Assembly (NCBI RefSeq): GCF_056746865.1
Contig: NZ_CM163382.1
Length of the DNA stretch: 64,000 nucleotides
Reading direction: 5' to 3' (one strand)
Shown: piece by piece, positions 1 through 64,000 of the stretch
Numbering within the stretch: position 1 is the stretch's first letter
How the letters are laid out: each line of letters starts with the position of its first letter
Made by a program: the position numbers and the translations under genes
The notes under the pieces: model-generated
Told to the model about the DNA's origin: nothing
Database searches by the model: none
What the model saw: the letters and a program-made list of their open reading frames with translations, nothing else

Positions 1-281
1 CCGAAGTGGGCTATAGTCGGGCGCGAGTAATGAACGGTGGCGTTGATGCCGAAAAAGTGATTGGTATTTCCGGACATTTGCTGGCACCTGAGGTGTGTAT
101 TGTTGTTGGCGCTTCCGGCGCAGCAGCGTTAATGGCGGGCGTACGCAATAGCAAGTTTGTGGTGGCGATTAATCATGACGCCAGCGCGGCGGTATTTTCA
201 CAGGCAGATGTTGGCGTGGTTGATGACTGGAAAGCGGTGCTGGAGGCACTGGTGACAACCATTCACGCAGATTGCCAATAA
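1..281 (+). CDS. ygcQ: Electron-transfer-flavoprotein alpha-like protein, C-terminal part (5' end lies outside the window)
   Basis: ORF 6..281 with ETF-alpha-like C-terminus (GASGAAALMAGVRNSKFVVAINHDASAAVF); position and orientation fit the ygcQ-ygcP-ygcO-ygcN-queD order remembered from K-12. Confidence 0.55.
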   Translation, partial: EVGYSRARVMNGGVDAEKVIGISGHLLAPEVCIVVGASGAAALMAGVRNSKFVVAINHDASAAVFSQADVGVVDDWKAVLEALVTTIHADCQ

Positions 282-427
282 CGTGCTGCCGGATGATCCT
301 GCCTACGGTTCTGGCCTGGGGACTTGTAGGCCTGATAAGACGCGTCAAGCGTCGCATCAGACGCTGAATGTCGGATGTGGCGTGCAGCCTACAAATCACA
401 CAAATTCAATTCGTTACGATTATCCCG

Positions 428-1003
428 TCAAAGCAATTTTTTCGCTAGCGTCCAGACCCCGGTATTCGTGGTGGAAAGCGCCACGACACCTGCGTTAATC
501 GCATTACGCGCATCTTCTTCATCGCACACCAGCCCGCCAGCAATCAGCGGTTGGCGGATTTTCTCCGTCACCCAGCCCAGCACTTTGGGCATACAGCCTG
601 GCAGGATCTCAATACAATCCGGATTCGATTGCGCAACTTGCTTATCAATGTTGTGAAACGAAATTGAATCAACAATAAACAGGCGATGAATACAGAAAAA
701 ACCTTCCGCTCTTGCCGCTTTCAACATTGAGGCTTTGGTACTGATAATGCCGTCCGCCTCAGTCACCAGTTTCAAAAACTGAATCACCACTTCTTTATTT
801 GACGCGCCTTCCAGCAAATCAACATGAATAAAAGCATATTTTCCGGCGTTCTTAATCTTTTTAACGATATTACTGATGGTGCAGATATTGCCGTACAACA
901 CGGAAATAAACTGGCATTCAGAGTCGATTGCCAGTTGCAGGCTGGCATTATCTTTAACGGCAGCAATCACCGGATTCTGGCGGAGCAGGTGTAAGAGGGG
1001 CAT
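428..1003 (-). CDS. ygcP: GlpP-like antiterminator family protein
   Basis: 191 aa ORF; size and position match K-12 ygcP between ygcO and ygcQ. Confidence 0.6.
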   Translation of the reverse strand: MPLLHLLRQNPVIAAVKDNASLQLAIDSECQFISVLYGNICTISNIVKKIKNAGKYAFIHVDLLEGASNKEVVIQFLKLVTEADGIISTKASMLKAARAEGFFCIHRLFIVDSISFHNIDKQVAQSNPDCIEILPGCMPKVLGWVTEKIRQPLIAGGLVCDEEDARNAINAGVVALSTTNTGVWTLAKKLL

Positions 1004-1019
1004 AAATTATCCTTATTAT

Positions 1020-1280
1020 TTATCCAAAACGGTAGGTGATGCCGAATCCGGAAGGCGGATAGCGCCACTGTTGTAGTGTTGATTCGTCGCACAGCAAACG
1101 GCAGGTGCCACACTCCAGGCAGCCGCGATAATCAACGCGTAAGTCACCTTCCGGTGTGAGCGAAAAAAGACCAGCCGGACAAGCGTTAATCAACCGTTGT
1201 ACCGTCTGACGCTCAACGGAGTCAGCCGGAACAATGTGCGGCGCATCGGCAACGCGCCAGAGATTACGGGCTACAGACAT
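1020..1280 (-). CDS. ygcO: Ferredoxin-like protein
   Basis: ORF 1020..1316; internal start MSVARNLWRV gives an 86 aa product with the Cys cluster CLECGTCRLLC. The start is chosen to limit overlap with ygcN. Confidence 0.6.
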   Translation of the reverse strand: MSVARNLWRVADAPHIVPADSVERQTVQRLINACPAGLFSLTPEGDLRVDYRGCLECGTCRLLCDESTLQQWRYPPSGFGITYRFG

Positions 1281-2542
1281 CGCAGACTCATGATAACATC
1301 GCCCGCCAGATGCCACAGGCCGTGACGACGTAAATGACGCCAGAATAACTGGCGCAGCGGTGGAACAGGTTTATCACCCTGATCCCATAAATCACGGGAA
1401 ATATCCTGCATTAACGCAGGCCATGCACGGTACCATCCAGGGCGTTGCAAAAGCGCCGGAACATGCTGATAACGTTGTAGAACATCCCATAGCAGGCTGC
1501 GCTCTATGTTGTGATGATAAAGCGCAAACAGATTTTGCGGCTCGCGGTGCTGGCAGGCGCTTATCAGCGTTTGTGCCGCCGCCTGCGCGCCAGTCAGCGC
1601 CATATCCATGCCGCGCACGGAAATTCCGGTATTGACGCAACTGCGCAACGCATCGCCCAGCAGCAGCCAGCCGTTACCGGCGTATTGCACCGGCATACTG
1701 TGCAAGCCACCTTCTGGCACCAGATGCGCACCATACTCCAGTGATTCCGTGTTTTTGATAAGCGGGCGCACTGCCGGATGCGTTTTAAAGCGAGCCAGCA
1801 GCTCGCTTGCCGGAACACGACTTTGCGTAAGGGAAGAGAGCGGGCAAACAATCCCTAACGAGAGCGTTTGTTGATTAGTATAAAGAAATGTGCCGCCGGG
1901 TAAGTCATCACAGATCCCGCCGCTGAACAGCAACGCTGCGCCTTCGTTATTCTCCAGATGAAAACGTTCTTCAATAGCGGATGTTTCAAGCGCCAGCACT
2001 TCTTTGATCCCCAACGCCATCGCTTCGCCAGCAGGACGAGTCACTAACCCGTGACGTTCAGCCAGGACGCTGTTGGCTCCTTCTGCCAGCACCACATAAC
2101 GGGCGCGGAGAATATCGTCACCACAAATGACACCACACACCCTGCCGTTTTCTTCATACAGCGCATCCACCGTCGCACCGGGGATGCATTCGACACCTTC
2201 TTTTTCGGCTTCGGCAACCAGCCACGGATCGAACCGTGCACGTAATACACTCCAGGATTCACCGCCGGGCTGTAAGCTGGAAAACGTCGTTGCGCCATCC
2301 GGCGTTAACAGGGAAAGGCTTTCGTGAGTGATGCGTCGTTCAAGAGGCGCGGTCAGATGAAATTGTGGGAGGAGTTCCGCGAGCGCCTGGGTATATAAAC
2401 GCCCGCCGGAAAGATTTTTGCTGCCGGGGATTTCAGCGCGTTCCAGTAACAAAACGGATAAACCCGCTCGCGCGCAGCGTAACGCGCAAGCGGTGCCTGC
2501 AATACCGGCACCAATAATAATAATGTCGCAGTCGTCTTCCAT
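1271..2542 (-). CDS. ygcN: FAD-dependent oxidoreductase (FixC-like)
   Basis: ORF 1271..2572; start at MEDDCDIIIIGAGIAGTACAL (Rossmann GxGxxG FAD-binding motif) gives 423 aa. Confidence 0.7.
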   Translation of the reverse strand: MEDDCDIIIIGAGIAGTACALRCARAGLSVLLLERAEIPGSKNLSGGRLYTQALAELLPQFHLTAPLERRITHESLSLLTPDGATTFSSLQPGGESWSVLRARFDPWLVAEAEKEGVECIPGATVDALYEENGRVCGVICGDDILRARYVVLAEGANSVLAERHGLVTRPAGEAMALGIKEVLALETSAIEERFHLENNEGAALLFSGGICDDLPGGTFLYTNQQTLSLGIVCPLSSLTQSRVPASELLARFKTHPAVRPLIKNTESLEYGAHLVPEGGLHSMPVQYAGNGWLLLGDALRSCVNTGISVRGMDMALTGAQAAAQTLISACQHREPQNLFALYHHNIERSLLWDVLQRYQHVPALLQRPGWYRAWPALMQDISRDLWDQGDKPVPPLRQLFWRHLRRHGLWHLAGDVIMSLRCL

Positions 2543-2619
2543 GTCATGCCCCAGATATCCAGAACACAACACCCTAACATAGCGTTACTTAAGGGAAATT
2601 GACCGCCGACACACTCTTA

Positions 2620-2985
2620 TCATTCGCCGCGATAGATGCAACCTGCGGTGCAGGTTTCTTTCACCATAACCGCACTTAACAGCGGAACAACCGGTTTAAC
2701 CTGATCCCAAATCCATTTTGCTAAAACCTCGCTGGTCGGGTTTTCCAGGCCAGGAATATCATTGAGATAATAGTGATCGAGGCGCTCGTAGGTTGGCTTA
2801 AACGCCGCTTTTAGTTCAGCGAAATCGATAATCCAGCCCGTATGCGGATCGACTTCCCCGGTAATTTCCAGTCGCACCATAAAGGAATGCCCGTGCAGGC
2901 GACCACATTTATGCCCTTCCGGGACGTGTGGTAAGCGGTGAGCGGCTTCGAAGGTGAAATCTTTAAATAACGTGGTGGACATCAT
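2620..2985 (-). CDS. queD: 6-carboxy-5,6,7,8-tetrahydropterin synthase
   Basis: ORF 2620..3069; internal start [35 protein letters not shown] gives 121 aa with the QueD/PTPS His/Cys zinc-site pattern. Confidence 0.8.
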
Positions 2986-3099
2986 AATTTCTCTACAGGA
3001 CGATAAAACCGCCGTAGAGTACCGGAAAGGCTGTTTTTTCGCATTATCTAAAACGACTTTGTTGCGCAAAATCGCTGATTTATCTTAATGATTGGCTAA

Positions 3100-3300
3100 A
3101 TTCATTTGTTTTTCATTGGGTTGGTTAATCTGTTTTGTTGTTAAAGACTATTGCTAAAACAGGTTAGTCGATTTGGTTATTAGTTATCGCTATCCCGTCT
3201 TTAATCCACACCGTTCACCCCGTTAACCTTACCTTCTCTTCTGTTTTATGGGCGCTGACAGGGCGCAGAAACAGCTTTGCTTACTGGAACATAACGACGC
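3100..3300 (+). promoter_or_regulatory. AT-rich cysJIH upstream control region (expected CysB-activated promoter)
   Basis: About 230 bp AT-rich non-coding spacer between divergent queD and cysJ. The promoter assignment comes from knowledge of the cys regulon; I did not map individual sites. Confidence 0.3.
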
Positions 3301-5100
3301 ATGACGACACAGGTCCCACCTTCCGCGTTGCTTCCGTTGAACCCGGAGCAACTGGCACGCCTTCAGGCGGCCACGACCGATTTAACTCCCACCCAGCTTG
3401 CCTGGGTTTCTGGCTATTTCTGGGGCGTGCTCAACCAGCAGCCTGCTGCGCTTGCAGCGACGCCAGCGCCCGCCGCAGAAATGCCGGGTATAACTATTAT
3501 CTCCGCCTCGCAAACCGGCAATGCGCGCCGGGTTGCTGAAGCATTACGCGATGATTTATTGGCGGCAAAACTGAACGTTAAGCTGGTGAACGCGGGCGAC
3601 TATAAATTCAAACAAATCGCCAGCGAAAAACTGCTTATCGTGGTGACGTCAACGCAAGGGGAAGGGGAACCGCCGGAAGAAGCCGTCGCGCTGCATAAGT
3701 TCCTGTTCTCCAAAAAAGCGCCGAAGCTGGAAAACACCGCATTTGCCGTGTTTAGCCTCGGCGATAGCTCTTATGAATTTTTCTGCCAGTCCGGGAAAGA
3801 TTTTGACAGCAAGCTGGCGGAACTGGGCGGTGAACGCCTGCTCGACCGTGTCGATGCCGACGTTGAATACCAGGCTGCTGCCATCGAGTGGCGCGCCCGC
3901 GTGGTTGATGTTCTGAAGTCCCGTGCGCCTGTCGCGGCACCTTCGCAATCCGTCGCTACTGGCGCGGTAAATGAAATCCACACCAGCCCGTACAGCAAAG
4001 ACGCGCCGCTGGTGGCGAGCCTTTCGGTTAACCAGAAAATTACCGGGCGTAACTCTGAAAAAGACGTTCGCCATATCGAAATTGACTTAGGTGACTCTGG
4101 CCTGCGTTATCAGCCGGGTGACGCGCTGGGCATATGGTATCAGAACGATCCGGCACTGGTGAAAGAACTTGTCGAACTGCTGTGGCTGAAAGGCGATGAA
4201 ACTGTCACCGTTGACGGCAAAACGCTGACCCTGAGCGAAGCGCTCCAGTGGCACTTTGAACTGACCGTCAACACCGCCAACATTGTTGAGAACTACGCCA
4301 CGCTTACCCGCAGCGAAACGCTGCTGCCGCTGGTGGGCGATAAAGCGAAGTTACAGCATTACGCCGCGACCACGCCGATTGTTGACATGGTGCGTTTCTC
4401 TCCGGCGCAACTGGATGCCGAAGCGCTGATTAATCTGCTGCGCCCGCTGACCCCGCGCCTGTATTCCATCGCCTCCTCGCAGGCGGAAGTCGAGAACGAA
4501 GTGCACGTTACCGTTGGTGTGGTGCGTTACGACGTGGAAGGCCGCGCCCGTGCGGGTGGTGCCTCCAGCTTCCTCGCGGATCGTGTGGAAGAAGAGGGTG
4601 AAGTCCGCGTCTTTATCGAACATAACGATAACTTCCGCCTGCCAGCCAATCCGGAAACGTCGGTGATTATGATTGGCCCAGGCACCGGCATCGCGCCGTT
4701 CCGCGCCTTTATGCAGCAACGCGCCGCCGACGAAGCGCCGGGGAAAAACTGGCTGTTCTTTGGCAACCCGCACTTTACGGAAGATTTCCTCTACCAGGTG
4801 GAATGGCAGCGCTACGTCAAAGAGGGCGTGCTGACGCGTATCGATCTTGCCTGGTCGCGCGATCAAAAAGAAAAAATTTACGTACAAGACAAACTGCGCG
4901 AACAGGGCGCGGAGCTGTGGCGCTGGATCAATGACGGTGCCCACATTTATGTCTGCGGCGACGCTAATCGCATGGCGAAAGATGTTGAGCAGGCACTTCT
5001 GGAAGTGATTGCCGAATTTGGTGGCATGGACACCGAAGCGGCGGATGAATTTTTAAGTGAGCTGCGCGTAGAGCGCCGTTATCAGCGAGATGTCTACTAA
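3301..5100 (+). CDS. cysJ: Sulfite reductase [NADPH] flavoprotein alpha subunit
   Basis: 599 aa ORF with an N-terminal flavodoxin-like segment and a C-terminal FAD/NADPH reductase region ([20 protein letters not shown]); stop overlaps the cysI start. Confidence 0.95.
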
Positions 5101-6812
5101 TGAGCGAAAAACATCCAGGGCCTTTAGTGGTCGAAGGAAAACTGACAGACGCCGAGCGCATGAAGCTTGAAAGCAACTACCTGCGCGGCACCATTGCGGA
5201 AGATTTAAACGACGGTCTGACCGGCGGCTTTAAGGGCGATAACTTTCTGCTGATCCGCTTCCACGGCATGTATCAACAGGATGACCGCGACATTCGCGCC
5301 GAACGTGCTGAACAGAAGCTGGAGCCGCGCCACGCGATGCTGTTGCGCTGCCGTCTGCCGGGTGGCGTGATCACCACCAAACAGTGGCAGGCGATCGATA
5401 AATTTGCCGGTGAAAACACCATTTATGGCAGCATTCGCCTGACCAACCGCCAGACGTTCCAGTTCCACGGCATTCTGAAAAAGAACGTCAAACCGGTGCA
5501 CCAGATGCTGCACTCGGTCGGTCTTGATGCGCTGGCGACTGCTAACGACATGAACCGTAACGTACTCTGCACCTCGAACCCTTACGAGTCGCAGTTGCAC
5601 GCGGAAGCATATGAATGGGCGAAGAAAATCTCTGAACATCTGCTGCCGCGTACCCGCGCGTATGCGGAGATCTGGCTCGATCAGGAAAAAGTCGCCACCA
5701 CCGATGAAGAACCGATCCTCGGTCAGACTTATTTGCCGCGTAAATTCAAAACCACGGTAGTGATCCCGCCGCAGAACGATATCGATCTGCACGCCAACGA
5801 CATGAACTTCGTGGCGATCGCCGAAAACGGCAAGCTGGTGGGCTTTAACCTGCTGGTGGGCGGTGGGCTTTCCATCGAGCACGGCAACAAGAAAACCTAC
5901 GCCCGCACGGCGAGTGAGTTTGGTTATCTGCCGCTGGAGCATACGCTGGCGGTGGCAGAAGCCGTCGTGACGACTCAGCGCGACTGGGGTAACCGTACCG
6001 ATCGTAAAAATGCCAAAACCAAATACACGCTGGAGCGCGTGGGGGTTGAGACGTTTAAAGCGGAAGTGGAGCGTCGCGCGGGGATCAAATTTGAACCGAT
6101 CCGTCCATATGAGTTCACCGGACGCGGCGATCGTATTGGCTGGGTTAAAGGCATTGATGATAACTGGCACCTGACGCTGTTTATCGAAAATGGTCGCATC
6201 CTTGATTATCCTGGGCGTCCGCTGAAAACCGGCCTGCTGGAGATCGCGAAGATCCACAAAGGTGATTTCCGCATTACGGCGAACCAGAATCTGATCATCG
6301 CCGGAGTGCCGGAAAGCGAGAAAGCGAAGATCGAGAAGATCGCCAAAGAGAGCGGGTTAATGAATGCCGTCACGCCACAGCGTGAAAACTCAATGGCCTG
6401 CGTGTCATTCCCGACTTGCCCGCTGGCGATGGCCGAAGCGGAGCGTTTCCTGCCGTCTTTTATCGACAACATCGATAATTTAATGGCGAAACATGGTGTC
6501 AGCGATGAGCATATCGTGATGCGTGTAACAGGCTGCCCGAACGGTTGTGGTCGCGCGATGCTGGCGGAAGTGGGCCTGGTGGGTAAAGCGCCGGGTCGCT
6601 ACAACCTGCATCTTGGCGGCAACCGCATTGGGACACGTATCCCACGGATGTATAAAGAAAACATCACCGAACCGGAAATCCTGGCGTCGCTTGATGAACT
6701 GATAGGGCGCTGGGCGAAAGAGCGCGAAGCGGGTGAAGGCTTCGGCGACTTTACGGTGCGTGCGGGCATCATTCGCCCGGTGCTCGATCCGGCGCGCGAT
6801 TTGTGGGATTAA
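5100..6812 (+). CDS. cysI: Sulfite reductase [NADPH] hemoprotein beta subunit
   Basis: 570 aa ORF with siroheme/4Fe-4S Cys motifs ([26 protein letters not shown]); start overlaps the cysJ stop at 5100. Confidence 0.95.
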
Positions 6813-6870
6813 CCATCAGCCCGGTCTTGTAGGCCTGATAAGACGCGTGAGCGTCGCATCAGGCAAGGCA
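6813..6870. repeat. REP-type palindromic element in the cysI-cysH spacer
   Basis: Sequence gtaggcctgataagacgcgtgagcgtcgcatcaggc; near-identical copies occur at about 290-370 and 48550-48690. Confidence 0.5.
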
Positions 6871-6885
6871 AACAGTGAGGAATCT

Positions 6886-7620
6886 ATGTCCAAACTCGAT
6901 CTAAACGCCCTGAACGAACTGCCGAAGGTAGATCGCATTCTGGCGCTGGCAGAAACTAACGCCGAACTGGAAAAACTGGACGCTGAAGGCCGCGTTGCCT
7001 GGGCGCTGGATAATCTGCCCGGTGAATATGTACTTTCTTCCAGTTTCGGCATTCAGGCGGCGGTGAGCCTGCATCTGGTGAATCAGATTCGCCCGGATAT
7101 TCCAGTGATCCTCACCGATACGGGTTACTTGTTCCCGGAAACCTACCGCTTTATTGACGAGTTAACGGACAAACTCAAACTCAACCTGAAAGTGTACCGT
7201 GCTACCGAAAGCGCAGCCTGGCAGGAAGCACGCTACGGTAAACTATGGGAGCAGGGCGTTGAAGGCATTGAAAAGTACAATGACATCAACAAAGTCGAAC
7301 CGATGAACCGGGCGCTGAAAGAACTGAATGCGCAAACGTGGTTTGCTGGCCTGCGCCGCGAACAATCCGGCAGTCGCGCCAATTTACCGGTGCTGGCAAT
7401 TCAGCGTGGCGTATTTAAAGTGCTGCCGATTATCGACTGGGATAACCGAACGATATATCAGTATCTGCAAAAACATGGCCTGAAATATCACCCATTATGG
7501 GATGAAGGATATTTATCGGTCGGTGATACCCATACAACCCGTAAATGGGAACCCGGCATGGCGGAAGAAGAAACGCGTTTCTTTGGCTTAAAAAGAGAAT
7601 GTGGGTTACACGAAGGGTAA
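6886..7620 (+). CDS. cysH: Phosphoadenosine phosphosulfate (PAPS) reductase
   Basis: ORF 6733..7620; start at [15 protein letters not shown] gives 244 aa with the C-terminal ECGLH motif of PAPS reductases. Confidence 0.95.
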
Positions 7621-7637
7621 ATATTGCCGGATAAATT

Positions 7638-7676
7638 AAACGCCTCTGTCAGAAATGATGGGGGCGTTTTTATTTT
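7638..7676 (+). terminator. Probable intrinsic terminator after cysH
   Basis: Stem aacgcc...ggcgtt followed by a T-run (ggcgtttttatttt) about 20 bp after the cysH stop. Confidence 0.4.
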
Positions 7677-7883
7677 GCGAGCAGCATTCCTGATTTTAAA
7701 CGTGAACGCCGCTGGAAGAATTATCAGGTATAGAATGGCGTTGGGTGCTTGAGGCTGTCTGGCGTTAAGCATTCGCGAGGTTCCAGATGGACAAAAGCCC
7801 CAGGCGATATTTCTATCAACCTGAGGCCAGCGTTCGAACCTAAGCAATTCGAATGTTAGTCTCTTCTTTGCAGGGAGGCAAGA

Positions 7884-8036
7884 CATGCTGACAAAATATG
7901 CCCTTGTGGCAATCATCGTACTGTGTTGTACAGTACTGGGATTCACGCTGATGGTAGGCGACTCGTTGTGTGAGTTGAGTATCAGAGAACGTGGTATGGA
8001 GTTTAAGGCAGTTCTCGCTTACGAATCGAAGAAGTA
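7884..8036 (+). CDS. hokX: Hok/Gef-family small membrane toxin (type I toxin-antitoxin locus)
   Basis: 50 aa ORF ([50 protein letters not shown]) with a hydrophobic N-terminus and conserved Cys, typical of Hok proteins; SD ggagg 6 nt upstream. Absent from the ORF track because it is under 60 aa. Confidence 0.6.
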
Positions 8037-8058
8037 GCCACCACGCGGGGGTAAAACC

Positions 8059-9397
8059 CATAAGCGCTAACTTAAGGGTTGTGGTATTACGCCTGATATG
8101 ATTTAACGTGCCGATGAATTACTCTCACGATAACTGGTCAGCAATTCTGGCCCATATTGGTAAGCCCGAAGAACTGGATACTTCGGCACGTAATGCCGGG
8201 GCTCTAACCCGCCGCCGCGAAATTCGTGATGCTGCAACTCTGCTACGTCTGGGGCTGGCTTACGGCCCCGGGGGGATGTCATTACGTGAAGTCACTGCAT
8301 GGGCTCAGCTCCATGACGTTGCAACATTATCTGACGTGGCTCTCCTGAAGCGGCTGCGGAATGCCGCCGACTGGTTTGGCATACTTGCCGCACAAACACT
8401 TGCTGTACGCGCCGCAGTTACGGGTTGTACAAGCGGAAAGAGATTGCGTCTTGTCGATGGAACAGCAATCAGTGCGCCCGGGGGCGGCAGCGCTGAATGG
8501 CGACTACATATGGGATATGATCCTCATACCTGTCAGTTCACTGATTTTGAGCTAACCGACAGCAGAGACGCTGAACGGCTGGACCGATTTGCGCAAACGG
8601 CAGACGAGATACGCATTGCTGACCGGGGATTCGGTTCGCGTCCCGAATGTATCCGCTCACTTGCTTTTGGAGAAGCTGATTATATCGTCCGGGTTCACTG
8701 GCGAGGATTGCGCTGGTTAACTGCAGAAGGAATGCGCTTTGACATGATGGGTTTTCTGCGCGGGCTGGATTGCGGTAAGAACGGTGAAACCACTGTAATG
8801 ATAGGCAATTCAGGTAATAAAAAAGCCGGAGCTCCTTTTCCGGCACGTCTCATTGCCGTATCACTTCCTCCCGAAAAAGCATTAATCAGTAAAACCCGAC
8901 TGCTCAGCGAGAATCGTCGAAAAGGACGAGTAGTTCAGGCGGAAACGCTGGAAGCAGCGGGCCATGTGCTATTGCTAACATCATTACCGGAAGATGAATA
9001 TTCAGCAGAGCAAGTGGCTGATTGTTACCGTCTGCGATGGCAAATTGAACTGGCTTTTAAGCGGCTCAAAAGTTTGCTGCACCTGGATGCTTTGCGTGCA
9101 AAGGAACCTGAACTCGCGAAAGCGTGGATATTTGCTAATCTACTCGCCGCATTTTTAATTGACGACATAATCCAGCCATCGCTGGATTTCCCCCCCAGAA
9201 GTGCCGGATCCGAAAAGAAGAACTAACTCGTTGTGGAGAATAACAAAAATGGTCATCTGGAGCTTACAGGTGGCCATTCGTGGGACAGTATCCCTGACAG
9301 CCTACAAAACGCAATTGAAGAACGCGAGGCATCGTCTTAACGAGGCACCGAGGCGTCGCATTCTTCAGATGGTTCAACCCTTAAGTTAGCGCTTATG
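8059..9397 (+). mobile_element. IS186 (IS4 family) insertion sequence
   Basis: 23-bp terminal inverted repeats cataagcgctaacttaagggttg (8059-8081) and its reverse complement (9375-9397), flanked by duplicated ggggtaaaacc; total 1339 bp. Confidence 0.8.
8108..9226 (+). CDS. insL: IS186 transposase
   Basis: 372 aa ORF filling the space between the inverted repeats; recognised as the IS186/IS4-family DDE transposase from memory. Confidence 0.85.
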   Translation: MPMNYSHDNWSAILAHIGKPEELDTSARNAGALTRRREIRDAATLLRLGLAYGPGGMSLREVTAWAQLHDVATLSDVALLKRLRNAADWFGILAAQTLAVRAAVTGCTSGKRLRLVDGTAISAPGGGSAEWRLHMGYDPHTCQFTDFELTDSRDAERLDRFAQTADEIRIADRGFGSRPECIRSLAFGEADYIVRVHWRGLRWLTAEGMRFDMMGFLRGLDCGKNGETTVMIGNSGNKKAGAPFPARLIAVSLPPEKALISKTRLLSENRRKGRVVQAETLEAAGHVLLLTSLPEDEYSAEQVADCYRLRWQIELAFKRLKSLLHLDALRAKEPELAKAWIFANLLAAFLIDDIIQPSLDFPPRSAGSEKKN

Positions 9398-9419
9398 GGG
9401 TAAAACCCCGCGTATTGAA

Positions 9420-9580
9420 TTGTGATGGTTTGGTCTCCTGCACCCTTTTTTAATTTATATTGTTTATGTGAATATTATGCCTATGTTTATTATTCATATA
9501 TATTACTGATGAAAATTATTTGATTATTCATAATGTAAATATTTTATTGGACGATATATATCACAGATAATTTTTAATAT
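9420..9580 (+). promoter_or_regulatory. Extremely AT-rich cas3 upstream region (likely H-NS-silenced promoter)
   Basis: About 160 bp of more than 80% A+T immediately upstream of cas3; cas promoters in E. coli are known H-NS targets. Confidence 0.35.
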
Positions 9581-12280
9581 ATGCGTAAATATCCTTTAAG
9601 TTTACTGAAGGATAAAAATATTGTGACTTTTTTTGATTTCTGGGGAAAAACCCGACGCGGCGAGAAAGACGGGGGCGACGACTATCACCTTCTTTGCTGG
9701 CATTCGCTGGATGTAGCCGCGATGGGCTATTTAATGGTTAAAAGCAATTGCTTCGGACTGGCTGACTATTTTCGTCAATTAGAGATTTCTGACAAGGAAC
9801 AGGCGGCTCAATTTTTCGCCTGGTTGTTGTGCTGGCACGATACTGGTAAATTTGCCCGCTCATTTCAGCAACTTTACCTGCACCCGAAACTCAGGGTTCC
9901 GGAAGGTGCTAGAAAAAATTACGAAAAAATCTCTCATTCAACGCTGGGCTACTGGTTGTGGCATCATTATTTAAGTGAATGTCAGGAGTTACTTCCTTCC
10001 TCTTCACTCTCTCCCCGCAAACTTACACGTGTAATAGCGATGTGGATGCCCATAACTACCGGGCATCATGGTCGCCCGCCTGACCGTATTGATGAACTGG
10101 ATAATTTTCTGCCTGAAGACAAAGCTGCCGCGCGAGATTTTCTTCTTGAAATCAAACCACTGTTTCCGCTCATAGAGATCCCCGCATTCTGGGATGATGA
10201 TGAGGGCATTGAACTTATAAAACACCTTTCCTGGTATATCTCTGCAACCGTCGTACTCGCAGACTGGACGGGATCGTCAGCGCGGTTTTTTCCACGCGTT
10301 GCACAGGCAATGGATATTAAAGATTACTGGCAGAAGGCTTTAGTTCAGGCTCAAAACGCCTTAACCGTCTTTCCTCCAAAAGCACAAACCGCGCCTTTCA
10401 CCGGAATTAATACGCTGTTTCCTTTTATTGAGAATCCGACACCGTTACAGCAAAAGGTGCTGGATCTGGATATCAGCCAGCCAGGGCCACAGTTATTTAT
10501 TCTGGAAGATGTGACTGGCGCAGGTAAAACGGAAGCGGCGCTTATCCTGGCGCACAGGTTGATGGCTGCGGGTAAAGCGCAGGGTTTGTTTTTTGGCCTG
10601 CCAACAATGGCAACGGCCAATGCCATGTACGATCGACTGGTCAAAACCTGGCTTGCTTTCTATTCGCCAGAGTCCCGCCCCAGCCTGGTGCTGGCACACA
10701 GTGCCCGAACATTAATGGACCGCTTTAATGAATCACTCTGGTCCGGTGATTTAGTCGGGTCAGAAGAACCGGATGAACAAACGTTCAGTCAGGGATGTGC
10801 GGCCTGGTTTGCCGACAGTAACAAGAAGGCGCTACTGGCTGAAATTGGCGTCGGCACGCTGGATCAGGCGATGATGGCTGTGATGCCGTTCAAACATAAT
10901 AATCTGCGGCTTCTGGGACTGAGTAACAAAATCCTGCTGGCTGATGAGATCCATGCCTGTGACGCTTACATGTCATGCATTCTTGAAGGGCTGATCGAGC
11001 GGCAGGCGCGTGGCGGAAACAGCGTCATTTTGCTTTCTGCCACGTTATCTCAACAGCAGTGCGACAAACTCGTTGCTGCCTTTGCGCGTGGTACAGAGGG
11101 CCAGCAAGAAGCTCCGTTCCTGGAAAAGGATGATTACCCCTGGCTGACGCACGTTACGAAATCCGATGTGCATTCACACCGGGTAGCGACGCGCAAAGAC
11201 GTTGAGCGTAGCGTGAGCGTGGGTTGGCTTCATAGCGAACAAGAATGTATTGCGCGTATCGAATCGGCAGTAAGTCAGGGGAAATGCATCGCCTGGATCC
11301 GGAATTCTGTCGATGACGCTATTAAGGTTTATCGTCAGTTGCTTGCCCGCGGCGTCATTCCTGCTTCCAGCCTTTCTCTGTTTCATAGCCGCTTTGCTTT
11401 TAGCGATCGCCAGCGAATTGAAACGGAAACGCTGGCACGCTTCGGTAAAGAAGATAGCTCACAGCGTGCCGGAAAAGTCCTCATTTGTACTCAGGTCTTA
11501 GAGTCGAGCGTTGATTGCGATATGGACGAAATGATTTCCGACCTGGCCCCTGTTGATTTGCTGATCCAGCGAGCGGGGCGATTACAGCGGCATATCCGCG
11601 ATATTAATGGTCAGTTAAAGCGTGACGGAAAAGACGAGCGTTCCCCTCCTGAATTGCTGATTCTGGCCCCCGTCTGGGACGACGCTCCAGGTGACGAATG
11701 GTTCGGCAGTGCCATGCGTAACAGTGCATATGTCTATCCCGATCATGGACGAATCTGGCTGACGCAGCGTGTACTGCGTGAGCAAGGCGCTATTCAAATG
11801 CCACACGCAGCCCGCCTTCTTATTGAATCAGTCTACGGTGAGGACGTGGTAATGCCGGAAGGATTTGCCCGCAGCGAGCAGGAGCAAGTGGGCAAATATT
11901 ACTGCGATCGCGCAATGGCTAAAAAGTTTGTGCTGAACTTCAGGCCTGGCTATGCCGCCAATATCAACGATTACCTTCCGGAAAAGCTGTCGACACGTCT
12001 GGCGGAGGAGTCTGTTTCCCTGTGGCTGGCTACCTGTATTGCCAGTGTGGTGAAGCCTTATGCCAACGGTGCTCACGCATGGGAAATGAGCGTTGTCAGA
12101 GTGCGTCGAAGCTGGTGGAAAAAACATCGGGATGAGTTTTCTTTACTGGAAGGGGAAGCGTTCAGGCAGTGGTGCATTGAACAGCGGAAAGATCCGGAGA
12201 TGGCAAACGTGATTTTAGTTACCGATGACGAAAGTTGCGGGTATTCGGCTATGGAAGGATTGACTGGCAAGGTTGGTTGA
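9581..12280 (+). CDS. cas3: CRISPR-associated nuclease/helicase Cas3 (type I)
   Basis: 899 aa ORF with an N-terminal HD domain (HSLDVAAM...HDTGKF), helicase Walker A (DVTGAGKTEA) and a DExH box (LLADEIH). Confidence 0.9.
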   Translation: MRKYPLSLLKDKNIVTFFDFWGKTRRGEKDGGDDYHLLCWHSLDVAAMGYLMVKSNCFGLADYFRQLEISDKEQAAQFFAWLLCWHDTGKFARSFQQLYLHPKLRVPEGARKNYEKISHSTLGYWLWHHYLSECQELLPSSSLSPRKLTRVIAMWMPITTGHHGRPPDRIDELDNFLPEDKAAARDFLLEIKPLFPLIEIPAFWDDDEGIELIKHLSWYISATVVLADWTGSSARFFPRVAQAMDIKDYWQKALVQAQNALTVFPPKAQTAPFTGINTLFPFIENPTPLQQKVLDLDISQPGPQLFILEDVTGAGKTEAALILAHRLMAAGKAQGLFFGLPTMATANAMYDRLVKTWLAFYSPESRPSLVLAHSARTLMDRFNESLWSGDLVGSEEPDEQTFSQGCAAWFADSNKKALLAEIGVGTLDQAMMAVMPFKHNNLRLLGLSNKILLADEIHACDAYMSCILEGLIERQARGGNSVILLSATLSQQQCDKLVAAFARGTEGQQEAPFLEKDDYPWLTHVTKSDVHSHRVATRKDVERSVSVGWLHSEQECIARIESAVSQGKCIAWIRNSVDDAIKVYRQLLARGVIPASSLSLFHSRFAFSDRQRIETETLARFGKEDSSQRAGKVLICTQVLESSVDCDMDEMISDLAPVDLLIQRAGRLQRHIRDINGQLKRDGKDERSPPELLILAPVWDDAPGDEWFGSAMRNSAYVYPDHGRIWLTQRVLREQGAIQMPHAARLLIESVYGEDVVMPEGFARSEQEQVGKYYCDRAMAKKFVLNFRPGYAANINDYLPEKLSTRLAEESVSLWLATCIASVVKPYANGAHAWEMSVVRVRRSWWKKHRDEFSLLEGEAFRQWCIEQRKDPEMANVILVTDDESCGYSAMEGLTGKVG

Positions 12281-12371
12281 GATGCCTGCGACAGGGCTCT
12301 CTGAATAGTTGATACACCGAAAAGGATGGAATGATGGACAACCGACCTAGGATGGTCTTTTTTACGAGAGG

Positions 12372-13940
12372 ATGCGTATGAACTCGTTTTCACTTCTGAC
12401 AACCCCGTGGTTGCCCGTTCGTTATAAAGACGGAACGACAGGCAAACTGGCGCCTGTCGATCTGGCGGATGAAAATGTTGTCGATATTGCTGCGCCACGG
12501 GCAGATCTCCAGGGAGCGGCATGGCAGTTTTTGCTGGGGCTACTACAAACCAGCTTTGCGCCAAAAGATCATCGTCGTTGGGATGATATCTGGGAAGACG
12601 GACTGGAATCTGAAAAGCTACGGGAAGCATTGCTGTCCTTAGAACACGCTTTCCAGTTTGGGCCAGATTCCCCTTCATTTATGCAGGATTTCGAGGCGCT
12701 CACAGGAGATAAAGTTCAGGTCGCTTCGCTACTGCCTGAGATTCCCGGCGCTCAAACAACGAAGTTTAATAAAGACCACTTTATCAAGCGTGGTGTAACG
12801 GAATACCTGTGCCCACATTGTTCTGCGTTAGCTCTGTTCTCCCTACAGTTAAATGCGCCGTCAGGTGGTAAAGGCTACCGCACCGGTTTACGCGGCGGTG
12901 GGCCGATGACCACTCTGATTGAATTACAGGAATATCAGGGCAATCAACAAACGCCCTTGTGGCGCAAACTGTGGCTCAATGTGATGCCGCAGGACGAAGC
13001 CGACTTACCGCTACCCAAAAAATTTGACGATCTGGTTTTCCCCTGGCTTGGCCCGACGCGTACCAGCGAACTGGCCGGTGCGGTGGTAACCGATGATCAG
13101 GTTAATAAACTCCAGGCGTACTGGGGAATGCCGCGGCGTATTCGTATTGATTTTAATACCACGACAGTCGGCAACTGCGATATTTGCGGCGAGCAGAACG
13201 ACGCGCTCCTGAGCCTGATGACGACCAAAAATTACGGCGCGAATTATGCCATGTGGCAGCATCCCTTAACGCCTTACCGTGTACCCCTTAAAGAGGGCGG
13301 CGAGTTTTACTCGGTCAAACCACAACCAGGCGGTTTAATCTGGCGCGACTGGTTAGGCCTTATCGAAACGGGTAAATCAGAAAACAATACGGAACTTCCC
13401 GCGCTGGTGGTGAAACTCTTTAATGCCAGCAGTCTCAAGCAGGCAAAAGTGGGCCTGTGGGGATTTGGTTATGATTTTGACAACATGAAAGCGCGCTGTT
13501 GGTACGAACACCATTTTCCGCTGCTGCTCGATAAAAAAGAAGGCCAGATACCGAAGCTGCGGCTGGCTGCGCAAACGGCTTCACGGATTCTGAGTCTGTT
13601 ACGGAGTGCATTGAAAGAAGCGTGGTTCTCCGATCCAAAAGGTGCACGGGGTGATTTCAGTTTTGTGGATATCGACTTCTGGAACAAAACTCAGCATCGC
13701 TTCCTGAGGTTAGTGCGCCACATTGAAGAAGGTCAGGATGCGGATGAATTACTCAGCAAATGGCAAAAGGAAATTTGGTTATTCGCGCGTCAGGATTTTG
13801 ACGAGCGTGTCTTCACCAATCCATATGAGCCCGTTGATTTGAAACGCGTCATGACCGCGCGCAAGAAATATTTTACAACATCGGCGGAGAAGCAAAATGC
13901 TAAAGCCGCCAGGGAGAAAAAGCAGGAGGCTGCTGAATGA
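12372..13940 (+). CDS. cse1: Cascade large subunit Cse1 (CasA), type I-E
   Basis: 522 aa ORF directly after cas3; the central segment GKGYRTGLRGGGPMTTLIELQ resembles the conserved Cse1 glycine-rich region. Confidence 0.85.
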   Translation: MRMNSFSLLTTPWLPVRYKDGTTGKLAPVDLADENVVDIAAPRADLQGAAWQFLLGLLQTSFAPKDHRRWDDIWEDGLESEKLREALLSLEHAFQFGPDSPSFMQDFEALTGDKVQVASLLPEIPGAQTTKFNKDHFIKRGVTEYLCPHCSALALFSLQLNAPSGGKGYRTGLRGGGPMTTLIELQEYQGNQQTPLWRKLWLNVMPQDEADLPLPKKFDDLVFPWLGPTRTSELAGAVVTDDQVNKLQAYWGMPRRIRIDFNTTTVGNCDICGEQNDALLSLMTTKNYGANYAMWQHPLTPYRVPLKEGGEFYSVKPQPGGLIWRDWLGLIETGKSENNTELPALVVKLFNASSLKQAKVGLWGFGYDFDNMKARCWYEHHFPLLLDKKEGQIPKLRLAAQTASRILSLLRSALKEAWFSDPKGARGDFSFVDIDFWNKTQHRFLRLVRHIEEGQDADELLSKWQKEIWLFARQDFDERVFTNPYEPVDLKRVMTARKKYFTTSAEKQNAKAAREKKQEAAE

Positions 13941-14473
13941 GTATTGTAAAAGAGGAGCACAAAGCCACGCTGCGTAAATGGCACGAAGAGTTGCAGGAAA
14001 AACGCGGCAATCGTGCCAGTCTGCGGCGTAGCACAACGGTTAATGATGTTTGTCTGTCAGAAGGGTTTCGTTCTCTGCTGATGCAGACCCACACTTTGTG
14101 GAAAATTGAAGCACAAGAGTGGCGTTTTACCGCACTGGCGCTGGTCGCCGCAGTTAGCGCCAATGTTAAAGCTATTGATGAACGGCAGCCTTTTGCCGCG
14201 CAGCTGGCGGCGGTAATGTCGGAGGGGCGTTTTACTCGCCTGTCGGCAGTAAAAACGCCTGATGATTTACTGCGTCAGTTACGTCGCGCGGTCAAATTAT
14301 TAAATGGTTCCGTCAATCTTATCTCTTTGGCAGAAGATATTTTCCGCTGGTGCCAGGAGAGCGACGACCTGCTCAATCATCACCGCCGCCAGCAGCGGCC
14401 AACAGAATTTATCCGTATCCGCTGGGCGCTGGAATATTACCAGGCTGGCGACGCCGATAACGAACAAAATTAA
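13937..14473 (+). CDS. cse2: Cascade small subunit Cse2 (CasB), type I-E
   Basis: 178 aa basic helical protein; 4-nt overlap with the cse1 stop. Confidence 0.85.
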   Translation: MSIVKEEHKATLRKWHEELQEKRGNRASLRRSTTVNDVCLSEGFRSLLMQTHTLWKIEAQEWRFTALALVAAVSANVKAIDERQPFAAQLAAVMSEGRFTRLSAVKTPDDLLRQLRRAVKLLNGSVNLISLAEDIFRWCQESDDLLNHHRRQQRPTEFIRIRWALEYYQAGDADNEQN

Positions 14474-14487
14474 TAAAGGACTATCTC

Positions 14488-15543
14488 ATGACGACATTTA
14501 TTCAGCTTCATTTGTTAACCGCTTACCCTGCTGCCAACCTTAACCGTGATGACACCGGTGCGCCAAAAACTGTGGTACTGGGTGGAGCAACGCGTCTGCG
14601 CGTTTCCTCACAAAGTCTGAAACGTGCGTGGCGCACTTCTGCACTTTTTGAACAGGCACTGGCGGGCCATATTGGTATTCGCAGTGGGCGTATTGCGCGT
14701 GAGGCGGCAACTATCCTGATTGAGAAAGGCATCGAAGAGAAAAAAGCCATCGAATGGGCGGCAAAAATTGCGGATTATCTTGGGAAAGCTAAAAACGACA
14801 AAAAACCAAAAGATCCGCTCACTAACGCCGAAACTGAACAGCTAGTCCATATCAGCCCGGCAGAATTTGACGCCGTAAAAGCGCTGGCCCATCAACTGGC
14901 CGAAGAAAAGCGCGCGCCAAAAGAGGAAGATCTCGCTTTGTTACGTAAAGATCGCATGGCGGTAGATATCGCTATGTTTGGTCGTATGCTGGCGAATAAA
15001 CCCGAATTTAATGTTGAAGCCGCCTGCCAGGTCGCGCATGCATTTGGTGTCAGTGAAACGATTGTCGAAGATGATTTTTTCACCGCCGTTGATGATTTGC
15101 GCCAGGCTTCTGAAGATGCCGGTGCCGGGCATCTTGGTGAAACCGGATTCGGTTCTGCGCTGTTCTACACCTATATCTGCATCGATAAAGATCTGCTGGT
15201 CGAAAACCTCGGCGGTGACGAAGCGTTAGCTAATCAGACCTTGCGCGCCTTTACGGAAGCCGCACTTAAAGTCTCCCCAACCGGCAAACAGAACAGCTTT
15301 GCCAGCCGTGCCTACGCCTCCTGGGCGCTGGCAGAAAAAGGCACTGAACAACCACGCTCTCTGGCGGCGGCTTTCTATGAACCCATTAATGGCACCCGGC
15401 AGTTAGATGTGGCGGTGCAGCGTATTACAACGCTTCGCGAAAATATGAATACGGTCTATGAACAGAAGACCGAATGCGCAAGCTTTGACGTGATGAACAA
15501 ACAGGGAAGCATGAAGGACGTGCTGGACTTTATCTGCGCGTAA
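14488..15543 (+). CDS. cas7: Cascade backbone subunit Cas7 (CasC/Cse4), type I-E
   Basis: 351 aa ORF with N-terminus MTTFIQLHLLTAYPAANLNRDDTGAPKTV...LRVSSQSLKRAWR matching the Cas7e N-terminal consensus. Confidence 0.85.
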   Translation: MTTFIQLHLLTAYPAANLNRDDTGAPKTVVLGGATRLRVSSQSLKRAWRTSALFEQALAGHIGIRSGRIAREAATILIEKGIEEKKAIEWAAKIADYLGKAKNDKKPKDPLTNAETEQLVHISPAEFDAVKALAHQLAEEKRAPKEEDLALLRKDRMAVDIAMFGRMLANKPEFNVEAACQVAHAFGVSETIVEDDFFTAVDDLRQASEDAGAGHLGETGFGSALFYTYICIDKDLLVENLGGDEALANQTLRAFTEAALKVSPTGKQNSFASRAYASWALAEKGTEQPRSLAAAFYEPINGTRQLDVAVQRITTLRENMNTVYEQKTECASFDVMNKQGSMKDVLDFICA

Positions 15544-15553
15544 GGGGCGGCTA

Positions 15554-15628
15554 ATGAGCCAATATTTGATTTTTCAGCTTCATGGGCCAATGGCATCCTG
15601 GGGCGTCGATGCCCCGGCGAAGGGAACA
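15554..15628 (+). pseudogene. cas5: 5' fragment of cas5 (casD); coding similarity ends after about 25 codons
   Basis: Translation MSQYLIFQLHGPMASWGVDAPAKG matches the Cas5e N-terminus (MxxYLIxxLxGPMxxWG), but the remainder (TIQHHTRPVIARILRVLKSILYTFLYTF...) is non-Cas-like and runs into repeats. No cas6e/cas1/cas2 follow. Confidence 0.6.
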
Positions 15629-15685
15629 ATACAACATCACACAAGGCCAGTAATAGCGCGAATCCTGCGAGTTCTAAAATCAATT

Positions 15686-15709
15686 CTATACACATTTCTA
15701 TACACATTT
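15686..15709. repeat. 12-bp tandem direct repeat (tctatacacatt x2) at the element's left end
   Basis: Exact tandem duplication read directly from the sequence. Confidence 0.4.
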
Positions 15710-16113
15710 ATCCCTCGCTTGAGGGTTATGCGTCATCGTTATCGGCTATCTCGCTGGTGGATGATCACGGATGGCCTGATATCTACAGCCGCCTTAAAAA
15801 GCTGTACCCGACAAGCATTACTGCGTATCGGGTTCGTTCGCTCTTTCTACTCGTGGCAGATGAGTTTATCGGTGTGATTTTATCGGGCGAGGGTATTGTA
15901 TCAGGCATCCCCTTTTCTATGCAGATTTGCATAGTTCCGAATGGTGGCGTTATGGAAGCCTCCCATATCAGCATCATGCCCACCAGCGTGAAGTATTTTT
16001 TTATTTCGCGGGTGTAAAAATTTGACGAGGCGGGCGGTCCCATAAGCAATGGATTGTAGGGATTTCGCTCCCCCCCTCCTGAATGCAATTTTTCGTATAT
16101 ATATACAAAACAG

Positions 16114-16269
16114 TGCGGGTTATGCGGGTTACCGGGTTATCTTAGTATGCTAACTATTTTTTGTTCTTTAGTATCAATATGTTGCAAAATACACTGTTCA
16201 TTATTCAAGCATCACATAACCCGCAAAACATCCCAAATAACCCGCAAACGCCCCAAAATAACCCGCAAA
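16114..16269. repeat. Iteron cluster A (crr-like cis replication region)
   Basis: Three direct copies gcgggtta(t/c) at 16114-16140, an AT-rich spacer of about 75 bp, then three inverted copies ataacccgcaaa at 16216, 16237 and 16258 (21-bp spacing). Confidence 0.6.
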
Positions 16270-16876
16270 CACATTGCTGAAAGCAGGGGTTGATAGTTCC
16301 ACTGGTGCCACAGAACGGCTGAATACGGTAACTGTTGCTGGTGGTCTGTCCTGTTGTCGTTCCAGTCTCATCAAATTGAGAGGCAAGACAAAGTGCATTT
16401 TTGCACTATAGCCAAAGCCTCATAAAACAGAGTTACCCCCACAGGCTGGCAAACCATTACCCAACGCAATTAAGTGCGTCAGAATCGATTACAGCGCGTT
16501 CCTGTGGCACGTTGTTGCCGTTCTCAGCAGTGAAAGGAGAGAGTGAAAAGCGCATATCTATTACTGTTGAGGGGTGTAGCGGCATATATCGCGAATATCC
16601 ACGCCCTTAATCCCGATACCGTCACGGCGCATTGAGATCCACCAGAAGATTAAGATAGTTTTTACCTGAAATTATCCAAATAATTGTTTTAACTGATTAA
16701 TTTTTCGAATATCTATTGTTAGGGAATAAATCATCAGATACACCATAAAACGACATCTTTCAGGGTGTAGAAGATGCAAAGCCGGTACTGAAGAAAAGAC
16801 AAAGAATATGAATGGCTGGCCACACGATGGAAGGATTGTCCATTGAAGGATAAATCCCCGTGGTACAAGTTTTGGT

Positions 16877-16900
16877 AAGCCCGCAGCGCGGGCTTTTTTG
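16877..16900 (+). terminator. Intrinsic terminator (aagcccgc-agc-gcgggctt + T6)
   Basis: Perfect GC-rich hairpin followed by tttttt; ends a roughly 250 bp region without a convincing ORF. Confidence 0.5.
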
Positions 16901-16971
16901 TGGACGAAACAAAAGTCAGTGCTACATTCATTGACGCCACATCGAGGTGGCTTATAGATGGAAATTTCACA

Positions 16972-17133
16972 ATGAAAAAAGCATTTGCTGCACTGTTCGT
17001 TTTGTTGTCTCTGGTAGCTTCAACTCAGGCCTTTGCCGGTCGTTGTCAGCACGACAGCGATACTGCCGCTGACGGCTCCCGCTGCGGTGGGCGTTCTGCG
17101 GATTCCCGCCCGGGCGGCGGTGGCATTCGTTAA
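16972..17133 (+). CDS. Small secreted Gly/Arg-rich protein (hypothetical)
   Basis: 53 aa: MKKAFAALFVLLSLVASTQAFA signal peptide followed by a Gly/Arg/Cys-rich tail; the internal start of the 16900..17133 ORF is preferred because of the signal peptide. Confidence 0.35.
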   Translation: MKKAFAALFVLLSLVASTQAFAGRCQHDSDTAADGSRCGGRSADSRPGGGGIR

Positions 17134-17138
17134 AAACA

Positions 17139-17160
17139 AGGCCGCGAAAGCGGCCTGTTT
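17139..17160. terminator. Bidirectional intrinsic terminator between convergent genes
   Basis: Hairpin aggccgc-gaaa-gcggcct with A/T-rich flanks on both sides, between the 16972..17133 (+) and 17163..18014 (-) genes. Confidence 0.5.
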
Positions 17161-17162
17161 GA

Positions 17163-18014
17163 TCACTGTGCAGTTTTCGCTGATCGATTTTCAGCTCTAA
17201 ATTCAAGAACCGTTTCAATATTTCTTTCCTTCAGCATATCAATAACATTTTTATTCATTTGACTATCACTGGTTAATAACTGGTAAACGTTGCTTCTCTC
17301 TTTATCAGAATTTTCTTTAACAGCTGCTTTGCATGCCAAATGCTTATTGAAATTTTCTACATCGCTAGTACAGGAATTTACGGCTGCTGATGAAATATCA
17401 GACGCTGAAGAAACACCATCATCCAAACGTTTTATAGCATTTTCTATACATGAGTTAAGGGAATAAACGACAACTGAGCGATACCCTTCAGACGCACACC
17501 ATTCTAAATTTCTTGAAGGATCGAGTGGTTTTACTTCGCTGGATTGAATTAACTTGTCAAAAACTGACTTATATTCAATCTGTTTTTTATCTATAGCCCA
17601 TACTTCAGTAGCTGATTTATAATTCCCCGTATGCCTATTAACATCAAATCCATGTTTTATAAGCAAATCTGCCCATGAAAGATTTATTGATTCATTGTTA
17701 TGAGGCCATTTTCCTGTCAGAACCGCCCCCATAGACCCCATATATCCGCCATATGATGGTATAGCACCATGGCTCAGTAACTTCTCAGCAACCACAGGGC
17801 AATTAATTACATAAGAGGCGTAAAGCCCATTCCATAAAGCCCCTCTATAGTAATCGCCACGATTAGGTTCTTTTAAGTCGATAGCCTTTGATAATTGTTC
17901 ACACGTTTTGCATGCATCAAAGTTATCCTTATTGCATTGCAATGAACTGGCGGCTGTAGGATTTACAGAGACTATTGAAAGCACTATGCCAAAAAACAAA
18001 TTTATTTTTTTCAT
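17163..18014 (-). CDS. Secreted Cys-rich protein of unknown function (third gene of cargo operon)
   Basis: 283 aa; N-terminal signal peptide MKKINLFFGIVLSIVSVNPTAAS, multiple Cys pairs, possible ankyrin-like helical repeats (weak); start lies 1 nt after the stop of the 1129 aa gene. Confidence 0.7.
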   Translation of the reverse strand: MKKINLFFGIVLSIVSVNPTAASSLQCNKDNFDACKTCEQLSKAIDLKEPNRGDYYRGALWNGLYASYVINCPVVAEKLLSHGAIPSYGGYMGSMGAVLTGKWPHNNESINLSWADLLIKHGFDVNRHTGNYKSATEVWAIDKKQIEYKSVFDKLIQSSEVKPLDPSRNLEWCASEGYRSVVVYSLNSCIENAIKRLDDGVSSASDISSAAVNSCTSDVENFNKHLACKAAVKENSDKERSNVYQLLTSDSQMNKNVIDMLKERNIETVLEFRAENRSAKTAQ

Positions 18015-18015
18015 C

Positions 18016-21000
18016 CTATTTCATCTGCTCTTCAACTTTATTTAGTAATGGTGATATCGCCCACAGATTCTGAAAAGGTAGCATTTTACGGACAGCGTGG
18101 GTTTGCTGGCTGTCAAATTCTCCGTTAAGTACACCATTTGCAACCGTCGCGGCATCACCGCCAAGATCAAAGGTAGGACCAAGTAAAGCACCAATAGCAT
18201 TACGACTCTGAAACCTTGATACCGGAGGCGCACCAAACATCGCGCCAAGACCAAACCTACCGCCGCTTATGTTCTCAACGGTATTCAGCGGCTCAGAGAG
18301 CCAGCCAAGCATTCCGCCCCGGTCGATCCCCTCTTTCACAAGGTTATTCCAGCTGTAGTCGATATCGCGACCGCTTAACTTCTGTTTCATCATATAGACC
18401 ATTGAGCCAAGCGCAATCGTGCCAAGCGCACCAAGATAGAATGAAGCATCGCCCTGCTGGATACCAGATACCAACACCCTGTTATGCTGTGCGAAGATAA
18501 ACGTTTTGAACTGCGTGATCATCTTCCAGCCTTCTTTACTAAAAAACAGCGGTGTATCACCTACGCCAGGCGTTACAATCACTGAGTCTACATCTTTCAG
18601 CACTGCAGACTGGAAAATCTCTCTAGCGAAACGGTCATCCCACAGATGACTATGCCCGGTTAACAGCCCGTCCATATCCTCTCCGTGCTTCCCGAATTGC
18701 TCCCCGATTCGGCGCAGAACATCTTCATTGATGCCGACCTGTGCCATCTTCCGCATTTCACTTTTGGCGAGCGTGCCACCAGCAGAAACCTGGCGAGCCG
18801 CGTCAAGTATCCTCGACTGCACTATCATCCCGGACCATGATTTAAGTGCGCTGTTCCACTGATTCATCAGCGTCCAGTTACCGAATTTCTGCGTCATCCA
18901 GTTCAGGCCTCGCTCAGCGGCGCTTCTCCGGCTATAGGGGTCAGTAAGATCCGCTATAGCCTTTGTACGCGTAGACAGGACATAATCAAGCCCAACGGCC
19001 ATTTCTCGCAAATCCCTGGTTGCAATTTTCACTGAGTCCATATTTTTAAGCATGCTTACCATTGGTCCGAGAGATTTTCTCAGGCCATGCTGCATCATCG
19101 GTCGCATCAGATCAGTTGCAGCGGAGACGGTCATTCCACCAAGCAAACGGAGGAAGTTAATATTCCTAGCAACTCGCCCGGCACGAACAAAGAAACTGCG
19201 TGGATCTTGAGGTGCGCCGTAAGTACCAAGCAGTCGGTCACGCATAGCCGTAATATCCCTAATATCAGCCTCCCGTTGCTTCTCAAGAGCTGCACGTCGT
19301 TTAGGTGTTTTAGCCTCTTTTATTAGCCGGGTATATTCCTCACTAACCTGACGGATTTGCTCCCCCATATCTTTACGGCCAAACTGCGCAGTCAGCTCAA
19401 TTTCTGGTGCCACCTGCCGGAGATAACTTTCCATGATGTAGTTAACATCTGATTCAAGAAAATCTTCTATACGCTCATCAGGAATAAGCAGCGTTCGGCT
19501 TTTAGTGAAACCAGCCCGACCAACGAGTCTCTCTGGGATAATATCGGCTGGTACAAGCCCGGAAGGTGCGCCTATTATTTTATTCACGATCTCGTCAGCA
19601 GCGTCCTCTGCTTCCTCTCGGGATAGAGGCTCCATCTGCTTCAGTGCTCGCTCGCGGCTTGCATTCAGCCTTGTGGTTGAATTTGCCCGTTTTTGCAGTC
19701 GGCGAAGCTCAGAACGATATTTCCGTGGATTATCCAGCAACTCCATATGGCGCTGATAGACAGGAAGCTCACTCTTTGCCTGCGCTATATCATCAAGGCG
19801 TGTTTTAAGGTCAGAGCTTTCTTTCATCATTCTTGCCTGAAGTTTTTCTGATGAAGTCTCGGCCAACTCTTTTTCTATTCTTGTAAGACGCGCCTGTGTG
19901 TCAGTCTCCTGAGATATAAGCTTATTTCGTTTATCCAGTTCTTCCATGAGTAGAATTTTTTTACCAGACCATTTCTCCGCTTCAGCGATTTCACTAGCGA
20001 GAGCATCAGCGCGCGGTGCCGATTCCTCTGCAGTTTTTAGCAATGAATTTATCCTTTCAATTCGCTGACCTGCTTTGTCAGCACCTTTGGCACTAATCCC
20101 TTGTATCCAGTTGGCAATTCGCCCTCTGAATTCAGTGCGGTCGGAAAGTATCTTATCGAACTTATAAATGCGGGGAAGATAACTTTTCGCCGTCACGACA
20201 TCGATATCCTCAGGAAGGATCCCCAGTTCCTGCATACGGGCTTTTGTGGTCTCGAAAATGGGGCGGATTCTGGCGGCTGCTTGTGAAACCTCAGGAATAT
20301 CACTCTGATCACCACGGCGCATAGCCATGCCAACAGCTTCATTGAAATCAATAAAGCTCATCCTCTTCACGCCGCGGGCGCTGACAGATTTGCTGTACTG
20401 CTGGTAAGCATCACGAGTGGCTTCCATCTGCTTATAAAGCATGGCGTCGTATTGCTTAATCTTAGTCTCGACTGCCGTAAACGTAGCCAACCCCTCATCA
20501 TTTTTGGCGAAGAAATAGTTATTTTCGGCAAGCTGCTGGTTAATCTGACGGGAGACAAGAGATGGTGATTGCGCCAAGCGGCCAGCAGGAGTGACACTCA
20601 ACGTTTTGTTAGCAAGTCCAAGTCCAGCGAGCTGTTCCTGATCGAGTGTGGTATTGAAAACCTGAGCTGCACCAATGCTTTGAGGAGAATCCATACCTCG
20701 CAAATGATTACCTACTGAGTTAACCACTGCCTCGCGCGCGCTAGGTCCAGCAAGTAGCTGTGCACCAGCACCAAGGATCCCACCAACGAGAGCATCAACA
20801 ACAACGTTCGATACGCTCTCCATCGGTGAGCGAGCTTCCTGAGTGGCCTGCAATGCGGCCTCTGAAGCAACACTGCCAGCAGCATTGGCTAAAGCAAAAC
20901 GTCCGGCTGTTTCTGCAATACGACCGCCACGAACGACAGCGCCGAACGGAATAAACATAGAAATCGCATTGAATGGATCTGCTAATCTCATTGCTACAGA

Positions 21001-21405
21001 AGAGACTGTACCAGCAAATCCCAAGCCTGAATTGTATTCCATGTCAGCTCTCTGCTGATCGATTCGATGTTTAATTGCCATTGTTTCTTCAGGCGAACCG
21101 GAGTTGATAAACGAATCTGCAAAATCTTCATAGCCTTTAATATCTGCTGCATCGTTATCAAATGGGTTATATCCTTCAATCCTGTCAAACTGACTGAAAG
21201 GAGCACTGGCAATAAAGCTACCCAGCGTGTTATCTATACGAAATGCTGCTTGTCTAGACCTTTGAACGCGTTGATCACTGGTAAATGGGTTCACAGCAGA
21301 AAGCAAAGAAGGTGTTTCCATATAGAAATTACTGTCATCAGGTGCTGCTATTTGCTGAATATCCTCGCCAAGCAACTCTTTAGGATCCTGTTCATATATC
21401 GGCAT
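18016..21405 (-). CDS. Very large protein of unknown function (1129 aa; second gene of cargo operon)
   Basis: Long uninterrupted ORF; small-residue-rich hydrophobic segments (GAGAQLLAG, GALGTIALGSMVYMM, GLGAMFGAPP), long coiled-coil-like Glu/Lys/Arg/Gln-rich stretches, no P-loop or HExxH motif. Start codon overlaps the stop of the upstream 915 aa gene (TAATG). Confidence 0.75.
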   Translation of the reverse strand: MPIYEQDPKELLGEDIQQIAAPDDSNFYMETPSLLSAVNPFTSDQRVQRSRQAAFRIDNTLGSFIASAPFSQFDRIEGYNPFDNDAADIKGYEDFADSFINSGSPEETMAIKHRIDQQRADMEYNSGLGFAGTVSSVAMRLADPFNAISMFIPFGAVVRGGRIAETAGRFALANAAGSVASEAALQATQEARSPMESVSNVVVDALVGGILGAGAQLLAGPSAREAVVNSVGNHLRGMDSPQSIGAAQVFNTTLDQEQLAGLGLANKTLSVTPAGRLAQSPSLVSRQINQQLAENNYFFAKNDEGLATFTAVETKIKQYDAMLYKQMEATRDAYQQYSKSVSARGVKRMSFIDFNEAVGMAMRRGDQSDIPEVSQAAARIRPIFETTKARMQELGILPEDIDVVTAKSYLPRIYKFDKILSDRTEFRGRIANWIQGISAKGADKAGQRIERINSLLKTAEESAPRADALASEIAEAEKWSGKKILLMEELDKRNKLISQETDTQARLTRIEKELAETSSEKLQARMMKESSDLKTRLDDIAQAKSELPVYQRHMELLDNPRKYRSELRRLQKRANSTTRLNASRERALKQMEPLSREEAEDAADEIVNKIIGAPSGLVPADIIPERLVGRAGFTKSRTLLIPDERIEDFLESDVNYIMESYLRQVAPEIELTAQFGRKDMGEQIRQVSEEYTRLIKEAKTPKRRAALEKQREADIRDITAMRDRLLGTYGAPQDPRSFFVRAGRVARNINFLRLLGGMTVSAATDLMRPMMQHGLRKSLGPMVSMLKNMDSVKIATRDLREMAVGLDYVLSTRTKAIADLTDPYSRRSAAERGLNWMTQKFGNWTLMNQWNSALKSWSGMIVQSRILDAARQVSAGGTLAKSEMRKMAQVGINEDVLRRIGEQFGKHGEDMDGLLTGHSHLWDDRFAREIFQSAVLKDVDSVIVTPGVGDTPLFFSKEGWKMITQFKTFIFAQHNRVLVSGIQQGDASFYLGALGTIALGSMVYMMKQKLSGRDIDYSWNNLVKEGIDRGGMLGWLSEPLNTVENISGGRFGLGAMFGAPPVSRFQSRNAIGALLGPTFDLGGDAATVANGVLNGEFDSQQTHAVRKMLPFQNLWAISPLLNKVEEQMK

Positions 21406-24152
21406 TATTTGCCCCCTGCGTATATATTGCTCGGAAGGTAATTGGCTGAACCATAACCGAATGGTTTGGTCAGATCTGGAGGAGTATATCCATCTTTATT
21501 GCTGAACTGCGGCAGCGGATTGCCTTCTCTCCGCACTCTAGCCTCATCAACACGCTGTTGCTGGAACTGAATGGTTTGCCTGTACATTGGAGATGTCAGC
21601 TGATCCGGCTTGAAACGAACAGGGAGACCATTTTCTCCAATATAATTTCTCGGTTCTATCGCTCCGTTTGCGTCAGGCTGTAAAACCATAACAGCATAAC
21701 TCCTATCCCTTGCCGTAAGGCCATCAGAAACAAGTATTAAGTCCGTATCACTGCGAGGACCGCCAAAGGATTTTGATTTAAGCTCGCGTTTTTCCTGCTC
21801 CCACTGCCCCTGTATCCAGTTACCAGCACCATTATTTACTCCGTACAATGCCTCAGGTGCATACTTCATAACCTCTGCTTTGCCATTAACCGTAGAAACT
21901 CCCCAGGTGGTTCTGATCATGGCATTGGTCATTTTCTCAGCCTGTTCTGCATCGCCACCTGTCTGTACAAAGTTAGCATCGTAAATTGTCTGGTAATCTC
22001 GCTGATAGGCCGCATTTGATTTTCCTGGATCGGTAATATCCGGAGACCACGAACCAAAGGAAGTCAGACTGCTGGCGTTATTTTGTGCAGCAGTTACCCT
22101 CGCCGCGACATATTTTTTGTCTCGCATGGCAGTGGAAAGCATCTGTTTCATTCGGTCATCCTGTTGGAACACCTGACTGTAAGCCATATCAACAGCCTTA
22201 TCCTCCGGCACGCCAGCGCGGGAATAATCGTAAACCTTGCCATAAAATGCCATCGTACTTTTATCAAGTGTTGCCGCTGCCGCCGGATTATTATCGAATA
22301 ACTGACCGTAGAATTTTGCCATCGGGACAACCAGCGCAGGATCTCTTGATGTTGCTCCACTGTTAAGCATTGTTTTAACCTGAGTTGGTATCATGCCGCT
22401 TTTAGTTGTGACGGTGACCAGTGTATTGATGCTCTGCGGATCAGATATGGAAAACGAAGGCGCGATATCCTGCGCGAAATAACGGTCTACCGCTGCCTGA
22501 TTGTTTTTGTCGTTCGGGTCCAGCGGGAAGTTATTTTGCATTGAAGACACGAACCTGTTTCTTCCCTGCTGAATCTCCCACTCCCTATCCATCTCTTTAA
22601 ATTTGGCCTGCATTTTCTCCCAGCGTTGCTGGTTAGCAGCAAATCCAGGAGCATTTGGATCCTGTGGACGTAAACGTTCAAGAATGTCTTGTCGTCCTTC
22701 TGGAGTGAGGTCTTTAGCGGCACCAATGACACCTCCATATTGTATCTGCGCCTGCATATCCTTCCACTTCATAGCGCCAATGCGCGGACCATTGGCCCGG
22801 ATAAAATCGTCCTCAGAAGGTAACTTCTCAGGTTTCAATCCTTCATCAAGGGCTGAATATGCATCTTTAACTACGGTGCTAAGCTGGTCCGCATACTGCT
22901 GGCGGTACTGATTTCTCAGCTCATTAGCCTGCCTCAATGCCTGTATTTGCATTTGAGGGCTCATAGCATCAAATGCCGCATTGCCCGTATAACGCTTAGG
23001 TGAATCAAGGTTAGTTAGACCAAGGGCTGCCGAGATACCAGTTTCAAGCTGTTCGGTGCTATAAGGCATACTGCCATTTTCGTGTTTAATAATCCCAGCA
23101 CATAAAGCAGCTAGTGTCTTTGGGTTAGAGATATCAAGCTGATCATTCTCCCCAACACCAAGCTCACCACACAATGCCCTAATATAAGCATCAGTATTAT
23201 TACCATCACTAGCCGGAGCATAGCGATTAACAATCTCGCTAACGGTGTCATAGCCTTGACGCTGGTAAGACAACATATTTTTACCCAACGCGCGGATTCC
23301 ATGCTCAGGGGTAGCAAACGTTGCAAAACGTCCATCGCTACCGATCTGACCTTCCCACGGGTTAGATTTGCTCGCTTCAATATTACCAGGGTTATTATTA
23401 CGTAAACCACGAGCATCCAATGAATTACCATGTGATATTGCACGACTCACACCATCAAGATCCCCTGGCTCTCCATTAACCTGAAGAAACTCGTTGTATT
23501 TTTGAGCGATATTTCCTATCCATGCTTGCTGCCCCATTTGTTCCTTGAGCTGAGTTTTCTGCTGAACACGCCACTCATCAGGAAGCCCATGCGCATCAGC
23601 GTATTGATCAATAGATTCAAATCGCTGCTTGGCTAAATCGACAAATGCTTGGTTATAGCTATATAGCCCCGCAGACTGAGTGACAGCCAATGCATTTCCT
23701 GACAAATACGTTTGATCTTGGAATTGCTGAAACTGCCCAACTTCATATCGACGTGCCTGATTGTAATAAGACTGCATAGACTGCTGGAGTTGAAAGGATA
23801 ATTTATTCCTTTCCTCACTTTCAGGGATTGAGCCTAATAATGCCTGAGCCCTTTCCTGCATATTTTTCATAACAGCGTCACTCTGACCAAGAGCGTTTTT
23901 ACCCTGTTTAGAAATCAGCCCATTTTCAGGGTTGTTAATCTGGTCATCTGCAAATTGGTTAAATTGCAGTAACGCCTCCTGGGCCATAGCAACATTCGCT
24001 TTCTGCCTGGCTTCACCATATGCCACCGCATACTGATCTGCGACATTCGCCAGCACCTGACCTGCTTGAGGAACATCGAAGGTCTGAAAACCACCGGTTT
24101 GCACACCACGACTTTGCACCTGGCGTCCGGATGTAGTAGGAACAACAAGCAT
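21405..24152 (-). CDS. Very large protein of unknown function (915 aa; first large gene of cargo operon)
   Basis: Long ORF preceded by strong SD (AGGAGGT 6 nt upstream); Gln/Ala-rich helical protein with a central block RNNNPGNIEASKSNPWEGQIGSDGRFATFATPEHGIRALGKNMLSYQ that looks like a conserved domain I cannot assign. Confidence 0.75.
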   Translation of the reverse strand: MLVVPTTSGRQVQSRGVQTGGFQTFDVPQAGQVLANVADQYAVAYGEARQKANVAMAQEALLQFNQFADDQINNPENGLISKQGKNALGQSDAVMKNMQERAQALLGSIPESEERNKLSFQLQQSMQSYYNQARRYEVGQFQQFQDQTYLSGNALAVTQSAGLYSYNQAFVDLAKQRFESIDQYADAHGLPDEWRVQQKTQLKEQMGQQAWIGNIAQKYNEFLQVNGEPGDLDGVSRAISHGNSLDARGLRNNNPGNIEASKSNPWEGQIGSDGRFATFATPEHGIRALGKNMLSYQRQGYDTVSEIVNRYAPASDGNNTDAYIRALCGELGVGENDQLDISNPKTLAALCAGIIKHENGSMPYSTEQLETGISAALGLTNLDSPKRYTGNAAFDAMSPQMQIQALRQANELRNQYRQQYADQLSTVVKDAYSALDEGLKPEKLPSEDDFIRANGPRIGAMKWKDMQAQIQYGGVIGAAKDLTPEGRQDILERLRPQDPNAPGFAANQQRWEKMQAKFKEMDREWEIQQGRNRFVSSMQNNFPLDPNDKNNQAAVDRYFAQDIAPSFSISDPQSINTLVTVTTKSGMIPTQVKTMLNSGATSRDPALVVPMAKFYGQLFDNNPAAAATLDKSTMAFYGKVYDYSRAGVPEDKAVDMAYSQVFQQDDRMKQMLSTAMRDKKYVAARVTAAQNNASSLTSFGSWSPDITDPGKSNAAYQRDYQTIYDANFVQTGGDAEQAEKMTNAMIRTTWGVSTVNGKAEVMKYAPEALYGVNNGAGNWIQGQWEQEKRELKSKSFGGPRSDTDLILVSDGLTARDRSYAVMVLQPDANGAIEPRNYIGENGLPVRFKPDQLTSPMYRQTIQFQQQRVDEARVRREGNPLPQFSNKDGYTPPDLTKPFGYGSANYLPSNIYAGGK

Positions 24153-24248
24153 CAGTAACCTCCTATTTTGAATCGGGAGTCAGAATTCATAAAACCTGAG
24201 TTAGATAACATTGGCGTCCCTCTGCTTTGATGCTGTACCAGCGATTCA

Positions 24249-24455
24249 TTACTCACCCCCCGATGCAAAACCATTCTGATTAAGCCAGGCGTTTACGGCA
24301 TGTCTGACAATCTGCGCCACGCCTGGTAATGGCTGATCAGGGTGATTGTTCACATGGTCGATTCTGTACTGCTTAAGGCGCATCACGGTCTGTGCATCCA
24401 GATGAACGGAACCACCTCTGACATCGCCTGTGTTCAGGTCGTTAATACAATTCAC
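24249..24455 (-). CDS. Small protein (68 aa), possible DNA-binding/leader gene upstream of cargo operon
   Basis: ORF with SD (agagga) upstream and the same strand as the operon; not otherwise supported. Confidence 0.4.
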   Translation of the reverse strand: MNCINDLNTGDVRGGSVHLDAQTVMRLKQYRIDHVNNHPDQPLPGVAQIVRHAVNAWLNQNGFASGGE

Positions 24456-24555
24456 AGCAATTTCCTCTTACTGACTAAACTATGCACATTATTGATCTGA
24501 AAAAGTGGTAGATAAACATATTTCTATCACAAAAACAGATTAATTGATTTCAGCC

Positions 24556-24580
24556 AAAAAAAAGCCGGATTGCTCCGGCT
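24556..24580 (-). terminator. Intrinsic terminator on minus strand (agccggagcaatccggct + T8)
   Basis: Hairpin followed by eight T on the minus strand, placed between the IS200/IS605 element and the cargo operon. Confidence 0.45.
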
Positions 24581-24785
24581 CTGTGCTTACTTCTGGTAGT
24601 TACGCCATACTGATTTCCCGATCCCATCTATCCCCATTTCTTTTTCAGTGCGTTTAAGCGACCGTTTCAGGTCTTCTAAATTATCCGGTTGCTTCGGTGG
24701 CCTCTGTGCCTTCCTGGAACATTCCAGTCGTCGCATTGATATTTGACATCCTCCACGCCCTGAAGGACGTGGATTCCTGCTACGT

Positions 24786-25994
24786 TCAGGCTGTCGCCTG
24801 AATCATTTCGGTGGGTTCCTGCTTCAACGGGCGGCCTGACTGCACCATCCCTCCACAGGCAAGAACGGCGTGCCCCGCCGCTAAAATGTTACGAGCGCCG
24901 TTTACATCGGCGTTCGCTGTATATCCACATACCTGGCATCTGAATTGACTTTGTGACAGGCGATTTTCTTTCGCTGTATGACCACAGCACGCGCAACGCT
25001 GGCTTGTGTACGCTGGCGGAACAGCAAGCACCTGACCGCCACACCAGAGCTGCTTGTACTCAAGCTGACGGCGCATTTCATACCAGCCCTGATCCAGTAT
25101 CGAACGGTTTAAACCTGATTTTGCCCGGACATTGCGCCCCGGCTGGCTGACCGTACCCGAGGCTGACTTTGACATGTTGCTGACCTTCAAATCCTCAATG
25201 ACTATCATTGCGTGGTTTTTGCTGATGGTCGTTGTGACTTTGTGAAGGTAGTCCCTGCGGATATTTGCGATACGGGAATGCAGTCGCTGTATTTTGCGTT
25301 TCTGCTTCTGCCAGTTGTTGCTGAATTTAACCTTGCGGCTTAACTGGCGCTGAAGTCTCGCCAGCTTCTTCTGGTTTTTATGAAAACTGTTTACAGGCTC
25401 AAAGACCGTGCCATCTGACAGCGTGGCGAGTTTAGCCACGCCAGCATCCAGCCCGACCATTAATGCTGAAGGGTGAACCGGAGTTGATACTTCACTTTCT
25501 GTCTGAATACTGATGTACCACTTACCGCAGGACTGGCTGACAGTGACATTTTTCACAACACCCGTGACCTGACGGCTGTTCCGGTAGCGCATCCAGCCCA
25601 GTTTCGGCAGAAAAATACGGCTGTTTTCCTGATCGAGCTTAACACCCTGCGGATAGCGGAATGCATCATGCTGTCCCCGCTTTTTGAATCGGGGAAAAGC
25701 GGCACGCTTCTGAAAGAAATTTTTGTAGGCTCGCTCAAGGTCTTTCAGTGACTGCTGCAATGGCTGTGAGGGAGAATCTTTAAGCCATTGCGTTTCAGTA
25801 GCATTTTTCCATTCAACCAGCCAGGAAGTCATCTTTGCATAAGAAATATATTTGTTCCCGGCCTCATGATTCTCATTCTGAAGCGCCAGAGCACGATTGA
25901 AAACGAAACGACATGCGCCCGCGAAGCGCCTCATTTCACGCTCCTGTTTTCCATTTGGTCTTAACTGGAATTTGAAAGCTTGTAGTCGTTTCAT
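24786..25994 (-). CDS. tnpB: TnpB (OrfB) RNA-guided nuclease-like protein of IS200/IS605 family
   Basis: 402 aa with a C-terminal zinc finger (CACCGH...CQVCGY) and RuvC-III-like motif (DVNGARNI). Confidence 0.85.
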
Positions 25995-26016
25995 ATGCCA
26001 AATTATACTTTGGCCT

Positions 26017-26433
26017 ATGAAAAAAGAAACCGATATCCGACGTGGAAGGCACTGTGTCTTCCTGATGCACGTTCACCTGGTCTTTGTTACCAAGTACCGA
26101 CGCCAGATTTTTGACCATGACGCAATAGAAAAACTACGCACTTACTTTTCAAGTGTATGTGCTGATTTTGAAGCTGAACTGGTTGAAATGGATGGAGAAC
26201 GAGATCACGTTCACCTGCTAATTAACTATCCTCCCAAATTGGCGATATCCACCCTGGTGAACAGTCTCAAGGGCGTATCGAGTAGATTATTGCGACGAGA
26301 TCGACCAGATATTGCAGTCAGGTATTACTACAAAGGCGTTTTATGGAGTCCCAGCTATTTTGCCAGTAGCTGCGGAGGTGCGCCAATATCCATCATCCGC
26401 CAATACATTGAACAACAGCAAACACCTAGTTAG
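26017..26433 (+). CDS. tnpA: IS200/IS605 Y1 (HUH) transposase TnpA
   Basis: Internal start MKKETDIRRG of ORF 25897..26433; HUH motif HVHLVF and the catalytic-Tyr region YYYKGVLWSPSYFASSCGG. Confidence 0.85.
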   Translation: MKKETDIRRGRHCVFLMHVHLVFVTKYRRQIFDHDAIEKLRTYFSSVCADFEAELVEMDGERDHVHLLINYPPKLAISTLVNSLKGVSSRLLRRDRPDIAVRYYYKGVLWSPSYFASSCGGAPISIIRQYIEQQQTPS

Positions 26434-26516
26434 GTGGAAAACCGCGCCTTATATCCCCGACCTGAAGGACGGGGCTTTACGGCGCACTGGGTAATTACTC
26501 TGTTCGCTGTTGTGAA

Positions 26517-26942
26517 TTAAAACGGTATCCCGTCCCCGTACGGATCATCGTGCTGGCCTGTCTGTTGCTTTGCCCTGTTCAGTGCATCAGTAGCCTGCCC
26601 CTGCTGGCCTTTTTTGCCGCCCGGTCGCGCCGTTCGCGCACTGATTACGCTGTCTGCGATAACCTGCCATCCCTGCCTCGTTTCGCCGTTCTGGCCCGTC
26701 CACCAGCTCACCTGCATGTTACCGGCCACGCTCACCAGTTCGCCTTTGTGGTGTTTTGCCAGTGCGTCAGCCTGTCTGCCAAACGCCAGGACGGATAACC
26801 ACATCGTCGCCGTTCCGTCATCTGTCTGATTGCATGGAAGGGGGACCGCCATACTCGCCATCGCCATTTGTGTGCCCTTGCTGGTGGTCTTTAACTGCGG
26901 GTCAGCCACCAGCCGCCCGTAAGCTGATATTTGCGCCGTCAT
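26517..26942 (-). CDS. ssb: Single-stranded DNA-binding protein
   Basis: 141 aa OB-fold-like protein with a Gly/Gln-rich tail ending in the acidic tip DDPYGDGIPF (SSB C-terminal D..IPF signature). Confidence 0.85.
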   Translation of the reverse strand: MTAQISAYGRLVADPQLKTTSKGTQMAMASMAVPLPCNQTDDGTATMWLSVLAFGRQADALAKHHKGELVSVAGNMQVSWWTGQNGETRQGWQVIADSVISARTARPGGKKGQQGQATDALNRAKQQTGQHDDPYGDGIPF

Positions 26943-27002
26943 GCTGTTTGTTCTCCGGTTTTAACGTGATAGTTACGCTTGTTTACACTCTTACAGTGAA
27001 AT

Positions 27003-27130
27003 TTTGCGGGTTACAATCGCACATTTGCGGGTTATAACTGCCGTTTTGCGGGTTACGTGCGGGTTATTAATTTCCTTTTTAATCATTCAGTTAATTAACT
27101 TATGCACAGGATAACCCGCATAACCCGCAA
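27003..27130. repeat. Iteron cluster B (candidate replication origin next to primase gene)
   Basis: Four direct copies (t)gcgggtta at 27003-27067, an AT-rich spacer, then two inverted copies ataacccgca at 27111-27129; same 9-mer as cluster A. Confidence 0.6.
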
Positions 27131-27152
27131 CTTTTTACCTCACACAGGGAAG

Positions 27153-29279
27153 TTAATCTTCTGCTTCAGGCTGGAACATCAGCACGTAAAAAATATGTTG
27201 CTTCCCGCCAATCCTGCCGAGCGCCTTTTTCTTGTAACGGCGGTCGCCTCCCGCTTCCAGCATTCCGGCTGCACTCAACGCGCGGGCAAAGTGAGACGGA
27301 TTAAATCCCTGTGCTATCTCACCCTCAAACACATGCGGGAACGTGTAAAAACGGAACTCGTCATCTTCGTTTCTGATACTCCCCTTTCTGTATCCGGCAA
27401 GGTCTTTAATCGGTAAATCACGCTCGTCGCTGTTTGGATAGGGAAGGTATCGACTGAACCCGAACGACGACAAAAACGCCTCAGCCTGTTCAACCATCTG
27501 TTTAAACTCCCTGTTCCCCGTGCCGAACTCCTTCACCCAGGCATTAAAATTATGCTGAATGGCATCGCGGCATTCCTGCTCATCCCAGCCAGTAACATGA
27601 CCGGAAAGTACAAGCGCGGCCTCCAGTATGGCGAATCGTTCCCCCACACGGTGAACCTGTTCGCCGTAGCTCTCCGGTATCAGGTTGCGCCACCGCTCGC
27701 GACATGCCCTTACCGCGTCCTTTGCCTCCTGCTGGTGTTCTGCCAGCCATTTAACCCACTCACGACCTGCCGCCCCGTGATTTTCTGTCCAGGCATCTTT
27801 TAACGCGTCTGCGTGCGCCTTTCCGGTGCTGTATTCGTGAAACTGCGAGGCCTTTTCCATCGGCACGTTAAGCAGACGGACAAGCTGCCCCGCTTTAATT
27901 TTTATCCCTTCCGTTTTGAGGAATGTTTCAACGTCCATTTCTCCGGTGCTGATTGCCACCGTGCGCCAGTGTTTTATCTCCCTGTTGCCGCCGTCCTTCG
28001 CCCCCTGTAATTTCCCCGAACCGTTAAACAGCGTATAGGCTGACGTGGACACCTCCCGCGCGTTTCCGGCCTGGCCTATTTCATCCAGGGGTAACAGCCC
28101 GTCATTATGTGCTTCGGCCTCGTTGGCGATACCTAACGCCGTTCCGTACCAGGTCAGCCGTTGCGCGTCCGGCTCTCCCCATAAACTTGATGCAATGTTC
28201 TGTGTGGTGGTTTTACCTGCTGATGATTGCTCAAAAAGATGAACCCCGAAGCCGTCAGCACCCACCAGCCCGATTAATGGTGCAGATAGCGATACCGCCA
28301 CACCCAGCATCATGGACGGATTACCACCAGCCAGCCGTGCCACGGTATCGCGCCAGCCCTCCGCTGTTCCCGCCACGGAATAGCCATTAACAGCGGCAGT
28401 TTTTCCGGTAAACAGGATGGGTTTCTCTGATTCACCGATGATCGAACCATCCGGCATGATGTACGCACCAAAATGCCACCCCGTTGTTGTGCTTAACTGC
28501 CATTCCTCATGGTTTCCGCTTAACTGCATCCAGTCAGCCAGGATAGCCCTGTATTTGCCGTTGGTCGTCACGTTAAGGCCGTGGTCTTTCAGCAACCGCC
28601 AGCCGTCACGGTCACCAATGCCTCCGCACGGGACCGCCATTGTAATGACCTCATGGTTTGCTGGTTTTTTCCAGCGCATCACGCGGTAATGCTCTTTGCC
28701 GATTGTTCCTGTTCCCAGTAGTTCAAGCGGAGAACATAACCACGTCTCAGGCCGGATAATTTCGCCTGACTGCTTGTCCACTTTGGGCGTTACCCAGAAA
28801 ACACCATCGACGCGACTTTCAACACGAGGCTTTAATTCGTCATCATAATTTCCGGTGAAATTTGTCTTCGCCGGAAGGTTGATCACCAGACTGTTACCGC
28901 GTTCCGCATCATACTTCAGTCCAGCCATGCGCGGAGTCCAGTCCTCCGGCTGCTGATCAACAAAGCTGCGGTAGCAACGCGCCTCCTTCACACCCGCCAC
29001 TGCAAGCAGTGTCGCTATCTGTGTAAGGTGCTGCTCTGATATTTCACCAGCACGATAAATGCGCACGTAATAGCGTCCTTTGTCGATGATTTGCGTGTCT
29101 GCCAGACTCGCCAGTTGTTCCGGTCCAAGAATAACTGGATGTGTATCATCTGCCGCAATATGCTTTCCGGCCCATTCGCTCCACTCTTTCGCATGTGCCC
29201 AGGCATCACTACCCGCAAAGATAATCACCTCCGTCATTTTGTCTTTCGGCTGGTGCTTTAAATTCGGTGCGCGTTTCAT
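27153..29279 (-). CDS. Primase-helicase (TOPRIM-like N-terminus, P-loop NTPase of the DUF927/D5 type), P4 alpha-like replication protein
   Basis: 708 aa; N-terminal TOPRIM-like segment (VIIFAGSDAWAHAK...PVILGPEQ) and Walker A EQSSAGKTT; iterons lie immediately downstream. Confidence 0.75.
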   Translation of the reverse strand: MKRAPNLKHQPKDKMTEVIIFAGSDAWAHAKEWSEWAGKHIAADDTHPVILGPEQLASLADTQIIDKGRYYVRIYRAGEISEQHLTQIATLLAVAGVKEARCYRSFVDQQPEDWTPRMAGLKYDAERGNSLVINLPAKTNFTGNYDDELKPRVESRVDGVFWVTPKVDKQSGEIIRPETWLCSPLELLGTGTIGKEHYRVMRWKKPANHEVITMAVPCGGIGDRDGWRLLKDHGLNVTTNGKYRAILADWMQLSGNHEEWQLSTTTGWHFGAYIMPDGSIIGESEKPILFTGKTAAVNGYSVAGTAEGWRDTVARLAGGNPSMMLGVAVSLSAPLIGLVGADGFGVHLFEQSSAGKTTTQNIASSLWGEPDAQRLTWYGTALGIANEAEAHNDGLLPLDEIGQAGNAREVSTSAYTLFNGSGKLQGAKDGGNREIKHWRTVAISTGEMDVETFLKTEGIKIKAGQLVRLLNVPMEKASQFHEYSTGKAHADALKDAWTENHGAAGREWVKWLAEHQQEAKDAVRACRERWRNLIPESYGEQVHRVGERFAILEAALVLSGHVTGWDEQECRDAIQHNFNAWVKEFGTGNREFKQMVEQAEAFLSSFGFSRYLPYPNSDERDLPIKDLAGYRKGSIRNEDDEFRFYTFPHVFEGEIAQGFNPSHFARALSAAGMLEAGGDRRYKKKALGRIGGKQHIFYVLMFQPEAED

Positions 29280-29578
29280 TTCTTGCCCCTGAATGCGTTA
29301 ATCATGTTCTTTATTACCTGAATATTTGCCCGTGCTTTCTCTTTACTGGTGGGCTTACTGCGTGGTGCTGCACATACCAGTGAAAAATCACGCCGGAACT
29401 GATGAACGGGCATCACACAGTCATAGTCGTACCCTGCGCGGCGGTATGTAATGTGCCGTTCATACACGGAATTAATAACCACGCTGTCGCCATATTTATC
29501 CCGGAAAATATCCCCGATCCTGATTTTCGGATGAGTCTGTCCGCTGGCATTTAAGCCAGTAAATTTAATCTTCTTCAT
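29276..29578 (-). CDS. Hypothetical protein (100 aa), translationally coupled to primase gene
   Basis: ORF whose stop overlaps the primase start; no recognisable motif. Confidence 0.5.
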   Translation of the reverse strand: MKKIKFTGLNASGQTHPKIRIGDIFRDKYGDSVVINSVYERHITYRRAGYDYDCVMPVHQFRRDFSLVCAAPRSKPTSKEKARANIQVIKNMINAFRGKK

Positions 29579-29580
29579 GT

Positions 29581-29838
29581 TTATTTCCCGGTGTGAGGTT
29601 CTTCTTTATATTTATGGGCTAACAAATCTGGTAATTGCCTGTATTTATCCTCGGCAATATATTCAGAATAATCGACAGCACTGTTCAGTATATCTAACGC
29701 CGTTTCATGCTCCAGATTCGAAACTATAAGGAACGTTGCTACTTTTAGCATATTCGCGATATGCAAAAGAGCATCAATTTCATTTTTTGGCGCTTCACTG
29801 AATTTTTGCTCCAGAAGAATAAATCGTTCATCACGCAT
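29581..29838 (-). CDS. Hypothetical protein (85 aa)
   Basis: ORF in the same operon, 2 nt upstream of the next gene. Confidence 0.5.
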   Translation of the reverse strand: MRDERFILLEQKFSEAPKNEIDALLHIANMLKVATFLIVSNLEHETALDILNSAVDYSEYIAEDKYRQLPDLLAHKYKEEPHTGK

Positions 29839-30034
29839 AGTATTCCCCCTGACGGATGCGGGCAGTAAATACCATCACGCAGCCAGCCGGGGATTGCTGG
29901 CGTGCTTCCTGTTCGCTGGTGGCCACGATGGTAATCACACGCGGTTTTGCGGCGCTCAGGGCGATAAAACGCCAGGCGAATTTATTCAGGTTGTGCGAAT
30001 CCCGCCCTTGCGGGTGTATGGTATGATTTCTCAT
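29831..30034 (-). CDS. Hypothetical protein (67 aa), first gene of replication operon
   Basis: C-terminal part of the spurious 415 aa ORF 29831..31078; start ATG at 30034 is preceded by GAGGT and overlaps the next gene by 8 nt. Confidence 0.45.
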   Translation of the reverse strand: MRNHTIHPQGRDSHNLNKFAWRFIALSAAKPRVITIVATSEQEARQQSPAGCVMVFTARIRQGEYYA

Positions 30035-30130
30035 AGCTACCTCGATACTCTCGTTATCGTTGGTGGTTAGAAGCCCTGCGAGTGGTAACGACACTTGCGG
30101 GGCTTTGTTTTTTGTTGCACTTACTGTTAA

Positions 30131-30174
30131 TGTACGTACGTAATATTGATGATAATAGGAGTTACGTACGTACA
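30131..30174. promoter_or_regulatory. Operator: inverted repeat tgtacgtacgtaa-N18-ttacgtacgtaca in divergent promoter region
   Basis: 13-bp arms, each containing the self-complementary octamer GTACGTAC; the right arm overlaps the start codon of the RHH gene. Confidence 0.5.
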
Positions 30175-30365
30175 TGTCAACATTAAAGCGGGATAAATCA
30201 CCACGCGGCGAGGGATGGTCGCCGACATTCCAGATACGAATTAGCAAAGAACTACGCCAGCAAGTAAACGAGGCAGCAACCGCCGATGGCCTAACCCTCG
30301 GCAATTGGTTTAAAGAATTAGCTCGTGCCGAACTAAAGCGACGCGGCATTGAACCTAAAGGCTGA
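30174..30365 (+). CDS. Ribbon-helix-helix (Arc/Mnt/CopG-like) DNA-binding protein, candidate repressor
   Basis: 63 aa; FQIRISKELRQQVNEAATADGLTLGNWFKELARAEL fits the beta-strand/helix/helix RHH pattern; it sits on the palindromic operator. Confidence 0.55.
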   Translation: MSTLKRDKSPRGEGWSPTFQIRISKELRQQVNEAATADGLTLGNWFKELARAELKRRGIEPKG

Positions 30366-30551
30366 TGTATGACTGAAAAGCAGACCGATAACAAACTTTC
30401 TCTACCAGAGAATAAACCAGCAGGCTTCTTACCAAGAAAAATCCTTGATGAGATCAAACGCCGCCAGCGGCGCAAGGCCAAAGAGCAGGAGTAACCATCA
30501 CCAGCGCCGTGGTGCGGTGAACTGTGGCGCACAGGGTTACAGGTATCTACG

Positions 30552-30749
30552 ATGACTGACAAATCATTAAAGAAATTATCCTCATCCAGGAAAAAACAAC
30601 GCAAAAATGCGGTAAGCGAACAAGAACAGGAAAGATTTGCGCCATGTGCGTTTGTCCTTGAGAAGTTCTTAAAAGAGTACAGGCGCACAAAAATGGAATC
30701 GCATACCTGGAAAACATCGCAGTATGGCGATGCTAAAGAGCAGGAATAG
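30552..30749 (+). CDS. Hypothetical basic protein (65 aa)
   Basis: ORF only; weak support. Confidence 0.3.
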   Translation: MTDKSLKKLSSSRKKQRKNAVSEQEQERFAPCAFVLEKFLKEYRRTKMESHTWKTSQYGDAKEQE

Positions 30750-30917
30750 CCCACCAGCAAGCCAGCACACTGATCACATTGCCCACCAGCCGCAAATCTG
30801 GCATTGTTGGCGATGCGTTTGATTTCCTTTGTTCCCACTGGCGACCTATCCCGGTCGCCTTTGTTTTGCCTGTTATCCAGCAACGGGGCGCTTTTTCTTT
30901 CTGTAACGTTCGGATCG

Positions 30918-31475
30918 TTACACATTGCTTTCACCCTCCAGAAAATCAGGCTGATATTTACGCCATAGCGCCCGCTCTTCTCGTTCCAGTGCATCTTTTG
31001 CCTCTTTGCATTGCTGTAACCTGTAACCGCGTTTGCTGGCTTCCTGTTGATATGCAGCCTGACGTTTACTGAAATCATTCAGCATGGCAAACGGAACACC
31101 ATAACCCCCCGTTTTGCGGATTGAAGGAATCACCTCGCGGAATACCCAGTTACTGAAACGGTGCGCAAATGTGCCTGGTGTGGAAGCTTTACGGCTGCGG
31201 GCGATCAGTTTGTAGAAACCTGATTCAGAGACAACATTCCAGCTTCTGGCACCACCACGCTTACCGGAATGACCCTCGGTTAAAGCTAGGGTCATTACCT
31301 CATCGTTATCCAGAACTGAAACGGCATCAGTAACATTGCTGATTTCCAGCGCGGCACACACATCAGCGCCAACAAACCACGGCTCGCCGTTGATACTCAC
31401 TATGCGCACCTGAATGTCATCGAATTTAATGACAGAGATTTCAGTGCGACCGGCATAAAAGACAGGTTTACGCAT
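30918..31475 (-). CDS. Bro-N domain protein (phage antirepressor-like)
   Basis: 185 aa; N-terminal Bro-N-like segment FDDIQVRIVSINGEPWFVGADVCAALE. Confidence 0.7.
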   Translation of the reverse strand: MRKPVFYAGRTEISVIKFDDIQVRIVSINGEPWFVGADVCAALEISNVTDAVSVLDNDEVMTLALTEGHSGKRGGARSWNVVSESGFYKLIARSRKASTPGTFAHRFSNWVFREVIPSIRKTGGYGVPFAMLNDFSKRQAAYQQEASKRGYRLQQCKEAKDALEREERALWRKYQPDFLEGESNV

Positions 31476-32292
31476 GGCTGCTCACCTCCATGCGGCGGGC
31501 TAACCAGCGTTGCGAAAGACGAATTAATTCAGCTTTCCGCTGGTGGTAGTCCTGGCCTAACTCAATCAGCGTGATATTGCTCTGCTCAAGGTAAGAAAGG
31601 TGCTCAAGCTGCAGCGTGCTCATGTGGTCGCGTGGTTCGCCTGTGATGCCGTTCGCCTGCGCCCACTGTTTTGCATTCATGCCACCCAGCACGATACGCG
31701 CCAGCATATTGGCTTCCGTGGTGTAGTGGTGCTGGAGCGTGTTTTTACCCAGTTCAGCCCGGTACGCCTCCAGCGCGGCACACATTGGCTTAAAGTAGCT
31801 GGCTACGGTGATACGGGCTTTCAGTTCCCGGCGTAACGCTGCGGAACGTACAGGCGCTACCTTGTGTAGCTCCTCCTCGCATTTGATGAAGTACTGACGA
31901 ACGGCGCGGCCCTGTTCGGTGCGTTCGATCATTGCCAGTTCTTTCGCCATTCCGACACTTAACAGATAGTCTTTACCGGGTCTGCCAGAGTGCTTAATCT
32001 TGCTGTAAGCCTCGCCATTCGGGCTTTTCCCCAAATTTGGGGAAATTGTTTTATGGACTGAGTAATCGTACCCAATGGTGAAGTCATATTCAGAGATACG
32101 ATCAGTGATCCATGTAGAGAAGTCTTTTCCCACGCCCAACGCTTTGTGTAACGCTTTTGCGCTAACAACAGCGGCTTCACGCCCGCCAATAACGCCGGAA
32201 ATAACCGGGATAATTTCGCCGAAATTTTGCAGATTCTGGTTTTCAGGCCGAACAAAGCCCTGCCCCTGTACGGGCGTTTTTCGCAGTTTCAT
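31468..32292 (-). CDS. Phage antirepressor-like protein (Ant/KilAC-type)
   Basis: 274 aa; resembles prophage antirepressor proteins (ALHKALGVGKDFSTWITDRI); start overlaps the Bro-N gene. Confidence 0.55.
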   Translation of the reverse strand: MKLRKTPVQGQGFVRPENQNLQNFGEIIPVISGVIGGREAAVVSAKALHKALGVGKDFSTWITDRISEYDFTIGYDYSVHKTISPNLGKSPNGEAYSKIKHSGRPGKDYLLSVGMAKELAMIERTEQGRAVRQYFIKCEEELHKVAPVRSAALRRELKARITVASYFKPMCAALEAYRAELGKNTLQHHYTTEANMLARIVLGGMNAKQWAQANGITGEPRDHMSTLQLEHLSYLEQSNITLIELGQDYHQRKAELIRLSQRWLARRMEVSSHA

Positions 32293-32367
32293 AAAAACTC
32301 CGCTATCGAATTAAGTTACTTTTTATTTGCTAGTGGATAGCTTGGGCAATAACCCGTAGCTATTTAA

Positions 32368-32565
32368 TCAGGCAGCCGTTCCGCGTGATTCGGCAATACG
32401 CTGATTGATCCATTCGTCAATTTCACTTTCAACGAAAGCAATCGCTCGCGAGCCAATTTTAACTGATGCAGGAAATTTACCTTGCCCCATAAGGCGATAA
32501 ATCCATGCCTTGCTATATCCAGTTCTACGCTGAACTTCTGTTAAACGAATAAGCGTATTTGACAT
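32368..32565 (-). CDS. alpA: AlpA-family transcriptional regulator / excisionase-like protein
   Basis: 65 aa with the MerR-like HTH pattern of AlpA (LIRLTEVQRRTGYSKAWIYRLM...SEIDEWINQR). Confidence 0.8.
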   Translation of the reverse strand: MSNTLIRLTEVQRRTGYSKAWIYRLMGQGKFPASVKIGSRAIAFVESEIDEWINQRIAESRGTAA

Positions 32566-32668
32566 CTATTTACCTCATAACGTCTACTCAATTTGACGAG
32601 GTAATCATGGCACAGAAATAACGAATATTTTCATACCCTCAGGCCTAATGGTTACCGGAAGGAAATTA

Positions 32669-32777
32669 ACCCTAAGGGTGATGGTAATCGGGAGGAAATC
32701 TACCCTAAGGGTGATGGTAAAATTGACGGGGAAGATAAAAAAATACCCTCAGGGTAACAGTAAATCACCCTCAGGGT
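32669..32777. promoter_or_regulatory. Array of four palindromic sites ACCCT(A/C)AGGGT upstream of alpA
   Basis: Copies at 32669, 32702, 32745 and 32767; the first two are embedded in a longer direct repeat (accctaagggtgatggtaa). Confidence 0.45.
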
Positions 32778-32792
32778 ATGCGGTATGGTGCG

Positions 32793-33596
32793 TTAATCCG
32801 GCTTTGCGTTCTTTTGGCTGTTGTCTCGGTTAATAGGGCAGGCAGTCCTCTCTATGAGCGTTGCAAGAGCATTACTTGCCCCCCACTGCTTAAGCTCCCT
32901 AGTTATCGCTTCTTGATTTCCCCTGGTGGCAAAATCATTTTCTGGATCGTAATTGGCCCACTCTCTGTTTCTAATCTCAATAGCCTTAGCTAATGGGTCT
33001 TTATCCCAGTATTTATATAAGTGTATCGGGCGCTCTTGCTCTAACTGCTCTATCCTTGCCCTTAACTCTGCGTTTTCTCTTTCCAGCATTGCGATTTGGG
33101 ATAATAAATCATCCTCTGTACGCAACTCTTTCTTTTCAATATCGCGTCCTTGTACCTCGTCATTTTCAGAAGAGTTAGCGCCTTCCAGCTTCGTTAACGC
33201 GTCAAGGACATCGGGAAAAATTGCGAAAATTTCACCCCTTATAAATCCAATGTTCTCAAATTCGGGATCTTCCCAATAACCGGACACCAGAAAACCATTT
33301 TCATCCCTCTCACCAGGTAAACAACCATGTTTCCGAACCGCATCCAGATTTCTATAAAGAACATCATAATCAAATTCATCCCGATACGGGTTACAAAAAG
33401 ATTCCAACAGCTTAAATTCATTTACTGTGTACAGGCGGATATGTTCTCCGCTTATTCTCCTGAGTATCCAAGTTATGAGATCTGAAACATCATAATCATC
33501 ACCAGCGACCTTAAGCACGACCTCAAGAAATTCACGTAAAGAAATAAAATCTTTTTTGTATTCGTTTAATTCGGCATGAATATCAATCATACGCAC
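32793..33596 (-). CDS. Hypothetical protein (267 aa) between integrase and alpA
   Basis: Acidic protein with a coiled-coil segment (IAMLERENAELRARIEQLEQE); no catalytic motif recognised. Confidence 0.6.
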   Translation of the reverse strand: MRMIDIHAELNEYKKDFISLREFLEVVLKVAGDDYDVSDLITWILRRISGEHIRLYTVNEFKLLESFCNPYRDEFDYDVLYRNLDAVRKHGCLPGERDENGFLVSGYWEDPEFENIGFIRGEIFAIFPDVLDALTKLEGANSSENDEVQGRDIEKKELRTEDDLLSQIAMLERENAELRARIEQLEQERPIHLYKYWDKDPLAKAIEIRNREWANYDPENDFATRGNQEAITRELKQWGASNALATLIERTACPINRDNSQKNAKPD

Positions 33597-33718
33597 ACCT
33601 CAGCGTCCTCTACTGTAGTGGCTGTGCCAGCCCGTCGAGGTATACGGTTTTTCGGGAGCGACCCTAGACACAGCTTTTTCTTTCGTCGCTCAAAGTCTAC
33701 TACTGTATACTCAACCAG

Positions 33719-34972
33719 TCATCCACATTTTCCGAACTTGCCATGCACCACGTTGCCGCCCTGTTCCAGTGAGTCCATATAGTCGGCGTACCACTGGAGC
33801 ATCTCGCGCCGCCCGTCCAGATATTGCGCATGATTGTACGTGCCACGAATTGAGTTCTTATCAACGTGTGCAAGCTGCGTTTCTATCCACGCGGTGTTAT
33901 AGCCCTGCTCATGTAAAATCGTGCTCATCGTGTGCCGGAACCCATGACCAGTAACGCGCCCAGAATAGCCAATACGACGAATAAGCACGTTCATCGCCAT
34001 TTCACTCATCGGCTTACTGTGCTGGATTCGACCAGGGAAAATAAACTGATACTGCCCCGTCATGTGTTTTAACTGTTCCAGAATAGCGATCGCCTGTTCT
34101 GAAAGCGGCACACAATGAGGACGGCGCATCTTCATTCGTTCTTTAGGCACTTCCCACAAACGATTATCAAAATCGATCTCCTGCCATTCTGCCTGTCGTA
34201 ATTCCCCTGGCCGGAGCCCTGTCAGAATCAATAATCGCATACCCAGCTTGACGATCTGGCTTCCGGTGTACGTATTAAGAACGCGGAAAAATTCCGGCAG
34301 TTCGTCGGCCTTCAAATAGGCATAATGCTCTTTTTTGTGTGGAGCAAATGCGCTTGCCAGATCTGGTGCGGGGTTATATTCAGCGCGTCCGGTGATGATT
34401 GCGTACCGGAACACCTCGCCGCATCGCTGGCGAACCTTACGCAATTTTTCGGTCGCCCCACGGTCATTAAGACGGGAGAGAACCGCAAGCAACTCCATTG
34501 GCTTAATTTCTGCGATCGGCCTGCCGCCAATGTACGGAAAAACGTCTTTTTCAAACGTCTCGATCATTTCCTCGGCGTATGACGATGACCACCTGTCGAT
34601 CCGCTTTTCATACCATTCGCGAGCGATACCCTCAAAAGTATTGCCAAATTTGCTCGCCTGTTCTCGCTTTTGAGCTTTTCTGGCCTCACTTGGATTTATA
34701 CCACCAGCAAGAAGCCTTTTAGCCTCATCCCTTGCCGCTCTGGCATCAGACAGAGACACATCAGGGTACACGCCCAACGACAACATTTTGGGCTTTCCTG
34801 CAAATCTGTAACGTAGTCGCCACCCTTTCGAGCCGTTCGGCTCAATGAGTAACGAAAGCCCGTTACCGTCATTGAGTGTATAAGCCTTTTCTTTCGGCTT
34901 CGCGCGCCTGATAGCAAGGTCTGAAAGCAGCATGTGTATAGCTCCAAAAAATAAATTTTGTCCTATACGCAT
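33719..34972 (-). CDS. int: Tyrosine site-specific integrase (P4 / CP4-57 IntA family)
   Basis: 417 aa with an N-terminal arm-binding-like domain and a C-terminal catalytic region (HGFRHT, LAHVDKNSIRGTYNH); adjacent to the tRNA 3' end. The true start may be the internal MLLSDLAIRR. Confidence 0.9.
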   Translation of the reverse strand: MRIGQNLFFGAIHMLLSDLAIRRAKPKEKAYTLNDGNGLSLLIEPNGSKGWRLRYRFAGKPKMLSLGVYPDVSLSDARAARDEAKRLLAGGINPSEARKAQKREQASKFGNTFEGIAREWYEKRIDRWSSSYAEEMIETFEKDVFPYIGGRPIAEIKPMELLAVLSRLNDRGATEKLRKVRQRCGEVFRYAIITGRAEYNPAPDLASAFAPHKKEHYAYLKADELPEFFRVLNTYTGSQIVKLGMRLLILTGLRPGELRQAEWQEIDFDNRLWEVPKERMKMRRPHCVPLSEQAIAILEQLKHMTGQYQFIFPGRIQHSKPMSEMAMNVLIRRIGYSGRVTGHGFRHTMSTILHEQGYNTAWIETQLAHVDKNSIRGTYNHAQYLDGRREMLQWYADYMDSLEQGGNVVHGKFGKCG

Positions 34973-35097
34973 TACTATACACTTCTGTGTGTAGATTCTG
35001 GTAGTTGTGAGTAGACGTTAATAAGCTATGAAAATGGCTGAAAGGCTTGATATTCGTGGATTTGATGGACTTCAGTAGACGTTGAGAAATGTTTGTT

Positions 35098-35171
35098 TGG
35101 AGCGGGCGAAGGGAATCGAACCCTCGTATAGAGCTTGGGAAGCTCTCGTTCTACCATTGAACTACGCCCGC
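35098..35171 (-). tRNA. glyU: tRNA-Gly (anticodon CCC)
   Basis: Reverse complement reads GCGGGCGTAGTTCAATGGTAGAACGAGAGCTTCCCAAGCTCTATACGAGGGTTCGATTCCCTTCGCCCGCTCCA: cloverleaf-compatible, anticodon loop CTTCCCAAG, T-loop GGTTCGATTCC, 3' CCA. Confidence 0.9.
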
Positions 35172-35249
35172 TTCGAGATGCGTAAGGCATTATAAACCTT
35201 ACGCTCTCCTTAGCAAGTGCCGCGCTGCTGACTGCTGATTAATTCGCCA

Positions 35250-36026
35250 TCAGCATTTTGGCTTGCTGCCCTGAGGCGGCAAGTAACGCAGCGGATCAAT
35301 TGCCGTAGCACGGTAACGAATCTGGAAATGCAGGCGAACCGATGCCGCATCAGTGCTCCCCATAGTGGCGATTTTTTGCCCAGCCTTCACGCTTTGCCCA
35401 TTATTTACCAGCATCGTGTCATTATGGGCGTAAGCCGTAATGTAATCTTCACTGTGTTTAATCATGATGAGATTACCGTAGCCACGCAGCTGGTTGCCCA
35501 CATACACCACCTTTCCTGCACCCGCGGCGTAAATAGGTGTACCCCGTGGAGCTGAGATATCAATCCCTTTATTGCCGCCATCAGCTGTCGAATACGGCAT
35601 GATAACTTTCCCTGTCGTTGGCCATAACCAACAACGTTGCCCTACTGGCGGCCAGGAAGATTTCGGTACTGCTGATGACGGTGTAACCGATGCGGTTTTG
35701 GTCGTTGATTTGGCGGTTGATTTACGTGTACTGCTACTTTTCGCCCCACCCAGTTTTAGTTTCTGACCAACTTCAATGGTGTAAGGGGGGGAAATGCCGT
35801 TCAGTCGCGCCAGCTCTTTTACGCTGGTTCCCGTGGTGCGCGAAATACGATATAGCGTATCCCCCCGTTTCACGGTGTAAACGGAGCCGGAATACGTTCC
35901 TGTATCGGATGATTTGCTACCCGAGCAGCCCGCCAAAAGCAGTCCAACCGATAACAACATCACGATACCCAGAGATTTTTTATTCAGGCGTCCCGCACTC
36001 AAAATCTTTCCTCGCTTAAAAAACAA
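35250..36026 (-). CDS. ygeR: LysM-domain M23 peptidase lipoprotein
   Basis: Lipoprotein signal (LLLAGCSG), LysM (YTVKRGDTLYRISRTTGTSVKELARLNGI) and M23 motifs (HLHFQIR). Confidence 0.8.
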   Translation of the reverse strand: MFFKRGKILSAGRLNKKSLGIVMLLSVGLLLAGCSGSKSSDTGTYSGSVYTVKRGDTLYRISRTTGTSVKELARLNGISPPYTIEVGQKLKLGGAKSSSTRKSTAKSTTKTASVTPSSAVPKSSWPPVGQRCWLWPTTGKVIMPYSTADGGNKGIDISAPRGTPIYAAGAGKVVYVGNQLRGYGNLIMIKHSEDYITAYAHNDTMLVNNGQSVKAGQKIATMGSTDAASVRLHFQIRYRATAIDPLRYLPPQGSKPKC

Positions 36027-36346
36027 GACGCCATATCATAGCAGCCAGCCTCTGGATACCCAATCTCTTGCTTCTGGAAAAACGCGGTAATAGAGAAAGA
36101 GGTTAATTTCATTTGGCAAAGGGAAGTATCATCAGCAAAATATTCGCTGCAGAGGTATCGAATTTCCTGACTTTTTTACCCTATTTCCCATCCTGATGCG
36201 TAATAATCCTGATTTATCACATTGATTTTATCGCCACTCATATTGATACGTATCACTGCCCCTATTCAGGGTCCTGTTTCGTATCATATCTGTGTTTTTT
36301 TAACATCATCACACTTCCTTCCTCCCTTAACGCTTATCGTCGTTTC

Positions 36347-36362
36347 TGGCGTAAATCTTGCC
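36347..36362 (+). promoter_or_regulatory. Candidate sigma54 (-24/-12) promoter upstream of xdhA
   Basis: TGGCGTAAATCTTGCC matches the TGGC-N7-TTGC consensus about 95 bp upstream of the xdhA start; a sigma54 activator (ygeV) is encoded nearby. Confidence 0.4.
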
Positions 36363-36456
36363 TGCTTAGACTAAATCTTTGCCATAAGAACCAAATGTTC
36401 AAATCGAGGGGATTTCTATGGAAGCGCGGGAAGCAACCGCTACAGGTGAATCATGC

Positions 36457-38715
36457 ATGCGCGTAGATGCCATTGCTAAGGTCACCGGGCGGGCACGATA
36501 TACTGACGATTATGTTATGGCGGGCATGTGTTACGCGAAATATGTACGTAGCCCTATCGCACATGGTTATGCCGTAAGTATTAATGATGAACAAGCCAGA
36601 AGTTTACCGGGCGTACTGGCGATTTTTACCTGGGAAGATGTGCCTGATATCCCATTCGCTACAGCTGGGCATGCCTGGACACTTGACGAAAACAAGCGCG
36701 ATACCGCCGATCGTGCCCTGCTAACTCGCCATGTTCGTCACCATGGTGACGCCGTTGCCATCGTCGTGGCCCGTGATGAACTCACGGCAGAAAAAGCGGC
36801 GCAATTGGTCAGCATTGAGTGGCAAGAATTACCCGTTATCACCACCCCAGAAGCGGCGCTGGCTGATGACGCTGAACCAATCCATAATGGCGGCAATTTA
36901 CTAAAACAAAGCACGATGACGACGGGCAATGTCCAACAAACAATCGATGCCGCCGACTACCAGGTACAGGGGCACTATCAGACGCCGGTCATTCAACATT
37001 GTCACATGGAAAGCGTGACATCGCTGGCATGGATGGAGGATGACTCGCGAATTACCATCGTTTCCAGCACCCAGATCCCGCACATTGTTCGCCGTGTGGT
37101 TGGTCAGGCGCTGAATATTCCCTGGTCATGCGTACGAGTCATCAAACCGTTTGTCGGTGGCGGTTTTGGTAATAAACAGGATGTACTGGAAGAGCCAATG
37201 GCAGCATTCCTGACCAGCAAGCTTGGCGGCATTCCGGTGAAAGTTTCCCTTAGCCGTGAAGAGTGTTTCCTCGCAACCCGTACCCGCCACGCTTTTACTA
37301 TTGACGGGCAAATGGGCGTGAACCGCGACGGAACATTGAAAGGTTATAGTCTGGATGTTCTGTCTAACACCGGCGCTTATGCATCTCACGGGCACTCCAT
37401 CGCTTCTGCAGGGGGGAATAAAGTCGCTTACCTTTATCCTCGTTGTGCCTACGCTTACAGTTCAAAGACCTGCTATACCAACCTCCCCTCGGCTGGTGCG
37501 ATGCGTGGTTATGGCGCGCCACAAGTCGTATTTGCCGTTGAGTCTATGCTTGATGACGCCGCGACAGCGTTAGGTATTGATCCTGTTGAAATTCGTTTAC
37601 GCAACGCCGCCCGCGAAGGAGATGCTAATCCGCTCTCGGGCAAACGTATTTACAGCGCAGGGTTGCCGGAGTGTCTTGAAAAAGGCCGGAAAATCTTTGA
37701 ATGGGAAAAACGCCGTGCAGAATGCCAGAACCAGCAAGGCAATTTACGCCGCGGCGTTGGCGTCGCCTGTTTTAGCTACACCTCTAACACCTGGCCTGTC
37801 GGCGTAGAAATTGCTGGCGCGCGCCTGTTGATGAATCAGGATGGAACCATCAACGTACAGAGTGGTGCCACGGAAATCGGCCAGGGTGCCGACACCGTGT
37901 TCTCGCAAATGGTGGCAGAAACCGTGGGGGTTCCGGTCAGCGACGTTCGCGTTATTTCAACACAAGATACCGACGTTACGCCGTTCGATCCCGGTGCATT
38001 TGCCTCGCGCCAGAGCTATGTTGCCGCGCCCGCGCTGCGCAGTGCGGCACTGTTATTAAAAGAGAAAATCATCGCTCACGCCGCTGTCATGCTACATCAG
38101 TCAGCGATGAATCTTACCTTGATAAAAGGCCATATCGTGCTGGTTGAACGACCGGAAGAGCCGTTAATGTCGTTAAAAGATTTGGCGATGGACGCTTTCT
38201 ACCACCCTGAACGCGGTGGGCAGCTCTCTGCCGAAAGCTCCATCAAAACCACCACTAACCCACCAGCGTTTGGCTGTACCTTTGTTGATCTGACGATCGA
38301 TATTGCGCTGTGCAAAGTCACCATCAACCGCATCCTCAACGTTCATGATTCGGGCCATATTCTTAATCCGCTACTGGCAGAAGGTCAGGTACACGGCGGA
38401 ATGGGAATGGGCATTGGCTGGGCGCTATTTGAAGAGATGATCATTGATGCGAAAAGCGGCGTGGTCCGTAACCCCAACCTGCTGGATTACAAAATGCCGA
38501 CCATGCCGGATCTGCCACAACTGGAAAGCGCGTTCGTCGAAATCAATGAGCCGCAATCCGCATACGGACATAAGTCACTGGGTGAGCCACCAATAATTCC
38601 TGTTGCCGCTGCTATTCGTAACGCGGTGAAGATGGCTACCGGTGTTGCAATCAATACACTGCCGCTGACGCCAAAACGGTTATATGAAGAGTTCCATCTG
38701 GCAGGATTGATTTGA
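36457..38715 (+). CDS. xdhA: Xanthine dehydrogenase molybdenum-binding subunit
   Basis: ORF 36418..38715; start at MRVDAIAKVTGRARYTDD gives 752 aa, a molybdopterin-binding aldehyde-oxidase/xanthine-dehydrogenase-type protein. Confidence 0.9.
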   Translation: MRVDAIAKVTGRARYTDDYVMAGMCYAKYVRSPIAHGYAVSINDEQARSLPGVLAIFTWEDVPDIPFATAGHAWTLDENKRDTADRALLTRHVRHHGDAVAIVVARDELTAEKAAQLVSIEWQELPVITTPEAALADDAEPIHNGGNLLKQSTMTTGNVQQTIDAADYQVQGHYQTPVIQHCHMESVTSLAWMEDDSRITIVSSTQIPHIVRRVVGQALNIPWSCVRVIKPFVGGGFGNKQDVLEEPMAAFLTSKLGGIPVKVSLSREECFLATRTRHAFTIDGQMGVNRDGTLKGYSLDVLSNTGAYASHGHSIASAGGNKVAYLYPRCAYAYSSKTCYTNLPSAGAMRGYGAPQVVFAVESMLDDAATALGIDPVEIRLRNAAREGDANPLSGKRIYSAGLPECLEKGRKIFEWEKRRAECQNQQGNLRRGVGVACFSYTSNTWPVGVEIAGARLLMNQDGTINVQSGATEIGQGADTVFSQMVAETVGVPVSDVRVISTQDTDVTPFDPGAFASRQSYVAAPALRSAALLLKEKIIAHAAVMLHQSAMNLTLIKGHIVLVERPEEPLMSLKDLAMDAFYHPERGGQLSAESSIKTTTNPPAFGCTFVDLTIDIALCKVTINRILNVHDSGHILNPLLAEGQVHGGMGMGIGWALFEEMIIDAKSGVVRNPNLLDYKMPTMPDLPQLESAFVEINEPQSAYGHKSLGEPPIIPVAAAIRNAVKMATGVAINTLPLTPKRLYEEFHLAGLI

Positions 38716-38725
38716 GGATAACATC

Positions 38726-39604
38726 ATGTTTGATTTTGCTTCTTACCATCGCGCAGCAACCCTTGCCGATGCCATCAACCTGCTGGCTGACAACCCGCAG
38801 GCCAAACTGCTCGCCGGTGGCACTGACGTACTGATTCAGCTCCACCATCACAATGACCGTTATCGCCATATTGTTGATATTCATAATCTGGTGGAGCTGC
38901 GGGGAATTACGCTGGCGGAAGATGGCTCACTACGTATCGGCTCTGCAACGACATTTACCCAGCTCATTGAAGATCCTGTAACTCAACGTCATCTCCCAGC
39001 GTTATGTGCTGCGGCCTCATCCATTGCCGGACCGCAGATCCGTAACGTCGCTACCTACGGTGGAAATATTTGCAACGGTGCTACCAGCGCAGATTCTGCC
39101 ACGCCAACGCTAATTTATGACGCGAAACTGGAGATTCACTCCCCGCGCGGTGTTCGTTTCGTCCCGATTAATGGCTTTCACACTGGGCCGGGCAAAGTGT
39201 CTCTTGAGCATGACGAAATCCTTGTCGCCTTTCATTTTCCGCCCCAGCCGAAAGAACACGCGGGCAGCGCGCATTTTAAATATGCCATGCGCGACGCAAT
39301 GGATATTTCAACGATTGGCTGCGCCGCACATTGCCGACTGGATAACGGCAATTTCAGCGAATTACGTCTGGCATTTGGTGTTGCCGCGCCAACGCCGATT
39401 CGCTGCCAACATGCCGAACAGACTGCACAAAATGCGCCATTAAACCTGCAAACGCTGGAAGCTATCAGCGAATCTGTCCTGCAAGATGTCGCCCCGCGTT
39501 CTTCATGGCGGGCCAGTAAAGAGTTTCGTCTGCATCTCATCCAGACGATGACCAAAAAAGTGATTAGCGAAGCCGTCGCCGCGGCGGGGGGAAAATTGCA
39601 ATGA
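38726..39604 (+). CDS. xdhB: Xanthine dehydrogenase FAD-binding subunit
   Basis: 292 aa CO-dehydrogenase-flavoprotein-like ORF; synteny. Confidence 0.9.
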
Positions 39605-40080
39605 ATCACAGCGAAACAATTACCATCGAATGCGCCATTAACGGGATCCCTTTTCAGCTTCACGCCGCACCAGGCACGCCGCTCTCGGAATTACTCCGCG
39701 AACAAGGACTGCTAAGTGTCAAACAAGGGTGCTGCGTGGGTGAATGTGGTGCCTGTACGGTGCTGGTCGACGGCACAGCAATAGACAGTTGCTTATACCT
39801 TGCCGCCTGGGCTGAAGGAAAAGAGATCCGCACGCTGGAAGGTGAAGCGAAAGGCGGAAAACTTTCTCATGTTCAGCAGGCTTATGCGAAATCCGGCGCA
39901 GTGCAGTGCGGGTTTTGTACGCCTGGCCTGATTATGGCTACCACAGCAATGCTGGCGAAACCACGCGAGAAGCCATTAACCATTACGGAAATTCGTCGCG
40001 GACTGGCAGGAAATCTTTGTCGCTGCACGGGGTATCAGATGATTGTAAATACAGTTCTGGATTGCGAGAAAACGAAGTAA
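39601..40080 (+). CDS. xdhC: Xanthine dehydrogenase iron-sulfur subunit
   Basis: 159 aa with 2Fe-2S motifs ([12 protein letters not shown] and CGFCTPG). Confidence 0.9.
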
Positions 40081-40119
40081 AAGGATATCCGGCCTGAATT
40101 CAGGCCGGATTCACTGAGG

Positions 40120-41898
40120 TTATGTGTTTAACAACTCATATTTCTTAATCTTGCGATAGAGCGTAGCAATGCCGATGCCCAGTTCATCAGCAACTTGCTT
40201 CTTGCTGTTATGACGTGAAAGCGCCTCGCGGATCATTTGCTTTTCCATCTCCTCCAGCGCCGTGCCGCCCGCATCATCGAGTGCCAGGTGCGCCTCGCTG
40301 ACCTCTGTTACATCACTTTGCTCCGTTGTGCCATTATTCAGCAGATTTGGTGGCAATAGCGTGCTGTCGATAACTTCACCTGAAGGAACAACGTTAACCA
40401 GATATTCCATCAAATTGCTTAACTCGCGCAGGTTTCCGGGCCAACGATGCTTACGCAATATTTCGACGACATCGGGAGCAATGCCAGGATAAACCGATCC
40501 CAGACGACGGGTATGCAGATGTAAAAAGTAATGCACCAGTAGTTCAATATCTTCCTGACGTTCACGCAGCGGTGGCAGAGTTATCGGGATAACATTAAGT
40601 CGGTAGAAGAGATCTTCGCGGAATTTACCTTCGGCAATGAACTGGGCCAAATTCTGGTTAGTTGCAGAAATGATGCGAATGTCGACTTGTATTGGGCTAC
40701 TGGCACCAATCGGCAGAATTTCACGCGCCTCAATAGCGCGCAGTAATTTAGCCTGCAACATTAATGGCATATCACCTATTTCATCGAGAAACAGCGTGCC
40801 CGTATTCGCCGCCTGAATCAACCCTGTTTTACCGTTGGCAGAAGCGCCAGTAAATGCGCCTTTAACATAACCGAACAGTTCGCTCTCCAGAAGCTGCTCC
40901 GGAATCGCGGCACAGTTGATAGCAATAAAGGGTTTATTCCGTCTTCCGCTCAACTTATGGATTGCACGGGCGACAACTTCTTTACCCGTGCCGCTTTCAC
41001 CAACCACCATAACGCTGGATGGGCTGGGTGCAATACGGCTAATGAGTCGTTTTAATTGCCGCATAACACGGCACTCGCCAACCAATTGTTCAATATGCGG
41101 TTCATCAGGTGCATTTGCTACAGAAAAACTGGTATGCGATTGGTGAAACGCCATTAAAAATAATTGTCGGCCCTGAATGTTATGCAATTGACCAATGATT
41201 AATTCACTTTTATCGTCCCACGAAACAATATGCTGCATATGTCCATGGGTAAAATTACTCTCAAATGTTAATGGTCTGAAACGGATAGGTTTCCCAATAA
41301 TATTATTTTGTACAACACCAAGTGTTTTTAAGGCAGTCTGATTAACAAACTGAACCCGACTTTCATCATCAACAACTAATACGCCCTGATCCATATTATC
41401 GATCATGGTCGCGAATATTTTACTGATGTTATCTCCTGGCCCCTGATCCTCCAGAAGTTTCGAAACAAAAATGGTGGATATATGGCGAACATAATCAGAA
41501 AATTCGCGTAAATTATCACTGATATGCTCTTGTTGCTCGTGGGTAACGGCAATCAAACTTATCACCCCAACACAACGATCCTGTAAAATGACAGGCGTAC
41601 CCAGAAATGCTTTTTCGCGGCAATTTTCTTTACTATCGCAACCTTCACAAAGGGGATCGAAGCGAGACTGTGTCACAACTTTTTCAGTTTTCGTTTCCAG
41701 GACGTGGCGGAGCAGGCGTGAGTTGCCGCTCAACTGGCGACCAAGAAACTTCCCATACGCGCCCGTTCCGGCGACGCGACACAAGTTTTCATCAACGATC
41801 TCAACCTCAAGCTGCAAAACGCTGGCAAGCATTCTGGCAAAACGCTGAATTGTCGGTTGAATTTGCATCAATACTGACTGCGTAGTAGCAAGCTCCAT
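40120..41898 (-). CDS. ygeV: Sigma54-dependent transcriptional activator
   Basis: 592 aa; AAA+ Walker A GESGTGKE, the GAFTGA sigma54-contact motif, and a C-terminal HTH. Confidence 0.9.
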   Translation of the reverse strand: MELATTQSVLMQIQPTIQRFARMLASVLQLEVEIVDENLCRVAGTGAYGKFLGRQLSGNSRLLRHVLETKTEKVVTQSRFDPLCEGCDSKENCREKAFLGTPVILQDRCVGVISLIAVTHEQQEHISDNLREFSDYVRHISTIFVSKLLEDQGPGDNISKIFATMIDNMDQGVLVVDDESRVQFVNQTALKTLGVVQNNIIGKPIRFRPLTFESNFTHGHMQHIVSWDDKSELIIGQLHNIQGRQLFLMAFHQSHTSFSVANAPDEPHIEQLVGECRVMRQLKRLISRIAPSPSSVMVVGESGTGKEVVARAIHKLSGRRNKPFIAINCAAIPEQLLESELFGYVKGAFTGASANGKTGLIQAANTGTLFLDEIGDMPLMLQAKLLRAIEAREILPIGASSPIQVDIRIISATNQNLAQFIAEGKFREDLFYRLNVIPITLPPLRERQEDIELLVHYFLHLHTRRLGSVYPGIAPDVVEILRKHRWPGNLRELSNLMEYLVNVVPSGEVIDSTLLPPNLLNNGTTEQSDVTEVSEAHLALDDAGGTALEEMEKQMIREALSRHNSKKQVADELGIGIATLYRKIKKYELLNT

Positions 41899-42374
41899 AG
41901 CTTTACCTTCCAGACTTACTTAAAAGTCGATCATTGAAGACGTTGATGGTTCATAGATCATGATGATATTAACTCAGGCGAAATTGGCTTTGATAAAAAC
42001 ATAAGATTTTTATCACTTTCTAATGAAATTATGGAAGAGATATCACATTTCTATATCAATATGAGAATTACGGCGGTGAGTTTATCAAACTGACGAGGGA
42101 TAACCTGCCCCTTTATCTTATTTCTGATACTTAGCAGCAAATAAATAACGCGATAAAAAAAGCCAAACGTTTTCGTATTTTACAAACAACCAGAAGCTGG
42201 CATCAATTTGTGATCAACCCCACACATTACCCGTCAAATTAGTCTTTTGCAGCCGCTTGGATAATTCTGGCATAGTTATTGTTAGTCCCAGGTATAGCTG
42301 TGAAAAGACCAATCACTTTTGGCAAATCACAGTGAAATAAACCTCTTTGCCTGTCATTCCACTACCGGGACTTT

Positions 42375-43565
42375 ATGATGAAAACTGTTAATGAGCTGAT
42401 TAAGGATATCAATTCGCTGACCTCTCACCTTCACGAGAAAGATTTTTTGTTAACGTGGGAACAGACGCCAGATGAACTGAAACAAGTACTGGACGTTGCC
42501 GCAGCATTAAAAGCACTGCGTGCTGAAAACATCTCAACCAAAGTCTTTAATAGTGGATTAGGTATTTCCGTATTCCGCGACAACTCCACCCGTACCCGCT
42601 TCTCTTATGCTTCCGCGCTTAACCTGCTCGGCCTCGCACAGCAAGATCTCGACGAAGGCAAATCACAAATCGCTCACGGCGAAACCGTGCGTGAAACCGC
42701 CAATATGATCTCCTTCTGCGCCGATGCCATCGGTATTCGTGACGATATGTATCTGGGCGCAGGCAACGCTTATATGCGTGAAGTTGGCGCTGCACTTGAT
42801 GACGGCTACAAGCAGGGCGTACTGCCGCAGCGTCCGGCTTTAGTGAACCTGCAATGCGATATTGACCACCCGACTCAGTCAATGGCTGACCTCGCATGGT
42901 TACGTGAACACTTTGGTTCACTGGAAAACCTGAAAGGTAAAAAAATCGCCATGACCTGGGCCTACTCCCCAAGCTATGGCAAACCGCTCTCTGTACCACA
43001 AGGCATCATCGGTCTGATGACTCGCTTCGGTATGGATGTCACCCTGGCCCATCCGGAAGGCTACGACCTGATCCCGGATGTCGTTGAAGTCGCTAAAAAC
43101 AATGCTAAAGCCTCCGGCGGTAGCTTCCGTCAGGTCACCAGCATGGAAGAAGCCTTCAAAGACGCAGACATCGTTTATCCGAAGTCATGGGCACCTTACA
43201 AAGTGATGGAAGAGCGTACTGAATTGCTGCGTGCGAACGATCACGAAGGCTTAAAAGCACTGGAAAAACAGTGTCTGGCACAGAACGCGCAACACAAAGA
43301 CTGGCATTGTACTGAAGAGATGATGGAACTGACCCGTGATGGCGAAGCCCTGTACATGCACTGCCTGCCAGCTGATATCAGCGGCGTATCCTGCAAAGAA
43401 GGTGAAGTGACTGAAGGCGTATTCGAAAAATACCGTATCGCGACCTACAAAGAAGCCAGCTGGAAGCCTTATATCATCGCCGCGATGATCCTGTCCCGTA
43501 AATACGCCAAACCAGGTGCACTGCTCGAGCAACTGCTGAAAGAAGCGCAAGAACGCGTGAAATAA
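42375..43565 (+). CDS. ygeW: Carbamoyltransferase-family protein
   Basis: 396 aa with the STRTR carbamoyl-phosphate-binding motif (NSTRTRFS). Confidence 0.85.
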   Translation: MMKTVNELIKDINSLTSHLHEKDFLLTWEQTPDELKQVLDVAAALKALRAENISTKVFNSGLGISVFRDNSTRTRFSYASALNLLGLAQQDLDEGKSQIAHGETVRETANMISFCADAIGIRDDMYLGAGNAYMREVGAALDDGYKQGVLPQRPALVNLQCDIDHPTQSMADLAWLREHFGSLENLKGKKIAMTWAYSPSYGKPLSVPQGIIGLMTRFGMDVTLAHPEGYDLIPDVVEVAKNNAKASGGSFRQVTSMEEAFKDADIVYPKSWAPYKVMEERTELLRANDHEGLKALEKQCLAQNAQHKDWHCTEEMMELTRDGEALYMHCLPADISGVSCKEGEVTEGVFEKYRIATYKEASWKPYIIAAMILSRKYAKPGALLEQLLKEAQERVK

Positions 43566-43622
43566 CCCCTCGGGCCGATCAGCTGGTCGGCCCTCTATTT
43601 CCAGAGGCCAAAAGGATAGGAT

Positions 43623-44819
43623 ATGTCCGTTTTCTCATTGAAGATTGATATCGCCGATAACAAATTTTTCAACGGCGAAACATCACCGCTCTTTTCGCAA
43701 AGCCAGGCCAAACTGGCGCGCCAGTTCCACCAGAAAATTGCTGGTTATCGCCCAACACCGCTTTGTGCGCTGGACGATCTCGCAAACCTTTTTGGTGTGA
43801 AGAAAATTCTCGTCAAAGACGAATCAAAACGATTCGGTCTGAACGCCTTCAAAATGCTCGGCGGTGCATACGCCATCGCTCAATTATTGTGCGAAAAATA
43901 TCATCTTGATATCGAAACGCTGTCATTTGAGCACCTGAAAAATGCCATCGGCGAAAAAATGACTTTCGCGACCACCACCGACGGCAACCACGGGCGCGGT
44001 GTGGCGTGGGCAGCACAGCAACTCGGACAGAATGCGGTGATTTACATGCCGAAAGGTTCTGCTCAGGAACGCGTTGACGCCATTCTGAACCTCGGTGCCG
44101 AGTGCATCGTCACGGATATGAACTATGACGATACCGTTCGCCTGACCATGCAACACGCGCAGCAGCACGGCTGGGAAGTGGTGCAAGATACCGCCTGGGA
44201 AGGTTACACCAAAATCCCAACCTGGATCATGCAAGGCTACGCAACACTGGCAGATGAAGCCGTCGAGCAAATGCGTGAAATGGGCGTAACCCCGACACAC
44301 GTTCTGCTGCAAGCCGGTGTCGGTGCAATGGCCGGTGGTGTGCTGGGTTATCTGGTCGACGTCTACAGCCCGCAAAATCTGCACAGCATTATTGTTGAAC
44401 CTGACAAAGCTGACTGTATTTATCGCTCCGGCGTCAAAGGCGACATCGTCAACGTTGGCGGTGATATGGCCACCATCATGGCGGGCCTGGCCTGCGGCGA
44501 ACCTAACCCGCTGGGCTGGGAAATCCTACGTAACTGCGCCACCCAATTCATCTCCTGCCAGGACAGCGTTGCCGCATTAGGTATGCGTGTGCTGGGTAAT
44601 CCGTACGGCAATGACCCGCGCATCATCTCCGGTGAATCCGGCGCTGTCGGTTTGGGCGTTCTCGCAGCGGTTCATTATCACCCGCAACGTCAAAGCCTGA
44701 TGGAAAAACTGGCGCTGAACAAAGATGCCGTAGTGCTGGTTATCAGCACTGAAGGCGACACAGACGTGAAGCACTACCGCGAAGTTGTCTGGGAAGGCAA
44801 ACACGCTGTAGCACCTTAA
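43623..44819 (+). CDS. ygeX: Diaminopropionate ammonia-lyase (PLP-dependent)
   Basis: 398 aa ORF; PLP-dependent fold-type II enzyme-like; synteny. Confidence 0.85.
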   Translation: MSVFSLKIDIADNKFFNGETSPLFSQSQAKLARQFHQKIAGYRPTPLCALDDLANLFGVKKILVKDESKRFGLNAFKMLGGAYAIAQLLCEKYHLDIETLSFEHLKNAIGEKMTFATTTDGNHGRGVAWAAQQLGQNAVIYMPKGSAQERVDAILNLGAECIVTDMNYDDTVRLTMQHAQQHGWEVVQDTAWEGYTKIPTWIMQGYATLADEAVEQMREMGVTPTHVLLQAGVGAMAGGVLGYLVDVYSPQNLHSIIVEPDKADCIYRSGVKGDIVNVGGDMATIMAGLACGEPNPLGWEILRNCATQFISCQDSVAALGMRVLGNPYGNDPRIISGESGAVGLGVLAAVHYHPQRQSLMEKLALNKDAVVLVISTEGDTDVKHYREVVWEGKHAVAP

Positions 44820-44876
44820 TCACCCTATTGGAACTGCTCCCTGCAAAACGGGGAGTAAAAAATCTGGAGAAAAATA

Positions 44877-46088
44877 ATGGCTAAGAATATTCCATTCAAA
44901 CTGATTCTTGAAAAAGCAAAAGATTACCAGGCGGACATGACTCGCTTCCTGCGCGACATGGTTGCTATTCCCAGTGAAAGCTGCGACGAAAAACGCGTAG
45001 TACATCGTATTAAAGAAGAGATGGAAAAAGTCGGCTTCGATAAAGTTGAAATCGACCCGATGGGCAACGTTCTCGGTTATATCGGCCACGGCCCGCGTCT
45101 GGTGGCAATGGACGCTCATATTGATACCGTCGGCATTGGTAACATCAAAAACTGGGACTTCGATCCGTACGAAGGCATGGAAACTGATGAACTGATCGGT
45201 GGTCGCGGTACTTCCGACCAGGAAGGCGGCATGGCCTCTATGGTTTATGCCGGTAAAATCATTAAAGACCTCGGTCTGGAAGATGAATATACCCTGCTGG
45301 TTACCGGTACGGTGCAGGAAGAAGACTGCGACGGCCTGTGCTGGCAGTACATTATTGAACAATCCGGCATTCGCCCGGAATTTGTGGTCAGTACCGAACC
45401 AACCGACTGCCAGGTATACCGTGGTCAGCGCGGTCGTATGGAAATTCGTATTGATGTTCAGGGTGTTAGCTGCCACGGTTCTGCACCAGAACGCGGTGAC
45501 AACGCCATTTTCAAAATGGGTCCGATTCTTGGCGAATTACAAGAACTCTCCCAACGTCTGGGTTATGACGAATTCCTCGGCAAAGGCACCCTCACCGTTT
45601 CTGAAATCTTCTTCACATCCCCAAGCCGTTGCGCTGTAGCAGATAGCTGCGCCGTCTCTATTGACCGCCGTCTGACCTGGGGCGAAACCTGGGAAGGCGC
45701 GCTGGACGAAATCCGCGCCCTGCCTGCAGTACAGAAAGCTAACGCGGTTGTTTCTATGTACAACTACGACCGTCCGTCCTGGACTGGCCTGGTTTACCCA
45801 ACCGAATGCTACTTCCCGACCTGGAAAGTGGAAGAAGATCACTTCACCGTTAAAGCACTGGTGAATGCCTACGAAGGTCTGTTTGGCAAAGCGCCGGTTG
45901 TTGATAAGTGGACCTTCTCAACTAACGGCGTATCTATCATGGGCCGTCACGGCATTCCAGTGATCGGCTTTGGCCCAGGTAAAGAACCTGAAGCGCATGC
46001 ACCTAACGAAAAAACCTGGAAATCTCACCTGGTGACCTGTGCCGCGATGTACGCGGCAATCCCGTTAAGCTGGCTGGCAACCGAATAA
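44877..46088 (+). CDS. ygeY: M20-family peptidase/deacylase
   Basis: 403 aa with metal-binding His/Asp/Glu pattern typical of M20 (HIDTV...DQEGG); synteny. Confidence 0.85.
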
Positions 46089-46140
46089 TTACTCTTCACT
46101 TATTCCCCTCCGGTTCGCCGGAGGGTTTTTGGAGTTTGCT

Positions 46141-47526
46141 ATGCGCGTATTGATCAAAAACGGCACTGTCGTTAACGCAGATGGACAAGCCAAACAGGAT
46201 TTGCTGATTGAAAGCGCGATTGTTCGCCAGTTGGGCAACAATATTTCGCCACAGCTCCCGTATGAAGAAATTGATGCCACTGGCTGTTACGTTTTCCCTG
46301 GCGGCGTGGATGTCCATACGCATTTCAATATTGATGTCGGCATCGCGCGCAGTTGTGATGATTTTTTTACCGGTACCCGCGCAGCTGCGTGTGGCGGTAC
46401 AACAACCATTATTGACCATATGGGATTTGGCCCGAATGGCTGCCGGTTACGCCATCAACTGGAGGTTTATCGTGGTTATGCCGCCCATAAGGCGGTCATC
46501 GACTACAGCTTTCACGGTGTGATCCAGCACATTAATCACGCCATCCTCGACGAAATTCCGATGATGGTCGAAGAAGGACTGAGCAGTTTTAAACTCTATT
46601 TAACCTATCAATACAAACTCAACGATGACGAGGTTTTGCAGGCGTTACGCCGCTTGCATGAGTCCGGCGCGCTGACCACCGTGCACCCGGAAAATGATGC
46701 AGCTATCGCCAGCAAGCGGGCGGAGTTTATCGCCGCAGGGTTAACCGCGCCGCGCTATCACGCCTTGAGTCGCCCTCTGGAATGCGAAGCGGAAGCCATC
46801 GCCCGCATGATTAACCTGGCACAAATTGCCGGTAACGCCCCGCTCTATATCGTGCACCTGTCTAACGGCTTAGGTCTGGATTATCTGCGTCTTGCCCGTG
46901 CGAATCACCAGCCAGTCTGGGTTGAAACCTGCCCACAATATCTCCTGTTGGACGAACGCAGTTACGATACAGAAGATGGCATGAAGTTCATTCTTAGCCC
47001 ACCGCTGCGTAACGTACGCGAGCAGGACAAACTGTGGTGTGGCATCAGCGATGGTGCGATTGACGTGGTAGCGACCGATCACTGCACGTTCTCGATGGCT
47101 CAACGCCTGCAAATTTCTAAAGGCGATTTCAGTCGCTGCCCAAATGGCTTACCCGGTGTGGAAAACCGCATGCAGTTACTGTTTTCCAGTGGCGTAATGA
47201 CGGGACGTATAACACCGGAACGTTTTGTTGAATTAACCAGCGCGATGCCCGCCAGGCTGTTTGGCCTGTGGCCGCAAAAAGGATTATTAGCGCCCGGTTC
47301 CGATGGCGACGTGGTGATTATCGACCCACGTCAGAGCCAACAAATTCAGCATCGCCATCTCCACGACAACGCTGACTATTCGCCATGGGAGGGTTTTACC
47401 TGTCAGGGCGCGATTGTCAGAACTTTATCCCGTGGTGAAACGATTTTCTGTGACGGCACCTTTACAGGCAAAGCCGGGCGAGGTCGTTTCCTGCGACGCA
47501 AACCGTTTGTCCCTCCCGTGCTCTAA
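46141..47526 (+). CDS. hyuA: D-phenylhydantoinase (cyclic amidohydrolase)
   Basis: ORF 46129..47526; start at MRVLIKNGTVVN gives 461 aa with the metal-binding motif GGVDVHTHF. Confidence 0.85.
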   Translation: MRVLIKNGTVVNADGQAKQDLLIESAIVRQLGNNISPQLPYEEIDATGCYVFPGGVDVHTHFNIDVGIARSCDDFFTGTRAAACGGTTTIIDHMGFGPNGCRLRHQLEVYRGYAAHKAVIDYSFHGVIQHINHAILDEIPMMVEEGLSSFKLYLTYQYKLNDDEVLQALRRLHESGALTTVHPENDAAIASKRAEFIAAGLTAPRYHALSRPLECEAEAIARMINLAQIAGNAPLYIVHLSNGLGLDYLRLARANHQPVWVETCPQYLLLDERSYDTEDGMKFILSPPLRNVREQDKLWCGISDGAIDVVATDHCTFSMAQRLQISKGDFSRCPNGLPGVENRMQLLFSSGVMTGRITPERFVELTSAMPARLFGLWPQKGLLAPGSDGDVVIIDPRQSQQIQHRHLHDNADYSPWEGFTCQGAIVRTLSRGETIFCDGTFTGKAGRGRFLRRKPFVPPVL

Positions 47527-47573
47527 CCACTGCCAGGGATCTATACACAATCAAGAATGATGAGTGAGGAAAA

Positions 47574-48506
47574 ATGAGTAAGAAAATTGTTCTCGCCCTG
47601 GGCGGGAATGCGCTGGGCGATGACCTGGCCGGACAAATGAAAGCGGTAAAAATTACTTCTCAGGCAATTGTTGATTTAATTGCCCAGGGACATGAGGTCA
47701 TCGTCACTCACGGTAACGGGCCACAGGTGGGCATGATTAACCAGGCCTTTGAAGCTGCCGCAAAAACTGAAGCGCACTCGCCAATGCTGCCGATGTCTGT
47801 CTGTGTTGCCTTAAGCCAGGGTTATATTGGTTACGATCTACAAAACGCATTAAGAGAAGAACTGCTTTCTCGTGGCATTAATAAACCTGTAGCAACGCTG
47901 GTTACCCAGGTCGAAGTCGATGCTAACGACCCGGCATTCCTCAACCCGACCAAGCCGATCGGTTCGTTCTTTACCGAGCAAGAAGCAGAGCAACTGACAA
48001 AACAGGGTTACACTCTGAAAGAAGATGCTGGTCGCGGCTATCGCCGTGTTGTTGCCTCGCCAAAACCGGTTGATATCATTGAAAAAGAAACGGTTAAAGC
48101 GTTGGTAGATGCAGGCCAGGTGGTGATCACCGTTGGCGGTGGTGGTATCCCTGTTATTCGTGAAGGTAACCACCTGCGTGGTGCCAGTGCGGTTATCGAT
48201 AAAGACTGGGCCAGCGCCCGTTTAGCAGAAATGATTGATGCCGATATGCTGATCATTCTGACTGCGGTAGAAAAAGTGGCCATTAACTTCGGTAAAGAGA
48301 ATGAACAGTGGCTCGATCGCCTGTCATTAAGTGATGCTGAACGCTTTATCGAAGAAGGTCATTTTGCGAAAGGTTCTATGCTGCCTAAAGTGGAAGCTGC
48401 CGCCTCGTTTGCTCGCTCTCGCGCAGGTCGTGAAGCACTGATTACCGTATTGAGCAAAGCGAAAGAAGGGATTGAAGGCAAAACCGGAACGGTGATTTGT
48501 CAGTAA
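47574..48506 (+). CDS. yqeA: Carbamate kinase-like protein
   Basis: 310 aa with an N-terminal amino-acid-kinase motif (IVLALGGNAL). Confidence 0.85.
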   Translation: MSKKIVLALGGNALGDDLAGQMKAVKITSQAIVDLIAQGHEVIVTHGNGPQVGMINQAFEAAAKTEAHSPMLPMSVCVALSQGYIGYDLQNALREELLSRGINKPVATLVTQVEVDANDPAFLNPTKPIGSFFTEQEAEQLTKQGYTLKEDAGRGYRRVVASPKPVDIIEKETVKALVDAGQVVITVGGGGIPVIREGNHLRGASAVIDKDWASARLAEMIDADMLIILTAVEKVAINFGKENEQWLDRLSLSDAERFIEEGHFAKGSMLPKVEAAASFARSRAGREALITVLSKAKEGIEGKTGTVICQ

Positions 48507-48509
48507 TTT

Positions 48510-48720
48510 AAAGGCCGGGTGGGTAATACCATCCGGCCAAAGATTGTCAAGTAAGTGCGCTTTGTTGATGCCGGATGCGGCGCGAGCGCCTTATCCGTCC
48601 TACAAAACATCGCAAATTCAATAGATTGCAATGCACTTGTAGGCCTGATAAGCGTAGCGCATCAGGCAATTTGGCGTTTGTCATCAGTCTCAGGCCGGGG
48701 GGTAATACCATCCGGCCATT
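48510..48720. repeat. REP/BIME-type repeat cluster with flanking hairpins
   Basis: Two near-identical hairpins ggccgggtgggtaataccatccggcc (48516-48541, 48693-48717) flanking REP-like sequence gatgccggatgcggcgcgagcgccttatccg...gtaggcctgataagcg. Confidence 0.6.
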
Positions 48721-48725
48721 TTCAT

Positions 48726-50351
48726 TTAAGCCACTTCCAGCACTTCTTTTGTCGCTTTCACGCCCTGATGCATCAACATCATTAACGCCTCAAGTACGCC
48801 GCCGCCAATTGCCCGGGCTTTATCAGAAACGCTGGTGAAATCAGCCGTTTCACCACGAGGATCGATATCACCAATTTTAAAACCACCGACCACTGCTAGT
48901 CCGTCGTTCAACAAGCCACGCACCATCCCCGTCAACGGTGCTTTAATTTCATGCTCACCAATCCAGGCAATCACATCGCCCTCTTTCACCAGATCGCCTA
49001 ATTTCACGTTGGATCGCATAATGCCTGCAGCAGGAGCACGGATCACCCGTCGGGTGGTATGCCCCATAATATTGCCAGGAACACCGGTATTCTCCTGCGC
49101 ACAACCAGAGTAAATCACCTGACCGAGCCAGTGCCCGCGATTTGTTTCAATTACCGCATGACAATCCTTCCCTGCAATAAAGCCCGGCCCAAGCGCGATT
49201 GTTACTGGTGCCATATCTGCCCGCGTCCCCAAATTCTGTTTCGCCAGAATAGCGTCCACCACGCAAAGCGGTTTCAGTTCATCAAGCAATGAACAGGCGG
49301 GATCTACCATCACAGGGATGAATCCGCGTTCGGTAAGTTTCATCGCTTCCGCAGAGCTGGTTGCCAGGCGGGCAGTGACGCCTTCGACCGTCATTTCGCC
49401 ATCGAACACGGCCTGGGCAAACGCCACGGTACAACGAATCACTGTCGGTTTTTCCACTTCCAACATGATCACTTTAAAACCCGCATGATACAGACGTAGC
49501 GCCACACCACTGGCGATATCCCCCGCACCGCGAATCACCACCAGCTGGTGTCCGGAAGGATGAGAAGGTTTCATCATCAGCCCACCCGGCGCGTTATTTT
49601 TCACCTGTAATATTTCTGCCAGCACGCTGATGGCGATCTCCTGCGGCGTTTCCGCACCTATGTTGTAACCAACGGGCGCATGTAAACGGGCAATATGTTC
49701 TTCAGCCACGCCTTTCTCACGCAATTGACGTAGGAAAAGCTGAACCTTGCGGCGACTTGCCAGCAACCCCAGCCATGCAATGGGCTGTTCAATGAGTTTG
49801 TCGAGGGCTTCACGATCCTGATTATTCGTGGCAATCAGGACAAAATTATCAGGGCGAATATCCAGTGCTTCCACTGCCGCACCAAACGACTCAGCATGGA
49901 GAAGCGTGGTTGATGGTGGGAATAGTTCAGGATTGAGGCTTTCGCGATAAATATCAGCAACGGCAATATCAAATCCTAATAGCGCCGCACTCTGGGCTAT
50001 CGCCCGGTTGACATGCCCCGCGCCAATCAACACCAGACGTGGACGCATACCATGGACGCTGATAAATACTGACATTGCACCTCCACAATCTGACCCGACA
50101 GCATCCGCACCGTTACGAGCCATACGTCCATGGAATAATCGCGGCTTACGTTCCTGCAATGCCTGAAGCGACTCTTCAATCACCTTCCGCTCAACCATTC
50201 CGCCACCAATTGTACCGACGATAGAACCATCGGCGCGCACTAACATTTGTGCAGAATGGCGGGGAGTAGAGCCTCGGCTATCAACAATTTGCGCCATCGC
50301 AAACGGACAATTTTGCTCTTCGAGTTTTGCAGCCTCTGTGAAAATATTCAT
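48726..50351 (-). CDS. yqeB: XdhC/CoxI-like accessory protein of selenium-dependent molybdenum hydroxylase system
   Basis: 541 aa ORF; synteny with the xdh/ygf cluster. Confidence 0.8.
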   Translation of the reverse strand: MNIFTEAAKLEEQNCPFAMAQIVDSRGSTPRHSAQMLVRADGSIVGTIGGGMVERKVIEESLQALQERKPRLFHGRMARNGADAVGSDCGGAMSVFISVHGMRPRLVLIGAGHVNRAIAQSAALLGFDIAVADIYRESLNPELFPPSTTLLHAESFGAAVEALDIRPDNFVLIATNNQDREALDKLIEQPIAWLGLLASRRKVQLFLRQLREKGVAEEHIARLHAPVGYNIGAETPQEIAISVLAEILQVKNNAPGGLMMKPSHPSGHQLVVIRGAGDIASGVALRLYHAGFKVIMLEVEKPTVIRCTVAFAQAVFDGEMTVEGVTARLATSSAEAMKLTERGFIPVMVDPACSLLDELKPLCVVDAILAKQNLGTRADMAPVTIALGPGFIAGKDCHAVIETNRGHWLGQVIYSGCAQENTGVPGNIMGHTTRRVIRAPAAGIMRSNVKLGDLVKEGDVIAWIGEHEIKAPLTGMVRGLLNDGLAVVGGFKIGDIDPRGETADFTSVSDKARAIGGGVLEALMMLMHQGVKATKEVLEVA

Positions 50352-50398
50352 ACCAACCTCAATGGATATCCTTTCAGTAACCCGGAATACCCGGGCCG

Positions 50399-51169
50399 CT
50401 AATTCACAAATCTGCGCGCGATTGCAGGATGTTCTTGTATATCGCCCAGCCAGATTGCCTCTACGTCGTGTTGTTGCAGCGGTTGAAGGAGCTCGCTTTG
50501 CGCAATCGCATTCTCACATTGAGAAAAACGGTTAATGAACCAGACTCGCCGACAACCTTGCGGTACGTTTTTAAATGCGCCCTGAGGGTGGCGAACCAGC
50601 GCAACGAGATCGCTCAGTTGCAAGGTTGCATCAGGTGTTAACCCGGTAATATCAGCAAACTGCGACCAGCGATGGACATTTTCTGTGCTCACTTTCGCGC
50701 CCAAAATATGTCCTCCCATCACAGCAATCACGCAGCAACTGCTTTTGGGTATGCAAGGTTCGTGCTCATCAGGCGCTTTTAACGGCATTCCACGCGAGCC
50801 ATCTGCTTCAATGAGAATTACGTCACACTCTGGTCGTTGCACCAGTGCATCAATCGCTTCTGGCGTAAATCCCTGCACTTTTCCCTGGTTCGCTTTCCAG
50901 CTGTGAAAACAAAATGAAATGGGGGATGTAAGAGACGCATGAGGAAGCATGGCGGGATCACGACAGAAAACCACGGGCCAGTGAGACGTTGGCATAAACA
51001 TATGTGTCGTCGTAGTGATTAACACACGCCTGCCGCTAGCCTGGAGCAGTTCTGCCAGCCAAAAAAGCAAGCTGGTTTTTCCCCCAGCCCCAACAACAGA
51101 AATCACAGTGGGACGTTTCTGCGCGCCTAAATCAATGAATAATGCCGATGGGTCAACTATACTTTTCAC
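50399..51169 (-). CDS. yqeC: Putative selenium-dependent hydroxylase accessory protein
   Basis: 256 aa with a P-loop-like VVGAGGKTS; synteny. Confidence 0.8.
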   Translation of the reverse strand: MKSIVDPSALFIDLGAQKRPTVISVVGAGGKTSLLFWLAELLQASGRRVLITTTTHMFMPTSHWPVVFCRDPAMLPHASLTSPISFCFHSWKANQGKVQGFTPEAIDALVQRPECDVILIEADGSRGMPLKAPDEHEPCIPKSSCCVIAVMGGHILGAKVSTENVHRWSQFADITGLTPDATLQLSDLVALVRHPQGAFKNVPQGCRRVWFINRFSQCENAIAQSELLQPLQQHDVEAIWLGDIQEHPAIARRFVN

Positions 51170-51271
51170 GAGTCTTTATGACCTCTCTGGGATAAATTAT
51201 CCCCAACTTAATCCATCAGGAAGTAACGCAATTATCAGGCGTTATTAGCCCCTATAAATAATGGAACCACT

Positions 51272-51850
51272 ATGTCAGCCATCGACTGTATAATTACCGC
51301 TGCCGGATTATCATCAAGAATGGGGCAATGGAAAATGATGTTACCCTGGCAACAGGGAACAATTCTTGATACAAGTATCAAAAATGCGTTGCAGTTTTGT
51401 AGCCGAATTATTTTAGTCACCGGCTATCGTGGTAATGAACTGCACGAACGTTACGCGAACCAGAGCAATATCACTATTATCCACAACCCAGATTATGCAC
51501 AGGGTTTACTAACATCAGTAAAGGCCGCAGTACCTGCGGTACAAACAGAATATTGTTTTCTCACCCACGGTGACATGCCTACCCTCACCATCGATATTTT
51601 TAGTAAAATCTGGTCGTTACGAAATGATGGCGCAATACTGCCACTCCATAATGGCATTCCCGGCCATCCGATTTTAGTGTCAAAGCCATGCCTGATGCAG
51701 GCAATCCAGCGTCCCAATATCACCAATATGCGTCAGGCACTCCTTATGGGAGAACATTATTCCGTCGAAATAGAAAATGCAGAAATAATTTTAGATATTG
51801 ATACTCCGGACGACTTTATTACAGCGAAAAAAAGGCATACTGAAATTTAG
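51272..51850 (+). CDS. mocA: Molybdenum cofactor cytidylyltransferase (MobA-like)
   Basis: 192 aa nucleotidyltransferase-like N-terminus (IITAAGLSSRMG); synteny (ygfJ). Confidence 0.8.
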   Translation: MSAIDCIITAAGLSSRMGQWKMMLPWQQGTILDTSIKNALQFCSRIILVTGYRGNELHERYANQSNITIIHNPDYAQGLLTSVKAAVPAVQTEYCFLTHGDMPTLTIDIFSKIWSLRNDGAILPLHNGIPGHPILVSKPCLMQAIQRPNITNMRQALLMGEHYSVEIENAEIILDIDTPDDFITAKKRHTEI

Positions 51851-52171
51851 AAAACGTAGTTAAACGATTGCGTTCAAATATTTAATCCCTCCAGCACTCT
51901 TTATCATAATGATAAGGAATCACTGATTTTGAGAAAAGAGAAAAAGTGATAAATGGGCTGGCAATAATAATTTTCAGGAGTGATTTTAATTCTCATTTGG
52001 CACCTGTGAGTTCATTCACAAAAAGCTCCTAAGTTTCGAGCCGCCTCACATTTTTTTATATTTCCCGCCAAACCTGGCAAGAGTGGTGCGATTGTTGCTC
52101 TATCCCCCTAAACCACCGGATTTCTCAACACCGGTCACTCAATGATATCTGTATAAGCTAAGGAGAGGGTT

Positions 52172-55100
52172 ATGGGGGATATTATGCGTCCCATTCCGTT
52201 TGAGGAACTTTTGACGCGCATATTTGATGAATACCAACAACAACGCTCAATCTTTGGTATTCCCGAGCAACAGTTTTACTCACCCGTAAAAGGTAAAACT
52301 GTTAGTGTCTTCGGTGAAACCTGTGCCACTCCCGTCGGCCCTGCCGCTGGCCCGCACACGCAGCTCGCGCAAAATATTGTCACTTCCTGGCTAACTGGCG
52401 GACGCTTCATCGAACTAAAAACCGTCCAAATTCTTGACCGCCTGGAGCTGGAAAAGCCCTGTATTGATGCCGAAGACGAGTGCTTTAACACCGAATGGTC
52501 CACCGAATTTACCCTGCTTAAAGCCTGGGATGAATACCTCAAAGCCTGGTTTGCCCTGCATCTGTTGGAAGCGATGTTCCAGCCATCAGGATCCGGTAAG
52601 TCATTTATCTTTAATATGAGCGTCGGTTATAACCTTGAAGGGATTAAACAGCCGCCCATGCAGCAGTTCATCGATAATATGATGGACGCGTCTGACCATC
52701 CGAAATTCGCACAGTACCGCGATACGCTTAATAAACTACTCCAGGATGACGCATTTTTAGCCCGCCACGGCTTACAGGAAAAACGCGAATGCTTGCAGGC
52801 CTTACCGGCACGCATCCCCACCAGCATGGTACAAGGCGTTACCCTCTCCACGATGCACGGCTGTCCTCCGCATGAAATCGAAGCCATTTGCCGCTACATG
52901 CTGGAAGAAAAAGGGCTCAATACCTTTGTGAAACTCAACCCGACCTTACTGGGGTACGCGCGTGTTCGTGAGATCCTCGATGTCTGCGGTTTCGGTTACA
53001 TAGGCTTAAAAGAAGAGTCATTTGATCACGACCTCAAGCTGACGCAAGCGCTGGAAATGCTGGAACGCCTGATGGTACTGGCAAAAGAAAAATCACTCGG
53101 CTTTGGCGTAAAACTGACTAACACTCTCGGCACCATCAACAATAAAGGCGCACTGCCTGGTGAAGAGATGTATATGTCAGGCCGTGCGCTGTTCCCGCTC
53201 TCCATCAATGTTGCAGCAGTTCTCTCTCGCGCCTTTGACGGCAAACTGCCCATTTCTTATTCCGGTGGTGCCAGTCAGCTGACTATCCGCGATATTTTTG
53301 ATACTGGTATTCGCCCTATTACTATGGCAACCGACCTGCTGAAACCTGGCGGCTATCTGCGCTTAAGTGCCTGCATGCGCGAGCTGGAAGGCTCCGACGC
53401 CAGGGGGCTTGACCATGTTGACGTCGAACGCCTGAACAAACTGGCAGCAGACGCGTTAACCATGGAATACACCCAGAAACACTGGAAGCCAGAAGAGCGT
53501 ATTGAAGTGGCAGAAGACCTGCCGCTGACCGACTGCTACGTTGCCCCCTGTGTTACTGCCTGCGCTATCAAGCAAGATATTCCGGAATACATTCGGCTGC
53601 TTGGCGAACACCGCTATGCTGACGCGCTGGAACTCATCTACCAACGCAACGCCCTGCCCGCCATTACCGGTCATATTTGCGATCACCAGTGCCAATACAA
53701 CTGTACCCGCCTGGATTACGACAGTGCGCTGAATATCCGCGAACTGAAAAAAGTCGCGCTGGAAAAAGGTTGGGATGAATATAAGCAACGCTGGCACAAA
53801 CCCGCCGGTTCTGGTTCACGCCATCCGGTTGCCGTGATTGGTGCAGGTCCGGCGGGTCTGGCAGCAGGTTACTTCCTTGCCAGAGCGGGCCATCCGGTTA
53901 CGCTGTTTGAACGCGAAGCCAATGCGGGCGGCGTAGTGAAAAATATCATTCCTCAGTTCCGTATTCCTGCAGAGTTAATTCAGCACGATATCGATTTTGT
54001 TGCCGATCACGGCGTGAAATTTGAGTATGGCTGCTCACCCGATTTGACCGTTGAACAGTTAAAAAATCAGGGCTTCCACTATGTTCTGATTGCCACCGGC
54101 ACTGATAAAAATAGCGGTGTGAAACTGGCGGGCGACAACCAAAATGTCTGGAAATCACTCCCCTTCCTGCGTGAATACAACAAGGGCACAGCGCTCAAGC
54201 TGGGCAAACATGTGGTCGTTGTCGGGGCGGGTAACACGGCAATGGACTGCGCTCGTGCGGCGTTACGCGTTCCAGGCGTAGAAAAAGCAACGGTCGTTTA
54301 CCGTCGTTCACTGCAAGAGATGCCAGCATGGCGCGAAGAGTATGAAGAAGCGTTGCACGACGGCGTGGAGTTCCGTTTCCTGAATAATCCGGAACGTTTC
54401 GATGCTGATGGCACCTTAACCTTGCGCGTTATGTCGCTTGGCGAACCTGATGAGAAAGGTCGTCGCCGTCCGGTTGAAACCAACGAAACAGTAACACTGC
54501 ATGTAGACAGCCTGATCACCGCCATTGGTGAACAGCAGGATACTGAAGCCCTGAATGCGATGGGCGTGCCGCTGGACAAAAACGGCTGGCCAGACGTCGA
54601 CCATAATGGCGAAACTCGTCTGACTGACGTCTTTATGATCGGCGACGTACAGCGCGGACCATCCTCCATTGTCGCTGCTGTCGGAACCGCGCGTCGGGCG
54701 ACCGATGCCATCCTTAGTCGGGAAAATATCCGTTCCCACCAGAACGATAAATACTGGAACAACGTCAATCCGGCGGAAATCTATCAACGCAAAGGCGATA
54801 TCTCTATCACCCTGGTGGATAGCGACGATCGTGACGCGTTTGTCGCCCAGGAAGCCGCACGCTGCCTTGAATGTAACTACGTTTGCAGCAAGTGTGTGGA
54901 TGTCTGCCCGAACCGTGCCAACGTATCCATTGCGGTCCCTGGCTTCCAGAACCGTTTCCAGACGCTGCACCTCGACGCTTACTGTAACGAATGCGGCAAC
55001 TGCGCTCAGTTCTGCCCGTGGAACGGTAAACCGTACAAAGACAAAATCACCGTCTTCAGCCTGTCGCAAGACTTTGATAACAGCAGCAATCCTGGCTTCC

Positions 55101-55270
55101 TTGTGGAAGATTGCCGGGTACGAGTACGTCTGAATAACCAAAGCTGGGTGTTAAACATCGACAGCGAAGGTCAGTTCAACAACGTACCACCGGAGCTGAA
55201 CGATATGTGCCGCATTATTAGCCATGTCCACCAGCATCATCATTATCTGCTGGGCCGCGTGGAGGTGTAA
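52172..55270 (+). CDS. ygfK: Putative Fe-S/FAD oxidoreductase (selenate reductase-associated)
   Basis: 1032 aa with a dinucleotide-binding motif (VIGAGPAGLAAG) and Cys clusters (CLECNYVCSKCVDVCP, CNECGNCAQFCP). Confidence 0.85.
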   Translation: MGDIMRPIPFEELLTRIFDEYQQQRSIFGIPEQQFYSPVKGKTVSVFGETCATPVGPAAGPHTQLAQNIVTSWLTGGRFIELKTVQILDRLELEKPCIDAEDECFNTEWSTEFTLLKAWDEYLKAWFALHLLEAMFQPSGSGKSFIFNMSVGYNLEGIKQPPMQQFIDNMMDASDHPKFAQYRDTLNKLLQDDAFLARHGLQEKRECLQALPARIPTSMVQGVTLSTMHGCPPHEIEAICRYMLEEKGLNTFVKLNPTLLGYARVREILDVCGFGYIGLKEESFDHDLKLTQALEMLERLMVLAKEKSLGFGVKLTNTLGTINNKGALPGEEMYMSGRALFPLSINVAAVLSRAFDGKLPISYSGGASQLTIRDIFDTGIRPITMATDLLKPGGYLRLSACMRELEGSDARGLDHVDVERLNKLAADALTMEYTQKHWKPEERIEVAEDLPLTDCYVAPCVTACAIKQDIPEYIRLLGEHRYADALELIYQRNALPAITGHICDHQCQYNCTRLDYDSALNIRELKKVALEKGWDEYKQRWHKPAGSGSRHPVAVIGAGPAGLAAGYFLARAGHPVTLFEREANAGGVVKNIIPQFRIPAELIQHDIDFVADHGVKFEYGCSPDLTVEQLKNQGFHYVLIATGTDKNSGVKLAGDNQNVWKSLPFLREYNKGTALKLGKHVVVVGAGNTAMDCARAALRVPGVEKATVVYRRSLQEMPAWREEYEEALHDGVEFRFLNNPERFDADGTLTLRVMSLGEPDEKGRRRPVETNETVTLHVDSLITAIGEQQDTEALNAMGVPLDKNGWPDVDHNGETRLTDVFMIGDVQRGPSSIVAAVGTARRATDAILSRENIRSHQNDKYWNNVNPAEIYQRKGDISITLVDSDDRDAFVAQEAARCLECNYVCSKCVDVCPNRANVSIAVPGFQNRFQTLHLDAYCNECGNCAQFCPWNGKPYKDKITVFSLSQDFDNSSNPGFLVEDCRVRVRLNNQSWVLNIDSEGQFNNVPPELNDMCRIISHVHQHHHYLLGRVEV

Positions 55271-55272
55271 TC

Positions 55273-56601
55273 ATGTTGATTCTGAAGAATGTCACCGCAG
55301 TGCAGTTACACCCGGCGAAAGTGCAGGAAGGCGTTGATATCGCCATCGAAAATGATGTGATTGTCGCTATCGGCGATGCCCTGACGCAACGCTACCCCGA
55401 TGCCAGCTACAAAGAGATGCATGGTCGGATTGTGATGCCGGGAATTGTCTGCTCGCACAACCATTTTTACTCGGGACTGTCCCGCGGAATTATGGCAAAC
55501 ATCGCCCCCTGCCCGGATTTCATCTCAACGCTGAAAAATCTCTGGTGGCGACTCGATCGCGCCCTTGATGAAGAGTCGCTCTATTACAGCGGACTGATTT
55601 GTTCCCTGGAAGCGATTAAGAGCGGATGTACATCGGTTATCGATCACCATGCCTCTCCGGCGTATATCGGCGGGTCGCTCTCCACATTGCGCAACGCATT
55701 TTTAAAAGTTGGCCTGCGCGCGATGACCTGTTTTGAAACTACTGACCGTAACAACGGCATCAAAGAGTTGCAGGAAGGTGTAGAAGAAAACATCCGCTTC
55801 GCCCGTCAGATTGATGAGGCGAAGAAAGCAGCAACCGAGCCGTATCTGGTGGAAGCACATATCGGCGCTCACGCGCCGTTTACCGTGCCGGATGCCGGTC
55901 TGGAGATGCTGCGTGAAGCCGTGAAAGCCACAGGTCGTGGTTTGCATATTCACGCTGCGGAAGACCTTTACGACGTTTCCTACAGTCACCACTGGTACGG
56001 CAAAGACCTGCTGGCACGACTGGCGCAATTCGATCTCATCGACAGCAAAACGCTGGTCGCTCATGGGCTGTACTTGTCGAAAGATGACATCGCCCTACTC
56101 AATCAGCGCGATGCGTTCCTGGTGCATAACGCCCGTTCAAACATGAACAACCATGTCGGCTACAACCATCACCTTAGCGACATCCGCAATCTGGCGTTGG
56201 GAACTGACGGCATTGGTTCGGACATGTTTGAAGAGATGAAATTTGCCTTCTTTAAACATCGCGATGCGGGTGGTCCGCTGTGGCCTGACAGTTTTGCCAA
56301 AGCACTGGCTAACGGCAACGAACTGATGAGCCGCAACTTTGGCGCGAAATTTGGCCTTCTGGAAGCCGGTTACAAAGCCGATTTAACCATTTGCGATTAC
56401 AACTCGCCGACACCGCTGCTTGCAGACAATATCGCCGGGCATATCGCTTTCGGTATGGGCTCAGGCAGCGTTCATAGCGTGATGGTCAATGGCGTGATGG
56501 TCTATGAAGACCGTCAGTTTAACTTCGATTGCGATTCCATTTATGCGCAAGCCAGAAAAGCCGCTGCCAGTATGTGGCGTCGGATGGATGCGCTGGCATA
56601 A
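55273..56601 (+). CDS. ssnA: Amidohydrolase-family protein
   Basis: 442 aa with the metal-binding HxH motif (CSHNHFYSG). Confidence 0.85.
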   Translation: MLILKNVTAVQLHPAKVQEGVDIAIENDVIVAIGDALTQRYPDASYKEMHGRIVMPGIVCSHNHFYSGLSRGIMANIAPCPDFISTLKNLWWRLDRALDEESLYYSGLICSLEAIKSGCTSVIDHHASPAYIGGSLSTLRNAFLKVGLRAMTCFETTDRNNGIKELQEGVEENIRFARQIDEAKKAATEPYLVEAHIGAHAPFTVPDAGLEMLREAVKATGRGLHIHAAEDLYDVSYSHHWYGKDLLARLAQFDLIDSKTLVAHGLYLSKDDIALLNQRDAFLVHNARSNMNNHVGYNHHLSDIRNLALGTDGIGSDMFEEMKFAFFKHRDAGGPLWPDSFAKALANGNELMSRNFGAKFGLLEAGYKADLTICDYNSPTPLLADNIAGHIAFGMGSGSVHSVMVNGVMVYEDRQFNFDCDSIYAQARKAAASMWRRMDALA

Positions 56602-56651
56602 ATGACAAATACCCTCTTCCCGCAGGGAAGAGGGTTAAATAAGGAAAGAAG

Positions 56652-57431
56652 ATGATTGAACAATTTTTCAGGCCCGACTCTGTCGAACAGGCGCTGGAAC
56701 TGAAGCGCCGCTACAAGGATGAAGCCGTCTGGTTCGCCGGGGGCAGCAAACTCAACGCTACACCAACCCGTACCGATAAAAAGATTGCCATTTCCTTACA
56801 GGATCTGGAACTGGACTGGGTTGACTGGGATAACGGTGCACTGCGGATTGGTGCAATGTCTCGCTTGCAGCCACTGCGTGATGCGCGATTTATTCCTGCA
56901 GCACTGCGTGAAGCCCTCGGTTTTGTTTACTCACGCCATGTTCGTAATCAGTCGACCATTGGTGGTGAAATCGCCGCCCGGCAGGAAGAGTCGGTGCTGC
57001 TTCCCGTCCTGCTGGCACTGGATGCTGAACTGGTTTTTGGCAACGGCGAAACGCTGTCAATCGAGGACTACCTGGCCTGCCCATGCGATCGCCTGCTAAC
57101 CGAAATTATCATTAAAGATCCGTATCGCACCTGTGCGACCCGCAAAATTAGCCGTTCTCAGGCAGGTTTAACCATCGTGACGGCAGCCGTTGCAATGACA
57201 GACCACGACGGTATGCGAATTGCGCTGGATGGCGTCGCCAGTAAAGCCCTGCGTCTGCACGATGTCGAAAAACAAAATCTGGAAGGCAATGCACTTGAAC
57301 AGGCTGTCGCCAACGCCATTTTCCCGCAGGAAGATTTGCGGGGCAGCGTGGCCTATAAACGCTATATCACGGGAGTTCTGGTAGCCGACCTGTATGCCGA
57401 CTGCCAACAGGCTGGGGAGGAAGCCGTATGA
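56652..57431 (+). CDS. ygfM: FAD-binding subunit of molybdopterin oxidoreductase
   Basis: 259 aa CO-dehydrogenase-flavoprotein-like; overlaps the xdhD start. Confidence 0.8.
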   Translation: MIEQFFRPDSVEQALELKRRYKDEAVWFAGGSKLNATPTRTDKKIAISLQDLELDWVDWDNGALRIGAMSRLQPLRDARFIPAALREALGFVYSRHVRNQSTIGGEIAARQEESVLLPVLLALDAELVFGNGETLSIEDYLACPCDRLLTEIIIKDPYRTCATRKISRSQAGLTIVTAAVAMTDHDGMRIALDGVASKALRLHDVEKQNLEGNALEQAVANAIFPQEDLRGSVAYKRYITGVLVADLYADCQQAGEEAV

Positions 57432-60298
57432 TCATCCACTTTACTTTAAATGGCGCGCCTCAGGAGCTAACCGTTAATCCAGGCGAAAACGTGCAAAAGC
57501 TGTTGTTTAACATGGGAATGCACTCTGTACGCAACAGTGATGATGGCTTTGGGTTTGCCGGTTCTGACGCAATTATCTTTAACGGTAATATCGTTAACGC
57601 GTCCTTGCTTATCGCCGCACAGTTAGAGAAGGCAGATATTCGTACTGCAGAATCTCTGGGCAAATGGAATGAGTTAAGTCTGGTTCAACAGGCCATGGTT
57701 GATGTTGGCGTGGTGCAGTCTGGTTATAACGATCCAGCTGCGGCTCTGATTATCACCGATCTTCTCGATCGCATCGACGCACCTACCCGCGAAGAGATCG
57801 ACGATGCACTCTCAGGTCTGTTTAGCCGCGATGCTGGCTGGCAGCAATACTATCAGGTCATTGAACTGGCGGTTGCACGTAAAAATAATCCGCAGGCCAC
57901 CATTGATATCGCTCCGACTTTCCGTGACGACCTTGAAGTCATTGGCAAGCATTATCCTAAAACTGATGCCGCGAAAATGGTGCAGGCGAAACCCTGCTAT
58001 GTTGAAGACCGCGTAACGGCTGACGCCTGCGTCATTAAAATGTTACGTAGCCCACACGCTCACGCACTGATTACTCATCTGGATGTCAGCAAAGCTGAAG
58101 CCTTACCGGGCGTTGTTCACGTTATTACTCACCTGAATTGCCCGGATATCTACTATACCCCGGGCGGTCAGAGCGCACCGGAACCGTCACCGCTTGACCG
58201 CCGTATGTTCGGTAAGAAAATGCGTCACGTCGGCGATCGCGTTGCTGCGGTCGTCGCAGAAAGTGAAGAAATTGCGCTCGAAGCACTGAAGCTCATCGAC
58301 GTTGAATATGAAGTGCTTAAGCCGGTAATGTCGATCGACGAAGCAATGGCGGAAGATGCGCCTGTCGTGCACGATGAACCGGTGGTGTATGTTGCTGGTG
58401 CGCCAGATACTCTGGAAGACGATAACAGCCATGCAGCCCAGCGCGGCGAGCATATGATCATCAACTTCCCGATCGGTTCTCGCCCTCGCAAAAATATCGC
58501 CGCCAGTATTCATGGTCATATTGGCGATATGGACAAAGGCTTTGCCGATGCCGATGTGATCATTGAGCGAACCTATAACTCAACGCAGGCGCAGCAGTGC
58601 CCGACTGAAACACATATCTGCTTTACCCGTATGGACGGCGATCGTCTGGTTATCCACGCCTCCACCCAGGTACCATGGCACTTACGCCGCCAGGTCGCGC
58701 GCCTCGTGGGCATGAAACAACATAAAGTTCATGTCATTAAAGAGCGAGTTGGCGGCGGTTTTGGGTCTAAACAGGACATCCTGCTGGAAGAAGTGTGCGC
58801 TTGGGCAACCTGCGTGACCGGGCGTCCGGTACTGTTCCGCTACACCCGTGAAGAAGAGTTTATTGCTAACACCTCTCGTCACGTCGCGAAAGTCACCGTC
58901 AAACTGGGAGCGAAAAAAGATGGTCGCCTGACGGCAGTGAAGATGGATTTCCGCGCCAACACTGGCCCTTACGGCAACCACTCACTCACCGTACCGTGTA
59001 ACGGACCGGCGCTGTCGCTGCCGTTATATCCGTGCGATAACGTCGATTTCCAGGTCACCACCTACTACAGCAACATTTGCCCAAATGGTGCTTATCAGGG
59101 TTATGGCGCACCGAAAGGTAACTTCGCTATCACCATGGCATTAGCGGAACTGGCTGAACAGTTACAGATCGACCAACTGGAAATTATCGAACGTAACCGG
59201 GTACACGAAGGGCAAGAGCTGAAAATTCTCGGTGCAATCGGTGAAGGTAAAGCGCCGACCTCCGTTCCTTCCGCCGCCAGCTGCGCACTGGAAGAGATCC
59301 TGCGTCAGGGTCGCGAGATGATCCAATGGTCTTCACCGAAACCGCAAAATGGTGACTGGCACATCGGTCGCGGCGTCGCCATTATCATGCAGAAATCGGG
59401 TATCCCGGATATCGATCAGGCTAACTGTATGATCAAACTGGAATCGGACGGCACCTTTATCGTTCATTCTGGCGGTGCGGATATTGGTACTGGTCTGGAT
59501 ACTGTAGTGACGAAACTGGCAGCAGAAGTGCTGCACTGCCCACCGCAGGACGTGCATGTTATCTCCGGTGATACCGATCATGCGTTGTTTGATAAAGGCG
59601 CATATGCCTCGTCCGGTACTTGCTTCTCGGGTAACGCGGCGCGTTTGGCAGCGGAAAATCTGCGGGAGAAAATTCTGTTCCACGGCGCGCAAATGTTGGG
59701 TGAGCCAGTGGCAGATGTTCAACTAGCAACGCCGGGCGTCGTTCGCGGCAAGAAAGGCGAAGTTAGTTTCGGGGATATTGCCCATAAAGGCGAAACCGGC
59801 ACCGGCTTTGGTTCACTGGTGGGAACTGGCAGTTATATCACGCCTGATTTCGCCTTCCCGTATGGCGCGAACTTCGCTGAAGTTGCCGTCAATACGCGTA
59901 CGGGTGAAATCCGCCTGGATAAATTCTACGCCTTGCTGGACTGCGGTACACCGGTCAATCCAGAGTTAGCGTTGGGACAAATCTACGGTGCTACCCTACG
60001 TGCTATCGGCCACAGTATGAGCGAAGAAATCATTTATGACGCCGAAGGTCACCCGTTAACGCGTGATTTACGCAGTTATGGCGCACCGAAAATAGGCGAT
60101 ATTCCGCGTGATTTCCGCGCTGTGCTGGTGCCGAGCGACGATAAAGTCGGCCCGTTCGGGGCGAAATCGATCTCGGAAATCGGTGTAAATGGCGCAGCTC
60201 CGGCGATTGCTACCGCAATTCACGATGCCTGCGGCATCTGGTTACGCGAATGGCATTTCACACCGGAGAAAATACTCACCGCGCTGGAAAAAATATAA
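57428..60298 (+). CDS. xdhD: Molybdopterin-dependent oxidoreductase (xanthine dehydrogenase family) with N-terminal Fe-S-like domain
   Basis: 956 aa ORF; aldehyde-oxidase/xanthine-dehydrogenase-like; synteny. Confidence 0.85.
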   Translation: MIIHFTLNGAPQELTVNPGENVQKLLFNMGMHSVRNSDDGFGFAGSDAIIFNGNIVNASLLIAAQLEKADIRTAESLGKWNELSLVQQAMVDVGVVQSGYNDPAAALIITDLLDRIDAPTREEIDDALSGLFSRDAGWQQYYQVIELAVARKNNPQATIDIAPTFRDDLEVIGKHYPKTDAAKMVQAKPCYVEDRVTADACVIKMLRSPHAHALITHLDVSKAEALPGVVHVITHLNCPDIYYTPGGQSAPEPSPLDRRMFGKKMRHVGDRVAAVVAESEEIALEALKLIDVEYEVLKPVMSIDEAMAEDAPVVHDEPVVYVAGAPDTLEDDNSHAAQRGEHMIINFPIGSRPRKNIAASIHGHIGDMDKGFADADVIIERTYNSTQAQQCPTETHICFTRMDGDRLVIHASTQVPWHLRRQVARLVGMKQHKVHVIKERVGGGFGSKQDILLEEVCAWATCVTGRPVLFRYTREEEFIANTSRHVAKVTVKLGAKKDGRLTAVKMDFRANTGPYGNHSLTVPCNGPALSLPLYPCDNVDFQVTTYYSNICPNGAYQGYGAPKGNFAITMALAELAEQLQIDQLEIIERNRVHEGQELKILGAIGEGKAPTSVPSAASCALEEILRQGREMIQWSSPKPQNGDWHIGRGVAIIMQKSGIPDIDQANCMIKLESDGTFIVHSGGADIGTGLDTVVTKLAAEVLHCPPQDVHVISGDTDHALFDKGAYASSGTCFSGNAARLAAENLREKILFHGAQMLGEPVADVQLATPGVVRGKKGEVSFGDIAHKGETGTGFGSLVGTGSYITPDFAFPYGANFAEVAVNTRTGEIRLDKFYALLDCGTPVNPELALGQIYGATLRAIGHSMSEEIIYDAEGHPLTRDLRSYGAPKIGDIPRDFRAVLVPSDDKVGPFGAKSISEIGVNGAAPAIATAIHDACGIWLREWHFTPEKILTALEKI

Positions 60299-60462
60299 GT
60301 AATAAATGGCCGCTTCGGCGGCCTGTTTCTCTGTTTGAACGACGACCAAATAGTGACTGCGAAAATGAGATAAGCCGTTCTCAAGGCGTCCTGCGCCCCA
60401 AATTCGTGGGAATTTATTTTACTGATTCAGATGATCAAATTTACTTTAAAAGGAGTGAAGGG

Positions 60463-61863
60463 ATGTCTGATATAAACCATGCAGGTTCTGACCTTATATT
60501 TGAACTGGAGGATCGCCCTCCCTTTCATCAGGCTCTCGTTGGTGCCATTACCCATCTGTTGGCAATTTTCGTTCCGATGGTAACCCCCGCGTTAATCGTG
60601 GGTGCGGCCTTACAGCTTTCCGCTGAAACAACTGCCTATCTTGTTTCAATGGCGATGATCGCCTCTGGTATTGGTACCTGGTTACAAGTAAACCGCTATG
60701 GCATCGTCGGTTCTGGCCTACTCTCAATTCAGTCAGTCAATTTTTCATTTGTTACGGTCATGATTGCGCTGGGCAGCAGCATGAAAAGCGACGGTTTTCA
60801 CGAAGAGTTAATCATGTCGTCGCTCCTCGGCGTCTCCTTCGTTGGCGCATTTCTGGTTGTCGGCTCTTCTTTTATCCTGCCCTATTTACGTCGGGTTATT
60901 ACGCCTACCGTCAGCGGCATTGTGGTGCTGATGATCGGCTTAAGCCTGATTAAAGTCGGCATTATCGATTTTGGTGGAGGATTTGCAGCCAAAAGCAGCG
61001 GTACATTCGGCAATTACGAACATCTCGGCGTTGGTTTATTGGTTTTGATTGTGGTGATCGGCTTTAACTGCTGTCGCAGTCCGTTGCTACGCATGGGAGG
61101 GATCGCCATTGGGCTATGTGTCGGCTATATCGCATCGTTATGCCTGGGCATGGTGGATTTCAGCAGTATGCGCAATTTGCCGTTAATCACCATCCCACAT
61201 CCGTTCAAATACGGCTTTAGTTTTAGCTTCCATCAGTTCCTGGTGGTTGGCACGATTTATCTGCTTAGCGTGCTGGAAGCTGTCGGCGATATCACCGCCA
61301 CGGCAATGGTTTCCCGCCGCCCCATTCAGGGGGAAGAGTATCAGTCCCGACTGAAAGGCGGCGTGCTGGCAGACGGTCTGGTTTCTGTTATCGCCTCCGC
61401 TGTCGGATCATTACCCTTAACCACATTTGCGCAAAATAATGGGGTTATTCAGATGACTGGCGTCGCTTCACGTTATGTCGGGCGAACCATCGCGGTAATG
61501 CTGGTTATCCTCGGCTTATTTCCGATGATTGGCGGCTTCTTCACGACCATTCCCTCGGCTGTTCTGGGAGGCGCAATGACGTTGATGTTTTCCATGATTG
61601 CTATCGCTGGGATTCGCATCATCATCACCAACGGTTTAAAGCGCCGAGAAACACTTATTGTCGCCACTTCTTTAGGTTTAGGGCTTGGCGTCTCCTACGA
61701 TCCCGAAATTTTTAAAATATTGCCAGCCTCTATTTATGTACTAGTTGAAAACCCTATTTGTGCTGGCGGGTTAACTGCGATTTTATTAAATATTATCCTC
61801 CCTGGTGGCTACCGACAGGAAAACGTTCTGCCTGGTATTACCTCAGCGGAAGAGATGGATTAA
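60463..61863 (+). CDS. xanQ: Xanthine permease (NCS2/NAT family)
   Basis: ORF 60250..61863; start at MSDINHAG (SD aaggag upstream) gives 466 aa, a multi-pass membrane protein. Confidence 0.85.
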   Translation: MSDINHAGSDLIFELEDRPPFHQALVGAITHLLAIFVPMVTPALIVGAALQLSAETTAYLVSMAMIASGIGTWLQVNRYGIVGSGLLSIQSVNFSFVTVMIALGSSMKSDGFHEELIMSSLLGVSFVGAFLVVGSSFILPYLRRVITPTVSGIVVLMIGLSLIKVGIIDFGGGFAAKSSGTFGNYEHLGVGLLVLIVVIGFNCCRSPLLRMGGIAIGLCVGYIASLCLGMVDFSSMRNLPLITIPHPFKYGFSFSFHQFLVVGTIYLLSVLEAVGDITATAMVSRRPIQGEEYQSRLKGGVLADGLVSVIASAVGSLPLTTFAQNNGVIQMTGVASRYVGRTIAVMLVILGLFPMIGGFFTTIPSAVLGGAMTLMFSMIAIAGIRIIITNGLKRRETLIVATSLGLGLGVSYDPEIFKILPASIYVLVENPICAGGLTAILLNIILPGGYRQENVLPGITSAEEMD

Positions 61864-61877
61864 CAGTAAAGGAGTCA

Positions 61878-63197
61878 ATGATGTCAGGAGAACACACGTT
61901 AAAAGCGGTACGAGGCAGTTTTATTGATGTCACCCGTACAGTCGATAACCCGGAAGAGATTGCCTCTGCGCTGCGGTTTATTGAGGATGGTTTATTACTC
62001 ATTAAACAAGGAAAAGTGGAATGGTTTGGCGAATGGGAAGACGGAAAGCATCAAATTCCTGACACTATTCGCGTGCGCGACTATCGCGGCAAACTGATAG
62101 TACCGGGCTTTGTCGATACACATATCCATTATCCGCAAAGTGAAATGGTGGGGGCCTATGGTGAACAATTGCTGGAGTGGTTGAATAAACACACCTTCCC
62201 TACTGAACGTCGTTATGAGGATTTAGAGTACGCCCGCGAAATGTCGGCGTTCTTCATCAAGCAGCTTTTACGTAACGGAACCACCACGGCGCTGGTGTTT
62301 GGCACTGTTCATCCGCAATCCGTTGATGCGCTGTTTGAAGCCGCCAGCCATATCAATATGCGTATGATTGCCGGTAAGGTGATGATGGACCGCAACGCAC
62401 CGGATTATCTGCTCGACACTGCCGAAAGCAGCTATCACCAAAGCAAAGAACTGATCGAGCGCTGGCACAAAAATGGTCGTCTGTTGTATGCGATTACGCC
62501 ACGCTTCGCCCCTACCTCATCTCCTGAACAGATGGCGATGGCGAAACACCTGAAAGAAGAATATCCGGATACGTGGGTACATACCCATCTCTGTGAAAAC
62601 AAAGATGAAATTGCCTGGGTGAAATCGCTTTATCCTGACCATGATGGTTATCTGGATGTTTACCATCAGTACGGCCTGACCGGTAAAAACTGTGTCTTTG
62701 CTCACTGCGTCCATCTCGAAGAAAAAGAGTGGGATCGTCTTAGCGAAACCAAATCCAGCATTGCTTTCTGTCCGACCTCCAACCTTTACCTCGGCAGCGG
62801 CTTATTCAACTTGAAAAAAGCATGGCAGAAGAAAGTCAAAGTGGGCATGGGAACGGATATCGGTGCCGGAACAACTTTCAACATGCTGCAAACGCTAAAC
62901 GAAGCCTACAAAGTGTTGCAACTACAAGGCTATCGCCTCTCGGCATATGAAGCGTTTTACCTGGCCACGCTCGGCGGAGCGAAATCTCTGGGCCTTGACG
63001 ATTTGATTGGCAACTTTTTACCTGGCAAAGAGGCTGATTTCGTGGTGATGGAACCCACCGCCACTCCGCTACAGCAGCTGCGCTATGACAACTCTGTTTC
63101 TTTAGTCGACAAATTGTTCGTGATGATGACGTTGGGCGATGACCGTTCGATCTACCGCACCTACGTTGATGGTCGTCTGGTATACGAACGCAACTAA
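61878..63197 (+). CDS. guaD: Guanine deaminase
   Basis: ORF 61758..63197; start at MMSGEHTLKA (SD ggag upstream) gives 439 aa with amidohydrolase motif VDTHIHYPQ. Confidence 0.9.
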   Translation: MMSGEHTLKAVRGSFIDVTRTVDNPEEIASALRFIEDGLLLIKQGKVEWFGEWEDGKHQIPDTIRVRDYRGKLIVPGFVDTHIHYPQSEMVGAYGEQLLEWLNKHTFPTERRYEDLEYAREMSAFFIKQLLRNGTTTALVFGTVHPQSVDALFEAASHINMRMIAGKVMMDRNAPDYLLDTAESSYHQSKELIERWHKNGRLLYAITPRFAPTSSPEQMAMAKHLKEEYPDTWVHTHLCENKDEIAWVKSLYPDHDGYLDVYHQYGLTGKNCVFAHCVHLEEKEWDRLSETKSSIAFCPTSNLYLGSGLFNLKKAWQKKVKVGMGTDIGAGTTFNMLQTLNEAYKVLQLQGYRLSAYEAFYLATLGGAKSLGLDDLIGNFLPGKEADFVVMEPTATPLQQLRYDNSVSLVDKLFVMMTLGDDRSIYRTYVDGRLVYERN

Positions 63198-63233
63198 TAA
63201 TAAAACTTTAACATCCTCGTGAGGACATCATTA

Positions 63234-64000
63234 TGTCTGGAGACATCCTACAAACACCGGACGCACCAAAGCCACAGGGCGCGCTGGATAATTATTTTAA
63301 AATTACCGCTCGTGGCAGTACCGTTCGTCAGGAAGTACTGGCTGGCTTAACGACCTTTCTGGCCATGGTTTATTCCGTTATCGTCGTTCCGGGAATGCTG
63401 GGCAAAGCAGGTTTTCCTCCCGCAGCTGTGTTTGTTGCCACCTGTCTGGTCGCGGGCTTCGGCTCGTTGCTGATGGGATTATGGGCCAATTTGCCAATGG
63501 CGATTGGTTGCGCGATTTCCTTGACGGCGTTTACCGCATTCAGTCTGGTTCTCGGGCAACAAATTAGCGTTCCTGTCGCACTGGGCGCGGTCTTTCTGAT
63601 GGGCGTCATCTTCACCGCCATTTCCGTAACCGGTGTGCGTACCTGGATCTTACGTAATTTGCCCATGGGGATCGCTCACGGTACAGGTATCGGTATCGGC
63701 CTGTTTCTGCTGCTGATTGCTGCTAACGGTGTGGGAATGGTTATCAAAAACCCGATTGAAGGCTTGCCAGTGGCGCTCGGTGCGTTTACCTCCTTCCCGG
63801 TGATGATGAGCTTGCTGGGGCTGGCGGTCATCTTCGGTCTGGAAAAGTGTCGCGTACCCGGCGGGATCTTGTTGGTGATTATTGCAATTTCGATCATCGG
63901 CTTAATCTTTGACCCAGCGGTGAAATACCACGGTCTGGTGGCGATGCCAAGCCTGACTGGCGAAGATGGTAAGTCTCTGATTTTCAGCCTCGATATTATG
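63234..64000 (+). CDS. ghxQ: Guanine/hypoxanthine permease (NCS2 family), 5' part; gene continues beyond window
   Basis: ORF starting [49 protein letters not shown], hydrophobic throughout, and runs off the 3' end. Confidence 0.8.

Follow-up and report, generated by a model that had tools for sequence, protein, structure and literature searches.

Why do the type I-E cas genes of this Escherichia coli chromosome run almost directly into an island at the tRNA gene glyU, and why do they face the opposite way relative to it when compared with K-12? In K-12, annotation places cysJ, cysI, cysH, cas3 and casA-E on the minus strand at 2,880,374-2,891,898, with glyU (2,998,984-2,999,057) and actS/ygeR on that same strand, xdhA on the plus strand, and ~118 kb between casD and glyU. 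In the 64,000-nt stretch of contig NZ_CM163382.1 (assembly GCF_056746865.1) analysed here, which we call the window, cysJIH, cas3, casA, casB and cas7e are all on the plus strand, while glyU and ygeR are on the minus strand. A sequence-only reading of the window had proposed a large inversion, or a more complex rearrangement, with one endpoint in cas5 and the other at the island, on the premise that in K-12 these genes share a strand and that roughly 100 kb separates cas from glyU. The K-12 annotation agrees with both premises, and the strands that had been read from the window are likewise borne out by the gene coordinates and by alignment to K-12.

Gene order relative to K-12 and close relatives

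Direct alignment divides the window into blocks that run in opposite directions in K-12: positions 1-7887 match in reverse, from 2,895,199 down to 2,887,311 (97.0%), and positions 35097-42112 match forward at 2,998,983-3,006,000 (98.2%). A deletion was rejected as the cause, since relative strand cannot change by deletion. The closest relatives have kept the ancestral order: SW071620 is 100% identical to window 1-15615, IS421 included, and has K-12 order with an intact cas5e and, by its annotation, an intact type I-E cas locus; CFSAN061770 matches both window blocks and also has K-12-like order and an intact cas5e. Because these two genomes show the K-12 order, the arrangement in the window is, by this comparison, derived and recent, and an ancestral order, the objection that the sequence-only reading had raised against itself, is contradicted.

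The joint between cas5e and the island was absent from all 5,426 complete E. coli genomes searched, and the exact junction DNA patterns of either joint type had no match in species-representative genomes or JGI metagenomes. The right block is 100% identical to many strains, the window-type cas allele, with 7,853 blocks, is extremely widespread, and the exact Cas7e, Cas3, 283-aa and integrase proteins are very common, with only ordinary contexts among the matches listed. IS421 is bracketed by an IS-free allele (L033). The window lacks the intact type I-E order, in which cas3-casA-casB-cas7e-cas5e-cas6e-cas1-cas2 are contiguous and a CRISPR array follows; cas6e, cas1, cas2 and the array are all outside it.

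We consider it likely that the inversion is real and that an integrase defined its endpoints. The inverted segment, ~106-138 kb long depending on ETT2 presence, reaches from cas5e codon 22-24 to attL, the island end that is distant from glyU; the window holds one of the two inversion joints, and the other lies beyond it. Coordinates are collected in Table 1.

Table 1. Features of the window, with strand and basis of assignment or location
Feature	Position	Strand	Basis or remark
Left block, inverted vs K-12	1-15615	+	K-12 reverse alignment; 100% SW071620 match; ORF list
ygcQ 3' end, ygcP, ygcO, ygcN, queD		-	left block, before cysJ
cysJ	3301-5100	+	
cysI	5100-6812	+	
cysH	6886-7620	+	
hok/gef	7885-8037		left block, between cysH and IS421
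IS421 (IS4 family); transposase 8114-9226	8048-9396	+	hok/gef-cas3 gap; NCBIfam; SW071620 annotation
cas3	9581-12280	+	
casA	12378-13940	+	
casB	13937-14473	+	
cas7e	14488-15543	+	
cas5e (casD) 5' stub	15554-15622	+	native cas5e genomes match window only up to 15622
Crossover core GGCGAAG, cas5e/island joint (hybrid attL')	15616-15622		match limits; site alignment
Integrative island, glyU family, satellite/PICI-like, 19.5 kb	15616-35097	-	CS5L collinearity; gene content
Cargo module	16875-24220	-	phage/prophage identity; PHROG 342/1044/6118
53-aa ORF	within 16875-24220	-	cargo module
283-aa gene	17163-18014	-	cargo module
Internal virion (ejection) protein gene, 1129 aa	18016-21405	-	cargo module
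Internal virion (ejection) protein gene, 915 aa	21405-24152	-	cargo module
IS200/IS605-family element	24743-26490		inside island
tnpB of IS200/IS605 element	24786-25994	-	
tnpA-like ORF of IS200/IS605 element	25897-26433	+	
Island replication and regulation genes	26517-33596	-	profile matches; Pfam labels on same proteins
SSB	26517-26942	-	
DUF927 primase	27153-29279	-	
DUF4222	29276-29578	-	
Icd-like ORF	end of ORF 29831-31078	-	
Bro-N	30918-31475	-	
AntA	31468-32292	-	
AlpA-type excisionase	32368-32565	-	
265-aa protein, no assigned function	32793-33596	-	
Tyrosine integrase, 404 aa	33719-34933	-	PHROG 1 integrase E=7e-79; NCBIfam PRK09692
glyU, tRNA-Gly(CCC)	35098-35171	-	ARAGORN
Right block, K-12 orientation	35172-64000	+	ORF list; K-12 alignment; SW071620 annotation
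ygeR/actS	35250-36005	-	right block
xdhABC, ygeV (-), ygeW, ygeX, ygeY, hyuA, yqeA, yqeB (-), yqeC (-), mocA, ygfK, ssnA, ygfM, xdhD, xanQ, guaD			right block, after ygeR/actS

The joint in cas5e

The endpoints proposed earlier, in cas5 and at the island, proved correct to the base: matches to cas5e end at 15622 and matches to the island begin at 15615/15616, an overlap of 7-8 bp. What remains of cas5e is about its first 21-23 codons, native through GGCGAAG inclusive, and the far end of the island begins right at this break, which is the near-direct joining that had been described. The GGCGAAG motif is identical in cas5e and in the glyU 3' end (35105-35111), and the repeat shared with glyU reaches 15626 at the joint (GGCGAAGGGAA). 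The cas5e site was compared across FORC_044, SW071620 and ETEC1747 sequences; in allele-A cas5e the 7-mer has a chromosomal orientation opposite to that of the glyU core, and the K-12-type casD allele lacks it. Beyond the core, the flanks of the cas5e site match the glyU attB at 16 of 40 positions, compared with mostly 9-12 for other GGCGAAG sites; as this is only slightly above background, extended attB similarity does little to explain the choice of site.

A precise exchange predicts five C in the C-run flanking the core, and the window's lone visible hybrid site is one short, with four (15612-15615) compared to five in the closest relatives. With the run repaired to five C, a 154-aa fusion ORF results, and its look-up gave other genomes with the joint; a GTG-start 225-aa truncated Cas5e served as the query for joints to the cas5e 3' part. 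By exact protein look-up, there is no record of the window's own 107-aa junction ORF, of the ETEC1747-type fusion ORF or of a TTG-start 231-aa Cas5e.

There is no IS in the joint sequence (15540-15800) and no long repeat at the joint; the nearest IS elements are IS421 and the IS200/605 element, at distances of ~6 kb (left) and ~9 kb (right), respectively. An IS-mediated inversion was rejected, since the novel joint is without an IS. Both breakpoints coincide with the att core GGCGAAG, and this argues for an integrase-defined event that was neither IS-mediated nor random.

The island at glyU

From attL to glyU, the island is collinear with the yqeG-glyU island of CS5L in four blocks of 98.0-99.2% identity. 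Direct repeats flank it at 15616-15626 and 35098-35115, the latter being attR, the glyU 3' end, made up of TGGAGCG (35098-35104), the core GGCGAAG (35105-35111) and GGAA (35112-35115); the attL of CS5L bears an 18-bp direct repeat of the glyU end. The integrase gene lies 165 bp from glyU. An identical protein elsewhere has Arm-DNA-bind_3, Phage_int_M and Phage_integrase domains, and the identical integrase adjoins ygeR/glyU in all 10 contexts among the matches listed.

In its gene content the island resembles a phage satellite of the PICI type, with int, an alpA-type excisionase, a primase/replication module and att repeats; genes for capsid, terminase and lysis are absent. The cargo module is nearly identical to temperate phage sequence (99.4% to Escherichia phage EC.W1-9 over its full length, 98.3% to a prophage locus, L017); its virion internal-protein genes are atypical for a satellite or PICI. 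The CS5L island is without the IS200/IS605 element and has ~1 kb of perC/proQ sequence in that place.

Use of the cas5e site in other genomes

ETEC1747 carries a related island within cas5e at the same core, with both hybrids, attL' and attR', exact; a second copy, 99.9% identical, lies inverted at glyU, ~130 kb away. In GCA_046604685.1, one contig of 138.6 kb carries the order cas3...cas7e-cas5'-island-int-glyU. SRR23378764 matches this assembly over 7,446 bp at 100% identity, and we take the two as one clone. Its reads contain the reciprocal joint of a simple inversion, in which the yqeG flank is followed by TGGAGCG, GGCGAAG and the cas5e 3' part with no island in between, the order being yqeF-yqeG-329 bp-...gataaatTGGAGCGGGCGAAGtgcgtcataccc-cas5e 3' part-cas6e-cas1-cas2. 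Both exact hybrid sites are thus present in this clone, and together with the opposite-direction alignments to K-12 the reciprocal joint upholds the inversion that the sequence-only reading had proposed.

In GCA_031020925.1 and SRR17709973, joints of the attR' type, which connect the integrase arm with the cas5e 3' part, lie at the ends of contigs, and attR' joints with a TTGAGCG variant also occur. SRR8989464 has a third cas allele, 95% identical, with the same cas5'::attL joint, and its allele differences come as close as 22 bp to the core, which argues for independent events. Joints at one core are thus found in three cas alleles ~5% apart (window type, ETEC1747 and SRR8989464), and on this comparison the same cas5e site is reused independently. 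Between the window and GCA_046604685.1 there is 1 SNP in 6.1 kb on the cas side, the island interiors differ by 1.5% plus a 7.3 kb module, and the first 54 bp past glyU hold 2 SNPs; we lean towards independent inversions in these two genomes rather than one ancestral event.

Proposed mechanism and alternatives

We favour, and would give about an even chance, a route in which a second island copy entered cas5e and recombination between the inverted copies then caused the inversion. Directly observed are the inverted order, the exact joint at the core, a related island at that site, two copies within one genome and, in the other clone, the reciprocal joint. At its normal site, the integrase would exchange strands at the GGCGAAG core in the glyU 3' end. 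With glyU occupied, a second copy would enter a pseudo-att site in cas5e, inverted with respect to the glyU copy, and this is the state seen in ETEC1747. Since allele-A cas5e has the core 7-mer of the integrase in opposite orientation, we suggest that the integrase, as the presumed catalyst, made the cas5'-island joint at a chance match of its core. Exchange between the inverted copies would then flip the interval, either by RecA-dependent homologous exchange or by Int/AlpA bringing together attL and attR from different copies, and one island copy could be lost afterwards. The product would have cas3-casA-casB-cas7e-cas5' beside the island and glyU, with the cas5e 3' part, cas6e, cas1, cas2 and the CRISPR array left >100 kb away. 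We infer the order of these steps and, for the window's own genome, the second joint. As the reciprocal joint of SRR23378764 is without an island, the two-copy route would need an extra loss step or Int/AlpA cross-pairing there.

It is possible, though rather doubtful, that the inversion occurred in a single step, in which Int recombined the resident attL directly with the inverted cas5e pseudo-attB, with no second copy and no homologous recombination, or by the equivalent path in which the attR' of a copy newly integrated in cas5e reacted with the vacated glyU attB. Lambda Int performs attL x attB-type reactions at low efficiency (the 'straight-L' pathway). We take the island to be single-copy in the GCA_046604685.1/SRR23378764 clone because a short-read contig passes through it without a break, and the clean, island-free hybrid at the reciprocal joint is the exact product of one reciprocal core exchange. 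The two-copy route followed by excision or cross-pairing would also yield such a joint, however, so that the joint does not discriminate between the routes; moreover, attL x attB-type pairing is non-canonical and usually very inefficient in vivo, while all components of the two-copy route have actually been seen (ETEC1747; attR' joints).

That there is no inversion here, and that the ends of different copies in an ETEC1747-like two-copy strain were joined by the assembler or by a flipping mixed population, seems improbable to us. Two-copy genomes exist, with inverted copies 99.9% identical and ~130 kb apart; the 19.5 kb island includes an IS and 7.3 kb of phage-derived sequence, both probably repeated elsewhere, and is hard to span in assembly for that reason, and the short C-run hints at a long-read homopolymer error. 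Nevertheless, an independent assembly shows the inverted state as a stable arrangement, both of its joints being observed, the window's sequence is unbroken through its other repeats (IS421, IS200/605), and nothing pointing directly to a chimera was found. We regard as very unlikely a more complex rearrangement, in which a smaller ygcQ...cas7e piece was moved beside the island by translocation or nested inversions: while the left block can be followed for just 15.6 kb and ends somewhere beyond the window, the joint falls exactly at the att core, and the yqeG-flank::cas5e 3' joint of the sister clone is what a single inversion predicts. Hardly any probability attaches to an order ancestral in the lineage, or to an inversion by IS elements, rRNA operons or other ordinary repeats; the window does contain IS421 and the IS200/605 element, but neither is at the joint, the joint occurs in 0 of 5,426 genomes, and SW071620 is 100% identical over 15.6 kb and yet has K-12 order and an intact cas5e.

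Implications

An inversion with integrase-defined endpoints would account, at base level, for an E. coli rearrangement of >100 kb in which prophage pairs, IS elements and rRNA operons play no part; an island integrase that targets a tRNA gene, together with a 7-bp site within a gene that resembles its core, would suffice. It would also be a natural and recurrent inactivation of the type I-E cas operon by a mobile element, through insertion in one strain and inversion in others, which is relevant to genome surveys that score cas-gene presence or absence and operon integrity. Judging from the K-12 map, the inversion would reverse every gene of the interval with respect to replication, within one replichore, and the fitness effect of such a flip is measurable in natural isolates. 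Type I-E CRISPR-Cas of E. coli is generally reported to be silent, and the consequences for the cell are therefore probably small.

We see a slim chance that the targeting of cas5e is no accident, and that when glyU is occupied a new copy lands in cas5e or inverts through it and so disables type I-E CRISPR-Cas. If this were true, glyU-family islands may be retaining a core that fits the most frequent cas5e allele of E. coli as well, insertion would serve counter-defence with large inversions as a by-product, and K-12-type casD, being without the 7-mer, would be immune.

Comparison with known systems

EcCIMP1 is an E. coli PICI-type satellite at tRNA-Thr with the core TCCTATTATC (PMC11773190). 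The island described here shares with this type the int-alpA-primase layout, a size of ~10-20 kb, flanking direct repeats and the lack of capsid and lysis genes; it differs from EcCIMP1 in its location at glyU, its different core and its large phage internal-virion-protein genes. glyU itself is an integration hotspot in E. coli, known as the GI-glyU / ETT2 locus (bioRxiv 10.1101/860726; PMC4313913), and these reports concern the same tRNA gene as the primary insertion point, but with the islands at glyU itself. The literature searched does not describe the cas5e secondary site or the linked inversion, though it offers precedents for events of this kind.

One such precedent is the set of secondary attachment sites of lambda Int (Shimada, Weisberg and Gottesman 1975, cited in PMC8637289), where, as here, a tyrosine integrase uses a chromosomal site with the short core of the primary attB. 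Use of such secondary sites is rare and largely confined to cases where the primary site cannot be used, which may be compared with ETEC1747, where glyU is occupied and a copy sits in cas5e. The outcome for lambda is insertion, whereas here it is a large inversion, with the secondary site inverted and >100 kb from the occupied primary one; lambda is, moreover, a phage, and the element here a satellite-like island at a tRNA gene.

The integrase of Thermococcus pTN3 drives large chromosomal inversions (Cossu et al. 2017, PMC5495485), and in both systems the tRNA-gene-targeting integrase of a mobile element is held responsible for inversions between att or att-like sites. The pTN3 integrase also carries out a low-specificity exchange resembling homologous recombination on segments of at least 104 bp, and its inversions are frequent; here, in contrast, the exchange appears limited to the 7-bp core, the event is rare, with the joint in 0 of 5,426 complete genomes, and the integrase is the presumed catalyst.

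In E. coli and other bacteria, inverted copies of prophages, IS elements or rrn operons are well known to cause inversions through homologous recombination. Prophage copies in S. pneumoniae provide an example (PMC8637289). If the two-copy route is right, the flip would be the same mechanism acting on two island copies of 10-20 kb; unlike in ordinary inversions between inverted repeats, the second copy, and hence the breakpoint, would have been placed by site-specific integration into a gene, and the final joints would be precise att hybrids.

Orientation of the two blocks relative to K-12

In the K-12 MG1655 record, cysJ, cysI, cysH, cas3 and casA-E all lie on the minus strand at 2.880-2.892 Mb, and glyU and actS (ygeR), also minus, lie with xdhA, on the plus strand, at 2.999-3.003 Mb. 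The sequence-only reading, which put cysJIH and the cas operon of K-12 on one strand with ygeR/glyU, agrees with this record, and the roughly 100 kb that it had placed between cas and glyU come to about 118 kb when counted from casD. In the window, cysJIH, cas3, casA, casB and cas7e are on the plus strand. By BLAST, K-12 2,895,199 down to 2,887,311 corresponds to window 1-7887 in reverse orientation (97.0%) and K-12 2,998,983-3,006,000 to window 35097-42112 in forward orientation (98.2%), which bears out the claim that the left block (1-15615, ygcQ to the cas5e stub) and the right block (from 35172, ygeR and xdhABC onward) are mutually inverted. GC skew has positive values across 1-16 kb and negative values between 17 kb and about 53 kb, a pattern consistent with two oppositely oriented blocks and by itself weak evidence.

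Positions of features in the window
Feature	Position	Strand	Remark
hok/gef toxin gene	7885-8037		
IS421 (IS4 family)	about 8048-9396		between hok/gef and cas3
cas5e start	15554		
Chimeric ORF across the joint	15554-15877		21 cas5e codons + island sequence; 107 aa in the window
C-run	15612-15615		4 C; just left of the core
Core GGCGAAG	15616-15622		
Island	15616-35097		
Phage-related block	16875-24220		7.3 kb, in island
IS200/IS605-family element	24743-26490		in island
tnpB	24786-25994	-	in IS200/IS605-family element
tnpA-like ORF	25897-26433	+	in IS200/IS605-family element
Tyrosine integrase	33719-34933		island gene
tRNA-Gly(CCC)	35098-35171	-	sole tRNA of the window
Core at glyU 3' end	35105-35111		

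Anatomy of the cas5e/island joint

For genomes with a native cas5e the match to the window ends at 15622; for those with an island at glyU it begins at 15615/15616. The two sets of matches overlap only in GGCGAAG, which argues that strand exchange took place within this 7-bp core, whose length is that of the overlap region of a tyrosine recombinase. Neither an IS nor a long repeat is present at the joint. In its flanks the cas5e site resembles attB only slightly more than do the other GGCGAAG sites, of which a genome has an estimated ~1,000. The K-12-type casD allele is without the 7-mer altogether.

Sequences at the core
Site	Sequence
Native cas5e	...gatgccccc GGCGAAG tgcgtcataccc...
glyU 3' end, reverse complement	TGGAGCG GGCGAAG GGAATCGAACCC
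attL (island end far from glyU), same island family, strain CS5L, 320 bp beyond yqeG	...gataaatTGGAGCG GGCGAAG GGAAcaatacaac
Window joint	...gatgcccc GGCGAAG GGAAcaatacaac

The C-run beside the core has 5 C in SW071620, GCA_046604685.1, SRR8989464 and ETEC1747; a run of 4 C is also found in some native cas5e genes, namely that of FORC_044, where the annotation marks a frameshift, and those of two Logan contigs, and the attL of the glyU copy in ETEC1747 likewise lacks one G beside the core. The short run could reflect a sequencing error, slippage or imprecise exchange. With 5 C, the chimeric ORF becomes 154 aa long; gene callers annotate this form in other assemblies, and its product is putative.

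The island and its integrase

Over its whole stretch between 15616 and glyU, the island aligns collinearly with the yqeG-glyU island of CS5L (98.0-99.2% identity). Its other genes include those for an AlpA-type excisionase, AntA and Bro-N regulators, an Icd-like protein, a DUF927 primase and SSB. An identical integrase protein adjoins ygeR/glyU in all 10 contexts listed, which points to glyU as the primary integration site of the enzyme.

Along its entire length the phage-related block shares 99.4% identity with Escherichia phage EC.W1-9; its identity to resident prophages is 98%. It encodes internal virion (ejection) proteins of 915 and 1129 aa with transglycosylase, along with a protein of 283 aa and an ORF of 53 aa. 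In this position other islands of the family, FDAARGOS_1298 among them (locus L002, 13860-21207), have three large virion proteins that are different and non-orthologous; it would be unusual for a satellite family to swap ejection-protein cassettes of helper type. The IS200/IS605-family element replaces about 1 kb (perC/proQ-like genes) found in the CS5L island. A flank of roughly 150 bp beside the glyU att site (27870-28020 in the SW071620 locus L031, 5850-5993 in the CS5L locus L005, 9850-9993 in locus L035) is identical whether ETT2 comes next, as in SW071620, or yqeG follows directly, as in CS5L and SRR23378764, so the boundary of ETT2 presence or absence lies just past it.

Reuse of the cas5e site and recurrence of the inversion

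In ETEC1747 a related island lies entirely within cas5e, with the left joint cas5'-GGCGAAG-GGAAcaatac and the right joint integrase arm-TGGAGCG-GGCGAAG-tgcgtcat. A second copy, 99.9% identical and inverted, sits at glyU about 130 kb away (both in NZ_CP122722.1, at 975,431-987,6xx, locus L001, and 1,116,286-1,126,375, locus L053); the integrase is intact in the glyU copy, and in the cas5e copy it is deleted together with a neighbouring gene. The interval between these inverted copies should be prone to flipping, and the geometry is one from which inter-copy recombination would yield the arrangement of the window. Two further cases, GCA_031020925.1 and SRR17709973, have the integrase arm joined to the 3' part of cas5e at contig ends. 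The integrase-proximal arm is present in 78 complete genomes and lies beside cas5e in ETEC1747 only, and a joint of the yqeG flank to the cas5e 3' part occurs in none of the complete genomes.

The 154-aa fusion ORF obtained by repairing the C-run from 4 to 5 C was used as an exact-protein query, and three contigs on record carry it. In GCA_046604685.1 a single 138.6 kb contig runs cas3-casA-casB-cas7e-cas5'-island-integrase-glyU-ygeR side, the same inverted joint as in the window by way of a 10 kb island variant; one shared event and separate events are both possible for the two. SRR23378764 is 100% identical to GCA_046604685.1 over 7,446 bp. The same joint is present in SRR8989464, whose cas allele shares just 95% identity with that of the window; since the allele differences extend to within 22 bp of the core, we judge its joint to be an independent event.

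The window contains one of the two joints of the inversion; the reciprocal form would read (GH15/ETT2 or yqeG flank)...GATAAATTGGAGCGGGCGAAGTGCGTCATACCC. A query with the predicted truncated Cas5e led to a 42 kb contig of SRR23378764 with the order galR-lysA-lysR-ygeA-araE-kduD-kduI-yqeF-yqeG, 329 bp, cas5e 3' part, cas6e, cas1, cas2. Its joint between the yqeG side and the cas5e 3' part, ...gtgaagataaatTGGAGCGGGCGAAGtgcgtcataccc, is without the island and matches exactly the reciprocal hybrid that would be expected if attL and the cas5e core were the ends of an inversion. Judged by this island-free hybrid, the inversion in the GCA_046604685.1/SRR23378764 clone is complete, reciprocal and precise.

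The window order is derived

SW071620 (NZ_CM129851.1) matches window 1-15615 at 100% without interruption, and the match takes in the IS421 that lies between hok/gef and cas3. Its cas5e is intact (248 aa) and followed by cas6e, cas1, cas2 and the CRISPR array; its glyU, 137.6 kb distant, shares the strand of cysJ and is adjoined by ETT2, without the island. CFSAN061770 matches both blocks in a K-12-like relative orientation, and of 5,426 complete RefSeq genomes of E. coli not one covers the joint. These comparisons argue that the arrangement of the window is derived and recent. The possibility raised in the sequence-only reading, that the order is ancestral in this lineage, gives way to the intact cas5e and K-12 order of the near-identical SW071620. 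The IS421, which separates cas3 from its upstream region, is found at this position in SW071620 too, and CFSAN061770 has a tandem duplication of the hok-IS421 unit.

Mechanism

The core is identical, the joints are precise, the site has been used repeatedly, in three cas alleles, and the enzyme is specific in its primary site; together these points strongly support the island integrase as the maker of the cas5'::island joint, its catalytic role being what we infer from them. All taken together, we consider it quite probable that the inversion is real and integrase-defined. It is improbable, in our estimate, that the genome is instead an ETEC1747-like two-copy genome in which the assembly switched copies, a reading favoured by the size of the island (19.5 kb), which holds sequence repeated elsewhere, and by the short C-run, which suggests a long-read homopolymer error.

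As to how the inversion arose, we favour, at about even chances, a route in which a second island copy would integrate in cas5e when glyU is occupied, as in ETEC1747, and RecA-dependent exchange between the inverted copies would then invert the interval; one copy might be lost in a last step. In a variant, Int/AlpA would pair one copy's attL with the other's attR, the first product being a tandem island and a clean reciprocal site. That Int acted just once, in a non-canonical reaction of attL with the pseudo-attB, seems to us rather unlikely; the clean reciprocal joint of SRR23378764 fits this reading directly, the same joint fits the two-copy route through copy loss or the cross-pairing variant, and it therefore does not discriminate between them.

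Consequences and comparison with known systems

The inversion would split the type I-E operon: cas3, casA, casB, cas7e and the 21-codon cas5e stub would remain behind the cas promoter region, with cas6e, cas1, cas2, the array and the 3' part of cas5e located elsewhere in the genome, so that a complete Cascade cannot be encoded from one operon. Genes of the flipped interval would change orientation relative to replication, both breakpoints falling in one replichore on the K-12 map. Excision of the island through its present ends, if it occurs, would leave glyU minus its 3' terminal bases.

Neither the cas5e site nor a cas5e-glyU inversion is described in the literature searched. We regard the finding itself as well founded. 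The event unites two textbook phenomena, the use of secondary att sites and inversion between inverted sites or copies. The integrase of pTN3 (PMC5495485) provides an archaeal parallel to the cas5e/glyU event.

Follow-up and report, generated by a model that had tools for sequence, protein, structure and literature searches.

The window, that is, the whole stretch of 64,000 nucleotides that was analysed, carries a section of the E. coli chromosome in which cysI and cysH (both ending by 7620) are followed by the cysH terminator, hokX, an IS186 element and the type I-E cas3 gene, which starts at 9581. It is essentially certain that the region between cysH and cas3 is the chromosomal hokX/sokX type I toxin-antitoxin locus of E. 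coli with a 3' UTR split by IS186. The identity of every element and the disruption of the locus by IS186 are demonstrated by this analysis. From the upstream boundary to the toxin gene, the locus contains the following features:

7638-7676, plus strand: strong intrinsic terminator of cysH, a 14-bp stem followed by a T-run, taken from the terminator scan; it forms the upstream boundary of the hokX locus.
7731-7736, plus strand: putative -10 box TAGAAT of the hokX promoter; at the homologous position, hokC has TATAAT and hokE TAAGAT.
7743-7884, plus strand: hokX mRNA leader (5' UTR), matched by Rfam RF01794, with the 5' end placed by homology to R1 hok.
7743-7756, plus strand: tac element GGGUGCUUGAGGCU, the first 14 nt of the leader.
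7787-7845, minus strand: SokX antisense RNA gene, 59 nt, by homology to the K-12 ncRNA sokX b4701.
7823-7863, plus strand: Sok-target hairpin of the leader, the third hairpin in the Rfam RF01794 alignment.
7853-7881, minus strand: putative sokX promoter, with a -35 box TTGCCT (7876-7881), a 17-nt spacer and a -10 box TAACAT (7853-7858).
7885-8037, plus strand: hokX coding sequence, 50 aa plus stop, with a Pfam HOK_GEF match and the RefSeq entry WP_000956458.1 'Hok/Gef family protein'.

The arrangement of hokX/sokX with IS186 is already known, ordinary and common, and it contains no new gene. A 'hok sok system' at the cysH-cas3 position, absent from E2-type (K-12-like) strains, was described by Almendros et al. 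2014 (PMC3903273), where an IS186 insertion at the GC-rich boundary of the locus was also reported; the locus and the insertion appear in PMC7232551 as well. Strain WCHEC005784 is 100% identical across 7600-8070, and its RefSeq annotation has the same order of cysH, 'Hok/Gef family protein' WP_000956458.1, 'IS4-like element IS421 family transposase' and Cas3. The known locus (hokX of E. coli B; sokX b4701 of K-12) shares the position, leader, Sok and toxin with the window, and nothing essential differs.

The original prediction placed an unannotated, hokX-like Hok-family ORF of 50 aa at 7884-8036. The ORF is real, although its coordinates were one base off and should read 7885-8037. It is unannotated only in the ORF track used for that prediction; RefSeq annotates it under the accession given above. 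The family assignment was confirmed, with residues 5-46 covering profile positions 1-42 of 42 of Pfam HOK_GEF (PF01848) at 39.1 bits (E=5.7e-10) against a cut-off of 22 bits, the matching RefSeq name, and an identity of 78% to K-12 HokE; the identity to R1 Hok is 41%. The protein of about 50 aa shows the Hok/Gef profile, an N-terminal transmembrane helix, a conserved Cys and a C-terminal AYE motif. Both Cys29 (in SLCE) and AYE at 45-47 are kept across all aligned homologues. The ORF is preceded at a distance of 6 nt by a strong Shine-Dalgarno sequence, GGGAGG at 7873-7878. An identical HokX protein occurs in ST131, O157:H7 and E. whittamii as well as in several further E. coli lineages. A comparison of 14 Escherichia alleles gave 12 synonymous variable sites and 5 non-synonymous ones; the latter all fall in the membrane segment, and none lies within the C-terminal 31 residues. 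The ORF is under strong purifying selection. The close homologue HokE has been reported to be toxic on expression (bioRxiv 10.1101/2025.08.07.668861).

A separate observation concerns the codon for Tyr46 (TAC, 8020-8022). It lies within CUUACGAA at 8017-8024, which is invariant in hokX, hokE, hokC and R1 hok and includes TACG, the context reported for A-to-I editing by TadA. Such editing is stated to recode Tyr to Cys in hok mRNAs in the introduction of bioRxiv 10.1101/2025.08.07.668861. At codon 46 of hokX, it would provide a second Cys to pair with Cys29. The hairpin around this TACG is weak (z=-1.2).

A structured hok mRNA leader is present upstream of the toxin gene. Rfam RF01794 ('sok') matches full-length at 7743-7900 (model positions 1-157 of 157) with 111.7 bits, compared to a gathering score of 59, and it is the sole Rfam match above threshold in the region. 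Since this match lies on the hok sense strand, the model represents the hok leader with its Sok-complementary segment and not Sok itself. The 5' end of the hokX mRNA was set by homology to the +1 of R1 hok mRNA (GGCGCUUGAGG; numbering from PMC9841398). The putative -10 box lies 6 nt 5' of this end, and there is no clear -35 box.

An antisense Sok RNA had been expected upstream on the minus strand, and its gene was placed there by homology. On that strand, 7787-7845 corresponds to K-12 sokX b4701 (NC_000913.3 2887353-2887411), from which it differs by 2 substitutions close to the 5' end; the ends of sokX were carried over from the K-12 annotation. The predicted SokX fold has a long stem-loop between a 5' tail and a U-tail (-22.7 kcal/mol, z=-3.6). 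Its +1 G at 7845 lies 7 nt past the TAACAT -10 box. The putative promoter agrees with the consensus at 8 of 12 positions, which is below the scan threshold of 9, and this region is conserved across the HokE/HokX subfamily. It is plausible that TTGCCT-17-TAACAT serves as the sokX promoter. By homology, the locus has a cis-encoded Sok gene with a terminator-like stem-loop and a putative promoter. A consensus scan of 7600-8120 for promoters and terminators called neither of the two promoters (hok and sok) nor the Sok terminator; its calls were limited to the cysH terminator and one site within the ORF (7888-7916). For this reason, the hokX and sokX promoters are assigned by homology only. We infer the transcription start sites and the expression of Sok in this strain.

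The loop of the Sok-target hairpin, CUAAGCAA (7840-7847), is complementary to the 5' end of SokX. In R1, the 5' tail of antisense Sok attacks the target loop in the same way. The locus varies most in the segment comprising the Sok 5' end and the target loop (7831-7852), where eight strains show three allele types and a 1-nt indel is among the differences. The leader flanks and the toxin ORF beside it are nearly invariant in these strains. Since Sok is cis-encoded, Sok and its target change together, and such joint changes may diversify Sok specificity among paralogues and alleles.

The original prediction also expected an overlapping mok frame upstream of hok, which is missing in its canonical form. 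In hokX and hokE, a deletion has removed the CATATG that serves as mok start in R1 and hokC, where it lies opposite the Sok 5' end, and no overlapping mok ORF leads from the Sok-target region through the hok ribosome-binding site. No ORF with an ATG, GTG or TTG start from the Sok-complementary region reaches the hok ribosome-binding site in the window allele, whose leader contains two short ORFs only:

7787-7843, plus strand: 18-codon upstream ORF, with GAGG 6 nt before the ATG and a TAA stop at 7841-7843.
7853-7891, plus strand: 12-codon mini-ORF, which runs across the hok Shine-Dalgarno sequence to a stop 4 nt inside hok (ATGCTGA).

The ATG at 7787, with its good GAGG Shine-Dalgarno sequence, was considered as a conserved mok start and rejected. 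In K-12, EC590 and ACN001-type alleles, its frame runs uninterrupted through both short ORFs for 34 codons to a TGA at 7889-7891, and in hokE it is in-frame; a TAA ends it in the window allele, and a TAG does so in ST131 and O157. Citrobacter, Klebsiella, Kluyvera and further genera lack the ATG. Because it is not kept outside Escherichia, its ORF does not represent a conserved mok.

The 12-codon mini-ORF lacks an evident Shine-Dalgarno sequence of its own; its ATG is part of the sokX -10 box and is not covered by the Sok duplex. Of 35 distinct HokE/HokX-type leaders, drawn from at least 10 genera, 34 keep a short ATG-initiated ORF crossing the hok start, compared to 49% of shuffles. This count hints at a compact mok substitute but is confounded by shared ancestry and by the use of the same bases as sok promoter and hok Shine-Dalgarno sequence. 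These ORFs take the form of a 12-codon frame ending in ATGCTGA or ATGCTAA, an in-frame N-terminal extension or a 6-codon frame encoding MEATRC. Speculatively, the mini-ORF at 7853-7891 is a candidate for a compact mok analogue. It is conceivable but rather doubtful that the HokE/HokX subfamily swapped the canonical mok for a compact leader ORF, with hok translation still coupled to an upstream ORF and the block by Sok different from that in R1. Since the canonical mok, which is essential in R1, is missing, the regulation of hokX may differ from R1, and hokX might be poorly translated even without IS186.

Downstream of the toxin gene, the locus is interrupted by the insertion element, and its 3' end lies on the far side:

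8043-8059, plus strand: left part of the GC hairpin after the hokX stop, with the 5' arm at 8043-8050, the loop at 8051-8056 and the first 3 C of the 3' arm.
8048-8059, plus strand: left target-site duplication GGGGTAAAACCC, inside the left half of the GC hairpin.
8060-9396, plus strand: IS186, 1,337 bp between the duplicated 12-mers, assigned by Pfam DDE_Tnp_1 and identity to K-12 IS186A.
8059-8081 and 9375-9397: inverted repeats of IS186, 23 bp, perfect (23 of 23 positions).
8114-9226, plus strand: IS186 transposase (DDE_Tnp_1, E=1.6e-26), identical to K-12 InsL1.
9397-9408, plus strand: right target-site duplication GGGGTAAAACCC, on the far side of IS186.
9406-9413, plus strand: 3' arm of the split GC hairpin, on the far side of IS186.
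9432-9445, plus strand: displaced fbi (fold-back inhibitory) element GGUCUCCUGCACCC, which pairs with tac in the empty-site mRNA.
9446-9451, plus strand: T6 run of the hokX terminator, directly after the fbi element.

The earlier proposal that the 3' fold-back is disrupted by IS186 was borne out, with the element inserted in the GC hairpin and fbi moved to its present position. In turn, the proposed extent of the locus, 7700-8036, was too short, as 3' elements are found at 9397-9451. The element is an IS186 of the IS4 family, 99.6% identical to K-12 IS186A, with a DDE transposase (named 'IS4-like element IS421 family transposase' by PGAP), 23-bp inverted repeats, a target duplication and a GC-rich target, GGGGG-TAAAA-CCCC. 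IS186 has been described as GC-specific (PMC3903273). It starts 22 nt past the hokX stop, within the 3' arm of the hairpin. The length of the duplication is ambiguous at 10-12 bp because the termini of the element repeat the flanking bases. Strain Ch1, which has the hokX allele of the window without IS186, was used as the empty-site reference, and the in-silico excision of IS186 together with one copy of the duplication recreates its sequence exactly.

In Ch1, the hokX stop is followed by the hairpin ACGCGGGG-GUAAAA-CCCCGCGU with -18.0 kcal/mol, and then by the fbi sequence and T6. In the fold of the 360-nt empty-site transcript from the homology-inferred 5' end, positions 7743-7748 pair with 9440-9445 and 7751-7756 with 9432-9437, with pair probabilities of 0.93-0.998 for 11 of the 12 tac/fbi pairs. 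Both tac and fbi elements are thus present and the ends pair in the empty-site allele, which is the interaction of the R1 hok model (PMC9841398). Two natural fbi variants preserve the pairing, from G·U to G-C in ST131 and from G-C to G·U in O157. About 35 related loci, belonging to at least 10 genera, share this conserved layout of GC hairpin and fbi, with the fbi equivalent 41-52 nt past the stop. An intact GC-rich 3' stem-loop is found in the empty-site alleles and is split in the window, where the hok-side junction folds at -8.4 kcal/mol. Here, IS186 and one copy of the target duplication separate tac and fbi by an extra 1,349 bp, and fbi and terminator now lie about 1.34-1.4 kb downstream, beyond the element.

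In a set of 5,426 complete E. coli genomes, 5,425 have some match to the hokX region and 4,145, about three quarters, contain the full locus. In the K-12-type allele, the ORF is missing from directly behind its ATG onwards, and only the promoter, the leader and sokX remain. An uninterrupted hokX next to cas3 was found in 2,264 genomes, and an uninterrupted hokX next to iap in roughly 1,100 further ones. IS186 is present at the hokX site in the orientation of the window in 170 genomes, and at the identical site with the same duplication in the opposite orientation in 593, a group exemplified by EC590 and apparently including a B-derived strain. These IS186 counts were obtained with 1-kb queries requiring both cysH-hokX and IS186. 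A shorter junction query (7940-8180) matched 1,730 genomes, with hokE-IS186 junctions cross-matching, and was not used for the counts.

IS186 has hit the same hokX hairpin in both orientations with identical duplications, and the homologous hairpin has been hit in K-12 hokC and hokE. Because Hok loci of many genera retain the GGGG-N(4-6)-CCCC hairpin, the family as a whole offers a hot-spot for IS186. K-12 hokE-IS186B and hokC-IS186A resemble hokX in carrying the element in the homologous GGGG-N-CCC hairpin about 20 nt past the stop and in the organisation of the leader. They are different chromosomal loci, and relative to the window the orientation of IS186 is the same in hokE and opposite in hokC. 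In contrast to hokX, K-12 hokC also has an annotated in-frame mokC from the canonical CATATG. With R1 hok/mok/sok, hokX shares the Hok/Gef family, the antisense Sok, the tac/fbi pairing, the GC hairpin after the stop and the Sok-target hairpin. Unlike R1, hokX is chromosomal, lacks a mok start at the Sok 5' end, has its 3' module split by IS186 and has a shorter leader, with the hok ATG at +143 compared to +174. The R1-type comparator pMTY1886 was used for layout only, and small indels relative to the published R1 numbering account for its mok being in frame with hok.

On the downstream side, IS186 ends 184 bp 5' of the cas3 start codon, with 9397-9580 in between; it thus separates cas3 from upstream sequences and may affect its transcription. 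IS186 at this boundary has been discussed as a driver of rearrangements of the cas-E locus (PMC3903273). The type I-E cas operon of the window is itself cut short: cas5e (casD) starts at 15554, E. coli homology ends at about 15615-15622 and unrelated DNA follows. This cas5e junction (15554-15622) occurs in 0 of the 5,426 complete E. coli genomes. WCHEC005784, which is identical at hokX, instead has the full cas5e-cas2, CRISPR and iap region. The DNA replacing the cas region (15.6-35.2 kb) looks like an integrative island. It carries minus-strand ORFs of 283, 1,129 and 915 aa without a Pfam match, an IS605 OrfB/TnpB, a DUF927 protein and AntA, and it has the following features at its far end:

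33607-33674: int-alpA RNA, adjoining the P4-type integrase.
33722-34972: P4-type integrase of the island.
35101-35171: tRNA, adjoining the P4-type integrase.

Taken together, the best explanation, which we regard as highly probable, is a hokX/sokX locus whose 3' control and stability module has been cut off by IS186 and which is most likely silenced. In this locus, hokX encodes a Hok-family membrane toxin of 50 aa, and the opposite strand encodes the 59-nt SokX complementary to the leader. The uninterrupted hokX mRNA of about 360 nt would work like R1 hok mRNA. The full-length transcript would be kept closed by pairing of the 3' fbi with the 5' tac, the GC hairpin after the stop would shield the processed, active mRNA, and pairing of Sok with the leader would trigger decay. 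The insertion of IS186 in the GC hairpin weakens this hairpin and shifts fbi and the terminator downstream, leaving the toxin ORF, the leader and sokX intact in the window with the 3' module severed. We infer the toxicity of HokX and the loss of function at the locus, and silencing by IS186 is most likely because the hairpin is lost, fbi and the terminator are displaced and there is a precedent in K-12. There, hokC and hokE with IS186 are described as inactivated in a passage of PMC7232551 that cites Pedersen and Gerdes 1999. Chromosomal hok loci without an IS have also been reported as unable to mediate post-segregational killing (summarised in bioRxiv 10.1101/2025.08.07.668861), and therefore IS186 may not be the only cause of inactivity.

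This last point leads to a reading that we consider unlikely, in which hokX is inert regardless of the IS, a decaying, untranslatable relic without a mok frame, and IS186 is a neutral insertion at a preferred target. In its favour are the deletion of the canonical mok start, the stop codons that interrupt the 34-codon frame (TAA in the window allele, TAG in ST131 and O157) and the loss of the whole hokX ORF in K-12, and it agrees with the description of IS186 as GC-specific (PMC3903273) and with the failure of IS-free chromosomal hokA, hokB and hokC to give post-segregational killing (bioRxiv 10.1101/2025.08.07.668861). However, a relic is hard to reconcile with the strong purifying selection and with a HokX protein that is identical from the B2 and E lineages of E. 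coli to E. whittamii. The tac/fbi variants preserve pairing, different genera have retained the hairpin, the fbi and a short ORF that crosses the hok start, and the expressed homologue HokE is toxic (bioRxiv 10.1101/2025.08.07.668861), which all argue against it as well.

Somewhat less probable still is that hokX/sokX continues to work despite IS186. An mRNA without fbi would then always be open, SokX synthesis alone would restrain it, and delayed activation would be lost. The toxin ORF, the Shine-Dalgarno sequence, the leader and sokX are indeed all intact in the window, and the target duplication recreates a partial hairpin, GGGG-UAAAA-CCC, at the junction (-8.4 kcal/mol). Alleles with IS186 also persist in 763 genomes, and the ORF has not decayed further in those examined. 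Nevertheless, the transcript would run into IS186 without a defined protective 3' end, and in R1, toxicity is lost when the last 3' stem-loop is weakened by substitutions, probably via exonuclease decay (PMC9841398). The same insertion in hokC and hokE of K-12, described as inactivated in the passage of PMC7232551 mentioned above, also speaks against continued function. Finally, that the 50-codon ORF is a chance open frame in intergenic DNA and no gene, as might be suspected from its shortness below common cut-offs and from the longer spurious minus-strand ORFs overlapping it (7488-7946 and 7840-8061), has a negligible probability and is refuted by Pfam and Rfam matches far over the curated thresholds, conservation in 4,145 genomes and mostly synonymous variation.

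hokX/sokX is a named member of the best-studied type I toxin-antitoxin family, and the import of the locus lies mainly in correct annotation. In practice, ORF tracks with a 60-aa cut-off overlook hokX, and an Rfam match to 'sok antitoxin (CssrC)' marks the hok leader from the mRNA 5' end to the hok start and not the strand or extent of Sok. [quoted passage not shown] The repeated IS186 hits show how members of one gene family can be disabled again and again by a sequence-specific IS.

Follow-up and report, generated by a model that had tools for sequence, protein, structure and literature searches.

In the analyzed stretch of 64,000 nucleotides of an E. coli chromosome (the window), the element lying between hokX and cas3 is the E. 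coli insertion sequence IS186, in an ordinary copy that has been described before. It is very probably a standard insertion into the stem-loop following the hokX open reading frame (ORF), with the targeting and the consequences for hokX proposed below. In the window, cysJ, cysI, cysH (ending at 7620), a Hok-family ORF, a transposase ORF and cas3 follow each other in this order, all on the + strand. The stop codon of hokX is separated from IS186 by 21 nt, and IS186 from the ATG of cas3 by 183 nt, in agreement with the distance of about 180 bp upstream of cas3 given in a preceding sequence-only reading of this DNA. That reading had placed the insertion at 8041-9413, a span covering the element as well as both palindrome arms. 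Coordinates of all features are summarized in Table 1.

Table 1. Features of the hokX-IS186-cas3 region in window coordinates.
Feature	Position	Strand	Remarks
hokX mRNA 5' leader	7743-7900	+	7743-7756 is the 5'-terminal element pairing with the 3' fold-back sequence; Rfam RF01794
Homologue of K-12 sokX antisense RNA	7787-7845	-	K-12 sokX annotated at 2887353-2887411; mapped by hand, 2-3 mismatches
hokX ORF	7885-8037	+	50 aa, intact; Pfam HOK_GEF 39.1 bits (cut-off 22)
Split hairpin, left half	8043-8058	+	5' stem arm ACGCGGGG (8043-8050), loop, left duplication copy GGGTAAAACC (8049-8058)
IS186	8059-9397	+	1,339 bp; IRL 8059-8081 (+), IRR 9375-9397 (-); transposase 8114-9226 (ORF from GTG 8108)
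Split hairpin, right half	9398-9413	+	right duplication copy (9398-9407), 3' stem arm CCCCGCGT (9406-9413)
hokX locus 3' tail, displaced	9414-9452	+	9415-9423 pairs with leader 7844-7852; fold-back partner 9432-9445; T-run 9446-9451
AT-rich region	9453-9580	+	16.4% GC, directly 5' of cas3 and still contiguous with it
cas3	9581-12280	+	899 aa; non-K-12 'E1' I-E variant (naming after passages of PMC3903273)

The identification of the element as IS186, already proposed from the sequence, was confirmed by its ends, its transposase and its near-identity to the K-12 copies. The 23-nt terminal repeat CATAAGCGCTAACTTAAGGGTTG was observed in two exact copies in the 64-kb window, one on each strand, with an expectation of 0 from shuffled sequences; the terminal inverted repeats are thus perfect over 23 bp (0 mismatches). 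The transposase ORF (8108/8114-9226) matched the NCBIfam IS4 model NF033592 with 133.2 bits (cut-off 115) and Pfam DDE_Tnp_1 with 93.7 bits (cut-off 23), representing an IS4-type DDE transposase, and is labelled 'IS4-like element IS421 family transposase' (WP_001300563.1) by PGAP. In full-length comparisons with the K-12 copies IS186A, B and C and with the copy of E. coli B, the window copy differed by a single synonymous nucleotide at window position 8836. At this position of the transposase gene the window carries a T, and a C was found in the K-12 A, B and C, E. coli B, WP8-S18, O104:H4 and 1070/13 copies. Among the IS186 copies examined, the T is private to the window genome, and the position was therefore rejected as a marker for independent insertions.

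An exact direct repeat of 12 bp, GGGGTAAAACCC, abuts IS186 at 8048-8059 and 9397-9408. Since its outer C and G are part of the canonical 23-bp IS186 ends, the target-site duplication proper comprises 10 bp, GGGTAAAACC, located inside GGGGG-TAAAA-CCCC. The duplicated flank noted previously is accordingly real, but its length had been given as 11 bp, and it measures 10 bp by the canonical ends or 12 bp as a repeated string. Inverted repeats and target duplication both stand on re-inspection. The split palindrome reads ACGCGGGG-GTAAAA-CCCCGCGT, and removal of IS186 together with one duplicate yields the empty site CCACGCGGGGGTAAAACCCCGCGTATTG, featuring an 8-bp stem and a 6-nt loop (-18.4 kcal/mol). 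A 400-nt reconstruction of this empty site was present with 100% identity in real genomes (H31, H32). Hence, comparison with strains free of the insertion and the perfect hairpin rebuilt from the flanks bear out the insertion into a GC-rich palindrome between hokX and cas3 that the sequence-only reading had described.

Regarding the interrupted locus itself, the hokX leader matched Rfam RF01794 (sok) across the full model with 111.7 bits (gathering score 59). The HokX protein is annotated by PGAP as 'Hok/Gef family protein' (WP_000956458.1), is the same in empty-site strains and shares 78% identity with HokE; the NCBIfam HokA and Hok models matched the ORF below cut-off only. Upstream of the locus, a weak match to Rfam ctRNA_p42d (7636-7678; 24.9 bits, gathering score 50) coincides with the cysH terminator hairpin at 7638-7669; almost certainly, this terminator resembles the model by chance. 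In K-12 MG1655 (2887219-2887578, compared with window 7743-7887), leader and sokX are kept, and homology extends precisely to the hokX ATG; from there on, K-12 continues with the upstream region of the K-12-type cas3. Judging from this alignment, K-12 lost the hokX ORF where the K-12-type cas cassette adjoins.

In order to assign a role to the split hairpin, seven hok loci were compared, namely two hokX alleles, hokC, hokE and the loci of an IncF plasmid, a Proteus IncX8 plasmid and a Salmonella IncHI2 plasmid. A hairpin of the form G4+...C4+ begins 8-10 nt past the stop codon in all seven, including those of the E. coli, Proteus and Salmonella plasmids, and the complement of the mRNA 5' end is located 41-50 nt past the stop codon, again in seven of seven. 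The base of the stem co-varies among the paralogues when read by eye (C-G in hokX, G-C in hokC, U-A in hokE). The hairpin split by IS186 corresponds to the stem-loop present after the ORF of each of the seven loci. From work on plasmid R1, the post-ORF hairpin is believed to end and stabilize the 3'-processed, active hok mRNA.

Furthermore, the uninterrupted hokX transcript was rebuilt from 7743-8059 and 9409-9450 (359 nt), its 5' end being placed according to the Rfam sok/hok-leader match. The predicted fold amounts to -128.9 kcal/mol (z = -3.62 versus shuffles). In both the minimum-energy and the centroid structure, 7743-7756 is predicted to pair with 9432-9445, and the palindrome forms its own local hairpin. 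The predicted 5'/3' duplex has an energy of -21.8 kcal/mol, and comparable duplexes were found at the six other hok loci. The two roles suggested earlier for the palindrome, hokX terminator or fold-back element, did not hold. As a fold-back element it was rejected, since it pairs with itself, and the mRNA 5' end has its partner about 20 nt beyond the hairpin in the transcript, downstream of IS186. As an intrinsic terminator it was rejected as well: the tail after the stem, ATTGAATT, contains no U-tract, and a terminator scan of the intact empty-site locus does not flag the hairpin. No local terminator hairpin is visible for hokX, and the exact native 3' end near 9450 is therefore uncertain. 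In strains devoid of the cas-E genes, homology to the window continues up to 9452, which thus marks the end of the hokX unit.

IS186 splits the post-ORF hairpin and moves the fold-back partner together with the 3' end of hokX 1,349 bp away. A search of IS186 for a substitute fold-back partner returned none at up to 3 mismatches. In the hokX ORF, the leader and the sokX region, all of them intact, the window does not differ from empty-site strains, so that no sequence sign of decay after the insertion is apparent. The displaced part comprises the final ~45 nt of the transcription unit of hokX and includes the fold-back sequence that keeps full-length hok mRNA inert. Judging from the predicted structure and the hokC precedent, hokX transcripts would now enter IS186, whose transposase gene is co-oriented, and would do so devoid of the 3' hairpin and the fold-back partner.

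According to a secondary source (PMC3562002), the IS186 copy found downstream of hokC/gef presumably destroys the fold-back element and interferes with normal processing, and that gene is still transcribed and under antisense control. By analogy with the IS186-interrupted hokC/gef of K-12, hokX carrying IS186 is probably still transcribed and Sok-controlled. The same analogy suggests that the interrupted gene would stop accumulating the stable but inactive mRNA on which hok-type killing depends. An altered 3' end of the hokX mRNA, one of the two transcriptional consequences anticipated in the sequence-only reading, is thus well supported as a prediction by the anatomy of the locus and by the hokC/gef precedent (PMC3562002).

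The resemblance to K-12 extends to the insertions themselves. In both hokC and hokE, as in hokX, IS186 parts the ORF from the 3' fold-back sequence; the element differs by 1 nt, the G4-N6-C4 loop is the same, the hairpin starts 9-10 nt past the stop codon, and the duplication comprises 10 bp. Unlike these cases, the paralogue concerned here is hokX, whose ORF is missing from K-12. The K-12 insertions after hokC (gef) and hokE were reportedly described by Pedersen and Gerdes in 1999.

The targets used by the three K-12 copies are GGCGGGG-AGTGAT-CCCCGCC (after hokC), TGCGGGG-AGTAAT-CCCCGCA (after hokE) and GCCGGGG-ATAATT-CCCCGG (nupC terminator). Each copy resides in a hairpin loop and is flanked by a 10-bp GG-N6-CC duplication; the nupC target features a T-run, unlike the hokX hairpin. 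In the window, the hokX hairpin is the sole G4+-N5/6-C4+ motif within 64 kb. The preference of IS186 for GC-rich targets, invoked at the outset, is in line with these sites. A paper by saiSree from 2001 is said to place IS186 at one position of the lon promoter in a G-run/C-run target and to give a consensus formula. Spontaneous landing of IS186 at a single lon-promoter site in either orientation is also reported (PMC3045373). The lon insertions (cited in PMC3045373 and PMC4618355) thus resemble those at hokX in that IS186 enters a G-run/C-run target at one fixed position and in both orientations. They differ in effect: at lon, IS186 cuts the promoter and abolishes expression, whereas at hokX it cuts a 3' untranslated structure of a toxin mRNA. 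Taking these sites together, IS186 selects short palindromic G4-N(about 6)-C4 sites and duplicates 10 bp centred on the loop, the constant duplication length pointing to a staggered cut. Because the hok family carries a G4-N-C4 hairpin 8-10 nt past the stop codon, hok loci represent natural, recurrently used landing pads.

In order to evaluate how often the hokX site is occupied, 5,426 complete E. coli genomes were screened. The region from cysH to hokX was intact up to the hairpin in 4,144 of them. Exact junction counts were obtained with 1,100-nt queries that exclude paralogues; 800-nt queries, for which the flank alone exceeded the 80% threshold, served for the denominator (4,144) only. A first count of 1,381 genomes at a coverage of at least 80% was rejected, since the hokX query also picks up junctions of hokE with IS186, at 89% identity, which inflates the number. 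IS186 was found at the hokX site in the orientation of the window in 170 genomes by the left and likewise 170 by the right junction (3.1% of 5,426), and in the opposite orientation in 592 (10.9%). Within the latter group, 328 genomes keep the cas3-side junction with the same duplication, leaving, by subtraction, 264 in which it is missing. Altogether, the site is occupied in 762 of the 4,144 hokX-bearing genomes (18%) and, by difference, empty in 3,382; an empty site with the cas3 flank of the window type was detected in 2,264 genomes.

A single flank haplotype carries IS186 in both orientations with an identical duplication, as observed for O104:H4 and strain 1070/13, and hokC likewise carries IS186 in both orientations with the same duplication. 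These observations indicate that the hokX site has been filled recurrently. Alternatively, both orientations could descend from a single ancient insertion that was inverted in place by recombination between the 23-bp terminal repeats. The duplication GGGTAAAACC is indeed identical in both orientations and on two flank haplotypes, and the same applies to hokC. However, independent insertions into a symmetrical target likewise leave identical duplications when the stagger is fixed at 10 bp, laboratory cultures spontaneously gain IS186 at one lon-promoter position in either orientation (PMC3045373), and recombination across 23 bp would be expected to be rare. In-place inversion is therefore considered unlikely, and recurrent, independent insertion is the preferred explanation.

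A further question is whether the insertion is kept by selection for disarming the HokX toxin, i.e., adaptive loss of function, beyond the target preference of IS186 alone. A survey of mobile-element insertions lists hok/sok homologues among recurrent hotspots, in the vicinity of which they are enriched, and its authors suggested adaptive disruption (bioRxiv 10.1101/527788). The 18% occupancy of hokX-bearing genomes and the similar receipt of IS186 by the hokC and hokE loci are compatible with this suggestion. On the other hand, G4-N6-C4 sites are also used where no toxin is involved, such as the nupC terminator, a CRISPR spacer and the lon promoter. Moreover, mutational bias would be sufficient, as the hokX hairpin is the only such motif in 64 kb, and the 3,382 hokX-bearing genomes with an empty site also speak against selection. 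A selective contribution is accordingly regarded as possible but doubtful, and target preference remains the favoured account.

Two empty alleles of the post-ORF hairpin were observed. The four-G allele (loop TAAAA) occurs in an APEC strain devoid of cas genes (L005, 3186-3200, compared with window 8047-8059), and the five-G allele (loop GTAAAA) in FORC_029 and O157:H7; each of the six filled sites examined derives from the latter. By its sequence, the five-G allele offers a 6-nt loop and the G4-N6-C4 spacing of the other IS186 targets, and the four-G allele a 5-nt loop. It is a speculative and rather improbable idea that this one-base polymorphism sets the openness of a lineage to IS186 capture and thereby exposes the I-E operon to IS186-mediated loss; as part of the same idea, the hokX promoter might, in the window orientation, also drive the transposase and couple transposition to hok transcription.

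The other consequence anticipated in the earlier reading, an altered transcription of cas3, found no support. IS186 ends 183 bp upstream of cas3 with a co-oriented transposase gene, and no strong terminator-like site was found on the + strand between the two genes. An effect on cas3 could thus be imagined through an outward or hybrid promoter, transposase read-through or blockage of hokX read-through. However, an outward promoter-like site toward cas3 was not found at the right IS186 end, so that the outward or hybrid promoter was rejected. The region of 16% GC directly 5' of cas3 is intact. Furthermore, IS186 precedes an intact cas3 in both orientations (170 genomes in the window orientation versus 328 in the opposite one), which argues against an orientation-dependent selected role. 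In addition, the cas operon of the window is truncated in cas5e, and no CRISPR repeat occurs in the window. Based on the intact AT-rich upstream region, the lack of a promoter-like site at that end and the presence of both orientations before intact cas3, nothing in the sequence points to an effect on cas3, and such an effect is judged very improbable.

Concerning the remainder of the operon, colinearity of the window with strain WP8-S18-ESBL-07 (99.5%) ends at ~15622, 69 nt into cas5e. Beyond this position (15554-16300 onward) the window is unrelated to the remaining cas operon, the CRISPR array, iap and cysD of that strain. The junction at ~15622 was found in none of the 5,426 complete E. 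coli genomes, and neither a CRISPR array nor an I-E CRISPR repeat was detected in the 64-kb window by Tandem Repeats Finder and a repeat search. Since colinearity ends inside cas5e and the window holds no I-E repeat, the I-E system has been disrupted, either by a large piece of foreign DNA or by a rearrangement. The segment at 16216-29279 comprises 21-nt iteron-like repeats (16216-16272), minus-strand ORFs of 283 aa, 1,129 aa (with a weak DUF919 match) and 915 aa that have no family assignment, an IS605 OrfB/TnpB-like ORF (24786-25994) and a DUF927 protein (27153-29279). In content, it resembles an integrative or satellite-type element whose cargo has no assigned role.

The relation between IS186 at hokX and loss of cas genes is illustrated by E. 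coli B (E. coli B-RalR, L003, 6026-7915). In this strain, an oppositely oriented IS186 comes after hokX; its far end adjoins a CRISPR spacer reading GGGGTTTTTCCCC, another IS186-type target, and the entire cas operon, from cas3 through cas2, is absent. At the population level, IS186 at the hokX site provides a substrate from which the cas operon is lost through IS-mediated events, E. coli B being an example. A plasmid of strain ET151 (L011, 1666-3200) carries IS186, with a frameshifted transposase gene, in the post-ORF hairpin of a plasmid hok locus. Its flanks differ, GGATTACTCC being found on the left and GGAGAGATCC on the right; this mismatch suggests recombination between IS186 copies residing in two different hok hairpins.

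Presence of IS186 beside hok/sok and upstream of cas3 is already known and was described in 2014. The relevant passages of Almendros et al. (2014, mBio; PMC3903273) place IS186 at a GC-rich 'IG2-IG3 boundary' beside hok/sok and upstream of cas-E1 (arrangements D-F and G), and invoke a GC-specific preference of IS186 for the same hokX-cas3 locus. According to these passages, recombination between IS copies removes the cas-E1 genes, and GC-rich hot spots guide CRISPR-Cas loss. Locus, element and GC-rich boundary are therefore the same as in the present analysis, and so is the conclusion on IS186 hot spots and cas-E deletion. The structure of E. coli B appears to match arrangement G, the only one without IG3 in those passages, although the text of the paper names neither B nor BL21. 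The passages searched treat the flanks as intergenic blocks and do not tie the site to the hairpin or the fold-back element of a hok mRNA. Among the papers covered by the literature search, none contained both 'IS186' and 'hokX'.

The present analysis contributes the interpretation of 'IG3' as the orphaned hokX 3' end, the corrected length of the duplication and the orientation counts, i.e., new numbers for an old concept, and the importance beyond annotation is little. The insertion accounts for the split appearance of the hokX locus in the window strain, and the stretch of ~45 bp that separates IS186 from the AT-rich region upstream of cas3 represents the orphaned 3' end of the hokX mRNA, not anonymous intergenic DNA. 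For E. coli as a species, population numbers (3% of 5,426 genomes in the window orientation, 11% in the opposite one) are now available for a known hot spot that seeds loss of the I-E cas operon, for example in E. coli B.

Follow-up and report, generated by a model that had tools for sequence, protein, structure and literature searches.

The window, a stretch of 64,000 nucleotides from contig NZ_CM163382.1 (NCBI RefSeq assembly GCF_056746865.1), carries in its left part the proximal genes of a type I-E cas operon, with a toxin gene and an insertion sequence upstream:

7885–8037, plus strand: toxin gene of the hok/gef family, located between cysH and cas3; its protein matches Hok/Gef of strain 118UI at 100 % identity
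8060–9396, plus strand: IS421 (IS186/IS4 family), 185 bp upstream of cas3, with an NCBIfam IS4 transposase
9581–12280, plus strand: cas3, intact, 899 aa
12378–13940, plus strand (start at 12372 or 12378): cse1/casA, intact, 520 aa
13937–14473, plus strand: cse2/casB, intact, 178 aa
14488–15543, plus strand: cas7e/casC, intact, 351 aa
15554–15622, plus strand: 5' remnant of cas5e with 21 wild-type codons (MSQYLIFQLHGPMASWGVDAP), from sequence comparison
15554–15877, plus strand: chimeric ORF of 107 aa, the Cas5e N-terminus running into the left arm of an island

The four intact cas genes were named by NCBIfam equivalog matches, and the proteins of all four ORFs were 100 % identical to those of 118UI, a strain with a complete operon. 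An earlier note, made from the letters of the window, had described four intact genes followed by a cas5 stub and island DNA, and this arrangement was confirmed; its estimate of about 25 remaining codons and an end at 15628 came close to the 21 wild-type codons and the end of cas5e identity at 15622. Its suggestion of a recent event agrees with the lack of substitutions in cas3 to cas7 relative to a strain with an intact operon. Within the cas5e remnant, the C-run at 15612–15615 has four C, versus five in relatives, and an unrearranged cas5e with this C4 frameshift circulates together with the same cas allele. The IS421 copy is bordered by a target duplication of 12 bp (8048–8059 and 9397–9408, boundaries set by comparison with 118UI), and the same insertion is present in 1382 complete genomes.

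The remainder of the system is missing from the window, as had been claimed. Cas6e, Cas1e, Cas2e and Iap gave no tblastn match in the 64 kb, nor did the 5 kb downstream of the break in 118UI by blastn; the 29-bp E. coli CRISPR repeat was unmatched with up to three mismatches allowed, and array-like tandem repeats were absent from the window. Relatives possess arrays of about 17 and 9 spacers, and cas1e is already a pseudogene in the lineage. The full-length cas5e frame, whose recovery after correction of a sequencing error had been considered, could not be restored, since the window lacks 678 nt at the 3' end of the gene. With 21 codons of cas5e left, assembly of Cascade is impossible, as anticipated.

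The DNA beyond the cas5e remnant belongs to an integrative island that ends at a tRNA gene:

15616–15622, plus strand: GGCGAAG crossover segment, common to cas5e and the att core (sequence comparison)
15623–35097: integrative island of the glyU family, 19.5 kb, from comparison with relatives
15686–15709, plus strand: tandem pair of CTATACAC motifs on the left island arm, putative arm-type integrase binding sites
33719–34933, minus strand: P4-like tyrosine integrase, intact, 404 aa, 100 % identical to the integrase of CS5L
34963–34982, plus strand: CTATACRC motif, two copies in the arm on the integrase side
35097–35115, plus strand: 19-bp att core TTGGAGCGGGCGAAGGGAA, equal to the glyU 3' end
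35098–35171, minus strand: tRNA-Gly(CCC), glyU, the primary attachment site
35250–40080: ygeR/actS and xdhABC, genes of the native chromosome right of glyU, in opposite orientation relative to the cys-cas block

Identity to cas5e stops at 15622 and identity to the island begins at 15616, and the segment 15616–15626 (GGCGAAGGGAA) is repeated at 35105–35115. In CS5L the 19-bp core flanks the island, and the far boundary there repeats the tRNA 3' end directly over 19 bp; in the window this direct repeat is reduced to 11 bp because its outer part is now cas5e. The integrase gene adjoins the 3' end of glyU. The tandem CTATACAC motifs may be arm-type binding sites, and the 64 kb contain only two more of them in forward orientation; CTATACRC repeats occur in both island arms. 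An ORF in the nr database reads from the integrase arm through the core into the left arm (P0050, MFGAGEGNN...) and could represent attP or tandem islands. The ten largest island ORFs, searched with PHROGs and NCBIfam, included no hallmark genes of a phage satellite, neither psu, delta or sid of P4 nor the packaging and capsid-redirection genes of PICIs.

The primary site at glyU is strongly preferred over cas5e. The exact integrase protein was found in 2239 blocks of assemblies and lay at ygeR-glyU in all ten sampled places; of about 2666 complete genomes that carry this cas5e variant, one has the cas5e junction. The GGCGAAG segment is missing from the K-12-type casD. As a 7-bp match it is common (14 per 64 kb on both strands), and the similarity of the flanks of the cas5e site to the core is modest (8 of 15 positions on the tRNA-body side, P about 0.02).

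A comparison with closely related strains, as the earlier note had advised, identified SW071620 as the nearest relative; it has a complete operon and no island, and its empty site continues from glyU directly into ETT2. The left part of the window differs from SW071620 by one SNP and one indel in 15.6 kb, the right part is 100.0 % identical over 24.8 kb, and a base-by-base check found no mismatch in the 1.8 kb adjoining glyU. However, the left part maps to the plus strand of SW071620 (1064818–1080440) and the right part to the minus strand (917966–942766). The cys-cas segment in the window is thus inverted relative to glyU-xdh, while 118UI has the same relative orientation as SW071620. The interval between glyU and cas5e measures about 137 kb in SW071620, and the GGCGAAG of cas5e points the opposite way to the glyU core, as an inversion requires. 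The GC skew changes its sign at the junction, from +0.042 on the left to -0.018 on the right. Given the opposite orientation of the two blocks, the distal cas genes are expected at the other end of the inversion; most likely the 3' part of cas5e, cas6e, cas1, cas2 and the array were moved about 137 kb away and not deleted.

The chimeric 107-aa ORF served as probe for searching other assemblies. The cas5e nucleotide of the break was joined to diverged glyU-family islands in at least five other genomes, a recurrence that the earlier note had missed. All assemblies with chimeric Cas5e N-terminus ORFs had the order cas3-cse1-cse2-cas7-cas5' followed by an island, with the break at the same nucleotide, and differed in their island arms and cas alleles. 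This search targeted cas5e chimeras only, and an apparent site preference may be an ascertainment bias. The complete genome of ETEC1747 carries a complete island insertion in cas5e: a 10-kb island separates cas5' from 'cas5e-cas6e-cas1-cas2-CRISPR, with GGCGAAG at the left and the right junction, the latter reading ...TTTGTTTGGAGCGGGCGAAG followed by TGCGTCATACC. A second case of the cas5'-island-glyU architecture is GCA_018864705.1 (xdhA-ygeR-glyU-int...island...cas5'-cas7-cse2-cse1-cas3), with an integrase 95 % identical to that of the window. In SRR23378764, a genome other than that of the window, a contig reads yqeG-flank-TTGGAGCG-GGCGAAG-'cas5e-cas6e-cas1-cas2; the cas portion of this contig matches SW071620 at 100 % identity, and the contig carries the predicted reciprocal junction of the inversion. 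Finally, GCA_031020925.1 and SRR17709973, with the same cas allele, have the integrase arm of the island directly upstream of 'cas5e. The cas5e of the non-K-12 operon variant is therefore hit off-target, rarely but recurrently, by a common glyU integrase.

We consider it probable that an off-target crossover of the glyU-island integrase in cas5e inverted about 137 kb and split the operon. The breakpoint lies at the att core, the orientation is flipped versus SW071620, and the same nucleotide is broken elsewhere. An island that carries a P4-like tyrosine integrase and primarily targets the glyU 3' end, with the att core TTGGAGCGGGCGAAGGGAA, would have recombined with the secondary site GGCGAAG at codons 22–24 of cas5e in a non-K-12 E. 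coli type I-E operon. In the window the left arm is fused to the first 21 codons of cas5e and the integrase arm is still at glyU, presumably through an exchange catalysed by this integrase. The glyU-cas5e interval therefore lies inverted, with cas3-cse1-cse2-cas7e-cas5e' remaining in the window and 'cas5e-cas6e-cas1(pseudogene)-cas2-CRISPR expected at the other end of the inversion. There the distal block of the window's own genome would either adjoin the downstream flank of glyU or follow another copy of the island.

The earlier note had spoken of truncation in the sense of loss, a term that does not fit a probable site-specific crossover in the att core of a glyU island with inversion of the cys-cas block. 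An island insertion with deletion of the downstream cas genes and the array from the genome would explain why these genes are not in the window, yet a deletion cannot turn the cys-cas block around relative to glyU-xdh. It would also have removed eno, pyrG and relA, which are located between both sites, and genomes with the same allele have reciprocal and right-hand junctions that keep 'cas5e to cas2; plain truncation is thus very unlikely. Illegitimate recombination at a microhomology or a chimeric assembly join, either without participation of the integrase, has hardly any probability left. The shared stretch is only 7 bp and one base is missing beside the join; however, the break sits within the 19-bp att core, and independent assemblies join at least four diverged island arms at the identical breakpoint, where one genome has both junctions and another the reciprocal product. 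A mis-join at a random point, one form of the misassembly that the earlier note had named as a possible objection, was ruled out by the position in the att core together with the recurrence at the same nucleotide. Its other form, a wrong path through two island copies, keeps some probability.

This form belongs to the more serious alternative, which we regard as unlikely though still to be reckoned with: one island may reside in cas5e and an inverted second one at glyU, so that the path seen in the window would result from RecA-mediated flipping or from an assembler error, with the distal cas genes behind the other island copy. Islands of the glyU family do insert in cas5e, as in ETEC1747, where each junction probe found two places, a sign that the genome may hold another island arm at a different location. 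The drafts GCA_031020925.1 and SRR17709973 read integrase arm-GGCGAAG-'cas5e and match SW071620 at 100 % identity on the cas side; their contigs stop 23–76 bp into the arm, as happens at repeats. Since these drafts share the allele, a two-copy state is possible for the lineage, and a 19.5-kb repeat could then flip by homologous recombination or be misresolved by the assembler. Against this, the window is a single contiguous sequence across the island, SRR23378764, which shares the cas allele, shows the reciprocal junction in single-copy form, and the integrase arm next to 'cas5e in the drafts has TTTTGAGCG versus TTTGGAGCG at glyU in the window.

Under the favoured inversion, Cascade and interference are abolished, because intact Cas5e cannot be made and Cas6e, cut off from the operon promoter, would have lost its expression. 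The expectation of a non-functional system thus held; the reservation that missing genes surviving elsewhere might rescue it did not, as the system is dead even with the distal genes elsewhere because cas5e itself is split. The inactivation may have been selected, and one spacer match bears on this possibility:

19129–19160, minus strand: protospacer in the 1129-aa DUF919 gene of the island, matched by spacer 10 of the iap array of SW071620 in 28 of 32 bases

That the rearrangement was retained for ending the self-targeting of the newly acquired island by CRISPR, or because the island family benefits from disabled type I-E interference, is in our view improbable. The seed positions 1–10 of spacer 10 match perfectly, and the PAM position reads ATA, which is TAT in the target-strand notation and gave partial interference against plasmids (PMC3764190). 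Pairs of spacer and prophage within one E. coli genome are rare (PMC10910852), spacer 10 is kept in GCA_031020925.1, and the cas5e site was hit repeatedly. However, spacer 10 is known only from relatives of the window genome, its target is cargo that other island variants lack, and the remaining 40 spacers had no matches to 11 island sequences. The cas1e pseudogene in the lineage speaks against selection, cas5e may have been dead earlier given the circulating unrearranged C4 allele, and the repeated hits come from the chimera-directed search, with its possible bias. A use of the non-K-12 cas5e as functional alternative att site, by which glyU islands would switch off Cascade to their own benefit, likewise appears doubtful. 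If true, Cascade would be off in hosts whose arrays can target the island or its helper phage, and the insertion form, in principle reversible by excision, would resemble a switch of the "regulated gene integrity" type or an anti-CRISPR by integration.

Integration at secondary sites is known for lambda (Shimada et al. 1975, cited in PMC6379469), and HK022 is known for an inversion whose ends lie at a prophage att site and at a secondary one (Dorgai, Oberto and Weisberg 1993, cited in PMC6379469). As with these lambdoid integrases, in the cases cited there, a tyrosine integrase uses a site sharing just a short overlap with its core, a site within a gene leads to inactivation of the gene, and inverted sites lead to inversion. 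Unlike those cited cases, the integrase here is P4-like and tRNA-targeting, the secondary site lies in a cas gene, and the outcome is a chromosomal inversion of about 137 kb, repeated in natural isolates. Off-target integration versus "regulated gene integrity" was discussed for integrative genetic elements (Mageeney et al. 2020, PMC7192596): there, too, an integrase with a conserved primary target sometimes disrupts a protein-coding gene with a similar core, and independent recurrence, as in the rimO/rhtB case, raises the question of frequent off-target use versus regulatory use. In contrast to that study, which mentions neither cas5e nor CRISPR, the outcomes here are inversions and insertions. 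The pTN3 integrase also drives large chromosomal inversions in Thermococcales (Cossu et al. 2017, PMC5495485), but with low sequence specificity and long homologies instead of a 7-bp core match. A prophage of Streptococcus pyogenes, likewise a temperate element with an integration site within a CRISPR-Cas locus, integrates into CRISPR repeats (Varble et al., bioRxiv 10.1101/2020.10.09.333658); the repeat serves that prophage as its regular attB, whereas here glyU is the regular site and cas5e a rare alternative. In natural genomes, insertion sequences inactivate cas genes and abolish CRISPR-Cas immunity (Sheng et al. 2023, PMC10359306), by transposition at many positions, in contrast to site-specific recombination of a tRNA-targeting island at one nucleotide position. 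New in the present case is the inactivation of a cas operon by mobile elements, presumably via a tRNA-island integrase, at one cas5e site.

The window is a stretch of E. coli chromosome in which a type I-E cas operon breaks off inside cas5e and is followed by an integrative island (15623-35097). The features left of the break are:

Left end of the window, minus strand: ygcP, ygcO, ygcN, queD
Right of queD, plus strand: cysJ, cysI, cysH
7885-8037: hok/gef gene
8060-9396: IS421 element (IS186 family), 185 bp before cas3, flanked by a target duplication of 12 bp
9581-12280: cas3
12378-13940: cse1
13937-14473: cse2
14488-15543: cas7e
15554: start of cas5e, 21 wild-type codons, then non-cas5e sequence

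The IS421 insertion is common to 1382 of the 5426 complete E. coli genomes, so that in a large fraction of strains with the window's cas variant an IS lies between hok and cas3. All four Cas proteins are matched by NCBIfam type I-E models; compared with strain 118UI, whose operon is complete, each is 100% identical. This confirms the earlier note, which had described four intact cas genes and a cas5 remnant running into island DNA. Its report that cas6e, cas1, cas2 and CRISPR repeats are absent also held, since nothing resembling cas6e, cas1e, cas2e, iap or a CRISPR repeat was found within the 64-kb window. The locus is not a complete type I-E system, and a full-length cas5e frame is beyond rescue.

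Identity to full-length cas5e stops at 15622, and identity to an island adjoining yqeG in other E. coli begins at 15616; the seven bases GGCGAAG are thus common to cas5e and the island at the break. The right end of the island is at 35097, where an intact P4-like tyrosine integrase gene (33719-34933, minus strand) adjoins tRNA-Gly(CCC) glyU (35098-35171). The most similar island, in strain CS5L (84% coverage, 98.6% identity, integrase identical), lies between two copies of the 19-bp core TTGGAGCGGGCGAAGGGAA; this sequence forms the glyU 3' end and includes GGCGAAG. Because the heptamer lies within this attachment core, the break in cas5e is a crossover within the attachment site of the island and not a chance end of the gene. 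Both island arms contain paired CTATACRC motifs, putative arm-type integrase sites. The island has the features of a tRNA-targeting integrative element, and the event carries the sequence-level marks of off-target integrase recombination. Within the 64 kb, GGCGAAG is present 14 times, and a genome contains roughly 1100 such sites besides that in cas5e. On its tRNA-body side, the glyU site has 8 of 15 further bases in common with cas5e (P about 0.02). The K-12-type casD does not contain the heptamer.

Beside the crossover, at 15612-15615, the window has a run of four C. Two read sets, SRR30896127 and ERR10498630 (loci L032, L033), have the same run in a cas5e that is otherwise unrearranged, and 4 nt are missing at its position in the junction of GCA_018864705.1 (L017). 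The missing C may be part of the event, comparable to the 4 nt gone in GCA_018864705.1, or may equally be older, comparable to the two unrearranged genes. The run could stem from a frameshift that was already there, from a sequencing error in the homopolymer or from an integration/excision footprint.

The two flanks of the island do not stand in their usual orientation. Right of glyU follow ygeR, xdhABC and ygeV, then the K-12 order up to xdhD; cysJIH-cas and xdhA are on opposite strands in 118UI and on the same strand in the window. The nearest relative among the 5426 complete genomes, SW071620, corresponds to window 1-15622 on its plus strand, the differences being a single synonymous SNP within the IS and one C missing from the window, and to window 35200-60000 on its minus strand with 100.0% identity; base by base, the 1.8 kb beside glyU had zero mismatches. 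This near-identity bears out the suggestion of a recent, indeed very recent, event. SW071620 lacks the island: next to its glyU comes the full ETT2 locus, with yqeG beyond it. It has a complete operon, cas3-casABCDE-cas1-cas2 with arrays, whose cas5e site is 137.6 kb from glyU. The heptamer in cas5e and the core in glyU point in opposite directions, and site-specific recombination between inverted sites gives an inversion, not a deletion. The sign of the GC skew flips at the junction (+0.042 left, -0.018 right). Orientation, inverted heptamer and skew change together indicate that the window is one end of a glyU-cas5e inversion; the assembler may have followed a wrong path if two island copies exist. 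A simple deletion, which between glyU and cas5e would take out eno, pyrG and relA, was rejected since the orientation of cys-cas against glyU-xdh is flipped, and recombination at a microhomology was rejected since the breakpoint recurs. The missing half of the operon was probably moved by an integrase-made inversion, not lost. Of the "truncated" operon in the earlier note, the dead locus and the recent event stand; the operon was split and not simply truncated.

A nucleotide search with the window's own junction gave zero matches among complete E. coli genomes, which alone suggested a unique event; a protein search with the 107-aa chimeric ORF (15554-15877) proved this wrong, returning other chimeric Cas5e N-termini. 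Exact look-ups found neither the chimeric ORF nor the predicted 231-aa product of the missing 3' part ('cas5e) on record, and pattern scans for junction A and for the reciprocal or right-hand junction were empty both for GTDB representative genomes and for JGI metagenomes. The contigs with chimeras all read cysJIH-hok-cas3-cse1-cse2-cas7-cas5'-island. Their islands belong to the window island's family (PerC, ProQ, SSB, DUF927 primase), but their left arms are diverged, in at least four versions. The cas alleles vary as well, Cas7 being 349, 351 or 357 aa long. All aligned junctions lie at one nucleotide, GATG(C)nGGCGAAG followed by GGAAY; the join is exact in four of them, 1 nt short in the window and 4 nt short in GCA_018864705.1. 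Three junction types were distinguished:

cas5e stub to island: CCGGCGAAGGGAAY
Integrase arm to 'cas5e: integrase arm + GAGCGGGCGAAGTGCGTCATACC
glyU flank to 'cas5e: glyU flank + GAGCGGGCGAAGTGCGTCATACC

The complete gene order of the window, xdhA-ygeR-glyU-int...cas5'-cas7-cse2-cse1-cas3, recurs in GCA_018864705.1. The integrase there shares 95% identity with that of the window and 100% with one from an ordinary glyU site, which rules against a special integrase variant. In the complete genome of ETEC1747, a 10-kb island lies within cas5e with GGCGAAG at both ends, directly followed by 'cas5e-cas6e-cas1-cas2-CRISPR-iap. There (L028, 14536-17234) cas3 is frameshifted and the island integrase reduced to an Arm-domain fragment; ETEC1747 is an older, decaying version of the cas5e event. 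SRR23378764 contains yqeG, 320 bp of glyU-downstream flank, TTGGAGCG, GGCGAAG and 'cas5e-cas6e-cas1-cas2, that is, the predicted reciprocal product of the inversion, with a cas part 100% identical to SW071620. In GCA_031020925.1 and SRR17709973 the integrase arm is joined to 'cas5e of the SW071620 allele. Either junction was present in one of about 2666 complete genomes with the window's cas5e variant; the exact integrase protein was present in 2239 blocks of assemblies, with all ten sampled places at glyU. By its recurrence and these frequencies, the non-K-12 cas5e is, at the sequence level, an off-target that a very common glyU integrase would hit rarely but repeatedly. A search of limited power for other host-gene chimeras in the left arm's second frame yielded only canonical, tandem and attP-like contexts.

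Two kinds of ORF read across the island attachment core (proteins P0050 and P0049; loci L035-L039). In the first kind the frame passes from integrase arm to left arm, indicating attP or tandem islands; in front of the second kind lies another mobile element, with a resolvase and YecR, thus other elements stack at the glyU attachment site. The ETT2 type III secretion locus, whole between glyU and yqeG in SW071620 (L006, 941001-981000), is not beside glyU in the window (15623) and, if retained, would be at the far inversion end. The yqeG side of the SRR23378764 reciprocal junction is without ETT2, like FDAARGOS_1298 (99.6% identity).

In the best-supported reading, the integrase would recombine the island attachment site with the cas5e heptamer. 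The insertion in ETEC1747 would be the canonical attP x pseudo-attB reaction. An inversion might arise from a glyU-resident island whose distal attachment site recombines with cas5e, from a cas5e-resident island recombining with an empty glyU site, or from two island copies that flip by homologous recombination; the last route, with excision of one copy, would yield exactly the SRR23378764 junction. The window's own genome may have one island or two, since in drafts with the same cas allele the integrase arm adjoins 'cas5e; with two copies, a wrong assembler path is possible. The junction of the cas5e stub with the island is real under every scenario.

Could the rearrangement have been an escape from autoimmunity? 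Spacer 10 of the iap-side array of SW071620 (L007, 38056-39121) matches the 1129-aa DUF919 gene of the island at 28 of 32 bases (window 19129-19160, minus strand), with perfect seed positions 1-10 and mismatches at 11, 15, 23 and 30. The PAM position reads ATA, in target-strand notation TAT, which is among the non-consensus PAMs with partial resistance to plasmid transformation (PMC3764190), and a recent survey of E. coli spacers accepted up to four mismatches for a target (PMC10910852). Self-targeting of the island is therefore conceivable as a cause, and spacer-prophage pairs in one genome were rare in that survey; we nevertheless regard it as improbable. The spacer is also in 118UI, WP8-S18-ESBL-07 and GCA_031020925.1, in all in 128 complete genomes and there always confined to arrays, and the phage records searched gave no credible match for its origin. 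Several points weigh against an escape from autoimmunity. The annotation of 118UI (L001, 11530-12453), WP8-S18-ESBL-07 (L004, 23230-24153) and SW071620 (L007, 36746-37669) gives cas1e as a pseudogene, interrupted by an internal stop; adaptation was already lost in the lineage before the cas5e event, and cas5e was maybe frameshifted beforehand. The match lies in cargo copied from a podoviral prophage, and other island variants are without this cargo. The search moreover covered cas5e chimeras only. A general CRISPR targeting of the island family was rejected: one of 41 spacers matched any of 11 island sequences, and this in the cargo only.

Cascade has the composition Cse1(1)Cse2(2)Cas7(6)Cas5(1)Cas6e(1), as restated in PMC3764190, and the consequences for the window locus follow from established Cascade knowledge. 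No Cascade should form without Cas5e, and the casA promoter would be detached from cas6e and cas1-cas2. Transcription of cas3 to cas7e could still take place, and the stub would read on as the chimeric ORF. With cas5e split, the locus is non-functional for interference, as had been proposed; because of the C4 run, even a re-inversion should not restore the frame. The upstream cas genes are intact in five of the six junction-bearing genomes, as fits young events; the exception is ETEC1747 with its cas3 frameshift.

Events of this kind are already known. Precedents are lambda at secondary sites and the Int-promoted inversion of HK022 (both cited in PMC6379469). Inversions driven by an integrase are also described from Thermococcales (PMC5495485), cas genes interrupted by IS elements in PMC10359306, and prophages integrated into CRISPR repeats in bioRxiv 10.1101/2020.10.09.333658. 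Whether integrative elements disrupt genes as off-targets or for regulation is treated in PMC7192596, which makes no mention of CRISPR or cas5. A literature search of incomplete coverage gave no paper on an integrative island recurrently striking cas5e; what seems to be new is the target, together with its recurrence. Since the missing half of such an apparently "truncated" locus was probably moved by inversion, gene-presence surveys would misclassify these strains. A very common tRNA-targeting integrase with a reproducible off-target within a CRISPR effector gene is a further means for mobile elements to disable CRISPR-Cas, beside IS insertion and anti-CRISPR proteins, and offers a natural, sequence-defined case for target choice and large inversions by tyrosine integrases. 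An enrichment of cas5e over other core-matching sites would count as a counter-defence strategy.

Three genes of the island cargo (window 17163-24152, minus strand; 283, 1129 and 915 aa) have identical counterparts in BPP-1-like podoviral prophages that encode an endosialidase tailspike, where they form the T7 gp14/15/16-like internal-virion gene block. The island thus carries a copy of a phage ejection-protein module and may be a satellite of such phages. Where the CS5L island has its PerC/ProQ segment, the window has an IS200/IS605-type element (24743-26490) with a gene for a TnpB of 402 aa, a member of the RNA-guided nuclease family. Clusters of AACCCGCAAA-type repeats are located near the left end of the island (16114-16140 and 16216-16272), with an inverted cluster (27003-27056) just downstream of the DUF927 primase gene; in layout, this arrangement resembles ori and crr of P4.

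Follow-up and report, generated by a model that had tools for sequence, protein, structure and literature searches.

cas5e as a probable secondary attachment site for the integrase of a glyU island in Escherichia coli, associated with a chromosomal inversion

Secondary att sites are described for phage lambda (Rutkai et al. 2006, as cited in PMC10111431), and Salmonella genomic island 1 has a secondary chromosomal site (PMC2297512). The locus described here resembles these in having a strong primary site, an occasional site that shares little beyond the crossover segment, and clean reciprocal junctions. It differs in that the occasional site lies in a CRISPR-associated gene and recurs in several lineages, and in that the outcome in the DNA analysed appears to be an inversion and not an insertion. 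Chromosomal inversions driven by the integrase of pTN3 occur in the Thermococcales (PMC5495485), where too a mobile-element integrase inverts large segments via att-like sequences related to tRNA genes. The pTN3 integrase is of low specificity, acts in a manner resembling homologous recombination on segments down to 104 bp, and does so frequently (PMC5495485), whereas the exchange discussed below takes place within a 7-bp core and is a rare one, with a cas5e junction in 1 of 5,426 complete genomes.

Insertion of a mobile element that physically disrupts a CRISPR-Cas locus is also known. A prophage of Streptococcus pyogenes integrates in CRISPR repeats (Varble et al., 10.1101/2020.10.09.333658; Nat Microbiol 2021, cited in PMC10359306), and IS insertions in cas genes are documented (PMC10359306). 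The CRISPR repeat is the regular attB of the S. pyogenes phage, whereas for our island glyU has that role and cas5e is a look-alike used occasionally. E. coli phage satellites of the PICI type and their attP architecture have been characterized (PMC6092414, PMC10111431), with co-oriented doubled motifs located 81 and 132 bp from the attP centre (PMC10111431). Our island is like the PICIs in having integrase, AlpA, primase, Icd-like and antirepressor genes, and doubled motifs at ~80 and ~130 bp from the attP centre. The motif is TGTATTGC in the PICIs but CTATACRC here, and the copy analysed has an additional cargo of internal virion protein genes; the likeness is one based on genes. No description of cas5e as an integration site was found in a literature search. 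The mechanism would be of a known kind, and cas5e as its target is apparently undescribed.

The window (i.e. the whole stretch of DNA analysed, 64,000 nt in length) is E. coli chromosome, and is made up as follows.

1-8059: E. coli chromosome from ygcQ to cysJIH, with hok/gef
8059-9397: extra IS4-family element
9397-15622: cas3, casA, casB and cas7e, then the first part of cas5e, with 99.98% identity to strain 118UI
15616-35115: the island, with ~98% identity to those located at glyU in CS5L, SCU-105 and ~20 other complete genomes
35098-35171, minus strand: tRNA-Gly(CCC), glyU, the primary attachment site (ARAGORN)
From 35098, collinear to 64000: glyU, actS, xdhABC and onwards

As in other strains, glyU is followed by actS and xdhABC. 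The IS4-family element is ~1.3 kb in length, lies between hok/gef and cas3, and has a 372-aa transposase ORF (8108-9226). It is missing at this position (8059-9397) in 118UI, SCU-105 and ETEC1747. Sister contigs (GCA_046604685.1 and L027) end just upstream of cas3, which suggests that the insertion is shared.

An 11-nt identity between the cas5 breakpoint and the 3′ region of the tRNA-Gly had been noted in a sequence-only reading of this DNA. The 11-mer GGCGAAGGGAA is present on the plus strand of the window in exactly two copies, at 15616-15626 and 35105-35115. Thus the repeat and its direct orientation stand, while the first copy begins one base before the position given earlier (15617). The second copy is located inside the tRNA-Gly(CCC) assigned by ARAGORN to 35098-35171, in the T-arm and acceptor region as had been stated. 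In the sense of the tRNA it reads TTCCCTTCGCC, running from the final 2 nt of the T-loop through the 3′ strand of the T-stem to the fourth nucleotide of the 3′ acceptor strand. One particular 11-mer such as this has a chance expectation of 0.03 in the window. The previous estimate of about one chance 11-nt match between the tRNA and 64 kb of sequence was fair, the arithmetic (64 words x 128,000 positions / 4^11) giving ~2. The significance of the 11-mer lies in its position at the junction, and this is borne out by the comparative data.

The junction and its partner in the tRNA have the following elements.

15554-15622, plus strand: cas5e 5′ fragment, codons 1-23 plus 1 nt (99.98% identity to 118UI from cas3 on)
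15616-15622, plus strand: recombinant core GGCGAAG (from an alignment of nine junction sequences)
15616-15626, plus strand: the 11-mer, i.e. the 7-bp core plus 4 nt (GGAA) of island arm
35097-35115, plus strand: 19-nt identity block TTGGAGCGGGCGAAGGGAA, i.e. the tRNA 3′ end, with the core copy at 35105-35111

The match to the intact cas5e of 118UI stops at 15622, so the breakpoint is inside the 11-mer; the earlier placement of the 11-mer where the Cas5-like coding sequence ends was therefore correct. At this site the intact gene reads cccccGGCGAAGtgcg, and has only the 7 bp GGCGAAG in common with the tRNA and the att site. These encode part of Gly22-Glu23-Val24 of Cas5e. The first 7 nt of the 11-mer are native to cas5e, and GGAA was brought by the island arm. 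An 11-nt identity is indeed present at the breakpoint, but the identity that existed beforehand was of 7 bp and the 11-mer arose by the recombination.

The parental sequences are gcccccGGCGAAGtgcgtc (intact cas5e) and ttggagcgGGCGAAGggaacaatac (far-end att of a normally-placed island), and the product at the window junction is gccccGGCGAAGggaacaatac. Read over a greater length the sequences are gatgcccccGGCGAAGtgcgtcatacc for intact cas5e, gataaattggagcgGGCGAAGggaacaatacaac for the far end of a normally-placed island, tgtttggagcgGGCGAAGggaatcgaaccc for the tRNA side and gatgccccGGCGAAGggaacaatacaac for the window junction. In the last, the base to the left of the core is of cas5e type and that to the right is of island type, so that the exchange is limited to 15616-15622. 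The two recombinant junction words are CCCCGGCGAAGGGAAC and GAGCGGGCGAAGTGCG.

We note that the C run to the left of the core (15612-15615) has four cytosines in the window, while the intact alleles have C5. The missing C was considered as a scar of the exchange, and rejected. The other junction-bearing genomes whose sequence was read have C5 next to the core, and the C4 frameshift also occurs where cas5e is uninterrupted, in FORC_044 and in three Logan assemblies. The C4 run of the window would be a later change or recurrent slippage, or a sequencing error, and not part of the exchange.

The principal features of the island are these.

15623-35104: integrative island, ~19.5 kb, PICI-like, normally at glyU
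15686-15708, plus strand: doubled motif CTATACACATT x2, candidate arm-type sites of the integrase-distal arm, 78 bp from the core centre
17163-24152, minus strand: cargo of three genes, whose products are like the T7 internal virion proteins gp14, gp16 and gp15 (283, 1129 and 915 aa, respectively; PHROGs)
24786-25994, minus strand: TnpB, IS200/IS605 family, inserted in the island (NCBIfam guided_TnpB, 391 bits)
27153-29279, minus strand: DUF927 primase-helicase of the island (phrog_1139; CS5L annotation DUF927)
32368-32565, minus strand: AlpA-type helix-turn-helix protein, candidate excisionase or regulator (the GCA_046604685.1 orthologue matches PF05930 Phage_AlpA)
33719-34933, minus strand: P4-type tyrosine integrase, 404 aa, intact (Pfam domains and motifs)
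34931-34985: three CTATACRCWTT copies, candidate arm-type sites of the integrase-proximal arm

The match between the island and its counterparts at glyU in CS5L and SCU-105 (98% identity) starts at 15615/15616. The same island is found at glyU in about 20 complete E. coli genomes, with yqeG or ETT2 beyond its far side. The regular site of the element is thus glyU and not the CRISPR-Cas locus (~20 complete genomes versus 1). Normally-placed islands are bounded by an 18-19-bp repeat of the tRNA 3′ end (CS5L, SCU-105, ETEC1747); the sequence repeated at their far end is TTGGAGCGGGCGAAGGGAA or has one G fewer. The form lacking one G, found in several of these islands, is TTGGAGCGGCGAAGGGAA (L004 ~6000, L008 ~12561), and GCA_031020925.1 has a G-to-T change in the island arm (TTTTGAGCGGGCGAAG). 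Elsewhere in the window there is no second copy of TTGGAGCGGGCGAAGGGAA, even allowing up to 3 mismatches. The idea of a secondary site thus meets no competing attL in the form of a longer or better direct repeat of the tRNA 3′ end in the window.

Strain 08-00022 (L028 4190-4320) was examined as a case of another secondary site, and rejected; a second element with its own integrase and a capsid gene lies there in tandem at glyU. Its junction is a few bases further into the T-loop (GGAATCGA followed directly by ggaaaccc), so that two integrase types have neighbouring crossover points in one tRNA.

A PICI has an integrase, AlpA and a primase/replication module in ~10-15 kb of DNA, and is mobilised by a helper phage. 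The island is consistent with this in its gene content, and sister copies of it are 10-12 kb in length. Over its full length the cargo region (window 16900-24200) has 99.4% identity to EC.W1-9 (PP445227.1), a temperate Escherichia phage. SCU-105 has different large ORFs at the cargo position, and the sister island of GCA_046604685.1 has none. The TnpB segment (24742-26491) is missing in the islands of CS5L, SCU-105 and GCA_046604685.1.

A P4-family integrase had been proposed to be encoded beside the tRNA, and the intact 404-aa ORF located 164 nt from it has the three domains expected. The Pfam matches are PF13356 Arm-DNA-bind_3 (4e-26), PF22022 Phage_int_M (1e-32) and PF00589 Phage_integrase (7e-28), i.e. 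the P4-type architecture of N-terminal Arm-DNA-bind_3 (DUF4102), central SAM-like and C-terminal Phage_integrase catalytic domains. NCBIfam PRK09692 scores the protein at 329 bits, under its cut-off of 434 bits. The translation contains LRPGE, HGFRH, LAHV and RGTY, so that the Arg, His-x-x-Arg, His/Trp and Tyr residues are present, as assigned by motif. The integrase is 100% identical to those of normally-placed islands, and therefore no specialised variant is involved.

Of the candidate arm-type sites on the integrase side, a doubled CTATACRCWTT copy at 34963-34985 is 134 bp from the core centre. A scan of the window for CTATACRCWTT gave nine matches against 2.9 expected, five of the nine being at the island ends. 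The spacing of the motifs (78 and 134 bp) is like that of the PICI attPs, which supports the assignment of GGCGAAG as the probable crossover centre; the motifs would be bound by the arm domain of the integrase.

The same junction is present in other genomes. ETEC1747 has a 12-kb relative of the island inside cas5e, with both junctions (left cccccGGCGAAGggaacaatac, right ttggagcgGGCGAAGtgcgtcat) exchanged exactly within GGCGAAG; the insertion is clean and reciprocal. A second copy in this genome, 99.9% identical and with an intact integrase, is located at glyU in the opposite orientation. GCA_036681765.1 has a plain insertion at the same nucleotide, in which the full island with an intact 404-aa integrase lies beside the cas5e 3′ part. 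In GCA_031020925.1 and SRR17709973 the integrase-proximal arm of the island is joined to the cas5e 3′ part, with the cas allele of the window. In SRR8989464 the left junction is located on yet another cas allele, the third, which is ~95% identical to the other two. The last four genomes (GCA_036681765.1 to SRR8989464) were found by exact-protein look-ups with the hybrid ORFs.

Thus three cas alleles, with pairwise identities of ~95%, and two variants of the island end have one and the same junction nucleotide. The alleles diverge within 70 nt of the junction, so there have been at least two independent events at one nucleotide, and comparison of the alleles suggests that there were probably three. 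Among complete E. coli genomes the cas5e junction is present in 1 of 5,426, compared with ~20 that have the island at glyU, and exchange at cas5e is therefore a rare side reaction. Exact-pattern scans gave no recombinant junction in the GTDB species representatives (two intact cas5e genes only), and nothing in IMG/VR or in JGI metagenomes. Look-up of the 107-aa ORF of the window that fuses cas5′ to the island (the C4 version) gave no match in the collection searched, and a look-up of the hybrid Cas5e protein (118UI allele with the island-arm start codon) was likewise without match.

Following insertion the island arm supplies the cas5e 3′ part with a TTG start codon (ETEC1747 23116-23811; also L011-L014). 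The product is annotated as an intact 'cas5e' (WP_247179630.1, 231 aa, N-terminus MFGAGE...), so that annotation pipelines hide the disruption of the gene.

The order in SCU-105 is xdhA, actS, glyU, integrase, island, far-end att, ETT2, ~137 kb, cysJIH, and cas3 to cas5e. The cas genes and glyU are on the same strand in SCU-105, whereas the window has cas on the plus and glyU on the minus strand. In the normal chromosome the two cores have opposite orientations, so that exchange between them flips the interval. This implies that the window arose by a chromosomal inversion of roughly 105-137 kb and not by a simple insertion; the distance of 137 kb was measured on SCU-105, and ~105-110 kb is estimated for a background without ETT2, e.g. 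that of SRR23378764. In GCA_046604685.1 a single 138-kb contig carries cas3 to cas5′, the island in a 10-kb form with its integrase, tRNA-Gly and actS, so the arrangement is real and heritable and not a misassembly.

Such an inversion has a second end. The predicted reciprocal junction was constructed from CS5L and 118UI, with the flank of yqeG leading into TTGGAGCGGGCGAAG and tgcgtcat, and then the cas5e 3′ part. This synthetic junction had no match among 5,426 complete E. coli genomes. It is present in contig_16 (42 kb) of SRR23378764, base for base in the junction region read; the flank of yqeG runs into gataaaTTGGAGCGGGCGAAGtgcgtcat and then the cas5e 3′ part, cas6e, cas1 and cas2, with no island at the site. 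The gene order on the contig is galR, lysA, lysR, ygeA, araE, kduD, kduI, yqeF, yqeG, cas5e 3′ part, cas6e, cas1, cas2. SRR23378764 also has the left junction of the window, and from cas3 to 780 nt into the island differs from it by one SNP and the length of the C run. The reciprocal end is thus seen in a closely-related genome, outside the window, and that of the source strain itself is not provably the same. The reciprocal junction of SRR23378764 carries the core, as expected if the exchange took place there. Both in ETEC1747 and in SRR23378764 the reciprocal junctions share the core and have swapped flanks, with no bases lost or gained.

We consider that the 11-mer is a recombinant att site, and that the P4-type integrase of the island recombined the island att with a secondary site in cas5e; we would put the probability of this at about 87%. 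The island att site is a copy of the 3′ end of the glyU tRNA-Gly, with which the cas5e site shares only the 7-bp GGCGAAG. The tyrosine recombinase would exchange strands within this short shared segment. In the ordinary chromosome the sites are oppositely oriented and ~105-137 kb apart, and exchange would invert all between them. As a result the far end of the island now has next to it a segment with cysJIH, cas3, casA, casB and cas7e, which ends 69-70 nt into cas5e. The remainder of this gene, together with cas6e, cas1, cas2 and CRISPR-1, is predicted to lie beside yqeG, beyond the limits of the window. The sequences of the junctions are observed directly, as are the matching reciprocal junction of a sister genome, the repeated use of one nucleotide and the inverted orientation, and from these we infer that the integrase probably catalysed the exchange. 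The suggestion that the integrase recombined at a secondary att-like site within cas5e thus gains from the reciprocal junctions and from the insertion in ETEC1747. The location of the site in cas5e is retained, while three points are refined: the identity is 7 bp, the outcome is an inversion, and the C4 run does not come from the exchange.

The rearrangement could have proceeded by three routes that give one product. The first would be a single step, i.e. recombination of the far-end att of the island with cas5e. In the second, insertion into cas5e would come first, followed by integrase-mediated exchange with glyU. In the third, two island copies in inverted orientation would undergo homologous recombination, with excision afterwards. 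The third route would restrict the role of the integrase to the initial insertion into cas5e, with the inversion resulting from homologous recombination between the copies at glyU and cas5e. ETEC1747 holds exactly such a substrate, with its two 99.9%-identical inverted copies, and the junctions of island arm and cas5e 3′ part in GCA_031020925.1 and SRR17709973 could be an intermediate or a reciprocal product. Against this, the island-free reciprocal junction of SRR23378764 would require an additional precise excision, the unbroken island in the 138-kb contig of GCA_046604685.1 suggests a single copy, and the junction at 15616-15622 would still have been made by the integrase. We therefore regard homologous recombination between two copies as rather unlikely to have generated the inversion. 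The island-free reciprocal junction appears to favour a route ending in site-specific exchange, and all three routes need integrase action at the cas5e core.

An origin independent of the integrase, by illegitimate recombination at a chance microhomology, is highly improbable. Seven base pairs is a typical length for microhomology and GGCGAAG is common (37 sites in 171 kb), but the exchange is precise and reciprocal with no base lost or gained, the same nucleotide was hit again on three cas alleles, and one partner is always the island att core, with arm-like motifs at the spacing of a PICI attP. We give almost no weight to a misjoin across the repeated island as the source of the cas5′-island-glyU layout; two-copy islands of 10-20 kb (as in ETEC1747) can mislead assemblers and draft contigs do end at the island arm (L013, L014, L016), but the layout recurs in the independent NCBI assembly GCA_046604685.1, within a 138-kb contig, and both inversion junctions are present in the independent Logan assembly SRR23378764, one without any island.

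Given recombination by the integrase, there is the question of why cas5e is used. The 37 occurrences of GGCGAAG in 171 kb of E. coli DNA extrapolate to ~1,000 sites per genome. Similarity of the flanks to attB was tried as the reason and set aside as unconvincing; the cas5e site matches at 13 of 30 positions, the best found, but 35 background GGCGAAG sites match at up to 12 of 30. Preference, tolerance of insertion, selection or the centring of our search on cas5e could each account for the recurrence. That cas5e is a selected alternative target and not an accidental look-alike, its recurrence reflecting a benefit to the island or to a helper phage, seems doubtful to us.

One CRISPR-1 spacer (L002 10218-10249), present in 118UI and GCA_031020925.1, matches the gp16-like gene at 28 of 32 positions (window 19129-19160, minus strand). 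These two genomes share the cas allele of the window, and the match has a non-canonical ATA PAM. A self-targeting spacer was considered as the selective pressure, and not adopted, there being one match only, of 28/32 and with an ATA PAM, to a cargo that is missing in the sister island. The spacer is possibly the memory of a related podophage; as a lead towards selection of cas5e it is weak, and any self-targeting pressure would be weak at best.

The type I-E operon is presumably inactive, being split. Cascade would be left without Cas5e, and cas6e, cas1, cas2 and CRISPR-1 would be cut off from the cas promoter. If the island were excised from the present arrangement, glyU would lose its 3′ end.

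From the cas5e junctions, crossover by the glyU integrase can be placed in a 7-bp part of the 19-bp identity block. The junctions also account for the truncated or 'hybrid' cas5e found in some E. coli, and listed as intact (WP_247179630.1) or as a partial pseudogene. The locus provides a natural example of the probable off-target action of an island integrase, in which a CRISPR-Cas operon has been split, and presumably disabled, and >100 kb of chromosome appears to have been inverted. If the use of cas5e were selected, site-specific integration into a cas gene would be an added route of escape from CRISPR immunity.
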